Positions 1 through 64,000 of a stretch of 64,000 nt of DNA are shown here, one piece after another. This DNA comes from Malacoraja senta. Its lineage: Eukaryota. The stretch is from NCBI GenBank assembly GCA_038087875.1, contig CM075991.1:7504001-7568000 (forward strand), given 5' to 3'. A program made the translations under genes and the position numbers. Below the pieces are notes generated by a model. It was given only the letters and a program-made list of their open reading frames with translations. It was not told where the DNA came from and did no database searches. The first letter of the stretch is position 1, and the number at the start of each line of letters is the position of its first letter.

Positions 1-194
1 CTGGAGCCAGTCAAATCGACAATGTCTTGCTTTTAATAAAAATCTAGGAAAACTCAGAACTTTTTTGAAAGATATAAGTGCAATAAATAAACCAAAGGGG
101 AAGTACAATCTCTGCCGTTAAATAAAACACTTTTGAACCTTTTGCTGAATGGCTGATGTCATCTAACATGGAGAAATGTCTGAAGAAGGGTCTT

Positions 195-412
195 AGAAAC
201 ATAGACATAGAAAATAGGTGCAGGAGGAGGCCATTTGGCCCTTCGAGCCACTATTCATTGTGATCATGGCTGATCATCCCCAATCAATAACCCGTGCCTG
301 CCTTCTCCCCATATCCCTTGATTCTACTAGCCCCTAGAGCTCTATCTAACTCTCTCTTAAATCCATCCAGTGACTTGGCCTCCACTGCCCTCTGTGGCAG
401 GGAATTCCACAA
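195..412 (-). mobile_element. CR1 LINE 3' fragment, inserted into a Penelope-like short repeat
   Basis: Encodes the CR1 ORF2 C-terminus (LWNSLPQRAVEAKSLDGFKRELD...GYGEKAGTGY) and has a CATAGA-type tail. The host repeat ctgaagaagggtct (180) resumes as cccgaaac (418). Confidence 0.85.
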
Positions 413-1295
413 AACGTCCCGAAACATCACCCATTCCTTCTCTCCAGAGATGCTGCCTCTCCCGCTGAGATATTCCAGTAGTTGGTGTCTATCTTTGGCG
501 TAATTCAGCATCTGCAGTTCTTTCCTGCACAAAATGTGAGGCTGTTCACTTTGGTCACAACAAAATGGCGGACTACTCTGTAAACGTGGAGAGATTGGAG
601 GGCGTTGGTACGTCGATGCTCGAGGATCCTGGATGTCCCTGTACACAAATCATTGAAAGTTAGCGTGCAGATGCAGCAAGCTTTTAACAGAAGGAAAGTA
701 TGTACAGTTGAGCTTCAAAGCAAAGAGGGTTTGAGTGTAAGAGCGAGGATGTCCAACAGGAATTGTATAGCACCCCACTGAGACCATACCTGGAATATTT
801 AGTAGCCTACTCCTGCTTGTTTTATGTTTAAATTCGTAGCATTCCTCATTCTGCTAATGCTAACCTTAATGAGAATATAATTATGCAGATGGTGTATTTT
901 AATGAGCTCATTCTTGATATGATATCTCACTTCTTCCCGTCAATGAATGGGTAATTATTGACCCCCAGGTTTAATGTCAACTACATTTAATTTTTCAGTG
1001 TTCCAACATCCTCGAAACAAATGCTCCAGGCTCCCATGTTGTTCCTCAGGCTCTATGTTCTTTCCAGCTTCAATGAGTGTCACTGATGGATTTCAGTAAG
1101 TTTAAGCCTTTCATCTAACCTCAAAGGTACAGTAACATATGCGCGAGTTGAAGGGGAACTGCAGGCAGTGATGTTCCCATGTTGCCCAGAAAAGGACACA
1201 GAGTGCTGGAGTAACTCAGCGCGTCAGGCAGCATCTCTGGAGAAAATGGATAAGGTGCCATTTCGGGTTGAGACCCTTCTACAGACCTGCTGCTT

Positions 1296-1438
1296 CTTCT
1301 TCTTCTTCTTCCGTGTGGCGTGCACAGCCTAAAGTTGTTGGACATCTTGTTCTATTTGATCTTCCGTTTGTGCACGTCGAGTTGATTGCATTAGTCGAAA
1401 CAGGGCGGACCACGTGAAGGTTGCAATCTTCCACCCCT
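1296..1438 (-). mobile_element. Short retroposon with (GAA)n tail (RTE-type 3' end or SINE)
   Basis: (CTT)n run at 1293-1310; 10-bp direct repeat CCTGCTGCTT at 1286-1295 and 1439-1448. Confidence 0.65.
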
Positions 1439-1652
1439 CCTGCTGCTTGGCTTGCTGAGTTACTCCAGCACATTGTGTCTTTTAGTGTGAACCAGCATCT
1501 GCAGTTCCTTGTTTCTACCTTCTGCCTGTTGTCCATGTCCTGCTTGGTAGTAAGATTTGGGAAGTGATTTTGCAGTGGCCTGGGTAAGCCTGGTATTCCC
1601 AGGTAGCCTCCGTACGTAACTGCAGTGAATTTCAGACCTGTTATATACTGTA

Positions 1653-1975
1653 GCCTGGATAGAGTGAATATGGGGAGGATGTTCCTATTTGTGGGAGAGT
1701 CTAGGGCCAGAGGCCATAGCCTCGGAATAAAAGGATGTACCTTTAGAACAAATGTGAGGAGGAATTTCTTTAGTCAGAGGGTGGTGAATCTGAGCAATTC
1801 ATTGACACAGAAGGTTGTGGAGGCAACGTCAATGGATATTTTTAAGTGACGGATTCTTGTCAGGAGTTATGGTAAGAAGGCAGGAGAATGGGGTTGGGAG
1901 GGAAAGATTGATCAGCCATGATTGAATGGCGGAGTGGACTTGATGGGCCGAATGGCTCCTAGAACATATGAACTT
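1653..1975 (+). mobile_element. CR1 LINE 3' fragment
   Basis: Translates to LDRVNMGRMF..VGESRARGHSL..RRNFFSQRVVNL..MDIFK and is followed by a CR1-type 3' UTR. Confidence 0.8.
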
Positions 1976-2321
1976 ATGTAGCCATAGTCTGCAAAGACAG
2001 AATGAATATCTTAGGGTGGGTGATGGGTGTCGGTTAAGGAGTCTGCTTTGTCCTGGATAGTCTTGAGTTACAGATGTAAATACTGCACAGGAACAGGCCC
2101 CTGCTGTGTGAGAGCATTGTGCATCATCCTGCCATTGCCCATCAGGCAGTCAGGATGAGCCATGCTCAAAATGTATACACTGCATGAGGCATTGAACTAG
2201 ATTGGCACTCCCAAAAAGATCAGGCATGGCAGAACCAAATCTTGAGTACGGTTCTTCAGTTTTAATTGCAGGTAATTTCTTCAGGCAGTCCCTCAGGATT
2301 AGGGATGACTTACTTTTGTGC

Positions 2322-2950
2322 AACAGTAGAGTTGCTGCCTTAAGCCCCTGTCCCACTGTACGAGGTAATTCAAGAGTTCTCCCGAGTTTTCCCCTGATTC
2401 GAACTCGGAGAATGTCCGTTGCGGGTCCGTAGGAGTTCGTGGATGTCTCGTAGCGGCTCGTGCGAGTAAAAAGTAACAATTTTTTTCATCACGAGTATTT
2501 TTTTACTCGTGGACATTTTTCACAGTGTTGAAAAAAACGTCACGTGTATACTGGATTTCCCGAGTACCTACCATTACTCGTACGAGACATCCACAAACTC
2601 CTAGGGACCCGCTACGGACATTCTCCGAGTTCGAATCAGGGGAAAACTCGGGAGAACTTTTGAATTACCTCGTACAGCGGGACAGGCCCTTCACAATGCC
2701 AGAGACCTAAGGTTAGAACCTGAGTATAGGTGTTGCCTGTACGGAGTTTGTACGTTCCCCAGGTGACCACGTGGGTTTTCTCCGGGTGCTTCGGTTTCCA
2801 CCCACACACCAAAGGCGCACAGGTTTGTAGGTTGATTGGCTACAGTAAGTTATAAAAGTGTCCATAGTGTGTGTAGGTTAGTGTAAGGGATGATCACTGG
2901 TCGCACGGACTCAGGGGGCCGAAGGGCCCCTTTCTGCATTGTATCTCTAA
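2322..2950 (+). mobile_element. tRNA-derived SINE (HE1/V-SINE-like), interrupted by a MITE
   Basis: Head gtagagttgctgcctta resumes as cacaatgccagagacc after the MITE; body matches other copies in the window; ends ctgcattgtatctctaaa. Confidence 0.75.
2343..2690. mobile_element. PIF/Harbinger-type MITE
   Basis: Long imperfect TIRs (agcccctgtcccactgtacgaggtaattcaa... / ...ttgaattacctcgtacagcgggacaggccct), flanked by TTA and TCA. Confidence 0.8.
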
Positions 2951-3232
2951 AGTCGAGTCTATATTTGTCGATTTTCGGGAGCCAAATGGAGCCAATATAC
3001 AAGCTACAGGTTCATCACATTCACGGTACCATTGACATAGTTGCCAACACCATAGAGAGGCACAGTGGTGGAGCTGCATCGAAGACCCAGGCCTAATCTT
3101 GACCTTGGCTGCTGTCTGTGTGGAGTTTGCATGTTCTGCCCTTGACCATGATGGTTTCTCTGGGTGTTCCTGGTTCCTGTCACATCCCAAAGATCTGCAG
3201 GTTTGTGGGTTTATTGGCTTCTATCAATTACC

Positions 3233-3432
3233 NNNNNNNNNNNNNNNNNNNNNNNNNNNNNNNNNNNNNNNNNNNNNNNNNNNNNNNNNNNNNNNNNNNN
3301 NNNNNNNNNNNNNNNNNNNNNNNNNNNNNNNNNNNNNNNNNNNNNNNNNNNNNNNNNNNNNNNNNNNNNNNNNNNNNNNNNNNNNNNNNNNNNNNNNNNN
3401 NNNNNNNNNNNNNNNNNNNNNNNNNNNNNNNN
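3233..3432. other. Assembly gap (200 N)
   Basis: Run of exactly 200 N. Confidence 1.
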
Positions 3433-4640
3433 TCCTGAATCTCTTTTCACAGATGCTGTATGGCTTTTCTTTGCACAGTATTTTCAGATTTTGGTTCAAT
3501 TTTTCAGAATAATAATTCTTTCTTTTAAAAAATTCACATCAGGAACATTGTGTGTTACATTCAGAAATGTCCTGATAATTTATATTTGCAAGATTGATGC
3601 ACTACGCATGCAGTTAATAGTATCATTAAATGGTTCTCAGCATTGGTATGTTCAAGACAAGCTTAGTTTTTTTTTTAATAACTGAAGCTGCTTTATACAA
3701 TTTTTTCTGATAAACATCAATTATGTTGTTGGTGCCTCCAGGGCTCTGAGAATCATCCGTACATTTATTCCACTGACGTTGATGCATGATCAACCTCTGC
3801 AACAAAAAAAAACTCACTTTAATTGTGTCGGTGACATTCAACTGCAAATCGTGGCACTGAAATTTTTGTTGACAGGTTGGATCGTGTTATTTTACCATCA
3901 CTTCGGGGTTCGCTGCATTGAATGTTTCATTTTCATGTTAAATTATAATCTCTCCAACTGTTCCAATGTGAGCTGACTGTTATATTCCTAAATAAAAGGA
4001 CAGGACATTCAGGACCAAAATGAGGAGCAAGTTCTTCACCCAGATGGTAGTGAACCTTTGAAATTCTCTATCCATGAAATTAGTGAACCTTTGAAATTCT
4101 CTATCGATGAGGGCTGTGGCGACTCTGTCGCTGAATATATTCAAGACTGAGATCGATAGATTTTTAGACATTATTATTGACATTGCTTTATTATGTCAAG
4201 AGTACCAAGGTACAGTGAGAAACTTTGTTTGCATGCTATCCATGGGTACAATCAAGTACTATAGTAGAAACAAAGAACTAGAGATGCTGATTAATACACA
4301 AATGGACACGCTGCTGGAGTAACTTACGCGAGGTCAGGCAGCATCTCTGGAGTACAGCTGTCGTAGAGTCATACAGCGTGGAAACAGGTGCTTCGGCCTA
4401 ACTTGCCCATAAAAGCCAACATGTCCCATCTACACTAGTCCCACCTGCCTGCGTTTGGCCCATGATCAAGATATATTTATTTGTCACATGTGCCGGTTGG
4501 CACAGTGAAATGTGATCACCATACAGCCACACAATAAAATGAAGAACACAACATAGAGTTGATAGAGTTTAACATAAAACATTCCCACACAGCAGAATCA
4601 AAAGTTTCCCACTGTAAGGGAAGGCACCAAAGTCAGTCAT

Positions 4641-6823
4641 AGATACATAGATACATAGAAAATAGGTGCAGGAGTAGGCCATTCGGCCCTTCGAGCCTGC
4701 ACCGCCATTCAATATGATCATGGCTGATCATCCAACTCAGTATCCCGTACCTGCCTTCTCTCCATACCCCCTGATCCCTTTAGCCACAAGGGCCACATCT
4801 AACTCCCTCTTAAATATAGCCAATGAACTGGCCTCAACTACCCTCTGTGGCAGAAAGTTCCAGAGATTCACCACTCTCTGTGTGAAAACGTTTTTTCTCA
4901 TCTCGGTCTTAAAGGATTTCCCCCTTATCCTTAAGCTGTGACTCCTTGTCCTGGACTTCCCCAACATCGGGAGCAATCTTCCTGCATCTAGCCTGTCCAA
5001 CCCCATAAGAATTTTGTACGTTTCTATAAGATCCCCTCTCAATCTCCTAAATTCTAGCGAGTATAAGCCGAGTCTATCCAGTCTTTCTTCATATGAAAGT
5101 CCTGACATCCCAGGAATCAGTCTGGTGAACCTTCTCTGCACTCCCTCTATGGCTATAATGTCCTTCCTCAGATTTGGAGACCAAAACTGTACGCAATACT
5201 CCAGGTGTGGTCTCACCAAGACCCTGTACAACTGCAGTAGAACCTCCCTGCTCCTATACTCAAATCCTTTTGCTATGAAAGCTAACATACCATTCGCTTT
5301 CTTCACTGCCTGCTGCACCAGCATGCCTACTTTCAATGACTGGTGTACCATGACACCCAGGTCTCGCTGCATCTCCCCTTTTCCTAATCGGCCACCATTT
5401 AGATAATAGTCTGCTTTCCTGTTTTTGCCACCAAAGTGGATAACCTCACATTTATCCACATTATACTGCATCTGCCAAACATTTGCCCACTCACCCAGCC
5501 TATCCAAGTCACCTTGCAGTCTCCTAGCATCCTCCTCACAGCTAACACTGCCCCCCAGCTTAGTGTCATCCGCAAACTTGGAGATGTTGCCTTCAATTCC
5601 CTCATCCAGCTCATTAATATAAATTGTAAATAGCTGGGGTCCCAGCACTGAGCCTTGCAGTACCCCACTAGTCACTGCCTGCCATTGTGAAAAGGACCCG
5701 TTTACTCCTACTCCTTGCTTCCTGTCTGCCAGCCAGTTCTCTATCCACATCAATACTGAACCCCCAATACCGTGTGCTTTAAGTTTGTATGCTAATCTCT
5801 TATGTGGGACCTTGTCGAAAGCCTTCTGAAAGTCCAGATACAACACATCCACTGGTTCTCCCTATCCACTCTACTAGTTACATCCTCGAAAAATTCTATA
5901 AGATTCGTCAGACATGATTTACCTTTCGTAAATCCATGCTGACTTTGTCCAATGATTTCACCACTTTCCAAATGTGCTGCTATCCCATCTTTAATAACTG
6001 ACTCTAGCAGTTTCCCCACTACCGATGTTAGGCTAACTGGTCTGTAATTCCCCGTTTTCTCTCTCCCTCCCTTCTTAAAAAGTGGGGTTACGTTTGCTAC
6101 CCTCCAATCCTCAGGAACTACTCCAGAATCTAAAGAGTTTTGAAAATTATCACTAATGCATCCACTATTTCTGGAGCTACTTCCTTAAGTACTCTGGGAT
6201 GCAGCCTATCTGGCCCTGGTGATTTATCGGCCTTTAATCCATTCAATTTACCCAACACCACTTCCCGACTAACCTGGATTTCACTCAGTTCCTCCATCTC
6301 CTTTGACCCGCGGTCCCCTGCTATTTCCTGCAGATTATTTATGTCTTCCTTAGTGAAGACGGAACCAAAGTAGTTATTCAATTGGTCCGCCATATCCTTG
6401 TTCCCCATGATCAATTCACCTGTTTCTGACTGCAAGGGACCTACATTTGTTTTAACTAATCTCTTTCTCTTCACATATCTATAAAAGCTTTTGCAGTCAG
6501 TTTTTATGTTCCCTGCCAGTTTCCTTTCATAATCTATTTTCCCTTTCCTAATTAAGCCCTTTGTCCTCCTCTGCTGGTCTCTGAATTTCTCCCAGTCCTC
6601 TGGTATGCTGCTTTTTCTGGCTAATTTGTACGCATCATCTTTTGCTTTGATACTATCCCTGATTTCCCTTGTTATCCACGAATGCACTACCTTCCCTGAT
6701 TTATTCTTTTGCCAAACTGGGATGAACAATTCTTGTAGTTCATCCATGCAGTCTTTAAATGCCTTCCATTGCATATCCACCGTCAACCCTTTTAGAACTA
6801 ATTGCCAGTCAATCTTGGCCAAT
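4641..6823 (-). mobile_element. 5'-truncated CR1 LINE (about 2.2 kb) with 8-bp TSD
   Basis: ORF2 pieces at 6130-6823, 5792-6019 and 4737-5852 joined by frameshifts; (CATAGATA) tail at the left; TCAGTCAT at 4633-4640 and 6824-6831. Confidence 0.95.
4737..5852 (-). pseudogene. CR1 ORF2 reverse transcriptase domain (fragment, no endonuclease)
   Basis: RT motifs YLDFQKAFDKVPH, SGVLQGSVLGP, KFADD, and C-terminal RPHLEYCVQFWSP and RVVNLWN. Confidence 0.95.
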
Positions 6824-8554
6824 TCAGTCATCTCCCTCTGATGTTCACCCATGGTCGGGGCCTCCAGAGCCCTCCGCAGTCGCCGCTACGGGCAGCCCGC
6901 CGCACAGGCCCGCTCGCCTGGATGTTGGCTCTCCGACGTCGGGACTGGAGGCCAACCTCAGCGGCTTGGACCTCCAAAACGGCCGCTTCCCACCGGAGTC
7001 CGCAGCTCCCGACGTCCCCAGGCCGCGCCAGGCGGAGACTCGCGCTGGCGGCCCTCGGCGATGTCGGTCAGTGTCACCCGCGCCTGGAGCTCCGCAAACC
7101 ATATCCCTCTAAACCTGTCCTATCCATATACAGTGCCTGTCCAAATGTTTATTAAAACTGTGATAGGACCTGCCTTAACTACGTTCTCCAGCAGCTCGTT
7201 CCATGTACCCGTCAACCGTTGTGTGACAGAGTTACCCCTATTAAATTCTCCCCCCAATCTTAAACCTGGTTCCAGATTTCAAATGTCAATTAGATAGGAG
7301 ACATTTTGGGACGAGACCCTTTATCAGACCCGAAACGCCACCGTTCCATGTTTCTCAGAGATACTGCATGGCCCGCTGAGTTACTCTAGCATTTTGTGTC
7401 CACAAATACAATCGGTAGGGCATTGTGAAAAATACCAGAGTGCAGAATATAGTGTTAGAGCATTGCAGTTTTATAGTTATTGAGAAAGCACAGATTTTTT
7501 TAAAGTGCAAGTTTTGGAGTGAGGTAGATTGGGGGAATTGGGACTACTCCTTTAGTTTATTAGAGGTTCGTCCACTAGTCTGATGACAGTGACAAGGAAG
7601 ATATTTTAGAAGAAGATATTAAGTGAATTAAGGAAAGTGGAGTTAGTTGAGGAAAGTTGTCCCGGGTTATAACATCAGCCACATTCATTGAATTTGGAGC
7701 AGGCATAGAGGACTGACTGTCCTGTTCCTTCTGTTTCTTATATTCTCGCCAGATAGAATCATGGAACAATGAGGTTCCTTTCAAAGAGCATTCCAGTTAG
7801 ATCCACTACCTTGCCATTTCCCAAGATCTCTCCAATTGTTTTCTCATTCAAGTATTTATTCAATTTGCCTTTTAAGACTTTTATTGATTCTCTATCCATC
7901 ACAGTTTTAAAGGTTCATTCATTTCCTAACCACCCAGTGCACTAAAATGTTGTTCGTCACATGCTGTGTCGAGTTTCTTTTGCCAATTACCTTCAACACA
8001 TGCTTCTGGTTGCTAGTTCTTCTCTTCATTTACTTTGCATCAACTCCTCTCCGTTTAAAATGCCTTAATTTTCCCTGCTCTCAGGAGAGCCAAGCAGCTG
8101 AGCCACTGATCCGTGTAACTAAAAATGCCGGTATTAATCTGATCGATTTTGAGTGTAGAAATCGAGGGCGCAGCTTTAAGGAGAGAGGAGAGAGATGAAA
8201 AGGAGATACGAGGAACAGGTTTCTCACACAGAAGGTGGTGGTTATTTGGAAGGAGTTTACAGAGGAGGCGGTGGAGGCAGACACACTGCTAATTGCATTT
8301 GGACAGGTACTCGGATAGGAAAGGGAACATAGACGGATATGGACATGGTGTGCAGGCAAGAAAGGTTAGTGCAGATAGTCATCATGGTTGGCATGGTTAA
8401 GGTGGATCAAAAAAACAGTTTCAATGCTAAGCAATTCTATGATTCTACACTGAATCTTCCCTTTCTGTCTTACATGCCGTGCATAAAATGGATACCACAC
8501 ACATGCAGAACTCATCCATGCTGTCCTGCATCTACAACACTGTGGACTCTTCCT

Positions 8555-8840
8555 TTAGACTTTAGAGATACGGCGCTGAAACAGGTCCTCCAGCCCACCA
8601 GGTCCATAGCGACCTATGATCACCCCATACACTAACACTGTCCTACCCACTTGGGGACAACTTACATTTTTACCGGCCAATTAACCTACAAATCTGTACG
8701 TCTTTGGAGTGTGGGAGGAAACTGGAACGCCCAGAGAAAACCCATGTGATCACATAGAGAATATACAAACTCCGCACAGACAGTACCTGTAGTCAGGATC
8801 GAACCCGGGCTTCTGGCAGCAACTCTACAGCTGCACCACT
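8555..8840 (-). mobile_element. tRNA-derived SINE (HE1/V-SINE-like)
   Basis: Antisense B box (ggatcgaacc), head gcagcaactctacagctgcacca, and (TTTAGAC) tail. Confidence 0.85.
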
Positions 8841-9674
8841 CTGTCGAGTCACTCTGGCACTTTGTGTCCCTTTGTGTAAACCAGCATCTGCAGTTTTTTG
8901 TTGCTACCTATTCAGTATACAGTGGTTTGAGATAGCCTGTTGCCAAGTTAGCAAAACAAGAACGTTGGAGGGAAGTCAAATGCAATTGACAACTGAAATG
9001 TAAATTCAGACAAGCTAGTGTGTTACAAGCCATGAGGAATTATTGCCTATGTACATTGCTTTGTGGCTTGACGTGTCTGCTGGTATGCATCAGTTTCTCT
9101 ATCATGTCAAATGTTGGCATGCTTCCTGCTGTTTCATCATCTGCCAGCCTCAATCATTGCTACAAGAAATCGCTACGATCATTGAAACTGCATTAGACAA
9201 ATCCACCATTTTAGCTCCTTTATTTGCACCACCTATAGCTGGGCATTGAACCTGGGATCGTGCATCAGGAAGAAGTCCATCCACCTGGCGGTAGAGTTCA
9301 GAGAAGCTCTCTGGTTTGGCAGCAGTTTCTGCTTCACTAGTGAGGAACCTTATAAAGGTTTTGAGTCAAATCAGTGTAATTACTTTAACCTTTCATGTGG
9401 AAAAATCTGAAATAAATGATTCATTGGATTCTTGTTCGTTGCTCTGAGTTTGCACAGTTTCGGAGTCAGGCACAATTAGATGATCCGATGAGCTGTGCAG
9501 AGTTTGTGTTAAATAGAAACCTGATGAGTTTCAAAATATTTGTGATCACCGTCATGTAATAAAAATGTGGTCCCTGTTTTGTCTTTTAATGGTAGGGTTC
9601 ACAGTCATTTCTCCGTGAAATTGGCTGCAACTGTGACTCCTGTGCATCAACGTTTAGCAGGGAATTGCCATAGA

Positions 9675-9972
9675 TTTAGTTTAGTTTTGAGGTACAGCGT
9701 GGAAACAGGCCCTTCGGCCCACCGAGCCCGCGATGCCCATACACTAGCACTATCCTACACACACTAGGGACAATTTACCATTTTACCAAAGCTAGTTAAC
9801 CTACACACCTGTACGTCTTCGGAGTGTGGGAGGAAAACCGGAGCACCCGGAGAAAACCCATGCAGGTCACGGGGAGAACGTACCAACTCCATACAGACCG
9901 CACCCGTAGTCAGGATCGAACCCGGGTCTTTGGTGCTGAAGGCAGCAACTCTACAGCTGCGCCACCGTGCCA
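9675..9972 (-). mobile_element. tRNA-derived SINE (HE1/V-SINE-like)
   Basis: On the minus strand: A box TGGCGCAGCTG, B box GGTTCGATCC, (CTAAA)n tail. Confidence 0.9.
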
Positions 9973-11506
9973 CACAGATCTAGTGCATCTTCCCAGGTTG
10001 TGCTGTCTGCAATCTTTCCTCCCCCATTCAAGTGGAAATTATTGACTTGCAGGTGCAGACAAACAAGTTCTAATGTAAAATATCCAGAAGTTCATGAGCT
10101 CAATATGAGATTTTAGTGATGTAGCAAATTATAATTACTCCTTGACAAACTGGTTAGCACCATGTGTATGTGAGTGTGTGGGTGTATGACGTCTCTCTGG
10201 GTTTGTGCATTGGGGTGTTGCATGTGTGTGTGTACACGCGTGTGTGGATGAAGGGTGGTCGGATGTGTTGGACACCCAACACACTGAGCCGGCTCTCTTT
10301 TCAAATTGTTCACAAAATTAATTCTTGATTTCAATGGGTAGAAATTCTCAAGCTCTCAAAAAGTGATCCAAACCATGAAACATCAACCGTTGCAAATCAT
10401 TTGAGAGGTGGCTTGGTGTTGTGCTGGAGGGCACTGTTGGTTGATATGGATTATTGGGCAAAGGCAGTGTAGATAGCAAGGCTCATCTGTACCGTGGATT
10501 CAGACTCGTACAGCAAAGAAACAGGCCCTTCGGCCCATCTTGTCCATCCGACCTTTATGCCCGTCCACACTGCGTGCATGTGCTCCATCCCGTTCTGCCT
10601 CTGATGCATTACATCAGTTGCAAATTGTGCTGCTTCCCACTAATTTTGGACTTGACAGCAAGATTAATGAACAAGGTCTGCTCTTGCCGGCTTTGTGTGG
10701 ATCTACCAAAAGTAGATCTACCAAAGTGTGATGAAGCTTCCTGTTCAGAGGCAACATGGCATTAAATGCTGGCACTGAAAAATGCTCTTTCTTTCTCAAC
10801 TTTGTCAAATTCTGTCACAGGACATTTTGGTTCATCATTGCGTGAGGTGAATCTCGTTTACATTGACTCGGAGCATTGCAATGTAAAATTTAGTAGCTAT
10901 GTCGAGCGGCGCTTGAATCATTTTTCATCTTTAACGTGCATCATATGTAATTGTTCATCTGAAAAGAATAGGAAGTTCTCAGATTGCCAAGGAATCTTCA
11001 GTGATACCACGAGGCAGTTCTTATCCATGATGGTAAATGTGAAATAAAAGTGCAGCCATCTACACCAGTAGATCATGCTGCACATCAAGCATTCAAGTGT
11101 CAAAGCTTTCTAGATGTGTGTTGTGTTGAATTAAAATACTTGCATTTATCCAGCGCCATTCGTGAGCTTTTTAGGACGTCAATGGTTCACTAGTTCTTTA
11201 TTGTTGACGTTTCCACTACACAGTGAAATCCTTCGAACTGTCGACATATTTGGCACCATTTACAAAAGTAAAAGAAAAGTCAAAAGTCCTTTTGACTTTT
11301 CCACATGCTGGAAGTATTGGAGTGTCCCCGATACAGGTCACCAAGTGTTTTGAGTAGGCAAACGGTAGCCTTCCCTCTTGTGGTCACCATCAAATAATTC
11401 CTGATAACAGATCGTGACGGCATACTTTGTGTCGGTGCCAACCATTCCATCAGTCCTCTTGCATCCCCATCAATTCACTCCCCTTTTCACCTGTCACCCA
11501 TCTTAT

Positions 11507-11841
11507 GGACAATAGACAATAGGCAATAGGTGCAGGAGTAGGCCATTCGGCCCTTCGAGCCAGCACCATCATTCAATGTGATCATGGCTGATCATCCCCA
11601 ATCAGTACCCCGTTCCTGCCTTCTCCCCATATCCCCGGACTCCGCTATCTTTAAGAGCCCTATCTGGCTCTCTCTTGAAAGTATCCAGAGAACCGGCCTC
11701 CACCTCTCCCTGAGGCAGAGAATTCCACAGACTCACCACTCTCTGTGAGAAAAAGTGTTTCCTCGTCTCCGTTCTAAATGGCTTACCCCTTATTCTTAAA
11801 CTGTGGCCCCTGGTTCTGGACTCCCCCAACATCGGGAACAT
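11507..11841 (-). mobile_element. CR1 LINE 3' fragment
   Basis: ORF MFPMLGESRTRGHSLRIRG...GYGEKAGTGY with a (CTATTGT) tail. Confidence 0.9.
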
Positions 11842-12546
11842 GACGCTCTGTGCAATTTTCAGCAGCCAATGAATCTACCTACCAACGTGCCTTTGGGAGA
11901 TGGAAGGCAACCGGAGCAATGGGTAACCTACTCAGCCAGGAGAAAATGTACAAATCCACACTGACGGCACCCGAGGTCAGGATAACTACTATCTCTCCGC
12001 TACTCACCAACTATCTCCCCTCCAATCCATCAGTCTGATGGGTCATGCCACAAAACATCGCCTGTTTATTAAGGCCGGTTGGCACGGTAGTTTAGCTGAT
12101 AGAACTGCTGTTCGGTCTTGGATTCCATCCTGAGTTTGGGAGGATTTTGCACATTCTCTCTGTGACCATGTGGGTTTCCTCCAGGTTCTGCAGTTATATA
12201 GCGCAAAAACAAAAACAATGCCACGGTCTATGTAGTTTGGACACGATGTGGTGTTTAACAGCCTGATGGTTGTCGGGAAGAAGCTGCTTTTCAACTTGGT
12301 CCTTATAGTTTTCAGGCTCCAGTTTGCTGCCCAATGCACTCAACAGTGTGGGAGGAACTAAGTCTAAGTAAGTATACCTCCTTCCCAATGGCCAGTTTGG
12401 AATGAAACCAGAGAGCAGTGTTGAACTACTATCTACCTCATTGGCGACCCTCGGACTATCCTTGATCAGACTTTGCTGGCTTTGCCTTGCATTAAACGTT
12501 ATTCCCTTATCATGTATCTATACATTGTAATGGCTCAATTGTAATT

Positions 12547-13170
12547 ATAGAAACATAGAAAATAGATGCAGGAGGAGGCCATTCGGCCCTTCAAGCCAGC
12601 TGTGATCATGGGTGATCGTCCCAAATCAATAACCCGTGCCTGCCTTCTCCCCGTATCCCTTGATTCCACTAGCCCCTAGAGCTCTATCTAAAGGGCCTGT
12701 CCCAATGTATGAGCTAATTAAAGAGTTCTCCCGAGTTTCGCCTGATTCGAACTCGGAGAATTATGGTAATAGCCGCTCGTAGGTACTCGGGGCTCTCGAG
12801 GACATTTTTCAACATGTTGAAAAATCATCACGAGTCTTCACGAGCTTACCGCGTTTCCCGAGTACCTGCCGTTAGCGTTACAAGCCGCTAAGAGACGTCC
12901 CGAGCTCTGACGTACCCGCTACGTACATTCCATGTGCTTACCACAAGTTAGATTTTTTTTTTTAACTCGGGAGAGCTCTTGAATTACCTCGTACAGTGGG
13001 ACTGGCCCTTAACTCTTTCTTAAATCCATCCAGTGATTTGGCCTCCACTGCCCTCTGTGGCAGGGAATTCCACAAATTCACAACTCTCTGGGTGCAAATG
13101 TTTTTTCTCACCTCAATCTTAAATGGCCTCCCCTTTATTCTAAGACTCTGTCCCCTGGTTCTGGACTCTG
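12547..13170 (-). mobile_element. CR1 LINE 3' fragment split by a MITE and nested in a Rex1-type 3' UTR
   Basis: CR1 C-terminal peptide RVVNLWNSLPQRAVEAKSLDGFKKEL interrupted at a TAA. The host repeat (12395-12545) resumes at 13170 and ends AATAAACTAAACTGAAC. Confidence 0.85.
12692..13009. mobile_element. PIF/Harbinger-type MITE (related to 2343-2690)
   Basis: Termini agggcctgtcccaatgta / tacagtgggactggccct; TAA at 12689-12691 and 13010-13012. Confidence 0.85.
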
Positions 13171-13760
13171 TATTGTCTTTCTGCTGACTGGATAGCATAC
13201 AACAAAACACGTAACAATAAACTAAACTGAACTGAAATGATCTAAAGTGAAAGAAAAAATGAGAGTGTAGCCAGGGTGATGTGGGTCTCTGGTGATGCTG
13301 CAGATGCCTTCAATGGTGGGAGGTTCAGTGCCTATGATAGACGTCTTGCAATCATCTTCAATTGTGAAGCTAGAGAAATGAATTCAGGTGGAAGGAACAA
13401 GTGTCAGCCACTGTTTGCTGACCAGTTGCATGGCTTTTTGTGGCATTCAAAACAAAATGCATTTCTATTTATCACCCTCCTTCAAATTTGTGTGCATTGA
13501 ATTGTCTCTCAACCCCGTTGTCAGGGAACAGATTTACAGTTTTTGTTTAATGTACTTCAAATGAATGATACTTTGAAAAATGCAATTAGAATCTCTTCCC
13601 TTAGTCCCAAATGGGCAATTAAAATGACAGATCTTAAATAGGCTGTTGTAAATGATGTGTTTGGCTATTAGACAGAATATAATTACTCAGTGTAAGTTAT
13701 AGTTTTTGAACAAATTTGGCGTAAGGGTTTACAAATCTAGCTTATCTTGATAGGTCCTCT

Positions 13761-14205
13761 CATAGAACATAGAACATAGAAAATAGGTGCAGGAGTAGGC
13801 CATTCGGCCTTTCGAGCTTGCACCGCCATTCAATATGATCATGGCTGATCATCCAACTCAGTATCCTGTACCTGCCTTCTCTCCATACCCCCTGATCCCT
13901 TTAGCCACGAAGGCCACATCTAACTCCCTCTTAAATATAGCCAATGAATTGGCCTCAACTACCTTCTGTGGCAGAGAATTCCACAGATTCACCACTCTCT
14001 GTGTGAAAAATGATTTTCTCATCTAGGTCCTAAAAGACTTCCCCCTTATCCTTAAACTGTGACCCCTTGTTCTGGACTTCCTCAAAATCTTCCTGAATCT
14101 AGCCTGTCCAACCCCTTAAAAATCTTGTACGTTTCTATAAGATCCCCCCTCAATCTTCTAAACTCTAGCGAGTGCAAGCCGAGTCTATCCAGTCTTTCTT
14201 CATAT
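13761..14205 (-). mobile_element. CR1 LINE 3' fragment
   Basis: Closely similar to 4650-5095; (CATAGAA) tail. Confidence 0.9.
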
Positions 14206-14487
14206 CCAGTCTCTCTCCATGCCTTCTGAAAGCATAGCCACATGCCAGCCAGTGCCCTCTCTGTGTTCCTGGATCACTCCTGCCTCTCAGCTAAATGCTG
14301 ACTGTATGAAACGGAGAGGCTATTCCAGGAGCGAGGGTCACCCCAACTGCTGTGCGGAGTTGTACATGAGTGAAAATCCACCATGATGTCTGGTCGCAGA
14401 GTAAGTGGCACGAACGTTCAGTCAGGGAGCTTAGTCTTTGTATTCACCAAGCAGCCATCTCTTTTGTCCCCCTGCCACAGAGCATTT

Positions 14488-14760
14488 AAGTTTAGTTTAC
14501 TCTAGAGGTACAGCGCGGAAACAGGCCCTTTAACCCACCGAGTCTGCGTCAATCAGCGATCCCCGCACACTAACACTATCCTACACACACTAGGGACATT
14601 TTACAATTATACCAAGCCAATTAACCTACAAACTGTGGGAGGAAACCGCAGTACCCAGAAAAAATCCCCGCATGTCACGGGGAGAACGTACAGTCAGGAT
14701 CGAACCTGGGTCTCTGCCGCTGGACGGCAGTAACTCTACCGCTGCACCACCGTGCTGCCC
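14488..14760 (-). mobile_element. tRNA-derived SINE (HE1/V-SINE-like)
   Basis: A and B boxes on the minus strand (taccgctgcaccaccgtgc, ggatcgaacc); CTAAA tail. Confidence 0.85.
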
Positions 14761-15371
14761 TCGAAGATGCTCATTCTGATATATATTCTCTTCAATTTCA
14801 TGTTAATGGTGTCAGTGTCAACTACTTCCAAGTTAGATAAAGCGTTGACAGGTGCTAAATGAAGGTGGCCTGTCAACATTGTAACCTCGAGCCTGCAGTG
14901 TATTGAATAGTTGCCAGTTTACAGCAGATATAGTCCCTTGCTGTGTGCCTGCTCCCAATGACATTATAACACAAATGGCAATGAAAACTATTCATTGGAG
15001 CTTTTACAGTTAACAGAATGGTCATGTTTGTTTGTAGAAACAAAGAACTGTAGTCGCTGGTTTATACCAAAGATAGACACAAAGTGCTGGAGTAACTCAG
15101 CGGGTCAGGCAGCATCTCTGGAGAAAAAGGATAGGTGACGATTCGGGTCAGAACCCATCTTCAGACTGAAAATATGGGGGGTGGGGGGGGGGGGGGTGGG
15201 AGGTGAAGAGCTGGAGGTGAGAAAAGTCCAGCACTAATTAGGGGCCACCACAAATAACCTCAGGCAGGGCCCTTTCAATCTGAAAAAGGGTCGGGACCCT
15301 CGGAAAATCACCTACCCATTTTCTCCAGAGATGCTGCCTGACCCGCTAAGTTACCCCAGCAATTTGGATCT

Positions 15372-15725
15372 ATCCCTCAGGTCCCTCAGATCAGCCGACT
15401 TGGGGTTACTGAACATCCCGCGGTCTAGGCATAAGCTCAGGAGCGACCGTGCCTTTGCGGTTGCAGCTCCTAGACTGTGGAACAGCATCCCTCTTCCCAT
15501 CAGGACTGCCCCCTCCATCGCCTCCTTTAAGTCAAGACTTAAAACTCATCTCTACTCCCAAGCCTTTCTTGACGTCCTCTGAGGGAGGGCTATATGTATG
15601 TATTTATGTATGTACTTAATCTATGAACCACTGTTGTATAACGTTAGTACCTCCACCAATGTAAAGCACTTTGGTTAACAAGAGTTGTTTTTCAAATGTG
15701 CTATAGAAATAAAAGTGACTTGACT
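15372..15725 (+). mobile_element. L2-clade LINE 3' fragment
   Basis: RSLRSAD..LNIPR..DRAFAVAAPRLWNSIP..FKSRLKTHL, then an L2-type 3' end tgtaaagcactttg...aaatgtgctatagaaataaa with a GACTT tail. Confidence 0.85.
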
Positions 15726-16357
15726 ATCTTTGGAGGAAACTCAGGTAAACCAGCATTTGCAGTTCTTTTTAAATATGTTAGGTTTCCTCCAGCCCCTCCA
15801 GCTTCCCCCCATATGGCAAATACGTACGGGTTGGTAGGTTGATTAACCACTGCTCCAAGTGTGTAGGGAATTGGGAGAATCATGAAAGAGTTGATGGGAA
15901 TTACAGCAGGATTGGTGTAAATGCCTACTTTGTGGTTGGTGTGGACAGGTGGGCTGAAACTCCTGATTCTTTTATCATTTCAATGTACTACGTTCAATGT
16001 ACAATGGTTGTTCTTAACAATAAATCAACAGAATAACAAAAAATTGGTTGCAAGCGGGTTTTGTTGATCTGCAACACAAACAGGTTGTGTTGGATGATAT
16101 GCTGTTGGGGGTGAGGGGTCATTGAGTGGAATAAACCACTCACTCTCCAGTTCAGATGAATGAAAGGTGATTTATATAAGATTCTGAGAGATACGACTGG
16201 ATTGATACTGTGTGGATATTCCCCATGGTGGGATAATTTAGAATGAGTGTACATGGTCTCAGGATTTGGGGTCAGACGTGGAACCGGTGGGCCTGTTTCT
16301 ACGCTGCATCTCTAAACTAAACTAAACTAAACTAAACTAAACTCCAAGAAGTATTTT

Positions 16358-16457
16358 GATCAGTCTGAAGAAGGGTTTCGGCCCGAAACGTTGCCTATTT
16401 CCTTCGCTCCATAGATGCTGCTGCACCCGCTGAGTTTCTCCAGCACTTTTGTCTACC
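16358..16457 (+). mobile_element. Penelope-derived short repeat with hammerhead-like core (UUCG-loop variant)
   Basis: CTGAAGA-A-GGGT-TTCG-GCCC-GAAACGTT at 16365; AAGTATTTT duplicated at 16349-16357 and 16458-16466. Confidence 0.75.
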
Positions 16458-17444
16458 AAGTATTTTCCTACACTTTGTGAGCTGTGATAGTTGACACTAT
16501 TGTGATTTTGTCAAATGCAACGGACATTTTGTGTGCAGTGATGATTCTCAAGCAGAAAAGAGGATCTGAGGGATTGAAAGTGTTGACACCGTGAAAAGGT
16601 TTCTAGTGATGGAAGAGTGCAGAACTAGTGACCATGGTCTCAGGATAAAGGGTCAGCAATATGGTGACTGGCCTTTGATTAATTTTATGTTGAATTGGCT
16701 GAGTTGATTATTGAGCACAGCTTTTCTTTGCCTTCAGTCTTGGTGTAATTTGCTGTCCAGTTAAGCTCCCGGCCGCAACCAAAGGATAACACTTCCAGCG
16801 ATGTAGTAGCAATATTACATCAAACCTCCACCTTACTGCAGTCAAGTCTACTTCACCAGTCTGAAGATGGGTCCAAACCCAAAACGTCACTTATCCATGT
16901 TCTCCAGAAATGCTGCCTGATCTGCTGAGTTAATTCAACAAAAATCATTAGAGATTGTAATAATTCCTAAACATATATCCAGTATTGTCAGCCTGTCAGG
17001 TGCATTGTCAACTAGTAGAAAAAAGAACTGTAGATGCTGGTTTACACAAAAAGGCACAAAGTGCTGGAGTAACTCATCGGGTTTAAAAGAGAGTTAGATA
17101 GAGCTCTTAGGATCCGCGGAATCAAGGGATATGGGGAGAAGACAGGAACGGGGTACTGATTGTGGATGACCAGCCATGATCACATTGAAAGGGGGTGCTG
17201 GCTCGAATGGCCTAATCCTGCACCTATTGTCTATGCATCTATGTATCTATGAAATGGATGACCCGTTTTGGGTCAGTAAGAAGGGTCCCGACCAAAACAT
17301 CCCCCATCAATTTTCTCCAGAGATGCTGCCTGACCCTTTGAGTTACTCCAGCACTTTGTGTTGGATTTGCAGTTCTTTGTTCCTACTAGTTCCTGTCCTT
17401 AAGTTAACGGTCATTTCATTCTTACCTGAGCTGGATTCATTATT

Positions 17445-17850
17445 TTAAGAAAGAACTGCAGATGCTGGAAAAATCGAAGGAAGACAAAAATGCTGGAGAA
17501 ACTCAGCGGGTGAGGCAGCATCTATGGAGCGAAGGAATAGGTGACGTTTCGGGTCGAGACATCAATTGGAGGAGCAGCACATCATATTTTGTTTGGGTAG
17601 TTTATACCCCAGCGGTATTAACATTGACTTCTCCAATTTTAGGTCGTCCTTGCTTTCTCCCTCTTTCCCCTCCCCTTCCCAGCTCTCCCATGGCACACTG
17701 TCTCCGCCTCTTCCTTTCTTCTTCCCACCCCCCACCCCCACTCCCACATCAGTCTGAAGAAGGGTCTCGACCCGAAACGTCACCTATTCCTTTGCTCCAT
17801 AGATGCTGCCTCACCCGCTGAGTTTCTCCAGCATTTTTGTCTGCCTTGGA
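17445..17850 (+). mobile_element. Penelope-like element 3' end with inverted pLTR copy
   Basis: Peptide EEQHIIFCLGSLYPSGINIDFSNF (end of GIY-YIG domain), 3' UTR with hammerhead-like core at 17754, and an inverted copy of the same repeat at 17445-17560. Confidence 0.85.
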
Positions 17851-19725
17851 TTCTTTATTTATTCAGTGTATTGTAAACCACAATATTTGCTGCTCCAGCA
17901 CATTTCCTTTGCTCAAATTTAAGATATCTTTCCTTGAATTATTCATGCATCTGCAAACTTCTAATAATGAAACACAGTGTAGCTAACTTTGCAGTGCACC
18001 TCACAATATATGAATAGCAGGGGTTTAGTAACAGATCACTCCCGACATATCCCTTGTTGGTTTTCTCCTCAATGGCAATTTTTGGTTCCACAACGTCAAA
18101 GCACTTCTTACTGTGAACAATATCTTTTGTGGTGAAATTTGTGCTGAGTAAGCTTGCAGTCAAGGAGGATAAAAAAAAGACTTCCATGAAAATAGTGACT
18201 TTCACATTGCTATCAAGACATCCTAAAAGGCTTTAAAGCCAAAGAAATTCAGTTGAAGTGGAGTCAATATCTGTTATGCAACCAAATTGCAAATACCTAG
18301 TAAAGCACGGAGTGCAAACTAAAGGACAACTCAGCCAAGATTTTAGTTTTGAGATACAGCGTGGAACCAGGCCCTTCAGCCGAATGGGTCCACGCTGACC
18401 AATGGTCACGCTTACACCAGTTCTATGTTCTCTCATTTTCACATCCTGCACACTAGGGACAATTTACAGAAGCCAATTAACCTATAATTAAAGAACAGCA
18501 CATGCTGGTTAATATACAAAAGGACAAAATGTGCTGGAGCAGCTCAGTGGGTCAGGCAGCATCTCTGGAGAACATGAATAGGTGACATTTGGGGTCTAGA
18601 CCCTTCTTCAGGCTAACCTGCACGACTTTGGAATGTGGAAGGAAACCGGAGAAAACCCACACGGTCAAAGGGAGAATGCACAAACTCCGCACAGATAATA
18701 CCAGACGACAGAATCGAACCTGGGTCTCTGGTGCTACAAGGCAGCTGCACTACCACTGTGCCACTATGTGACTGCTATCTAATGACTTTTTGAGGATATG
18801 GTTATTAGGTAAAGTCAGTCCAAAAATCTGTTCCACAACTGAATAATATGGTGTTTGTTTTGTTTCCTCTGGCATTGTATAGTTTAACACATGGATGATA
18901 ACTTTCAAATTGTGGTGTTACTGTATCATAAATGTGCACAACAGAGAAGGAGGCCATTTGGCCCATCATAACGTGCTGCTCTGATCACTTTATAAATCTA
19001 GTAACACAGGTTTAAGGTATGGTGGGGGGGGGGGGGGTGTTGAAGATATAATAGGAACCTGAGGGGCAAATTTTTTACACAGAGGGTGGAGGTATATGGA
19101 ACAAGCTGCCGGAGGACATAGGTGAGGCAAGTTTAAAGGACAATGTTTAAAGAACATTTGAAAAGGTACATGGATGGAATATGTTTAGAGGCATATGGGT
19201 CAAACGCAGGCAGGTGGGAATAGTGTAGATGGAACACGTTGGTCAGCACGGGCAAGTTGGGCCAAAGGGCCTGTTTCCACACTGTGTGACTCCTAGACTC
19301 TATGTCTCTAATGCATCATCTTTATCATCTTCAAGCACCAGGAAAAAACTCCTCCTCCTCTTTCTAATTCATACTTTATCCTTGCCCACTGTTTCAGACC
19401 TGTCAGCTGAGGGAAAAGGGCTCATCATATTTACTCTGATGAGGCCCTTTATATACCTCTTTACTAAAAGACCGTTGCCACTCAGAGTTGCCACTCAACA
19501 TCCTTGCAAATCTCCTCTGCACTTTCTCCAGTGCAAATGGATAAGTGTTGCCATCACAGTGATACAGTGGGTACAATGGATAGAGTTGCTGTCTCATAAC
19601 GCCAGAGACACGGGTTCGATCCTGATTATGGTTGCTATCTGTGCGGGGTTTGTAGTTTCTCCATGTAACCGCGTGAGTTTTCTCCGGGCGCTCCACTTCC
19701 CTCCCACATCCCAAAGACATTGTAA

Positions 19726-20313
19726 AGGCTCTGTCTTACCTGTTTGCGGTCATCGGCGGTGAAGCGCAGCGTCGCCGGTAGCGGGGACCGCATGTCAACG
19801 GCGAGAACGCCGAGCCTATCCACTGGAGCGCCGCACGGATGCTGCGCGGGGGCCGAGTAATTCAAACACGGCGAGTCCCACGTGCTTGCGGTAAGTAAAA
19901 AAAAGGGCGGGCCGACTGCGATGGCGTCGGCCCGCCGCACGTGACTCACTAGCGGCGGCTGTGGCGGCGGCCGTCCTGATCGCGGCGCTGTAGCGGTGGC
20001 TGTGCCTGCGGCCGTGCCGCACAAGTGCCTCACTGGCGGAGGCACGTGCCTCACTGGCGGAGGCTGTGGCAGTGGAGGTTTGACGCACGGCGCTCGAGCC
20101 ACACTGGCGGCGGCCCGTGCGGGCGGCCGTGCCGCACTCGTGCATCACTGGTGGAGGTTGTGCGGTAAGATTATTGTTTTCAACATTGTCGGTTTTATTT
20201 TAGCACCATGCGGTGTTGGGAACACCGCCGCACTGCCCCGGAATTGTACGTTCTATGGCGGCAGATTCTTCCCGTTTCGCCGCCAATGACCGCAGACTCG
20301 TGAGACAGGCCTT
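19726..20313. mobile_element. GC/CpG-rich PIF/Harbinger-type MITE inside a SINE
   Basis: Imperfect TIRs aggctctgtcttacctgtttgcggtcatcggcg / cgccaatgaccgcagactcgtgagacaggcctt; TAA at 19723-19725 and 20314-20316. Confidence 0.75.
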
Positions 20314-20396
20314 TAAGTTAAGTGGATCTGTAAATTCCCCCTAGTATGTAGAAAGCAAAAGTGAGGTAACATTGAACTAATGCACGGGTGATAGAT

Positions 20397-20480
20397 CTGA
20401 AGAAGGGTCTCGACCCGAAACGTCGCCTATTCCTTCTTTCCATAGATGCTGCCTCACCCGCTGAGTTTCTCCAGCAACTT
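20397..20480 (+). mobile_element. Minimal Penelope-derived hammerhead unit inserted in a SINE
   Basis: Starts exactly at CTGAAGAAGGGTCTCGACCCGAAACGTC; flanked by TGATAGAT (20389-20396) and TGATCGAT (20481-20488). Confidence 0.7.
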
Positions 20481-20778
20481 TGATCGATGGTCAGTGTGGA
20501 CTTGATGGGCCTGATGGGCCTGTTTCCAAGTGACCTGAATAACATAACACTTAACCTGTGGCCTCCCCACTCATATATTCTGTACCATTGAATTAACTTG
20601 ATAGATTGAGTGAATAAGCAGACTGTAACGACGCATGAAGCAGTTTTATTCCACCATTCTGATGGTGGTAACTTGATGGTCACTTGGATGATGCTCAGCA
20701 GCCAACGATAGGAAAATTGCAGCCACCTTTGCATCTTCCCTTGTGGGCACTTGCTACCGGCTTTCAGAGTTCAATGTC

Positions 20779-21816
20779 TAGCAATGTTACAAAATTTTGA
20801 GATTTTAAAAATAAAGTCTGCAATTTATCCCATCAGATAAAGCATAAAAAGAAGTTTAATTTGACACCTAATTCACTTTCATATCTTCAGTATTAAAGAA
20901 GTTATGGCCATTTTCATACTCGGAAATTAGCATCTTGTTCCCTATTGCTTTTCCATTGACTTAACACAAAAGCTGTGATCGAGGACAGTTAAAAGCCCAT
21001 AGCTTTCTTAAAAATTAAGATAACTGAAAGAAATTTTCAGTTATTATAGATTGAAGCATTCTGAAACAAATATGAAACAATCTTACTTAGAAGACATGAA
21101 AGTAAAGCATATAATTAGTTAGTTACCTAATTGTAGCTAATTACAAAATTCAATTACTAGATCTAAACATCTACCAATTTCTTAAGAATAGATTAACATT
21201 TTTAAATAGCCTGTGTCCAAATAACATTCACACAATAATTCACAATATAACATAATTTTTAAATCTCATTTTCATGAATTTACAGGCCAAATGGAAGGAA
21301 TTGAATGTTTAATACCTGTAAATTAATGGGCATTTAAATCATCTTGTGAGTGAGGATTTCTGGAACACGATCTTTTGGAACGTTGATTTGCGGTGAATTT
21401 AAGCCCGTATTGGCATGAAAAATGCTGCCGTTAATTCGGGGAATAAAATCATCGTGTCGCATGAAAAAATGTGAATTAAAGGCTTCTTAAGAAGCACTTT
21501 TATACATTTAAAGAAACCACTTTCGTTTACCTGTCCCGTGTGTGAAATCCGTCCTTGTTATCGGCGTTGGCGCTTCAGGAGCTGCTTTTAAAATTACTCC
21601 AGCGCTGACATTGACGATTTAATAAAAATAAAAAATACACAAAATGCCACTAGGAACGATTCTTCAGCCAACGCTTGTACTCCAACAAAATATTAACCAG
21701 GACAAGGGAGGAGAAACCCGCGTTTTAACCCCGCCCCCCTTAAAGGTGCCAAAATCGCGCACACGGCCAGTGGCAGAATTACAGCGCGACTGAAGGTAAG
21801 TTTTGTAACATACCTA
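20779..21816. mobile_element. Non-autonomous DNA transposon, TAG...CTA termini (hAT-like, assignment uncertain)
   Basis: 16-bp TIR tagcaatgttacaaaa / ttttgtaacataccta (14/16 match); CAATGTC at 20772-20778 and 21817-21823; no transposase ORF. Confidence 0.8.
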
Positions 21817-22929
21817 CAATGTCTAATCTTGGCTTCGACAAATTTGGCCGATGCAAGACTCACAGTGCTGGAGTTAATTAGGTCAGGCAGCATCTCTGGA
21901 GATCATGGATAGGCGATGTTTCAGGTTGGGACTTTTCCTCTGATTGTATGTAATATCCAGTTCAACACAAAAAAAGTTACATTGATTGATCTGGACTTTT
22001 ACACATTTCTGGTTGTTTTTTTTAACATTTTTTGATTAATTAATTAATGATTAATTGCCGGTGTAGTGTGTTATTATATTGGCTGCAGGAACTGATATAT
22101 ATTAATACTTATTTTATTCTGTTGATTTATTTTAATATGCGAGTGCATTTGTTTTTGCATTGTACAGTAAAACCGTTTGTCCAACAAAGGATATTGCTTC
22201 ACTTCAGTAAACCCATTGCTGACCAGTTCATACATTAATATCACACATCATTACTCACCCTAATACAGATGGTCAATAATACTCCGGGTTGACTCCGCAA
22301 TAGAAAACTAACCGCAAGTAAACATCACTCGCTAATTCAGTTTAATGAAACTTTGAGGAAACCTTTGCTGAGTGTGCTGTAATCATCAAAACTTGATGCA
22401 CTTCCAATCCCTACTTTTTCTTCAAGTATTTTCCTAATGTGGTCTTCTATCCTACCTGTCAAACATACGTTGAAAAAGGGCGGCACAGTGGCACAGCGAA
22501 AGAGTTGCTGCTTAACAGTGCCAGAGACCTGGGTTCAATCCTGGCTATGGGTGCTGTCTGCATGGAGTTTGTATGTTCCACCTGTGACCCTCCCACATTC
22601 TGAAGACGTGCAGGTTTGCATGTTAATTGACTTCTGGTAAATTGTCCCTAATGTGTAGGACGATCGCTGGTTAGCGTGAACTTGGTGGGCTGAAGGGCCT
22701 GATTCCACACTGTATCTCCAAACTAAACCATTGAATGAAATGTCACTGAACACCATTCAGCTCAGCATACATTTGTCGGCATTTTAAAAGAATTACCCAA
22801 ATCCAACCAGTTCCCCATTCTCTACGCTTGTAAATGTTATCCTTTCATGTATTTATCCAATTGTCTTCTGGTAAATGTATTTTCACCAGTTCATGCCAGA
22901 TCACTAACCAAGACTGTTTTATTGTTATA

Positions 22930-23930
22930 CTAGACTAAGTGGGACCTCCCAGATTCACAAGGGAGGGCTGGTCCCCCAATGCAATATTCCACCTCTCCAC
23001 CAATTCCAATATTGGTGGCCAGTGGGGCGATGGGGGGGGACGCTTTCTGGAGCGCTAGCATGGGTGTTGTGGGTCAAGTCAAGTCAAGCACAGTGAGTGC
23101 AGGGCCAACAATCCATTTCAATCCATTTCAAGTCAAGTCAATCCACTTCATGTCAAGTCAAGTCAATCCACTTCAAGTCAAATCAAGTCAATCCTCTTCA
23201 AGTCAAGTCAATCCATTTCAAGGGCAGGCCAAACAACTCACGGCATTGTCATTTCATTTCCAATTTTGCATTGCAGTTTCAAGCACAGACAGGGCACGCC
23301 AAACAACTCATGGCATTGTCATTTCATTTTCAATTTTGCATTGCAGTTTCAAGAACAGGCCGGGCAGGCCAAACAACTCATGGTGTTGTCATTTCATTTC
23401 CAAGTTTGCATTGCAGTTTCAAGCACAGGCAGGACAGGCCAAACAACTCATGGCATTGTTATTTCATTTCCAATTTCGCATTGCAGTTTCACGCACAGGC
23501 ATGGGGCAGGCCAAACAACTTATGCCATTTTCATTAAGGGCTAACAAATCATTTATTGCAAGTACATTGCAGACTCACAGTTCAGTTGATTCACAGCTTG
23601 GAATCACAGTTGTGGCCCCTCCCTCACGATCTTCCAGAGTGACTGACTCGCATCCGGGCATCTGGGGTTTTATAGTCCTGCCCCCCGCCCAGAAGGGGTG
23701 TTACCTTGATCATGGTGATTGACAGGCGAGAGGACCAATCAGCTGATCTCAAGATTTTTTAAACACTCATAACTTTTTTATTTTTCATCGATCGGAAAAA
23801 TCCTCCGGGCAGCGGAGGAGGACTGTGAGTAAGATGGACAAAAATCATAGCGATATAGGGTAGCATTTTTTCTAAAATCAATATACAGTGCAGACAGGAA
23901 CTGGTCAAGATGAGACTTTTAGTTATATAG
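22930..23930 (-). mobile_element. Non-autonomous Helitron-like element
   Basis: Minus strand starts CTATATAACTAAAA and ends ggtcccacttagtCTAG. Inserted between A and T with no TSD; the flanks rejoin to a repeat also seen at 31143-31200. Confidence 0.7.
23074..23530. repeat. (CAAGT)n-derived microsatellite plus about 70-bp minisatellite inside the Helitron-like element
   Basis: caagtcaagtcaatcca repeats at 23074-23220; unit ggccaaacaactcatggcattgtcatttcatttccaattttgcattgcagtttcaagcacagg, four full copies plus a partial one. Confidence 0.95.
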
Positions 23931-24141
23931 TGGTCCTGAAACTGCAATGTGAAATTCTTACTTGTAGCAACACAACAGACATATAAAGATAAAGATACTG
24001 TAAGATTCCTCGTGTCACTTCTGGTCATTTTGCCATTCAATTTAAATCTGCGTCATTTGGTTATCTTTATGCCACTGGTAACAGCCTCTGCCAAATTTCC
24101 TCTCAGCGGTCTCCATTTTAAGGAGAACAATCTCAGCTTTT

Positions 24142-24445
24142 GGGCGGCACGGTGGCGCAGCGGGAGAGTTGCCGCCTTACAGCGCCAGAAACCCGCCGTC
24201 GATCCTGACTATGGGCGCTGTCTGTATGAGTTTATACATTCTCCCCGTGACCTGAGTGGGGTTTCTCCAGGTTCTCCGATTTCCTCCCACACTTCAAAAA
24301 CGTACAGGTTTGTAGGTTTATTGGTTTGTTATAATTGTAAATTGTCCCTAGTGTGTAGGATAGTGTAAGTGTGATGTGATCGCTGGTCAGCGTGGACTCG
24401 GTGGGCTGAAGGGCCTGTTTCCAAGCTGTATCTCTAAAACTAAAC
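24142..24445 (+). mobile_element. tRNA-derived SINE (HE1/V-SINE-like), full length
   Basis: gggcggcacggTGGCGCAGCGG A box, degenerate B box gtcgatcc, tail ctgtatctctaaaactaaa. Confidence 0.9.
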
Positions 24446-25548
24446 ATTTCCAAGTGAAAATCTGTCGGGTATAACAGCCTCCTGCAGGTGGGGAAAAGTT
24501 TTCAATATTTGCATTGGTGTAAAACCTTATCACATCTCAACTCAGTGCATTTTATTCCATTTTAAACCACAGCAGCTATGCCATAGCAGCTCGAACAAGA
24601 TCTCCTAGACACTCCTATGGTGAATGATCATGATGGATTGTTTGATAATGTGGGAGATGCAGGCCAATACAACCTGACAAGGCATATTTCAAAGGATCAT
24701 TTTGTTTTATCTTTAAAATAAATACTGGATCTTCAGTAGGAATGATAATACGTCTCTCCTTCTTGTGCTTCAATTTGTTTTCAATGGTTTTCAAGACATT
24801 AGATTGAACTGATAGGATGGAGAAAGAGAGAGAATGATTTTCTACAGATTGACACAAAATGCTGGAGTTGCTCAGCGGGACAGGCAGCATCTCTGAATAG
24901 AAGGAATGGGTGACGTTTCAGTCGAGATCCTTCTTCAGACTAAGAGTCAGGCGAGAGGGAGGCCCAGAGATAAGGAAGAGTAAGGTGTGAAAACGAGACA
25001 TCAAAGGGGATGCAGTTTAGGCTTCTGGAACTCGAGACAAAGTAATTAGAGCTAAGCCTTTCCGGAGTGAAGATCGCAAACGCTCTAAATAGGGATGAAG
25101 TACCGTAGTTCAACTTTCAATCTGAGAATGATAGATTTTTGTTAAAAGTATTAAGAGATTACATTTGAACTGATGGTAGACAAAAATGCTGGAGGAACTC
25201 AGCGGGTGAGGCAGCATCTACAGAACAAAGGAATAGGTGACGTTTCAGGACGAGACCCTTATGGATGACCTTTAATGGACCCTTAAGGGTCCATAGATGC
25301 TGCCTCACCCACTGAGTTTCTCCAGCATTTTTGTCTACCTTCGATTTTTCCAGCATCTGCAGTTCTTTCTTAAACATGGGAACTGATGATTATATCAAGT
25401 TACACCAAAGAAAAGCCATGATAGCAAATGGCATAAACATGGGTGTAAATAGTTTCCCCGACTTCCTTTGTTCCCACATTTCCAACAAGATTGTATTAAA
25501 TTGAGGTGCAGATGGCCCAATGCTAACTAACACTTCAATACTTATTGT

Positions 25549-25959
25549 AATGAAATGTCCTCATTCTTCAGGGAACGGGGGTTCCCCTCCTCCACCATAG
25601 ATGAGGCTCGCACCAGGGTCTCTGCCATACCCCGCAACACTGCTCTCTCTCCCCATCCCCCCACTCACAACAAGGGCAGAGTCCCCCTAGTCCTCACCTT
25701 TCACCCCACCAGCCGTCACATACAACAAGTGATCCTCCGACAGTTTCGCCACCTCCAACGTGACCCCACCACTCGCCACATCTTCCCATCTCCCCCCATG
25801 TCTGCCTTCCGCAAAGACCGCTCCCTCCGTAACTGCCTTGTCAATTCTTCCCTTCCCTCCCATACCACCCCCTCCCCTGGTACTTTCCCTTGCAACCGCA
25901 AGAGATGCAACACTTGTCCCTTCACCCCCCCCCCCTCTACTCCATTCAAGGTCCCATCT
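25549..25959 (+). mobile_element. Penelope-like (Neptune-type) internal ORF fragment: RT C-terminus and Cys-rich linker
   Basis: MSSFFRERGFPSSTIDEA..RVPLVLTFHP..FRHLQRDP..IFPSPPMSAFRKDRSLRN.LV..GTFPCNRKRCNTCP; 16-bp direct repeat CTTCAATACTTATTGT at 25533-25548 and 25960-25975. Confidence 0.9.
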
Positions 25960-26500
25960 CTTCAATACTTATTGTCTCAGTCAAGCGCCATGTGCTACAT
26001 CTGGTCAGGATCAAAGTAAACATATTAGTATTGACCTTATAATGATCTCCCTTGTCAATGCTCATGGTGAAACAATGGATGTGCTCTTTTATAAGCGAAG
26101 GGCATTGTAGTATTTGACTTACAAAGAATGATTCTGCTGAGGCAAAGATTTCTTTAACCTGCTGTGTTTCCTGAAAGTCAACTGGTTCCTCTGCAATAAC
26201 AACCAAGGGTCATTCAATGTTCAAGGAGCCACTGAAGAGGATTTTCTGCAGATTGAATAACCAGTTTCTATTCACGGTAAGAAGGAAGGAGCAGAAGTGA
26301 AAAGCTTTCTTCCTTCTAGTTCATAATTTAGTTTATAGGATTTAAATTATAACTCATTTTTAAGTGGCGTGGAGGAGGTGGAGATTCCAGTTCAAGTCTC
26401 ACACCACCCTGACTTTGAAATCTTATCATTGTTGCATTATTGAGCTGAGACTGACTCGTGAAACTCCCAACTCCCAGACAAGATCAGTTTAACTTGGCAT

Positions 26501-26955
26501 CATAGAAACATAGAAACATAGAAAATAGGTGCAGGAGTAGGCCAATCGGCCCTTCGAGCCTGCACCGCCATTCAATGTGATCATGGCTGATCATCCAACT
26601 CAGTATCCTGTACCTGCCTTCTCTCCATACCCCCTGATTCCTTTAGCCACAAGGGCCACATCTAACTCCCTCTTAAATATAGCCAATGAACTGGCCTCAA
26701 CTACCTTCTGTGGCAGAGAGTTCCACAGATTCACCACTCTCTGTGTGAAAAATGTTTTCCTCATCTCGGTCCTAAAAGACTTCCCCCTTATCCTTAAACT
26801 GTGGCCCCTTGTTCTGGACTTCCCCAACATCGGGAACAATCTTCCTGCATCTAGCCTGTCCAACCCCTTAAGAATTTTGTACGTTTCTATAAGATCCCCC
26901 CTCAATCTTCTAAATTCTAGCGAGTACAAGCCGAGTCTATCCAGTCTTTCTTCAT
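26501..26955 (-). mobile_element. CR1 LINE 3' fragment (young subfamily)
   Basis: Intact C-terminal ORF 26600-26929 and (CATAGAAA)n tail. Confidence 0.92.
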
Positions 26956-27009
26956 GTTCAGCACAAACATTGTGGGCTGTCCTGTGCTGTTCTATGTTCT
27001 ATGTTCTAT

Positions 27010-27209
27010 NNNNNNNNNNNNNNNNNNNNNNNNNNNNNNNNNNNNNNNNNNNNNNNNNNNNNNNNNNNNNNNNNNNNNNNNNNNNNNNNNNNNNNNNNNN
27101 NNNNNNNNNNNNNNNNNNNNNNNNNNNNNNNNNNNNNNNNNNNNNNNNNNNNNNNNNNNNNNNNNNNNNNNNNNNNNNNNNNNNNNNNNNNNNNNNNNNN
27201 NNNNNNNNN
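27010..27209. other. Assembly gap (200 N)
   Basis: Run of exactly 200 N. Confidence 1.
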
Positions 27210-27819
27210 TGGCTGAGGGGATGCTCTTTGTATCCTTCCATATCTCAATTTGCCTCTCCTCTGAGTCTGAAGAAGGCTTTTGATCCAAAACATCACCCAT
27301 TCCCTCTTTCCAGAGATGCTGCCTCTGCCGCTGAGTTACTCCAGCATTTTGGTGTGTAAACCAACATCTGCAGTTCCTCTACACACATGTCTTCATGGCT
27401 AATGTTGGTTGAGATATAGGTATTGTTCAGGAAACCATGGGTAACCCCAGCTTCTTACACCACTTGAGAAAATGGTTAGGGTCTCAATTACTATCATTGC
27501 TGAAAGATCATGGAACGCTAGCACTGTGCTCTTCTGGAACGTTGACCTATGTTTTGCATTCAGTTGCCTGGGATCTGGAGTTGAACCCAAACCCTTCTTT
27601 CCATGCAAACCAAAGCTAATATCATATTGATGTTGCACGATTAATGCAATTAGAGTCATAGAGTCGTACAGCATGGAAACAGGCCCTTCAGCCCAACTTG
27701 CCCATGCTGACCAAGATTCCCCATCTACACTAGTCATACCTACCCACATTTGGCTCATATCCCTCTAAACCTTTCCCATCCATGTATTTGTCCAAATGTA
27801 TTTTAAATGTTGTTGTACC

Positions 27820-28561
27820 ACTGGGTGGCGCTTCAATGGCAGCCTCGCCTACAGTCTGTCTGACCACTTTGTCGTTTTTTTGTTATTTTTAGTGTGTTTA
27901 AAAAGTATGTGTTAATGTTCTCTGTATTGTTTTATGTAGGTGGTGGGTGGGGGAGGTCGGGGAAAACTTTTTTTCAATCTCCTCCGTTGCCGGAGATGCG
28001 ATTGTTTTCCGGATCCTATCTACGGTCGCTCGGCGACCTAACATCGGGGAGCAGGAGGCTGACTTTGAGCCCCACCGCGGGGCGTGGACTTACCATCCTT
28101 GCCTGACATCGACACTCCTGCGGACTTCAACATCAAGGAGCTCGCAGTCTCGGGTTGAGACCAACGTTGGGAAGCTCCAAAAGCCGCACGGCGTTCGACT
28201 AGCCCCGACCCGGGGTAGATTGCCTGGCGCGGAGTAGCTACGATTTCCCCCCCCCCCCCCCCGATGCAGGAGCTTGATCGCCCCGACAAGGAGGCCCGCT
28301 GCCGGCTATGGGAGTAAGATCGTCCCGTCAACAGAAGGTTAGAGGCCCCCGACCGCTGGAGAACAAAGAAGGGAGAGAATGAACTTTTTTTTGCCTTCCA
28401 TCACAGTGAGGAATGCGGAGGAGTCACTGTGGTGGATGTTTATGTTAAAATATATTTTGTGTGTTCTGTTGCTTTTTATTGGTATGACTGTATGGCAAAT
28501 CAAATTCCTCGTATGTTACAAAACATACTTGGCTAATAAAGTATGATTCTGCTTATGATTA
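27820..28561 (+). mobile_element. GC-rich non-autonomous retroposon with Rex1/Babar-like 3' end, inserted in an old CR1 tail
   Basis: Ends caaattcctcgtatg..catacttggctAATAAAgtatgattctgcttatgatt; GTACC at 27815-27819 and 28562-28566; host CR1 continues on both sides. Confidence 0.7.
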
Positions 28562-29789
28562 GTACCTACCTCAACTACCTCCTCTGGCATCTTGTTCAAT
28601 GTACCCACCAGCCTCTGTGTGAAAGAGTTGCCGCTCAGTTTCCTATTAAATATTTCCCCTCTCACCTTGGTCTACGAATCAGACAAGTTATTTTGGGCCA
28701 GGTAGAGACATCATGAATTGTGTGGCTACTGGTACTTTTAATAATTTTCTAATTGATTGACAAGTATACAAAATCAATAAGTCTTGGGGTTTGTTTAAGA
28801 AAGAACTGCAGATGCTGGAAAATTGAAGGTAGACAAAAATGCTGGAGAAACTCAGCGGGTGAGGCAGCATTATGGAGCGAAGGAAATAGGCAACGTTTCT
28901 GGTCGAAACCCTTCTTCAGACTGTTCTTCTTGGCTACTGTTTTTGCCATTATATGAGACTGCATATGTATTTACCTCTGACAGTCTGTGGAACTTAATCC
29001 AATTTTATAGTGAACAGATAATAGAAAAGAAACAATGCATGCATGAAGTAGTATTCTATAAACAAAATACAAAAAAAAGATTGGTATTAGATTGCAACAC
29101 TTCTTATTGTTTTTCCTGTCAAGCCCGTTGATAAGATGGAAGTTTTAAAGATGTATTAGATCACTATTTGTTATTTATTTGAACATTTTTCATAAAATAA
29201 ATAAACTCCATAATTTAAACCTCGATCAAATTTCAGCTCCATTGTTTACTGAGAGCAGGAAAGAGGCATGGGATGATTCCAGCACCGAAAATATATTTAA
29301 CAAAAAGATTCTTCTTGTCTTTGTGCGGAACATCTAGCAAAAAGTATTAATTCGATTTCAAAGGCTCACATCATTGTTCTTCAGTGTGTGGAGTTAATTA
29401 CAAAATTAATATTGGAGAAGGCCAAGCATTTGGAGTAATAACTGGGAGAAAGGCTCAGAACAATGTATTTGACCTTTTCAAGCTTGGTATTGGATGTACA
29501 TTGCTTATGAGAAATGGAATTCTCAGTTTTAAAAATATTCTGTTACGATCATTGCTACCATTGTGGGTAAAGTGCATATTATTGTAGCTAGCAGAATATA
29601 TATAAAGGTGATGGACAAAGGACATACCTTACGTTAAAGATAAAGTCACATACAGAATGTTAGATCAATGATTGTTACTATACATGCTATAGGTCAGTTG
29701 ACATTATAGAATATTACTGATATATGCATTATTAGTTAGGTTTGAATGCAACGTTTAATGGAAATTGCACACAGTGATCCTTACAAGGC

Positions 29790-30105
29790 CAGCACGGTAG
29801 TGTAACGTTTAGAGCTACTGGCTTACAGCGCCAGAAACGCGGGTTCAATCCTGACCACGGGTGCTGTCTGTATGGAGTTTGTACATTCTCCCCGTGACCT
29901 GCATGGGTTTTCTCTGAGATCTTCAGTTTCCTCCCACACTCCAATGATGTACACGAAGGTTAATTGGCTTGGTATAAATGTATAATGTATAATAGTCCCT
30001 AGTGTGTGTAGGGTAGTGTTAATGTGCGGGGATCGCTGGTCGGTGCGGTCTCAGTGGGCAAAAGGCCTGCTTCCGTGCTGTATCTCTAAACCAAACTAAA
30101 CTAAA
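29790..30105 (+). mobile_element. tRNA-derived SINE (HE1/V-SINE-like)
   Basis: B box ggttcaatcc, conserved body, (CTAAA)n tail. Confidence 0.85.
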
Positions 30106-30711
30106 TGGAACACACATGTAGGAAAGATTATTTACACAACAGAATTTGCATATTGTAAAGACTGGTACAGAATTTGTCAATTGTACAGATTGCTTTATGT
30201 TTTGATATTTCAATGGTACAAATCGTAAGCCCTGATTACAAATGACATATCTCAAATAATGAAGGCATAAGAACTCTGCGAAGCTCATTACACCATAGAA
30301 TTCAACATTATTATGAACACCTTTATTGCCTAGTCAAACACATCAATGTTTTTAAAGCATTTATCACCCTTTGTGCAAATAATGACACGGTCTGCACTTC
30401 AGGATAATTTCTTCATTGGCAATGGACTAAAATTATTATTGAAATTCAAAATAAGTGCAGATGCTGGATTATTGCTGAGGTTATTCAGAGCCAATGAATA
30501 AACAGCGTTAGTTGAAGATGATTCAGGAAGTAATAAGAGACTCTATTGGGCCAAACGCAGGAAGATAGGACTAGTGTAGACAGGGCATGTTGGTCAGCAT
30601 GGGCAAGTAGGGCCAAAGGGCCTATTTCCACGCTGTATGACCGTACGACTCTATGAGACCTGCGGAGAAGTTTCGTACCCAGAGAATGATTAGGACATGG
30701 ACTATATTGTT

Positions 30712-31030
30712 TGGTGGATAGAAATGCTGGAGCGAAGGAAATAGGCAACATTTTGGGCCGATGTGAGGGTGGGGGGGGGGGGCAGGAAGAAGAAAGAAAG
30801 AGGAGGAGCCAGAGGGCTAGAGGGAGAGCTGAGAAGGGGAGGAGACAGTAAGGACTACATGAAATTAGAGAAGTCAATGTTCATACTGCTGGGGTACAAA
30901 CTGCCCAGGCGAAATATGAGGTGCTGCTCCTCCAATTTCCGGTGGTCCTCACTCTGGCCGTGGAGGAGGCCCAGGACAGAAAGGTCAGATTCGGAATGGG
31001 AGGGGGAGTTGAAGTGCTGAGTCACCGGTA
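30712..31030 (-). mobile_element. Penelope-like element 3' fragment
   Basis: Same sequence family as 50450-50730 (GIY-YIG C-terminus and 3' UTR). Confidence 0.85.
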
Positions 31031-31734
31031 TTGTTTGACAGTCTTTAAGAATAAAGATGCCATATTGCAGTCAAAAGGGAACTGGATAATTACTTGAAGA
31101 AGTTTTTAAAAAGTGGGAAATCGTGCAAGAGCGGAGAGTCAAGAGTGTTTTATTGTCATATGTCCTGAAACGGAAGAATGAAATTCTTACTTGCAGCAGC
31201 ACAACACATATGTAAACATAGTACTGGTGTTGATCTACCTGTTTTGGTCATGAAATGAGATGGAGTAGGCTGAATAGTTAAATCATTTGTAACTCTCTAA
31301 ATTTCAAGTTGTTTTATTCTTCATGTATCTTTGAATATTTGTGTGAATCATCTCTGGTAGCCTCTGCTGTTACTTTGAAGAATCATTCTACGTTAAACTG
31401 AGTTCTTAGAGTTTATATTTCATGTACCTTAATTAGACACGTCTTGCGATTTACTTTATAGACCGCAGGCATGTCTAATTCTTGCTCAAAGCTCATCACT
31501 GTTATACTGTTATGACTTTTCTCAGAATCTGTTTGAATGCATACATACGCTACAGTGGAATGGTAATCAGAAGTGAAATATCACCCCTGCTCTGGTGTGC
31601 ACCCATGAAAATAAATTAGCATAATCTCCGGAGACTCAAAAGAGATCATTTTGCAAAATCTTCCTCCCAGCACTGAAACCTTCACATTCAAAGCACATAC
31701 TCAGAATTCTAAAATATGTTTCCCCTTTAATTAC

Positions 31735-32550
31735 AATCCGATACGATCCGATCGAACTTTATTTATCCCAGGAGGGAAATTGATCTGTCAACAGTCATAA
31801 AAACACAGAATACATGAAACATGAAATTAAAGTGATGAGTGGAAAGGATTGGGGATGTGCAAAGATTGGGGTGGGGCAGGGGGGGGGGTGAGGGGAGTCA
31901 ATCTACCCCATGGCAGAAGGGGGAGGAGTTGTACAGATTGATAGCCACAGGGAAGAAGGATACATAGATACATAGATAGATACATAGAAAATAGGTGCAG
32001 GAGTAGGCCATTCGGCCCTTCGAGCCTGCACCGCCATTCAATATGATCATGGCTGATCATCCAACTCAGTATCCCGTACCTGCCTTCTCTCCATACCCCC
32101 TGATCCCTTTAGCCACAAGGGCCACATCTAACTCCCTCTTAAATATAGCCAATGAACTGGCCTCAACTACCCTCTGTGGCAGAGAGTTCCAGAGATTCAC
32201 CACTCTCTGTGTGAAAAAGTTTTACCTCATCTCGGTCTTAAAGGATTTCCCCCTTATCCTTAAGCTGTGACCCCTTGTCCTGGACTTCCCCAACATCGGG
32301 AACAATCTTCCTGCATCTAGCCTGTCCAACCCCATAAGAATTTTGTACGTTTCTATAAGATCCCCTCTCAATCTCCTAAATTCTAGCGAGTATAAGCCAA
32401 GGATCTCCTGTGGCGTTCTGTGCTGCATCTTGGTGGAACTAGTCTGTTGCAAAATCGGGTTGTCCAATGTGTCATGGAGGGGGTGAGCTGTATTGTCCAA
32501 GATGCTCCGCAGTCTGAGCAGCATCCTCCCCTCCAAGACCACTCCACCCA
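31735..32550 (-). mobile_element. Rex1/Babar LINE 3' fragment split by a CR1 insertion
   Basis: Peptide LRSILDNTAHPLHDTL and tail (TACGATCCGA) with antisense AATAAA; interrupted at AAGGAT. Confidence 0.7.
31962..32398 (-). mobile_element. CR1 LINE 3' fragment with 6-bp TSD
   Basis: Near-identical to 4641-5070; AAGGAT at 31956-31961 and 32399-32404. Confidence 0.92.
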
Positions 32551-32999
32551 CTGAGGTATTTAGTTTTAGTTTAGTTTAGTTTGAGTTTATTGTTACTTGT
32601 ACCGAGGTACAGTGAAAAGCTTTTGTTGAGTGCTAACCATTCAACAGAAAGACAATACATGATTACAATCGAGCCATTGACAGCGTATAGATACATGATA
32701 AGGGAATAACGTTTAGCACAAGGTATCATGGTTAAAGTGAGAAATGTTGCTGTAGGTGTGCAGATTGAAGAGTGTGGAGCGATTATAATATGAGTTTGTT
32801 GATCTGCTTCTGTGGCTAGCACGCAAATAGTCTCTTGTATTGGGTGCCATACTGGTTTCAGAAGGAGCCATCTTGACTCAGTGGGTAACACTTTTCCCTT
32901 TAGACCCTAAGGTTTCATTGTTGTGAATGAGACATTCAATGGTTCAATTGTTCTTTAATGTCATGTATGCACAGCACAGTGAAATTATTTTTGCACAAC

Positions 33000-33286
33000 A
33001 GCGGTAGAGTTGCTGCCTTACAGTCCTTACTGCGTCGGAGACTTAGGTTCGATCCTGACTACGGGTGCTTGTCTGTACGTTCTCCCCTTGACCGCGTGGG
33101 TTTTCTCCGAGATCTTCGGTTTCCTCCCACCCTCCAAAGACGTGCAGGTTTGTAGGTTAATTGGCCTGGTATAATTGTAAATTGTCCCTAGTGTGTGTAG
33201 GATGGTGTTACTGTGCGGGGATTGCTGGTCAGTGCAGACTCGGTGGGCCGAAGGGCCTGTTACCGCGCTGCATCTCTAAACTAAAC
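33000..33286 (+). mobile_element. tRNA-derived SINE (HE1/V-SINE-like)
   Basis: gcggtagagttgctgccttacag head, GGTTCGATCC B box, CTAAA tail. Confidence 0.85.
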
Positions 33287-34224
33287 CACAAAAGCACAGT
33301 CACCATATTTAGGCGCCGTTTACAAGGAGAAAACCCCCCCAATCCAAAGTTCATAAGGTTATAAGTGATAGGGGCAGAATTAGGCCATTCAGCCCATCAA
33401 GTCTACTCTGCTATTCAATCGTGGCTGATCTATCTCTCCCTCTTAACCCCATTCTCCTGCCTTCTCCCCATAGCCCCTGACACCCGTACCAATCAAGAAT
33501 CTGTCTATATCTGCCTTAAAAATACCTGTTGACTTGGCCTCCACTGCCGTCTGTGGCAATGAATTCCACAGATTCACCACACTCTCAATTCCTCTTCACC
33601 TCTTTCCTAAAGGAACATCCTTTAATTCTGAGGCTATGACCCCTGGTCCTAGACTCTGCCACAAATGCATACATCCTCTCCACATCCACTCTATCTAGTC
33701 CGGTCCATGTGTTGGAAGTACCGGAGCAAGCGCAATCCAGGTAAGACCACGTGAGCCCAGGCATGTTGCAGGCCCACGACCTAATGCCCCTGTCCTCTGC
33801 CGACTGCCCCTGTGTCCCGGGTGGCATCTACTGCATTCCATATTAGTTCAGTTTGAGTTTTAGCAGTCACTTCATTCGTATCACACTCAGTTCTGGATTA
33901 GAAGATTCCACATTTAATGTTCCATATTTCATAGTCAGGGGAAAGCGATAGAGATATGGAAGAATACAAAGAGCATATAAGATGTGGAAAGGACAATGAT
34001 CAAGGAAATGTACAATAGTTTGTTGTTGTTTGAAGGGAAGGTGAACATGCTCTTTTTACCTTCCATATCTCTATTTCCTTCTCCCCTGACTCTCAGTCTG
34101 AAGAAGGGTCACCCATTGCTTCTCTCCAGTGATGCTGCCTGTCCCGCTGAGTTACTCCAGCATTCTGTATCTAACGTTGGTGTAAACCAGCATCTGCAGT
34201 TCCTTCCTACACATACGGAGACGC

Positions 34225-34688
34225 GGACATGCGCGCGTGCACACACACATACACACACACACACACACACATATGCACATGCATACACACACACACCCCA
34301 CACACACACACATACGCACCCACACACACACATACACACTCACACACACTCACACACATACACACACCCACACCCACACACGCATATACACACACGCACA
34401 CCCACACACATATAGGCATACACATACACACGCATACACACCCACACACACACATACACACGCATACACACCCACACATACACACACACCCCCACACACA
34501 CATACACATGCATACACACCCACACACACACATACACACACACACACACATACACACACACACATACATACTTACACATACACACTCACACACACACACA
34601 CATACTTACACACTCACACACACATATACATACACTTACACATACACACTCACATACACACACTCACACACGTGCACACACACACGTG

Positions 34689-34732
<44 letters not shown>

Positions 34733-35506
34733 TACACACACTCACACACACATGCACACACACACACACATATGCACATGCATACACACACACACCCACA
34801 CACACACATACATACGCACACACATACACACTCACACACACTCACACACATACACACACCCACACCCACACACGCATATACACACACGCACACCCACACA
34901 TATAGGCATACACATACACACGCATACACACCCACGCCCACACATACACACGCATACACACCCACACATACACACACACCCACACACACACATACACATG
35001 CATACACACCCACACACACACATACACACACACACACACATACACACACACACACACACATACATACTTACACATACACACTCACACACACATACTTACA
35101 CACTCACACACACACAAACATACACATGCATACACACCCACACATACACACACACCCACACACACACATACACATGCATACACACCCACACACACACATA
35201 CACATGCATACACACCCACACACACACATACACACACACACACATACACACACACACACATACACACACACACATACATACTTACACATACACACTCACA
35301 CACACACACACACATACTTACACACTCACACACACATATACATACACTTACACATACACACTCACATACACACACTCACACATGTGCACACACACACGTG
35401 CACACATACACACACTCACACATGTGCACACAAACACACACACATACACACACTCACACACACACACACACATGCACACACACACACACAGACACACACA
35501 CACCCC

Positions 35507-35561
<55 letters not shown>

Positions 35562-35644
35562 ACACACATATAGGCATACACATACACACGCATACACACC
35601 CACACACACACACATACACACACACTCACCCACCCACACATACA

Positions 35645-35684
<40 letters not shown>

Positions 35685-36005
35685 CACACACATACACACA
35701 CTCACACACACATGCACACACACCCACACACACACACACATACACACACTCACACACACATGCACACACACACACAGACACACCCACACCCACACACCCA
35801 CACAGACACACACACACGCACACACATACACACACCCACACCCACACACGCATATACACACACACACCCACACACATATAGGCATACACATACACACGCA
35901 TACACACCCACACACGCATATACACACACACACCCACACACATATAGGCATACACATACACACGCATACACACCCACACACACATACACGCACATACACA
36001 CACAG

Positions 36006-36037
<32 letters not shown>

Positions 36038-36129
36038 ATACATACTTACACATACACGCACACACACCCATCCACACACACACACACACATACTTACACA
36101 CATACTTACACACATACTTACACACATAC

Positions 36130-36193
<64 letters not shown>

Positions 36194-36229
36194 ATACATA
36201 CTTACACATACACACACACACACACCCAT

Positions 36230-36265
<36 letters not shown>

Positions 36266-36341
36266 TTACACACACACACACACACACACACGCACGCACG
36301 CACACACGCACACACGCACACACACACACACACACACACTC
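34225..36341. repeat. 2.1-kb compound (CA)n microsatellite with higher-order duplications
   Basis: Almost pure CA/TA/CG alternation; variant motif tataggcata recurs at about 34411, 34901, 35569, 35877 and 35943. Confidence 0.98.
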
Positions 36342-38734
36342 ACGTTTACCTTTCTGTATTTCTTTTAACAAGAGCTTTATAAAAATGGAGGCTATTTTCT
36401 ATAAGAATGGTGCCGGGTTTGATGGGATGTTTTGCTATTGATCGTAAGTCACGGCTCAGAACATGATGCACAGTTTGACTTCCTCAGCTGGATTGTCAAT
36501 GTGACAAAGTGTGTAATCTTGGTAAAGAAAGCATTTACTTCATTGGCATTCGCAGCTCATAGTATTGAAGTAAATAAATAAAAAAAATCCTTCCCCCAAT
36601 TCCAAATTCATTTTACAAAATAATTAATTAATATGGCTATATTGGAAAATGAAACATAAATTTGATTTATTTTGTTCATGCAGAAACACGTTATTGACAT
36701 CTGTGCATCTGTTGCATAATTTAATCAGAAAAATGCCGAAGGAAACAATTAAAAAATATTTGCTATTTGCCTAAATTTATGTCTTGTTTCCATTTGTCCA
36801 CTTGCTCTCAATATCTCTGCACTACACATTCTAGAATAAAGCTCAACTGCATCATTTTAAGGTTGATTGATTTGGCTATTTTTGTTCTCTTATTTTCTCC
36901 CTCCTCTTATGAAAATGTAAGGTTGTTAATTCTTTGTGATTTATTTTTCATGTGCATAACTGATAGCAGTCTAGCGTCCAACTACCATGCTGGGAGATAC
37001 AGTAAGATTGAGCCTTCAGCTTCATTTTAATGATCGTGGCAAGCTGCCCCCTCCTTGGAGACCGCTCTACTTTCTCCTTGGCATGCTCTCTGCATTAGTC
37101 TGGGCAGCTTGCCCCGCCAGGCAGCCTCTGGAGGATAAGGTCCTGGGGGCGATTGGGAGGGAATCAAGAAGGGGGTGTGGAAGGTGACGAGCAGTAAAGC
37201 TACAGTGAGGAACGGCATTAATGTGGAGGCAGGAGCAGTCTCAGTTGGACTGAGTGTGAAAGCTTCTTGAGCAGCCAGAAATGTAGGCTCCTGTAAACCA
37301 GCAGAACTGATGAAGTCTAATGAGTGGACTCGAAAAGAGGAAGAGGAGTCAATATTGAAATGGATGTGCACATTTCAGATGGCTGTTTAATGGAAGTCAT
37401 TGAGAGATGCAGCAGCATGGAAATGGCCCTTCGGCCCATTGAGATTGTACCATCCATCAACCAGCCATTTTACATTATACTTATGACTATGTGATATCTT
37501 TTAGAGCTTTGGCGTTGATCTTCTCGTGACAATGATGGCTGGCACTATTTCAGTTGTGCTTTGGCCGAATTGACCGAAGAGACTGAATTGACCTAGTGTT
37601 GACACAAGAGACTGCTGGAATGCGCACATGGAACATTGAACAGTACAGCACAGGAACGGGCCCTTCAGCCCACAATGACTGTGCTGTACATGATGCCAAG
37701 TTTAAACTGATCTCATCGGGCTGCAGATCATCCATATCCCTCTATTCCATGCACTTCCTTGTGCCTATTTAAAAGCCTCTTAAACGCCATTCTCTCCCTC
37801 CCTTTTGTCAATGGTTGATAAGGCAACAATAATAAACCCATTCGGGCCAGTTGATCAAGAGAACGCGTGTACCTTTGTAATACCACCGTCAAATATCTAT
37901 TGCAGGTTGTATGTTGTTCATAAGTTGATGAGTTATTGGAGCAGAATCAGGCCATTCGTCCCATCAAGTCTAGTCCGCCATTCAATCATGGCTGATCTAT
38001 CTTTCCCTCTCAACCCCATTCTCCTGCCTTCTCTCCATACCTTCTTTTCTCCTTTAAAATATCCATTGACGACCTCCACAATGAGTTCCAGAGATCCACC
38101 ACCCTTTGAATAAAGAAATTCTCCACTCTTCTTGTCTATTGACATCTTTGCTGTTTATTGTATCCATTCACACTTTGTTTTCCACGCTTTCCAGGTAAAT
38201 TAACCATAGATGAGTTCAATCAAACCATGCAGATAATAATGGTATAGCCGCATGTAAAGTGCAGTTAAAATAAAAAGTGTAAAGACAACAACAAGGCAGA
38301 TTGGAAGATCAGGAATATATCCTTATTTTATGAGAGGCTGGTCAAGTGCCTACAAACAGCAAGGAAAAAACTGTCCTTGCATCTGACGGTATGCGCTTTA
38401 AAACATTTGTCTTGTCTGCCCAAGGGAAGGGGGAGAAGAAGGAATGTAGGCAGAGAGAACGACAGTTGTTGGTTTCAAGACATAAAGTGTTGGACTGACT
38501 CGGCGGGTCAGGCAGAACCTCCGAAGAACATGGATCGGTGATGTTTCAAGTCAGGACCCTTCTTCAGACTAATAGTAGTTGAGGGGAGAAAGCTGGAAGA
38601 GAGGTGGGGGAGGGGACAAAACCTCCAAGTGATAGGTGGATACAGATGATGGGGTGGCAATGCTCAACAACTTTATATAATCTGATGCACATTCCTTCTA
38701 TAGAATGGAGTCTGTACTTCAGATTTTAACTGTC

Positions 38735-39033
38735 TGAGTTGCTGCCTTACAGTCCTTACAGCTTCGGAGACTTAGGTTCGATCCTGAGTACGGGTGCTTG
38801 TCTGTACGGAGTTTGTACATTCTCCCCGTGACCGCATGGGTTTTCGCCGAGATCTTCTGTTTCCTCCCACCCTCCAAAGACGTACAGGTTTGTACGTTAA
38901 TTGGCTCAATATAAATGTAAATTGTCCCTGGTGTGTGTAGGATAGTGTTAATGTGCGGGGATCGCTGGTCGGTGCGGACTTGGTGGGCCATAGGGCCTGT
39001 TTCCGCGCTGTATCTCTAAACTAAACTAAACTG
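38735..39033 (+). mobile_element. tRNA-derived SINE (same variant as 33000)
   Basis: ttgctgccttacagtccttacagc..GGTTCGATCC..(CTAAA)n. Confidence 0.88.
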
Positions 39034-39069
39034 AAGTATTTGTCTGTTGGGTAGCATTAATAATAACCA

Positions 39070-39498
39070 TAGGTGGACAAAAATGCTGGAGAAACTCAGC
39101 GATTGAGGCAGCATCTATGGAGCGAAGAAATGGGCAACGTTTTGGGCCGAAACCCTTCTTCAGACTGATGTGAGGGTGGGGGGGGGGGGGGAGCAGAAAG
39201 GAAGAGGAGGAGCCAGGTGGCTGAGGGAGAACTGAGAAGGGGAGGAGAAAGTAAGGACTACCTGAAATTAGAGAAGTCTATGTTCATACCGCTGGGGTGC
39301 AAACTGCCCAAGCGAAGAATGAGGTGCTGCTCCTCCAATTTACGGTGGTCCTCACTCTGGCCATGGAGGAGGCCGAGGACAGCAGTGAGAGAGGAGGTCG
39401 TTAAACTGTCTTCGGAGGGAGGAGGAGAACTTCTTCAAAGTAGGCATACCTTGAGGAGATTTCGCAGTGGAGTAGACAAAGTGTTTAAGAAGGAACTG
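39070..39498 (-). mobile_element. Penelope-like element 3' fragment with pLTR and hammerhead-like core
   Basis: Antisense core caacgttttgggccgaaacccttcttcag at 39136-39163, followed by the GIY-YIG C-terminal coding region. Confidence 0.8.
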
Positions 39499-40407
39499 CC
39501 TAGTTTAGGCCACTTGCAGGCCACTGGTTCATCTTATTTCCGATGCCACCTGCATCACCAAAACAATTCCCCACCTTTGAAGTATAATCCTTGTTGCAAT
39601 GTAAAACTATAGAAGCAATTTGTACACAGCGAGCTCCCACAGCTCGCAATGTGATAATCACCATTTACTAAGTTATTGTTACGTGATGGCTCTTCAAACA
39701 TCTGTCACTGCACGTTATGAGACGCCACTAATGCTCAAACTATATAATTACCTATTGGTAACATAGTCTATGCACCAAGATTTATGAGTAATTGACTGAA
39801 GAATGAAATTAACAGGCGATAATTATCATCATTAGATGTTTCAAATCAATTGCCTAGCAATAACAACATTGTCATTTGAAGAATTAATTGATAATATCTA
39901 ATTGGCATCCTGCTTCTAATTCTCAATAAAACATGTAAGCCTTCCCTCCAAACCTGATGTCATGGTTCAGAGCTGAGGTTATAACTGATTGTGCGGCAGA
40001 ACTGAATGATATGCTAAATTTAAATTACTGCATTAGATATGCTGAGAACTTTATTGATTTCTTGCATGTTCTCTTGAAGCGTTAATCACTTCAAGGATTA
40101 TCAAAGTTATAGGCAAGCTTCTTGTACATTCTACAAGAGTAGGAATAAAATATTAGAGGCAAATTTCAACTAGGTTATTATTAATGCTGCCCTACAGACA
40201 TATGCGTTGATAAATTGTAGCTCCATACAAATTTAAATCATCTCTCCAGCTCCATTACATCTCTTTCCATTTGTCCAATTCGGTTTCTCATCTCACTTTG
40301 AGCACAATGTTTTTTGGCATGGTATAACTTACATTTTGGGGACTTTTATCAGATATTGAATCTGGCATTTCCACTATGTACAATTACATAATACTTCAGG
40401 CTAATGT

Positions 40408-40437
40408 CTGAAGAAGGGTCTCGACCCGAAACGTCAC
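40408..40437 (+). ncRNA. Minimal type I hammerhead ribozyme-like motif at the start of a 92-bp Penelope-derived unit (40408-40499)
   Basis: CUGAAGA + extra A + stem II GGGU(CUCG)ACCC + GAAA + CG + UC; unit flanked by CTAATGT at 40401-40407 and 40500-40506. Catalytic activity is not demonstrated. Confidence 0.65.
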
Positions 40438-40714
40438 CCATTCCTTCTCTCCAGAGATGCTGCCTGTCCCGCTGAGTTACTCCAGCTTTTTGTGTCTATC
40501 TAATGTTATTGATAGTTTTGTGTTTCAAATAAACTTGTTCTACTCTGATCTAATCTACTCTATGAAACGTCTAATTAAAGATAATGAACTTAAAGTGATG
40601 TGGTGTCAAATATAATATAAAATTCTGTATAAGGCAGAACGTCCGATCTTCTGTAGATGCATGCCTTCCTTAAGATAGAGGGGTTTTGGTCAACAACGGC
40701 AAATATTTATACTT

Positions 40715-41010
40715 GCACGGTGATGCAGCGGTAGAGTTGCTGCCTTGCAGCGCCATAGAGCCGGGTTCGATCCCAACAATGGGTGCTGTCTGTACGGAGT
40801 ATCTACCTTCTCCCCTAACCTCGCCGGTTTTGTCCGAGGGTTCCGGTTTCCTCCCACACTCTGAAGACGAACAGGGTTGTGGGTTAATTTGCTTGGTATA
40901 AATTGTCCCTAGTGTGTGTAGGATGTGTTAATGTGCGGGGATCCCTGGACGGCACAGACTCGGTGGGCCGAAGGACCTGTTTTCGTGCTATATCTCCAAA
41001 ACTAAAATTA
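40715..41010 (+). mobile_element. tRNA-derived SINE (HE1/V-SINE-like)
   Basis: gcacggtgatgcagcggtagag A box, GGTTCGATCC B box, CTAAA tail. Confidence 0.85.
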
Positions 41011-41349
41011 AGATTACTGAATGGGGACACTAGCATTTCATCTCTGAGACTGCTACTGAAACCATCACAAAATAAATGTTCAGTTGCAGTTCAGAGATGA
41101 ATTGCCCTTAATGTCCCATTCAGAATGACCACTAACTATTTAGTGTAGTTTGGAGATCCGAAACAGGTCCTTCAGGCCCACTGTGCCCAACGATTAAACA
41201 TCTACACACACTAGGGACAATTTACAGAAGCCAATTAACCTGCAAGCCTGCACAGTTTTGGAATATGGAAGAAAACCGGAGCACCCTGAGAAAACCCACA
41301 CGGTCATGGGTAGAGAGTACAAACTCCGAACAGACTCAGTATTCTTATA

Positions 41350-41582
41350 TGTAGGAAGGAACTGCAGATGCTGATTTAAATCGAAGGTAGACACAAAATG
41401 CTGGAGTAACTCAGCGGGACAGGCAGCATCTCTGGAGAGAAGGAATGGGTGACTTTTTGGGTCAAGACCCTTCATCAGACTTCAGACTGAAGAAGGGTCT
41501 CGACCCGAAATGTCACCCATTCCTTATCTCTGGAGATGCTGCCTGTCCCGCTGCGTTACTCCAGCATGTTGTGTCTCTCTCC
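41350..41582. mobile_element. Head-to-head inverted pair of Penelope pLTR-derived repeats
   Basis: Minus copy 41350-41480 and plus copy from 41487, with the hammerhead-like cores back to back. Confidence 0.8.
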
Positions 41583-42424
41583 GTATTCTTATGATAAATT
41601 ATCCTTAACAAAAATGGGAATTGTTGGAAAATCGCAGCTAAAACTGACTTCCACCATTTTATGATTTGATAAATATTCTGACGGAATTTTAAAATACTTA
41701 TACCACACTGCTCCAGCATTTCCTCAATGTCCTCTTATGTACAGCGTGGGGCATCTCTTTGTGTTTCAATGCACTAAGATATGTCGAGACATTGCAATTC
41801 AGTAATTGATCTCAACTAGTTAATTCGTTTGATGGTGTTTTAATGATTCATGTGGTAAATTTGAATTATTGATGGCTCCCACTAAATAAAAAATAAACAC
41901 ACACACACAAAAACTTAATCCATTTAGTGTGTGTTTAGGCATAAAAAACTCTTTTAAATCTTAGTTAGTGTGTAAGAGGAAATGATTCAGAGCAGAAGAC
42001 AAGATAAGGTTAGTTATGGAGATGATCATTGGTGACTTACTGTATGACAGCATTGGTGAGTTAAGGCAGGTTCAAATTTCCACAGACATTAAAATGACTC
42101 ATCCTTTTTATTTTATGGGACAAGATTCCGTGTTCAGCACTCCGAGTCGACACCAGCAATACACAGCAGGAAAATACAGGGTTCGAGCTGGTGACTTTCA
42201 GTCTATGAGCAATTATGTATTGGAGTCACAAAGGACATGATATTCTCTGTAGGTGCCCCACCCAAAACCCTATCCCTTTCGTTGTTCTTTCCTTCATGCA
42301 TGTTGAAGAGGAAGCATACAAATGGAGGACAATAGGATCACAAGTGCTCATCTGGCCCTATGAGATTGATCCCCATTTGATTAGATCACAGTCAACCATG
42401 ACCCAATTCCTAACATCTGCAGGC

Positions 42425-42853
42425 TGGTACGGTGGTGCAGCGGTAGAGTTGCTGCCTTACAGCGCCAGAGACCCGGGTTCGATCACGACTACGGGTGCTG
42501 TATGTATACAGCTTGTACGCTCTCCCCGTTACCTGCGTGGGTTTCCTCCGCAGTCTCCGGTTTCCTCCAACACTCCAAAGACGTACAGGTGTGTAGGTTA
42601 ATTGGCGTGGTATAATTGTAAATTGCCCCTAGTGTTTATACAAACACTATAATGTACGATAATGTAAGTGCGTGGGGATCGCTGGTTGGCAGGGTACCGA
42701 TTGGGGATGATCAGCCATGATCACATTGAATGGCGGTGCTGGCTCGAAGGGCCAAATAGCCTACTCCTGCACCTAATGTCTATTGTCTATTGTCTATTGT
42801 CTCGGTGGACCAAAGGGCCTGTCTCTGCACTGTATTTCTAAACTAAAACTAAA
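42425..42853 (+). mobile_element. tRNA-derived SINE containing an inserted CR1 tail (about 42690-42800)
   Basis: A box TGGTGCAGCGG, B box GGTTCGATC, CTAAA tail; internal CR1 3' UTR ending (CTATTGT)3. Confidence 0.85.
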
Positions 42854-43040
42854 TATGTTGTTTCCTCTGTAAGGTTGAGTACTTTGGTTGGAAACTTCCT
42901 CCAATATCAGATTTCAAATTAGTCTTTCATTAATTACCACTTGTCAAAGAGAGTTCCAACCTTCTAGCGCCCCTTCTGGGTCAGTTTAGGGTCTCCTAGA
43001 CTCTTCAGCTGAAGGAGCTCTATTGTCTCCATCTGTCCAT

Positions 43041-43042
<2 letters not shown>

Positions 43043-43086
<44 letters not shown>

Positions 43087-43440
43087 TTAGAAGTACATTA
43101 CATTACAACCACATACATTAATACTCGTCATTTATATCTTCTTACAATTAATGTACTCCCTTTATTTATTTTTTTACACTAGAAAAAGAAAAGATTGAAA
43201 GAAAGAAGAAAGTGAAGGAAAAAGTGCAAGTGTAGAAAAGTGTAGAAAATGTAACAACAAAAAAGGACGAAGACCCTATAAGAGCGAAATTAAAAACAAA
43301 AAGAAAAAGAGTTAAGAAATAGGCCCTAAGAAAAGAAAAGAGAAAGAGAAAAAAAGAGAAACAAATGTTTTTTTTGAGCATCACGTAAATAGGACATACC
43401 AACTCTTCAACTATCATCCCCCCTTACCTGACCTCCATCT
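43043..43440 (-). mobile_element. Polyadenylated retrocopy (L1/Tx1-like 3' UTR) with 12-bp TSD
   Basis: 37-nt poly(T) at 43043-43079 next to an antisense AATAAA (tttatt); ATCTGTCCATTC at 43031-43042 and 43441-43452. Confidence 0.75.
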
Positions 43441-43639
43441 ATCTGTCCATTCAATCATCCATAAGATCCTGCATAACTTGCTCCATACCCAAGTGAATGC
43501 AATAATAGTTTATATTATTAAGCCTCTCAATTTATTCTTTTGAGTCCATTTATCATTCTGATCTTATGCTCGGTTTCTCCAGTCATTCTTCTTGTGGATC
43601 CATCTATCAACGTAAAATGTGTTTTCCGTGACAAGCACA

Positions 43640-43900
43640 CGTCAACTCTTGCACTGACCAGACCTTCAACAGTGTAAGGACCATCCCCGACTTGAGATAG
43701 ATCAAAAGATGTTGTAGGATCCCCATGTCACCACGCTTGCAGGTCTTGGTGTGACACACACATCTACAATGCCAGCTCCAGATCCACACGCATGGATGGG
43801 AAGGTAGAATCTTCTGGGTAGCCTTACCACTGCCCTTACAAGGAGTCATTGTTGAAGCACTCATGCCACAGACTGAGGAGTCTTTGTGAGTGTGGATCTT
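43640..43900 (-). mobile_element. Highly decayed RTE-clade LINE fragment (tentative)
   Basis: Minus-strand remnants RLPRRFY and KTCKRGDM resemble the RTE ORF C-terminus (RIPK..LYG, KDVCKRDM). Confidence 0.35.
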
Positions 43901-46286
43901 GGCACACAGTGGACAAATACTGATGATTTCAATACCTACTCAGTATCTCTATTCATTTCTTCCTGCTGCAAAATGGCACGATGGTGCAGTTGGTAGAGCT
44001 GCTGCCACATAGTGACAGAGACCCGGGTTCGAACTGACTGTGTGGGGTATTGTCTGTGTGGGGCTTGCACATTCTCCCTGTGACCGCATGGATTTCCTCC
44101 GGGTGCTCATGCTTCCTCCCACATCGCAAAGGCGTGCGGGTTTGTAAGTTTGGACGGTGCACTGAAGACCCTGTTTCCATGCTGTAAACCAGACTCTAAA
44201 CTAAACAGATCAATAACTTTCCTTCAGATCTGCCAGTTTCAACTCCGGGTAATAGCCTCTTTGTCAAATGTCTTTAAACTATCCATATAAATAACATCCA
44301 TAAAGTCTGCTCCTCTCATCAAGTCCCACAATGTCAATCAGCTTTGCCAGGCACTGCCTACCATTTAAAAATGCAGGCTGCCTCTCCAATCAAGCACAAA
44401 CCCTGAAGGTATTTTTAATTCTCTCTAATCCCAATTATAATCTCTTGTCATTTTTTTGATTCTGTCCAGTTCACTGGCCTAAACGTTCTCAGTTTCCCTC
44501 TTAAGGAGCAGACTTGTCACAAACATCATTTATGTTCCACCGTCCTGTGGTCATGGTCAAATGTAAAATGGGGCTTCAGATTTTCCTCTTCGATTTACTT
44601 GTGTGTATTGAACATCTCGCTAAGATTGCCTTTCACTCATCTCCTTACACTTTGAGTTTTATAGCTCCGCCATGTTACTCAACAAAATTGACCGGTCTTT
44701 TATGCTTTTTCTACAGCCTTTGAACCTCTGTGGCCTGAGTTGTTTCTGACCCTCACCTGTAACACTGTAAAAAGCCGATCTTTCAATTCTGACAGACCAG
44801 AGGTAGACACAAAGTGCTGGAGTAACTCAACCAGTCCGGCAGCATCTCTGGAGAAAAAGGATGGGTGACGTTTGAGGTCGGGACCCTTTCTCTAGAGATG
44901 TTGTTTGACCTGCTGAGTTACTCCAGCACTTTGTATCTAGCACCTGCAGTTCTTTGTTTCTACACTCTGACAGACCAAGTTCTGTTTGCCAAAACATTGA
45001 CAACACTGTGCAACATTAAAATGGTGGCCATAAGTTGCTTGGCAGAAGCTTAAAAGTTGTTATCTCATAATTCAGTGAAGTTATTAAGACCACACCATAT
45101 GCGGCATATCATATTTCTACTCTACCTCAAGTAAAGATAACACAGAGAAACTAGTACTGACTTCTATCAGCATGGTTTTGAGTCCTTTTAATGCAAGTCA
45201 GTCACACGGTCTGTAGGGATGCTGCTGTTATCTGAGAAATGCTTTGCCTATCAGTCAAGTGCATTGATGCTGTCTTTGCTGATTTATGTTTCAGATATAT
45301 GGGAGCCTCTTTGCCATTAACAATCCAGTTGAAAGAAGTATGCCTGCCCCTCAGTAGCCAAGAGCCATGAATAAGGTTGAAACCCCTATTCCAATTTGTA
45401 ACTCTTGCAATGCAATCTTATAGCTGTTTTTTATTTTCTATTTAATCTTTCCATCTACCTCTCCCTCACCGTGGATTGGTACCATGTTGAGACTTATCAG
45501 CCTTGGGAATTTGACCCAAATGAGTCCCATCAGTGAGGCTGAGAAACTGTTCCAACAGTTTCACACAAAGGGTGGTGGATGTATGGAACAAGCTGCCAGA
45601 TGAGGTCATTGAGCCAGGGACTATCCCAACATTTAAGAAGCAATTAGACAGGTACATGGATAGGATAGGTTTGGAGGGATATGGACCAAATGTTGGCAGG
45701 TGGGACTAGTGTAGATGGCCAGTATGGGCAGGTTGGGCCGAAGGGCCTGTTTCCACTCTAGGACTCTAGGACTCTACAGGTCAACACTGCACGGCCCACT
45801 CTTAAGTTCACCTGACCATGATATATCCTTCAAGCAGTCATTTGTAAAATAAGCTGAATGCAGAAAATCTGGTTACTCTCCCTCTGCTTTGTCCAGAGGC
45901 TACTGGCATTCCTTGGTTTCAATGAGCTCATTTCACAGCAACTGTGAATTGGCAGAACCTTTCTGACCTCAGCGGCTCATGTTAAATGAGGTTTCCAGTG
46001 ATGTGGGAGTAATTACGCTAACAGGCATGTATATAAAACAGAAATGTCACAGACAGGTCTAGAAAATAATGTTATAAGTCTGTAGCCCCTGCATTCCATC
46101 TCTCCCCCACTCCCCCACCTTAGTCGTCCTACTGATTCCACTGTTTACATCACGGTATTCCTCTTGTTGTCACCTCTTCCCCAGCCAACAATGGGCCATT
46201 GTGGGCTCCACCTTCCTTGCCTTTTTGTCCCCACCACCCCCTCTACTTTCAGTCTGAAGAAGGGTTCCGCCTCGAAATGTCACCCA

Positions 46287-46598
46287 TGTAGAGGCGCAAA
46301 CGTCGTGAATAAATGGATTCTTTATTCAGGCATTGCAGGTTGGAAATACATGGACGTTTAACACTCTAACATAATAGTCGTAGTTGGTGAGAGGCGGTTG
46401 CCTCGTGAGCTCGGTTTAGCTCCTGCTGCGGTGGCAGGACACTCTCATGAAGTGAGAGGAAGCGGAAGAGCAAGAGAGCGAGAGAGGGAAGGTCAGGACT
46501 TATATACTAGGGCACACCCTCATATATCTCGTGATTCCTTCCCAGGGTTGCCGAGGATTCGCAAAGCAGGAGTGGCCTAACCACTAGGTGCCGCTACA
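46287..46598 (-). mobile_element. Solo LTR (Gypsy-like), 312 bp
   Basis: TG...CA ends with inverted termini tgtagaggcgc/gtgccgctaca; antisense TATATAA (about 46500) and AATAAA (about 46321); 4-bp flanks CCCA/CCCG; interrupts a Penelope repeat. Confidence 0.75.
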
Positions 46599-46794
46599 CC
46601 CGTATCTTTTCTCCAGAGATGCTGTCTGACCCACTGACTTACTCCAGCACTTTGTGCCTACCTTCAATCTAAAAGGTCTGTTGGTTTTAGTTCAACTTGG
46701 ACCCACTGGGCATGTCCCACAGTCCTGCTGTTTGCAACAAGTGACACAGACAAAGAAGAATAATCATCTCCATTTACCCATTTGACCGTGACTC

Positions 46795-47187
46795 TGAGCT
46801 CCCTTCCATCGAGGGGATCTATCACAGTCGCTGCCTCAAAAAGGCTGGCAGTATCATCAAGGACCCACACCATCCTGGCCACACACTCATCTCCCTACTA
46901 CCTTCAGGTAGAAGGTACAGGAGCCTGAAGACTGCAACGACCAGGTTCAGGAATAGCTACTTCCCCACAGCCATCAGGTTATTAAACCTCGCTCGGACAT
47001 AACACTGAACTTTATTAGCCAATACTGTTATTTGCACTTTATCAGTATATTGATTCATGTGTGTATATATTTATAGAATGCCTTGTAGTCAATGCCTACT
47101 ATGTTCTGTTGTGCTGAAGCAAAGCAAGAATTTCATTGTCCTATCAGGGACACATGACAATAAACTCACTTGAACTTGAACTTGAAC
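46795..47187 (+). mobile_element. Rex1/Babar LINE 3' fragment
   Basis: LPSIEGIY..RCLKKAGSIIKDPHHPGHTLISLLPSGRRYRSL..TTRFRNSYFPTAIRLLN; AATAAA then (CTTGAA)n tail. Confidence 0.88.
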
Positions 47188-47204
47188 CACTTTAAAACAA
47201 ATAA

Positions 47205-48810
47205 CACATAGAACATAGAACAGTCCAGTTCAAAAACAAATCCTTCGGCCCACGATGTCTACGCCAAACATGATGCCATCTTTTATCTACCTGTGCGTGA
47301 TCCATATTCCTCCATTTCCTCCATATGCCTCTCCAAAGATCTCTTAAATGCCACTAACATATCTGCCCCAACCACCAATCTGGCAGGGCATTCCAGGCAT
47401 CCTCTATAAAAAAAAGTTTAATTAAAAAAAAATCATTAAAAACTTGTCCTGCACATCTCATTTAAACTTTGGCTGACGAGTATATGTTTTTTTTTTCCAT
47501 TGTGGGAGATGGGTTCTGATTGTCCACCCCATCCATGCCTCTCATAATTGTACATACTTCTTTCAGGTCTCCCTGCAACATCCGGCATTCAAAACACAAT
47601 CCAAGTCTATACAGCCTCTGCCTGTGGCTAACACCCCCTAATCCAGGCACCATTCTGGTAAACCTCTGCACCCTTTTCAAAGCTTCCACGCCCTCCCTGT
47701 CATGGGGCAACCAGAGTTGCATGCAAAACCATATACACTGTCTAATTAATGACCTGCAAAGCTGCATCATGACTTACTGACTCTTATGCCCCTGTCCCAC
47801 TTAGGAAATCTGAACGGAAACCTCTGGAGACTTTGCGCCCCACCCAAGGTTTCCGTGCGGTTCCCGGAGGTTCCCGGAGGTTTTTGTCAGTCTCCCTAAT
47901 GGTCGAAAGTGGTTTCCGCTTCTTCTATGTTCCGGCGATTATTTCAAAAAATTCAAAACCGGCCGCAACTAAAAATAGGTACCTTCCACTACTTGCAACC
48001 TCCGGCAACCACCTTCAACTAGCATCGCAACCGGCTTCGACTAAAAAATGACCAATTTTTAAAACGGCAACCTATTTTCAGTCGCGGCCGGTTTTTATTT
48101 TTTTGAAATAATCGGCAGAACATAGAAGAACCTGAAACCACTTTCGACGATTAGGGAGACTGACAAAAACCTCCGGGAACCGCACGGAAACCTTGGGTGG
48201 GGCGCAAAGTCTCCAGAGGTTTCCGTTCAGGTTTCCTAAGTGGGACAGGGGCATTACTGTATGCCCCAACCTATGAAAGCAAGCATATCATATGCCTTCT
48301 TTACCACTCTGTCTACTTGTGAAGCTCTTTCAGGGAGTTATGGGTTTGGACCCCAAGATCCCTCTGCACATCAATGCTGTGAAAGGCCATGCCGTTAATT
48401 ATATATTTTCCCCTTGCAGTTGACCTCCCAAAGTGCAACACCCTCACACTTGCTCGGATTAAACTCCATCTGCAATTTCTCCACTATTTCAGGGTCTCGA
48501 CCCGAAACGTCACCCATTCCTTCTCTCCAGAGATGCTGCCTGTCCTGCTGAGTTACTCCAGCATTTTGTGTCTGCAGCGTATACCTTGACAGGCTTCCTC
48601 ACATTCCATAATCCCAGCAGTTTTTATGTCATCTGCAAACCTACTAATCAACCGATCTACGTTTACATCCAAGCCATTTATATACTGTATATATCACAAA
48701 CAGCAGAGGTCCCTGCGGCACTCCACTGGTCACAAACCTCCAGCCTGAAAATTGGCCAGAAACCACAACCCTCTGCCTTCTATCAGTAAGCCAGTTCTGA
48801 ATCCAATATA
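47205..48810 (-). mobile_element. Old CR1 LINE fragment interrupted by a MITE and a Penelope repeat
   Basis: Degenerate ORF 47462-47770 (QLWLPH..RVQRFTRMVPGL..RLYRLGL) and RT remnants to about 48800; CATAGAA tail. Confidence 0.75.
47787..48253. mobile_element. PIF/Harbinger-type MITE with about 190-bp inverted arms
   Basis: tgcccctgtcccacttaggaaa... / ...tttcctaagtgggacaggggca; TTA at 47784-47786 and 48254-48256. Confidence 0.9.
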
Positions 48811-49791
48811 TCCTTTATTCTTTCCATTTCTCATGCCACCTTCCCTGCAATTTAAAATTATAATCTGTATCTCATCTTGGCAATTCTTTCGGTGTGTCTT
48901 CGACCTGAAATGTTAAAAGGTTTCCTTTCCGCAGATGCTGCCTGACCTGCTGAGTGTTTCCAGCATTTATTTTTAACTTTCAGAGTCACAGCACCTGAAT
49001 GTTTGTTTTTTTATAATATTCAAAGTAAAATGCTATTGGAATACTGGAATTTATAATTCAAAAAGCAGAATATCAGGAGACAAAAGTTAGGGTACTTGTG
49101 TAAAAAAGTTGAGTAAGACGTACTTGGAGGACTGTGAGTGGTTCTATGCATTACATCTTATGCTGTTATTAAAGAGATGGTGGGTGTATGGAACGAACTG
49201 AGGCAGGTACCAAAACAGCATTGTAACAACATTTGGACAGGTACATGAATAGGAAACATTTGGAGGGATATGGGCCAAACGCAGGCTGGTGGGTTTAAGT
49301 TAGATGGAGCATATTGGTTTTCACTCATTGGAGAATCCAGGAGTTAAAGTTATAGTCTAAATATCAAAAGTTTTTTAAGGTGGGAAATTATATACTAAGT
49401 TTGACACTTAAAAGTTGACAGAAGTTTAAAGCCTCTCTGTAAATGCTAGGTCAATTGTTAATTTTAAACCTGAGATTGATAAAGCATTCTGCAGCCAAAG
49501 GGACATGGCAAAATGGCAACGTATCAGATTAGATCAGCCATTACTCAATAGTGAAACAGGCTCCTGGGGCTAAATGTGCTCCATATGTTCCACAACCTGC
49601 AGATTTGGTACCCATAAATAGTGGAAATAAGTATAAAGCAGATTGGGCCTGGCTGTGTGAATGCTAATAGGCTTCTACACCAGAATGAGATACCTGAAAT
49701 AAATGATCTTCTGTCGTCATCAGACCAGCTTGATCTGTAACTGCAGCAAAGCTAATCTTTCAGATTTTAAAATGTGAATTGTTCTGTCTTA

Positions 49792-50037
49792 AGGGCCTGT
49801 CCCACTTGGCCGTCATTTGCGCGTCAAGCAGATGGCGCGCGAAGATTTTGTACATCCCAAAATCCTGGGAGGCCGCGCGCGACCGCGCATCACTGCCTAT
49901 GTCACCACGCACCATGCGTGCGTAATGCGCACCGTGCGCGCATCATGTGCATTTCACAATGCGTGCGTCGTGCGTCGTGATGCGTAAATGATGTCGCGTA
50001 AATTACGCGCAAATGACGGCCAAGTGGAACAGGCCCT
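49792..50037. mobile_element. PIF/Harbinger-type MITE (CpG-rich)
   Basis: TIR agggcctgtcccacttggccgtcatttgcgcgt / acgcgcaaatgacggccaagtggaacaggccct; TTA at 49789-49791 and 50038-50040. Confidence 0.88.
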
Positions 50038-50317
50038 TTAATATTTTCCCTGAAAACACGTGCTTTATGTGCGATTACAAGCACATATAATGTTCTGCGC
50101 TTACCTTATGCAGATGCATAGAGTTCCATACACATTCTAATTGCATACACAAAGCCCCTTGCCACATTAATAGAGCCTGTGTTAAGCATGTGCACTGAGC
50201 TATTCCTACATTAAGGGCACATGTATCCATTGAACCAAGTCTCAATGCATGTATTAATCCTATAGAGAGGTCATAATCGAGCAGACTCGATGGGCCGAAT
50301 AGCTTAATCCTGCTGTT

Positions 50318-50935
50318 GTGTTAAAGAAGGAACTGCAGATGCTGGAAAATCGAAGGTACACAAAAATGCTGGAGAAACTCAGAGCGTGCAGCAGCATCTA
50401 TGCAGCGAAGGAAATAGGCAACGTTTCGGGCCGAAACCCGTCTTCAGAAAGATAGGGGGTGGGGAGAAGAAAGGAAAAAGGCAGAGGAGGAGCCCGAGGG
50501 CTGAGGGATGGGAGGAGACAACCAGAGGGCTGAGGAAGGGGAGGAGACAGCAAGGGCTAGCAAAATTGGGAGAATTCAATGTTCATGCCCCCAGGATGCA
50601 GACTGCCCAAGCGGAATATGAGGTGCATTTCCTCCAATTTCCGGTGTTGCTCGCTGTGGCCATGGAGGAGACCCAGGACAGAGAGGTTGGATACGGAATG
50701 GGAGGGGGAGTTGAAGTGCTGAGCCACCGGGAGGTCAGGTTGGTTATTGCGGACCGACCGGAGGTGTTCGGCGAAACGATCGCCAAGCCTCCGCTTGGTC
50801 TCACCGATGTAGATCAGCTGACATCTAGAGCAGCGGATGCAATAGATGAGGTTGGAGGAGATGCAGGTGAACCTCTGTCGCACCTGGAACGACTGCTTGG
50901 GTCCTTGAATGGAGTCGAGGGGGGAGGTGAAGGGA
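50318..50935 (-). mobile_element. Penelope-like element 3' part encoding a GIY-YIG endonuclease plus pLTR
   Basis: ORF 50557-50883 FTCISSNLIYCIRCSRCQLIYIGETKRRLGDRFAEH..PVAQHFN..HPGGMN; degenerate hammerhead-like core at 50420-50447. Confidence 0.92.
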
Positions 50936-53103
50936 CTGCTCCTGTGTCTTACACCTGCTTAACCCTGCTCCTGTGTCTTACAGTCAAATGGGTAGATAGA
51001 AATAAAACAAATGGGCAGATATTACCAAGGGGGGTGGGGGGGGTCATTCCTGAGAGATTGTGAGCAAAAATTCAGACCTTAGCAAAAACCAGCCAAATGA
51101 TGCCTGTGTTCTGGCTATGATTCACTCCTCTGCTGAAAGGTCTTGGTTATCTGATGCCTGAGGTGTTGGGAGCTGGTGATCTTCGGATCTAGTTACTGGA
51201 CATTTAGAGGAAGTGACTTGCGGAAATGGACAATGATCTGCGTTGTCTCTACACGATTTGACCAGCAGAAGAATAAAAGACCAAATAAATGAGTTGATTT
51301 AGGGGTGAAGTTTTTTCAAGAGGGAGAAGCGCAGTATATTTGCTTTCAATTCCCTGTAAAACATTCTAATTAACTTTATCCTTCTGTTTTTAATCTATTT
51401 CTTCTCCTGGTCTTGTTTTATTTTGTTTTAATATTGTAAATGCTGATAACCACGTCAAGAGAGATGTCTTAAAATAGGCACTCAGATTGGGGGGGGGGGG
51501 GTGCAGAATAATAAGGTCCCAAGGTTATCACGTTATTTGCTGAGTGTGCATCTGAGGTAGAATATAGCCCCAATTCCCACAGAGCTTAGTGCCAGCAACA
51601 GAAGCTTCGAATATTAACCCATTATCTCCTAAACCCAACTGAATGCCATTCTCTGCTGCCTCTGCAGTTTCTCTATGCTACACACTTCAAAATCAACTCA
51701 AGTTTAACAGAATAAATCCAAATAATCAGATAACCTATGTGCTGTCTGACCCGCTGGGTTACTGCAGCTTTTTGTATCTATCTTCGCTTTAAACCAGCAT
51801 CTGAAGAAGGGTCTCCACCCGAAACGTCACTCATTCCTTCTTTCCAGAGATGCTGCCTGTCCCGCTGAGTTACTCCTGCATTTTGTGTCTATCTGCAGTT
51901 CTTTCCAACATAACCTATATATTTACTCTTTGTGGAGTCTGTTGGAAATGCTAGCATTTATTTCCCATCCTTCACTGTCTCTGAACTGAATCGGTAATTG
52001 AAAATCAACAAAACCACTGGGTATTGAGTCACATCTCAGCTCATGTAAGAATGCAAATTCCCATCTACTGGTGGCTATCGGTGAATTAGACTTCTTGCTC
52101 GGACAATCCAATAGTTTCATGAATATTGTTACTTGAGACAGCCTTTTCTTTTTAAGACAGCATCTCTGGATGGTAGGAATGGGTGATGTTTTGGGTCGAG
52201 ACCCTTCTTCAGACTGAGAGTCAGGAGAGAGGGAGACACAGAGATAAGGAAGTGTAAAGTGTGAAAACAAGATCAAAAGAGATGTAGATCAAGGAGAAGG
52301 CAATATTAGAGATTCTTAATGGAATGGAATCAGATATATAGAAATATAACTGCAAACATGTCCTTCCCTCATCATTTGGCAGCATTGCACAATTCATTGC
52401 TTAGTTGCCAAATATACAATTTATTTTTGCACACTATGTTCCAATTGTCTGTTGAAAATCATTTGCTTTTTCTAAATCGTATTATTCCAAACAAAAAAGT
52501 GAATGAATACAGAAATATGTTGCTAAATCATGACAGAATGAGACATATTGAACTGGCAGTGCATTCTCAATAGACTGCACCATGTTCCCTGTATGCGGAT
52601 GAGATTAAAAGACAGCAGAGTGTCCAGTCTAGTTTCAAAATACTAATAGTAACCAACAGGGCGGTGTGGGAGAACAGAGAAATCTGGACTATCTCAACCT
52701 GAAGATGACTTCAAGAGGAACACAGAGCATTCACAAGTTTGCAAGTTCACAAGTTATAGGAATAGAATTAGGCCATTCAGCCCATCGAGTCTACTCCGCC
52801 ATTCAATCATGGCTGATCTCTGCCTCCCAATCCCATTTTCCTGCCCTCACCCATAACCCTTCACACCCCATTCTAATAGTAAGATTAAACGAGAACTTAC
52901 CAGTTTGAAGTTTGATCTTTATTTTATGAGGAGTTACGTTGGTGATTACGTGAAGAAGACCCGTCAGGGCGCATGCAAGTCAATCTTCAAAGCAGTGGTA
53001 TGAAATCACAGACAACACCATAATTGAAGTAACATATTAAGATGATCAACATGAGAACTACCATTATGACCTTTTTTCTATGAGAGAGGGTTGGGCGTGG
53101 CGG

Positions 53104-53216
53104 TCACGTAATCACCAACGTAACTCCTCATAAAATAAAGATCAAACTTCAAACTGGTAAGTTCTCGTTTAATCTTACTATTTTACTTCGGAGTCACGTG
53201 AGTGACCACGTGAAGA
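53104..53216. repeat. DIRS internal complementary region (ICR)
   Basis: 53104-53179 is the exact reverse complement of 52878-52953, then ATT, then 53183-53216 is the reverse complement of 58514-58547 with one mismatch. Confidence 0.95.
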
Positions 53217-53429
53217 TTTTAAAGCTCTGTGATTTTTATGCCGCAGATCAAAATCCCGGCTTCTCACTGCATCGATTGACTCTGAGTATCATCAATAATG
53301 CTGTAAACATGACATTGCATATCATGCAAAAACAAAACAGTTTTATTTTGGGTCATAAAACAACCAATAAACCCTCTTAATGTAGGGGCAACAAAACGAA
53401 ACAGAATTAAACAGTATTGAAAACAGACT

Positions 53430-54390
53430 TTAAACAATAGCAACAGCACTCAATATTGAATTGGCAAACAGCCCTCCATCGGCAATTGGCCGATGGTAGT
53501 ATTGCTGAAACACAAGTTCATTTTTCCAACCTGCGGCTTTTAATATATGGTCGATGGGAACATCCATCGCCCTGACCGCGGATGTTGCTACTGCGCTAGT
53601 GGAATGAGATGTAAACACATAAATGTTAATTCCTGCCTGAACCAACTCTTGCTTTAACCACCTTGAGATAGTCTGAACTGCCACTCTTTTATGTTGGCTT
53701 CTTGTAACTGACTAATAATCCTGTTTCTTCTTGTCTTAAAGCCCTTGTTGGCTTCAATGTAATGTAACAAATGTGTCCTTACACATAAACATGGAGCTGT
53801 AGGATATGCTGAGAACACAATCTTAAATCCTGTCACACCTGGCCTGCTTTGGTTGAGCAGGTCAGAAATATAAAACAGAACATTCTCTGTAGTCACTTCC
53901 ATTCTATCTAACTGAAGTTTTTGCAAAGTCTGCACTCTCTGTACTGACACCAATGCCATTAGCATAGCCAATTTCATGGTTAATTTTAACAAAGTTATAG
54001 ACGTGACAGGGACCCAATGACGAAGCATGTTAAGAACAACGCAGATTACCATATACCTAGGCTTAGGCGGTTTGGAATTAAAGATTCCTTTCATCAACCT
54101 AGATATGAGAGGGCGAGATCCTATACTTTGTGGCTGTGTACCTATTACAAGATATGCCGACAAAGCACTTCTAGCTGTATTGATAGCAGTATAGCTAAGA
54201 CCCTCATCATAATAAAGTGTAGATAAAACTCTAACACATTTTCAATAACTACAGTATCATATTGAATATTCTTTTGAACACAATATTGTTCCCATTTTTT
54301 TTACGTCATATACTGCTTTTGAGTACTCTTTCTCCAGGCTGCAGTGAGTATATCCACCGTTGGCCTAGAAAGTCCTCGACCAATGTAAGG
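53430..54390 (-). pseudogene. DIRS tyrosine recombinase (frameshifted)
   Basis: N-terminal GLSRPTVDILTAAWRKSTQKQY..GLSYTAINTARSALSAYL; catalytic region LMALVSVQRV, FTSHSTS (HxxR arginine replaced), AAGWKN..FQQYY. Confidence 0.9.
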
Positions 54391-54429
54391 CATTCTTAAA
54401 AACCGGCAAATTAACAGCTCCATACGATC

Positions 54430-54800
54430 ACATAACGGATGAACTTAATACGTTACTGGATGCTCCAGCAAATTCCTACTGTTTGGAATCAGCAAAAAGA
54501 GGTTGGATCGCTATCTGTAACATCCAAGGGAACCATGGTTGAATCGGGCAATTTGGTATCACCAAAACCCCTGAAGCGGCATCCTGCTTGATTTTCTCAA
54601 ACACCGACCTATGAGGCAGAATGGTGGGAAAATGTACACAAACATATCATCCCAATTTAGTGAAAAATCATCAATTGCCACTGCCCCTGGATCTGGTGCC
54701 TATGAAACATATTTTGGCCTTCCATATAGAAGTACTATGTTCTTGAACACATCCTGGTTCCACATCCACTCTGTATTATGACGGAATTTTCCGTGAGCTG
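54430..54800 (-). pseudogene. DIRS DNA adenine methyltransferase-like domain (decayed)
   Basis: Manual translation: TEWMWNQDVFK..KYVS*APDPGAVAIDDFSLNW..VYIFPPFCLIGRCL..VLVIPNCPIQPWFP; FPPF at 54619-54630. Confidence 0.8.
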
Positions 54801-54807
54801 CCATCTT

Positions 54808-56117
54808 TAGAATAGAATAGAATAGAAACTTTATTTGCCACACGACCAGGGTTGGTGGTAATTGGGTTCGGTACATGATGGTACTGCTTTAGCACATTAA
54901 CACTAACAACAATAATAATAAAGCACATCACAAATCACAAATCTCACCAACAATACATAGTGCAAAAGAACAGACAAAAACCATAGACAAGACACTGTAT
55001 ACATCAAAGTCAAAAAGTTATTGGAGGGAATTAAGTGTTCTTATTGCTGAGGGGAAGAAACTGTTTTTAAAACGGGTGGATTTTGTAGCAAGTGACCTAA
55101 GGCGCCTCCCTGAAGGGAGAGACTGGAAAAGGTGGTTTGCTGGATGGGAGGGGTCCGAGATGATCTTTGTTGCCCGTTTTGAGGTACGTTGGAGGTAAAT
55201 GGAATGGATTGAGGGGAGGGGAGAGTTGATGATCCTAGAGGCCTTGGAGACAATGCGCTGTATTCTGTGTAGTGAGTGACTGTCAGTGTTTCCGTACCAG
55301 ACTGTGATTGAGGAGGTGATGATGCTTTCAATGATGGATTGATAGAAGCGTACCAGGAGGTGTTTGTGGACTCTGAACTTCTTGAGCTGTCTGAGGAAGT
55401 ATAGGCGTTGTTGTCCTTTCTTAATGATGTGGTCAGCATTGATGTGCCATTTTAGATTATTGCAGATATAGGTGCCCAGGAACTTAAATAAGTTCGTGGA
55501 GGTTATGGGATGGGAGTTGACATGGACCGCGGGTTTGAGGTTTTGTTTGCGTCTGAAATCTATGATGGTTTCTAAGGTTTTTGAGGTGTTAAGCTGGAGG
55601 TTGTTTTCTGCGCACCATTTGACTGCGCTGTCCACTGTTTGATGGTATTGTGATTCATTGTTGTCTGAGATGAGGCCAATTATTGTCATGTCATCTGCAT
55701 ATTTGAACATTTTAACTGAGCTGTATTGGGATGTGAGGTTGTTGGTGTAAAGTGAGAAGAGCTGAGGTGACAGAACGCACCCTTGAGGGGCTCCTGTATT
55801 GATAGTCAGAGGGCTGGAGAGTTTTTCACCCACCTTGACTCTTTGTTGTCTGTTTGTAAGAAAATGTAAAATCCAATGGCACATGGCTAGGTGAATGCCC
55901 ATGTCCAACAGTTTATTGTAGAGTTTAATTGGGTGTATAGTATTAAAGGCCGAGTTAAAACCTATAAACAGGATGCGTGCATAAGTGTTCGGTGATTCCA
56001 AATGATGTAGGGAGTAGTGAAGAGCTAGGTTGATAGCATCCTCCACAGACCGGTTGGCGCTGTATGCAAATTGAAAAGGGTCCATGATGGGGACAGTGTA
56101 TGTTTTCAGATGGGTGT
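54808..56117 (-). mobile_element. 5'-truncated Rex1/Babar LINE nested in the DIRS
   Basis: AATAAA plus (TTCTA)n tail at 54808-54835; RT ORF 55018-56085; no clear TSD. Confidence 0.9.
55018..56085 (-). pseudogene. Rex1/Babar reverse transcriptase, uninterrupted 355-aa frame, 5'-truncated
   Basis: DPFQFAY, LFIGFNSAFNTI (D>G at the first catalytic Asp), GAPQGCVLSP, YADD, QRLYFLRQLKKF, LPSGRR. Confidence 0.92.
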
Positions 56118-56119
56118 AG

Positions 56120-57402
56120 GGTACTACATTAAGTTTCCCTGGCAGATAGATAGCTCCAATCCAAATCTCTCTATCCCTACTCCAGGTCCAATTGTATTTG
56201 CCAACCTGTCACATGATAACGATTTGATTCCACCCATGTGATTCATATCAGCAACTGCTGTCGTGTTGTCTATTTTGCACTGCACATGCAAACTAGTTTT
56301 GTTAGTGCCATAAGCCTTGAGTCCATAAAATACTCTTGGTTAATTCCCCATGTTTGCAGAAGCAATGTCCATCTGTCTCCACAGCTGGATCTTGTATCAG
56401 TAGCACCCTACCCAAGTGCTCTGACATCTGTCTGCAAAATCATGGAAGCTTGGTCCAATAACACTTTGGAACTACTAGTGGACACATGCTGAATCCACCA
56501 TTGTACATCAGCAACAGCCTCTATTGATAGAAGCATAGGTCTATTATAATGACCCAATGTATCCTCAATGCTTGTTCCTTTGACCTTTGTAATTGTCGAT
56601 AATAAAGTGGCCACTGTTAGAAATGCTGCCAGCATTTCCCCAGCAGACTCGTCACCTGGCTAATTGAAAGCTGTGTGTCAGCAATTATCTTGATACAGCT
56701 CTTAATTAGCTCTACCCTTTTTTGCCTGGGCAAGGTCACAATGATGTTGATTAAGTCTATTGTGAACCCAACTAGTCAATTTGTGTCACAGGTATTAATT
56801 TAGATTCTCTGGATAGCTTATGAAGCCCAATTTTTAAAAAAAAGTGATTTTTACCAACTGCCACTGATGCTTCAGCTGTTTCCTTTGATTGTCCTACAAT
56901 CAAGATATTATCTAGTTAAGCCATGAGCACATGCCCTTGACTTCTCATCATGCCTAGAATAGGTTTTAACAACTTTGTAATTACTCTAGGAGCTGAAGAC
57001 AATGCATTGTATTGCCATAATTGCCCCATCCAGCTGAATTTTAAATCTTCTATCCTGCAAATGAACAGACACTGAATAATACGCATCTTTAAGATCTCCT
57101 CAAACGTTTCCATCTTTAAATGTCTATACCGTACAAAAAAGTTTAAGACTAGTCAGGTCCAGTATAATTCTGCATCCCCCATCCTTTTTTGGTCTGGGAA
57201 AGATATTGGACACAAACTGATGGCTTTGGTAAACTGCCTTAGCAATTACACCCTTATTACATAAGCTTGCAAGTTCCACCTGAACTTCCAATTGTTCAGT
57301 GATACTGAAGTCAAACTCCTTTTTGGAACATGTTTGCATGGGTAAATCAGAATTTGCATTAAGCGTTATTCGATACCCTTCAATAACCTTCAGTATAAAC
57401 AT
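56120..57402 (-). pseudogene. DIRS reverse transcriptase and RNase H (decayed)
   Basis: FVSNIFPRPKKDGGCRIILDL, SSAPRVITKLLKP, *LDN at the YLDD position, QTDVRALG, IDNTTAVA, IYLPGKLNVV. Confidence 0.88.
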
Positions 57403-57449
57403 ATCTGAGGTATCACATTAGATCTGTCTATATGAGAACCAGACCCACT

Positions 57450-58320
57450 TACCTCCTTACCACCTGGCATTCTTCCCCGGCCTCGAGCTGGATATCTCAC
57501 CTTCCCTGGCGCTGCTACAGCCGAATGCCAACTGCGCTGCATCGTAGCTGCACTCGTCCCTTGCCCGGACCAGTCTCCTCGCTTATAGGGATACTCTTTG
57601 GTGGATATGTGGCTGCTGGCTGCTTAATCAAGCCCACCGTCTTGGCCTCCTCCTCCAGCTCCTTCACCTGCTTTGCGAAATCCTCGCCAAACAGCTATGC
57701 TGGTGGCAAGTTCCTCACCCAGAAGCTCACCAGCGCCCGACGACATGGCAATCCGTGCTGCACACGGTGTCAGCTCTGGCAGCTGCCTGCCCTCCCTTTG
57801 GAAGTCGTCGTCAGACTCAGGGTCAGAGCGTATCTGCCCTTCTGCACTCACCTCTTGCAAAGAGTGTGCTTTCAAGCAGGCCTCTACTAGGCACTGCCAG
57901 CGGAGCCTTCCCGACGGCCTCCCGCCTGCACAACTCCTCCTGGAGTGTGGCTTTGTGAAGCAGAACCTCTCCTAGGCACTGCCAGTGGAGCCTTCCCTAT
58001 GGCTTCCCGCCTGCACTCCTCCTCCTGGAGCGTCTCTGTGGAGCAGCCCCTGTATGAGCTGCTCCTTTTGGATAACCGCTGGGGAAGGGTATCCTGTCCC
58101 CGACGGGACTCTCGTGGCCCGACTCTGCGGAGTCTATAGCCTTTACAGACTTGGGTTATGCCGACCGCCCGACTGGCGTTGGCTGTGTACCCGGCTGGGC
58201 ACTTTCCGAAGTCTGTCGCCGCACCGCTACCGGCTTGCGACTCCCCCGAGGTGACAGGCTGCCTTTCAGAGACTGCGCTCCCACAGCTCTCTCTCTCCTT
58301 GTCGGTAGCAGACCTGCACC
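57450..58320 (-). pseudogene. DIRS gag-like ORF remnant
   Basis: Position 5' of RT within the element; manual translation LFGEDFAKQVKELEEE near 57640-57692; about 85-bp tandem duplication at 57881-58048. Boundaries approximate. Confidence 0.5.
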
Positions 58321-59547
58321 TTGATGATTTTTTACTTGTTCCTGTATTGTGGGAAAAACATACAGCAACAATTTTTTACTTTTTTCGAACTCCTCCAAAG
58401 TCTCCCCGACTTTGGTGGAGTTGTAATTACTCACCTGCAGGAGGAGCTCCATCCTCCTGCTGCCGGGCGCCAATGCGTCAGACGTAATGACGCACATGCG
58501 CCCTGACGGGTCTTCTTCACGTAGTCACTCACGTGACTCCGAAGTAAAATCAAGAATTTGTCCTTCTCTGCCTTAAAAATATCCACTGACTTAGAGGCCT
58601 CCACAGCCTTCTGTGGCAATGAGTTCCACAAATTAACTACCCTCTGACTAAAGAAGTTCCTCCTCACCTCCTTTTTAAAAGAGCACCCTTTAATTCTGAG
58701 GCTATGACTTATGGTCCTAGACTCTCCCACCAGTGGAAACATCCTTTCCACATCTATCTATGCTGTAAGTTTCAATGAGGTCCCCCCTCAACCTTCCAAA
58801 CTCCAGCGAGTAAAGGCCCAGTGCTGTCAAGTGCTCAGCATACGCTAACCCACTCATTCCTGGAATCATTCTTGTAAACCTCCTCTGGACCCTCTCCAGA
58901 GCCTCTTCAGAGAGAACAACAACTTCTATTGAAATAGCCTCTCTGACAGGAAATATATCCCAATGAGGTTTGGATCATCTCATGTTCATGGACAACAGGT
59001 TGAAGGGCACCAACTGGGAATGTTGGTATAAAATTTTGGAGCTAGCAGAGACATAGATAAAGATGTCAGTTGCAAGGTAAACTGACGCAAAGGTGGAAAT
59101 AGGCAGTGTTATGGACATGAGAAATTTCCGAATGGTAACACAATAAGTCAGGATTTTGGTTTTGTGACTTGCAATGATTTTGCATTGTGTTCCTATGCAT
59201 CTGTTGCCCTTGACTTTCTAGACGTTATGGAATCCAGAGCTATAAACAGCACAGAAATAGGCCAAAGATAGACACAAAATATTGGAGTAACAGCGCTCAG
59301 GCAGCATTGAAAAAAATGGATAGGGTCGGGAAAGGCACCTATCCACCTTCTCCAGAGATGCTGCCTGATCAAACAGGTCATTTGGCCCAATGCTTCTGTG
59401 CCAGCCATCAAATATCCATTTACATTAATCCTACACTGCTTTCCATTTTATTCTCCATTCGTTCCGATCAGCTCCCATGGGATTTCATCACTCATAAACG
59501 CACACCAGGGGCAATTTGCAGTGTTCAAATAAGCTTTAGGATGTGGG

Positions 59548-60101
59548 AGGCTGGAGCCGGTGACGACGAACGACGTGACGAGTGTGGAGAGAGGCCGGGA
59601 GGAGAGGCGAGGGAACCGGGGTCTGGCCTACCTCGAGGTCGGCTGCGGGAGGCGCCCCAGGGGAACAGGGGTGGATGGGCAAGGTGAGGGACGTCGGTTT
59701 GTCGGTCAACCCGCACGTCCAAGGGCAGGCGACGGCTGGAGGCCTGCAGCAGCCTGGGGCTTGCCTGGAACGGGCACCGCTCATAATACCTAGAGAGCAG
59801 AGCGGAGTGAAAATGGCGCCAAAACATGTTCCCTCATGCACGTGGTATCAGTTGACTATTTCTGAGCAATTTGCTAATCGGGGATGTGCTTAGATGTTGG
59901 AATACTCCATTGAAAATAGACACTTAATGCTGGAGTAACTCAGCGGAACAGGCAGCCTCTCTGGATAGAATAAATGGGTGACATTTTGGGTCGAGACCAT
60001 TTCTTCAGACAGAATACTCTACTGGACTGTTTGTAAGAAAATAATTTCACCAAGTGTTTTCATTTTGCACATGTGATAATGAAAGCAACATTGATTATTG
60101 A
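59548..60101 (+). mobile_element. GC-rich repeat with Rex1-like 3' tail, interrupted by a Penelope repeat (about 59914-60010)
   Basis: CpG-rich body, 3' end aatttcac..gcacatgtgataatgaaagcaacattgattattga; gaatactc duplicated around the Penelope insert. Confidence 0.5.
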
Positions 60102-61703
60102 ATGTGGACTACCCAGGCAAAACACACTTGGGCACATGGTGAACATGAAAGCCACACAGAGACAGCAGTGGAGGTCAGGATCAAATCCGAGTCGCTGCTT
60201 ATTGTCAAGAGTCTTTACAGATCGGAACAGCAAATAGATGCACAGTTTACTCCCGCAATGAGCGAGGGGAAGATTTATGAAATGGTGACCAGGCTGCTGA
60301 TCAAGCAGAGTGTTATTTTTTTGAATGTATTCTGCATTGATATAAATTGATGCTGTTTTTTCCTGAGCTAAGGGTTGTACGTATGCAACTGTTTGTTTAC
60401 TCCGAATGCTTTATTACATTAGTTTTAATCCCAGCATCGAGAAATGTTAAAAGTACATTTTTAAATAATATTTTCAATGGTGGAACATTATTGCAAATTT
60501 TTTTTTTCCCCGTAAAAGCAATTTGTGAATCTGCCACTTGCAACAACAGCATCAAGGTGCATTTATTGATAGGCAAAAATCAATTGCTCCCGCTTGTGAA
60601 ATAGAGAGCAAACAAAGAGGGCTTTGGTTTAGGAAACAGCCCTCTGCCTCACATATCATTATGCCCATGTCTGTTTGTGGGATGTAATTAAGGCTTTTGC
60701 AGAAATACTGGGTGAATTTATGAGAATGAAACCTTCTGACTGCGAGTCTTTGTGGGTCATTTGCAAGTTAATTAAAAACTTCCCCTCGCCTCGTGAATAT
60801 TTCCCAGTATGTATTTTTCTCCCTTTTCCTCCTTCAAACTAATATTGATTTGTTGCCTGCTTTTCCCTGAGATTCTGACTCACAGTGGAACGCATGCAAG
60901 CAAATTAAATGCCACTGCATTTATTAGTCAAAGCCTGGCAAGGTGCAAATGAAAGAAATGTAATTTGCTCATCTCTGCGGATGTTTCTGCTCCGTGAATC
61001 TGGTCAGTAATGCCGGCGGGAGGCAACAGGACCTGGGACGATGACATCCAAACATCTGTCGTCAATTTTCTATGCATTACATATCAAGATTCCATCTTGT
61101 GGCATGGTCCCATAACAATCATAGCATCCTCTCTAAGAGATATATATTCTTTACATATTCCTGCAGGACACAGCGGGAGCTTCCGTCTTCAGGAAAGCTG
61201 ATCAAGAAATTCTCAGGAGTGATTCCTTGGACTCACAACCTTCTTAGGTGAAGTGCTGGAGTAACTCAACCAGTCAGGCAGCTTCTCTAGAGAACACATG
61301 TGGGTGATGTTTCGGGCCACGACTCTGCTTCAGACCTAAAATGTCACCAATAGTATCTCCAGAGATGCTGCCTGGACTGCTACGTTACTCCAGGACTTTG
61401 TGTCTTTTGTTGTGTAAACCACCATCTGCAGTTGTTTGTGCCTCAACTTTCTTACTCAGTAGGGTGAGCTCTTTACCCATTTATTAACGTGACCTGACAT
61501 TTGGGCTCATACACAGGTTTTTCTTTCTTTTGAATGAAGTTGATGAGCAAAAGTGCAACTACATTGCATTGCCCAGGATGTTGCTCCAGGGTCTAACTAA
61601 ACAGTCGAGCATTCTTGAGAGACTATGTGGTAGGGAACATAGTGACTGGTTGCTCAGTTCGGCAACTCGAATGTCCAGGAACAAAGGAGATGACAGAGTG
61701 TGG

Positions 61704-61903
61704 NNNNNNNNNNNNNNNNNNNNNNNNNNNNNNNNNNNNNNNNNNNNNNNNNNNNNNNNNNNNNNNNNNNNNNNNNNNNNNNNNNNNNNNNNNNNNNNNN
61801 NNNNNNNNNNNNNNNNNNNNNNNNNNNNNNNNNNNNNNNNNNNNNNNNNNNNNNNNNNNNNNNNNNNNNNNNNNNNNNNNNNNNNNNNNNNNNNNNNNNN
61901 NNN
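61704..61903. other. Assembly gap (200 N)
   Basis: Run of exactly 200 N. Confidence 1.
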
Positions 61904-61914
61904 GACCGCCCTTT

Positions 61915-62170
61915 ACTTGTTGGTAGGATGGTTCAGTTGCCTGATAACAGCTGGGAAGAAATTGTCTCTGAACCTGTCGGTATGCATTTTCACACTTCTG
62001 TACCTCTTATCTGATGGGGGAAGGGAGACGAGGGAGTGAGATGCGACCTTGATTATGCTGGTGGCCTTGCTGAGGCAGCGTGAAGTGTTGATGGAGCCAA
62101 TGGAAGGGAGGTTGATTTATGTGATGGTCTGGGCTGCGTCCACAATTCTCTGCAACTTCTTGCAGTTTGG
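61915..62170 (-). mobile_element. Rex1/Babar LINE 3' fragment
   Basis: Reverse complement resembles 46795-46985 (ttcttcccagctgttatcaggcaactgaac corresponds to FFPAVIRQLN). Confidence 0.7.
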
Positions 62171-63490
62171 ATGGGGCTGTGACACATCCCTCCCTATCCA
62201 CATTCTCCAGAGATGCTGCCTCTCTACTCCAGCACTATGTGTCTTTTTCTAATTAAAAAGTGGTGTTGATCTCGATATATTATGCACCAAAGTGATGCCT
62301 CAGAGATAACATTTTATTTTGCCAAACTCACTGGCGGCATCAATGATGTCAATTTACATTGTATTACATTTACCGTAGTAGTAATCAGATGTTGTGTAAG
62401 AGAGAGAGAAAGAAACGTAGATATCCAAACTGTTGGCAATATCAAGAGCTGTTGGACTATATGGGCCTGAAAGATTTCATCCACAAGACAAAGCCCTCAC
62501 CTATTATTCAATTCCCTGTAGACAGGATTTCATAGTTCTTTTCTGTGAGCTGTAGAATTCAGTTGTTTAAATCTCAAGCTGTGCTCGGGGTAATGCAATC
62601 AAGTTGCTCTGCCAAGGCAGGTCAGGAGAATCTCTCCAAGGTCATGAGAGTGGTGATTGAATGTCTTCTTCCTTGGCGACATAAATTTCTTAACAGACGT
62701 TCCCTCGCACTGATTCTGTTTCGAATTGAACTGAGCTACTCCCTGCCTGGCAAATGGATGGCGGGGCGATAGGACACCTTTTGTGAGGACGCAGATTAAA
62801 ACACGATCAGGATTTGATGGGGAGAAAAAGAATGCTCTCGGGCTTCGAACTGTGCATTTGAAGAGAAGCACAAAGGGAAATGTTTGAACCAAGGGTTTTG
62901 TCTGATCATTTTGCTGACGGGTGAGCTCTCACAGGGTGACGCTTCCCCCTCCAGTTCTCAAAGCACAACAACATTGTTGACAATCAAACTACAGAGAGAG
63001 TCGGCACAGATCTCTTTGTTGTTGTGCGACCAGGCAAGCAATCCACCTGAGTAAGACATCAAAGACAGCAGAGACGTTGGGAAATGAATGTTGCAACATC
63101 GGGTTGTCTATGTCAGCTGGATGTACTCGAATAGCACAAAGGTGAAATGATGCTTTGGGTTGTCAAGGTAACATTGACGATGATATCGTCCTGATGGGTT
63201 GATCATTCCGGCCTTTTTATTTTCCACCATAAGCCTGATGATTGGCAGAGCTTTCTTCAGGCCAAATGGATTCCATGCTTTTCTTGTAGGAAGAAATATA
63301 TAGACCATATTTCCATAGTGCTTATACTGTGCTGCAAATTTCTGTTGTTCGAAACTTGAAACTCTGCTTTGGGCAATGCAACATGGATGCCCTATCAAGG
63401 ACAAGAAGATGGCAATTACATTTCATCTTTGAAATAAAGCACAGGATACCCGAAGAATGGAAAAGAAGGAGCAACAAGCAAGAAGTAATG

Positions 63491-63602
63491 TACAGAAATG
63501 AACTGCCGTCTGAAGAAGGGTTCCGACCCGAAACGTCACCCATCCTTTTTCTCCAGGGATGCTGCCCGACCCGCTGAGTTACTCCAGCACTGAGTCCATC
63601 CT
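63491..63602 (+). mobile_element. 112-bp Penelope-derived hammerhead unit with 16-bp TSD
   Basis: Core CTGAAGAAGGGTTCCGACCCGAAACGTC at 63510; CAAGCAAGAAGTAATG at 63475-63490 and 63603-63618. Confidence 0.8.
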
Positions 63603-64000
63603 CAAGCAAGAAGTAATGGCGTCCAAGGATATCAGCAAAGGTGGCAAGTCAGGTATTCTGCGGTTTCAGTGATGAAGGGAGGGTTCAGGTGATACTGGCA
63701 TTAGGTTTGGAGCTGCACAAACTTCAAGATTTTCTTTTCTCTGCAACCAAGTTGAAATATTTCTGTCTGTCTTCTAAGATGGTGGGCAGTGAGTACAATT
63801 TTCCTAATGCACTGGCGTTTATGCTTTTTATGAAACTGTAGGAATGGTGCAAATGGTTTTAAGTTCAATAAAGGCATTGATTCTCACCATCCTTACTTAC
63901 TCAGAAGTAAAGCCCTAATTTAATCTTCAGGTCAGATAAGGGTGGTTGATGCTCAGTAAACACCTCGATCCTTCCATACTGGAAACTAAAGCCCCTATAT

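What the first reader, a model, noticed from the sequence alone, without database searches (positions are those of the whole stretch)
20397..63602. 84-112 bp 'ribozyme-only' units inserted with their own target-site duplications
Seen: four short inserts, each a hammerhead-like core plus about 60 nt of tail, bounded by direct repeats: 16358-16457 (9 bp), 20397-20480 (8 bp, one mismatch), 40408-40499 (7 bp) and 63491-63602 (16 bp). Two start exactly at the CTGA of the core. No ORF or Pol III box is present. Inference: a very small non-autonomous, retrozyme-like unit mobilised by Penelope RT/GIY-YIG, possibly a distinct family rather than random truncations. The exact 5' boundary is blurred by microhomology with the TSD.
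Basis: partly seen in the sequence, partly recalled or inferred. Interest (0 to 1): 0.7.

Follow-up and report, generated by a model that had tools for sequence, protein, structure and literature searches.

The report
Mini-insertions of Penelope retroelement ends
These short inserts are real jumping-gene copies, but they are cut-down ends of ordinary Penelope-like retroelements in a skate-like genome rather than a family of their own, and many begin just before the ribozyme motif, which may mark where the element's RNA starts.

Summary
The four inserts and their flanking repeats are real. They are 4 of 45 copies of one module in the window: the minimal-hammerhead (HHR) end of Neptune-type Penelope-like elements (PLEs). 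They are not one family. They fall in three subfamily clades, three of them next to a copy with long upstream sequence, two of which reach the GIY-YIG ORF. One is an inverted insertion. Duplications also flank 6 of 8 inverted loci. 3' ends fall at two sites (about +92 and +128 from the core), matching the published PLE 'tail' and internal RT start sites. The retrozyme reading fails: ends do not sit at the cleavage site. One part holds: 5' ends are not uniform. 16 of 26 copies that reach the core stop at -7..+1 (1.3 expected). Best reading, inferred and not shown: RT starts internally in the 5' copy of the PLE RNA and runs off its start. RT fall-off at the upstream pyrimidine tract is the rival. 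This scan noted the same pile-up on two other genomes. No RNA data or whole genome were available.

The parts
16358..16457 (+). Named unit, subfamily B: starts at -6, HHR core at 16365, ends at proximal site (+92); 9-bp TSD
   Evidence: (93.6% to long copy 50447)
20397..20480 (+). Named unit, B-type: starts at -1/+1, ends about +84; 8-bp TSD with one mismatch; inserted in a SINE-like host repeat
   Evidence: (95.0% to long copy 17754)
40408..40499 (+). Named unit, subfamily A: starts at -2..+1, ends +92; 7-bp TSD; its 5' junction is also seen in contigs of three related organisms
63491..63602 (+). Named unit, subfamily C: probable inverted distal-tail tip (63491-63506) joined to a direct copy (core at 63510, end about +92); 16-bp TSD
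   Evidence: (92.9% to long copy 15164)
59908..60011 (-).
15273..15373 (+). Further core-edge copy (start about -7) with a 9-bp repeat carrying one mismatch
51800..51894 (+). Core-edge unit inside an older tail (5-bp shared motif); nested insertion or tandem template jump
50319..50937 (-). Long copy: GIY-YIG end of the ORF, pyrimidine-rich pLTR, HHR, full tail (+128)
   Evidence: (PF01541, E 8.8e-05)
39071..39500 (-). Long B copy: tail end plus a piece of element body (39500-39420), ORF end, pLTR, HHR, short tail
17446..17846 (.). Inverted insertion: long-tail arm (-) plus ORF end, pLTR, HHR and short tail (+); 14-bp TSD with one mismatch
25176..25379 (.). Inverted insertion, arms start +7 and +42; 9-bp TSD
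41349..41578 (.). Inverted insertion, both arms start at the core edge (-3, -7); 14-bp TSD with one mismatch
44800..44963 (.). Inverted insertion, arms start +4 and +36; 12-bp exact TSD (14 with one mismatch)
61247..61443 (.). Inverted insertion, arms start -2 and +12; 11-bp TSD with one mismatch
25471..25917 (+). PLE ORF fragment with the Cys linker (CxxxxCxxC) that precedes GIY-YIG: Neptune-type

Best explanation
The units are retrotransposition products of ordinary endonuclease-bearing, Neptune-type Penelope-like elements, made by at least three subfamilies. SHOWN: identity with the end module of long PLE copies, TSDs, two preferred 3' ends, and a pile-up of 5' ends at -7..+1. FROM THE LITERATURE: GIY-YIG nicks the target and RT starts inside the RNA at two sites 30-40 nt apart, downstream of the HHR, which sets the 3' ends. 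HHR cleavage is not needed. INFERRED: the protein needs RNA reaching well past these start sites into the ORF body. So the competent start site is often the one in the 5' copy of the transcript. RT then runs about 90-130 nt to the RNA's 5' end and the short cDNA is integrated as it is, like a strong-stop product. The pile-up would then mark the transcription start, at an initiator-like TCAGT shared at -5..-1 by all three subfamilies. Longer, inner-start and inverted copies come from the same machinery.
For: 45 copies, 0 in the reversed control. Long copies run into a GIY-YIG ORF whose closest named relatives are skate and ray proteins. 3' ends: 23 of 45 at +80..100, 17 at +125..135, 5 elsewhere. 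In Anolis Poseidon RT starts 111-118 nt into an ORF that begins at HHR stem II (about +119..126 on my scale), RNA to ORF +172 is required, and HHR mutants still insert (PMC11167929). The element body continues past the +128 end (high depth at 39435-39489 and tail-to-39499 joints). 5' hazard 0.110/nt at -7..+1 against 0.009 elsewhere; 0 of 20,000 constant-hazard simulations reach 16 in any 8-nt window; still 8 against 1.0 expected after dropping inverted arms and doubtful calls. Core-edge copies lack the pyrimidine tract upstream (fraction 0.20-0.70 against 0.77-0.93 in long copies), so they are not long copies of an unseen subfamily.
Against: No RNA evidence for a start site was obtained. Starts are spread over 8 nt, and four reach -6 or -7 or further (15280, 16365, 41487, perhaps 16861), beyond an initiator at -3. 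Six or seven stop at -2, short of it. In D. virilis Penelope the start lies 46 nt upstream of a 75-nt intron that ends at helix I, not at the HHR. Two of the -2 starts (7327, 61333) can be explained by junction microhomology with the other arm. The in vitro data come from the Poseidon clade, not Neptune. Starts were hand-curated on one window.
Confidence: 0.5

Rival explanations
1. Same PLE origin, but the RNA continues upstream and RT falls off at a roadblock: the edge of HHR helix I or the C/U-rich tract just upstream, perhaps protein-bound. The units are then biased 5' truncations.
For: Every long copy has a pyrimidine tract directly upstream of -7. Helix I's 5' strand is -2/-1. The pile-up is 8 nt broad and 10 of 26 copies pass it.
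Against: A structure would be expected to stall RT on entry (its 3' side), not after it has been copied. The upstream tracts differ between subfamilies, yet all three pile up at the same place.
Confidence: 0.3
2. The conserved pyrimidine tract plus CAG at -4..-2 is a splice acceptor, and spliced RNAs lose pLTR homology at -1/-2.
For: The pattern is seen directly in all subfamilies. In D. virilis the intron ends at the 5' end of helix I (PMC4209133). An exon-end G would give apparent starts at -2.
Against: In TSD-flanked direct units at most 1 foreign letter lies between TSD and element (16358, 20397, 40408, 60008), so no upstream exon was copied. 16358 keeps bases upstream of the AG.
Confidence: 0.09
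3. A distinct, very small non-autonomous family with its own master copy.
For: TSD-flanked units of similar size recur. Head-to-tail joints from the tail back to -2 occur genome-wide (59-68 contigs per run). Tree support is weak (2 of 21 branches starred).
Against: The four named units sit in three clades, three of them sister to a long copy; label clustering equals shuffles. Ends vary. No Pol III box. TSDs occur on 6 of 8 inverted loci.
Confidence: 0.07
4. A non-LTR retrozyme monomer copied from an HHR-processed linear or circular RNA.
For: A type I minimal HHR is present. Vertebrate non-LTR retrozymes derive from pLTRs and leave monomers (10.64898/2026.07.22.740005). Some tandem joints exist.
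Against: The cleavage site (+28/+29) lies inside every named unit. Only 3 of 45 starts are at +27..+31. No circular permutation, and Tandem Repeats Finder reports no array of this unit among its 18 rows. Helix I is only 2 bp and no pair changes on both sides.
Confidence: 0.03

Closest known systems
5'-truncated and inverted insertions of EN+ Penelope-like elements (Neptune; also Penelope/Poseidon)
   Same: GIY-YIG ORF end, pLTR, minimal HHR, optional 30-40 nt tail on one arm only, head-to-head inversions, TSDs of variable length (PMC3846280, PMC8557442: passages)
   Different: The passages read describe truncation as frequent but name no 5' hotspot at the HHR edge; here 16 of 26 copies that reach the core stop within 8 nt.
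Poseidon of Anolis carolinensis (PAc), internal RT initiation (PMC11167929)
   Same: Two internal RT start sites define genomic 3' ends; similar distance from the HHR; HHR cleavage dispensable
   Different: Different clade; the text read does not analyse 5' ends of short genomic copies; no ATG at stem II here.
Single minimal HHRs of metazoan PLEs (PMC4209133)
   Same: Core, extra base before helix II, palindromic zero-loop helix III, short helix I; most motifs are single and ascribed to truncated PLEs
   Different: Their boundaries and TSDs were not mapped in the parts read; helix II is 4 bp and helix I 2 bp here.
Metazoan non-LTR retrozymes (PMC7229834; 10.64898/2026.07.22.740005)
   Same: Non-coding, type I HHR, pLTR-related, can carry TSDs
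   Different: Retrozymes are tandem repeats processed at the HHR into linear and circular monomers; these units are solitary and span the cleavage site.

Membership tests
EN+ Penelope-like element (Neptune type) | C-terminal GIY-YIG endonuclease directly upstream of the pLTR | tested here: met
   PF01541 on 50560-50937; tblastn hits upstream of copies 17754, 39163, 50447 and of the core-deleted copy near 30760
EN+ Penelope-like element (Neptune type) | Cys-rich linker between RT and EN (Neptune/Nematis) | tested here: met
   Seen in 25531-26016 and in homologues P0001, P0004, P0020; definition from PMC8557442 passage. No clade tree was built.
EN+ Penelope-like element (Neptune type) | PLE-type RT in the same ORF | tested here: inconclusive
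   No full element in the window; homologue P0020 joins RVT_1 and GIY-YIG
EN+ Penelope-like element (Neptune type) | Optional 30-40 nt 3' tail, often on one arm only | tested here: met
   Two 3' clusters; 6 of 6 informative inverted loci have one long and one short arm, 2 of 8 not informative
EN+ Penelope-like element (Neptune type) | Inverted 5' pieces and variable TSDs | tested here: met
   8 inverted loci, 6 with adjacent TSD
Minimal type I HHR of PLEs | Core, helix II, palindromic helix III, cleavage triplet | tested here: met
   Pattern parse in 4 of 4 named units; 12 pattern-intact cores in the window. No hammerhead match in Rfam. No two-sided covariation.
Minimal type I HHR of PLEs | Self-cleavage activity | not testable with these tools
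   Needs an in vitro assay; monomer MFE folds do not form the HHR
Non-LTR retrozyme | Tandem units, each with an HHR | tested here: not met
   Named units are solitary; no array; a minority of tandem joints genome-wide
Non-LTR retrozyme | Unit ends set by HHR cleavage, or circular permutation | tested here: not met
   Cleavage site internal; 3 of 45 starts near it
Non-LTR retrozyme | Monomeric linear and circular RNA | not testable with these tools
   No RNA run could be laid
Distinct SINE-like family | Monophyly of short copies apart from the autonomous partner | tested here: not met
   8 changes against 7.5 shuffled on 24 rows; weak branch support
Distinct SINE-like family | Internal Pol III promoter | tested here: not met
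   No A or B box match in 4 of 4 units, recalled patterns

The most novel reading that the evidence does not exclude
PLEs routinely integrate a strong-stop-like cDNA: RT starts internally near the 5' end of its own mRNA and runs off the cap, so the commonest PLE fossil in these genomes is a 90-130 bp record of both the transcription start and the RT start sites. Any pLTR with a working promoter could then seed SINE-like copies without a master family, and a jump of this short cDNA could build the tandem pLTR.
Probability: 0.35. Interest if true: 0.65.

Novelty: new variant of a known kind. Interest (0 to 1): 0.38.

Why it matters
The elements themselves are a known kind. What is left is a measurable, unexplained 5' hotspot. 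If it marks the RNA start, it supplies the missing second boundary of the PLE reverse-transcription product, explains why single minimal hammerheads are so numerous in vertebrate genomes, and gives a direct prediction for one CAGE or RACE experiment. It also warns that short TSD-flanked HHR repeats should not be annotated as retrozymes or SINEs by default.

Tried and rejected
No whole genome is held, so the genome-wide histogram could not be built. Rfam: 0 matches at gathering on the window; only two chance matches around 40408. No RNA holder listed among 24 runs. Empty orthologous site for 40408: not found. Contigs of three relatives run from the flank 23 letters into the unit, under the tool's 31-letter bridging rule, and none of the 15 joints shown (of 1943) skips it. 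Loose-end and depth tables show 24 of 3050 rows, on a reference that lacks upstream pLTR, and depth is no copy number; used only as weak support. The first all-against-all extension was confused by neighbouring copies and dropped; the strict extension under-called long copies, so starts were curated by hand. The 6-bp repeat at 18611 was rejected as a TSD: empty paralogues show both copies are native to the host repeat. Paralogous empty sites were found for 3 of 13 loci tried (20397, 18611, 51801). Covariation gave no support for the HHR helices beyond conservation. No adjacent TSD was found for 9 of 9 simple long copies (boundaries uncertain; 50447 has a repeat about 20 nt off). Supplements of PMC11167929: 3 text files searched, no hits; its figures S1-S2 are not visible and may bear on 5' ends. 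Supplements of the bioRxiv preprint were not seen.
Full report
Coordinates below are relative to the first base of the CTGA core (+1); the predicted cleavage site is +28/+29.

Observation. The four inserts and their direct repeats are as described. A profile of the module finds 45 copies in 63,400 non-N bases and none in the reversed window. Merging seven inverted pairs, leaving out the upstream tail at 51690 and adding one tail-only piece gives 38 loci. Direct repeats adjacent to both ends occur at 11 of 38 loci against 0.57 expected from swapped flanks, and at 8 of 34 without the four named loci (a looser test agrees). By class: 6 of 8 inverted, 4 of 11 core-edge, 1 of 10 inner-start, 0 of 9 simple long copies. 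The 20397 repeat is weak alone, but the unit sits in a SINE-like repeat whose empty copy at 38949-39004 has the motif once. Unit 63491 starts with about 16 nt that read as an inverted tip of the distal tail, so it belongs with the inverted class.

What the module is. Ten of the 45 copies continue upstream through a pyrimidine-rich stretch; three of them reach the end of a GIY-YIG ORF. The closest named homologues are from skates, rays and sharks, one homologue joins RT and GIY-YIG, and a Cys-rich linker lies before the endonuclease. This points to Neptune-type PLEs by the definition quoted in PMC8557442 (passages); I built no clade tree. The core parses as a minimal type I hammerhead like those of PMC4209133 (parts 1-2 of 4 read). 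Rfam gives no hammerhead match, and the helices show only one-sided changes, so activity is unproven.

Not a separate family. The named units match long copies at 93.6% (16358 to 50447), 95.0% (20397 to 17754) and 92.9% (63491 to 15164); 40408 is closer to other short copies (up to 97.6%) than to long ones (90.2%). On a tree of 24 copies (15 core-edge, 9 long; 7327 and 46254 left out as too short) they fall in three subfamily clades, each holding both kinds: 8 label changes against 7.5 in shuffles. Support is weak (2 of 21 branches starred), so this excludes a single young master better than it excludes several.

3' ends. 23 of 45 copies end at +80..100, 17 at +125..135 and 5 elsewhere. This is the optional 30-40 nt tail of PLEs (PMC3846280, PMC8557442, passages). 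In all 6 informative inverted loci one arm is long and one short (P about 0.014). In Anolis Poseidon the two tail ends are internal RT start sites, 111-118 nt into an ORF that begins at stem II, the RNA must reach ORF +172, and HHR mutants insert normally (PMC11167929, parts 1-2 of 4 read). Here too the element goes on past +128: the piece 39500-39420 follows a tail end, is high-depth in all four runs, and is joined to tail sequence in contigs of two runs.

5' ends. Starts were curated by hand. Sixteen of the 26 copies that reach the core stop at -7..+1: 0.110 stops per nt against 0.009 elsewhere, 1.3 expected, and no 8-nt window reached 16 in 20,000 simulations. Dropping five inverted arms gives 11 against 1.15; dropping three doubtful calls as well gives 8 against 1.04. 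These copies lack the upstream pyrimidine tract, so they are not long copies of unseen subfamilies. Only 3 of 45 start at +27..+31, near what the background rate gives.

Public contigs. One call laid four runs on 39050-40680. Each run put 337,000-403,000 contigs on the stretch. Among the rows shown, 2,628-3,462 contigs per run leave the A unit at -2 into mostly unrelated sequence (agreement 0.33-0.35), 718-908 at -1 in three runs and 923 at +1 in one. That reference lacks upstream pLTR, collapsed repeats are under-counted, and only 24 of 3050 rows were shown, so this is consistent with the pile-up but is no histogram. Head-to-head joints near the core edge and tail-to-core tandem joints are among the 15 of 1943 joints shown. 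The 40408 insertion appears shared by three related organisms (23 letters into the unit, below the 31-letter rule), so no empty site was found.

Mechanism. Most likely (0.5): the PLE protein binds its RNA across the tail and into the ORF start, nicks the target, starts RT at +92 or +128 in the 5' copy of the transcript, and runs off the RNA's 5' end. The shared TCAGT at -5..-1 fits an initiator (consensus recalled, not from a call). Against: no RNA data; starts spread over 8 nt on both sides of -3; D. virilis Penelope starts 46 nt upstream of an intron that ends at helix I (PMC2377424, passages). Rival (0.3): RT fall-off at the helix I edge or pyrimidine tract. A splice acceptor at the same place (0.09) is disfavoured because TSD-flanked direct units hold no foreign exon. 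A distinct family (0.07) and a retrozyme (0.03) fail their tests. Retrozymes are tandem and HHR-processed (PMC7229834, passages; 10.64898/2026.07.22.740005, parts 1-3 of 5 read). PMC8969392 (passages) gives the standard PLE architecture.

Novelty. The insertion types are known. I found no description of a 5' hotspot at the HHR edge in eight searches of the held library or in the passages read; subscription papers, repeat databases and unseen supplements may hold it. This scan had already noted the same pile-up on two other genomes (e1-7858714, e1-7858061). Those are unchecked AI notes. I listed a transcription start among my options before reading them, and they leaned me towards it. The link to initiation in the 5' copy is my inference from PMC11167929.

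Verdict: real feature, known element kind, no separate family, one testable mechanistic lead. Interest 0.38.

Noticed in passing
window inverted loci 17446, 25176, 41349, 44800, 61247, 63491 against direct loci 415, 15273, 16358, 20397, 40408, 59908: TSDs of inverted insertions are longer (9-16 bp, median 14) than those of direct ones (7-10 bp); P = 0.012 on 6 against 6. May reflect priming from both nicked strands.
   Followed up: partly
window 7327, 44888, 61333: Inverted junctions overlap by short microhomologies between the core edge and helix II or the +36..+44 stretch. Each arm holds sequence the other lacks, so both must have been copied from RNA.
   Followed up: partly
window 46598 (+), 59324 (-), 62193 (+): Three copies start at +29 or +30, at the predicted cleavage site; not above background here.
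   Followed up: partly
window 39500-39420 (-): Piece of element body that follows the distal tail end; holds a donor-like AAG/GTATG motif, so HHR plus tail might form a short exon. One copy only.
   Followed up: no
window 30728-31050 (-): Long B copy with GIY-YIG end and pLTR whose HHR core is partly deleted.
   Followed up: no
window 51738-51894 (+): Tail directly followed by a core-edge unit through a 5-nt shared motif; tail-to-core joints also occur in public contigs.
   Followed up: partly
units 20397, 40408, 63491: Monomer MFE folds pair the core's 5' strand with about +35..+50, an alternative hairpin that would block the HHR fold.
   Followed up: no
window 4737-6885 (-), 55018-56208 (-), 53654-54241 (-): Other mobile-element ORFs: two RT fragments (the first CR1-like, label recalled) and one that looks like a tyrosine-recombinase fragment (by eye).
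   Followed up: no
window 34240-36343, 23221-23535: 2.1-kb degenerate CA array and a 70-bp tandem repeat.
   Followed up: no
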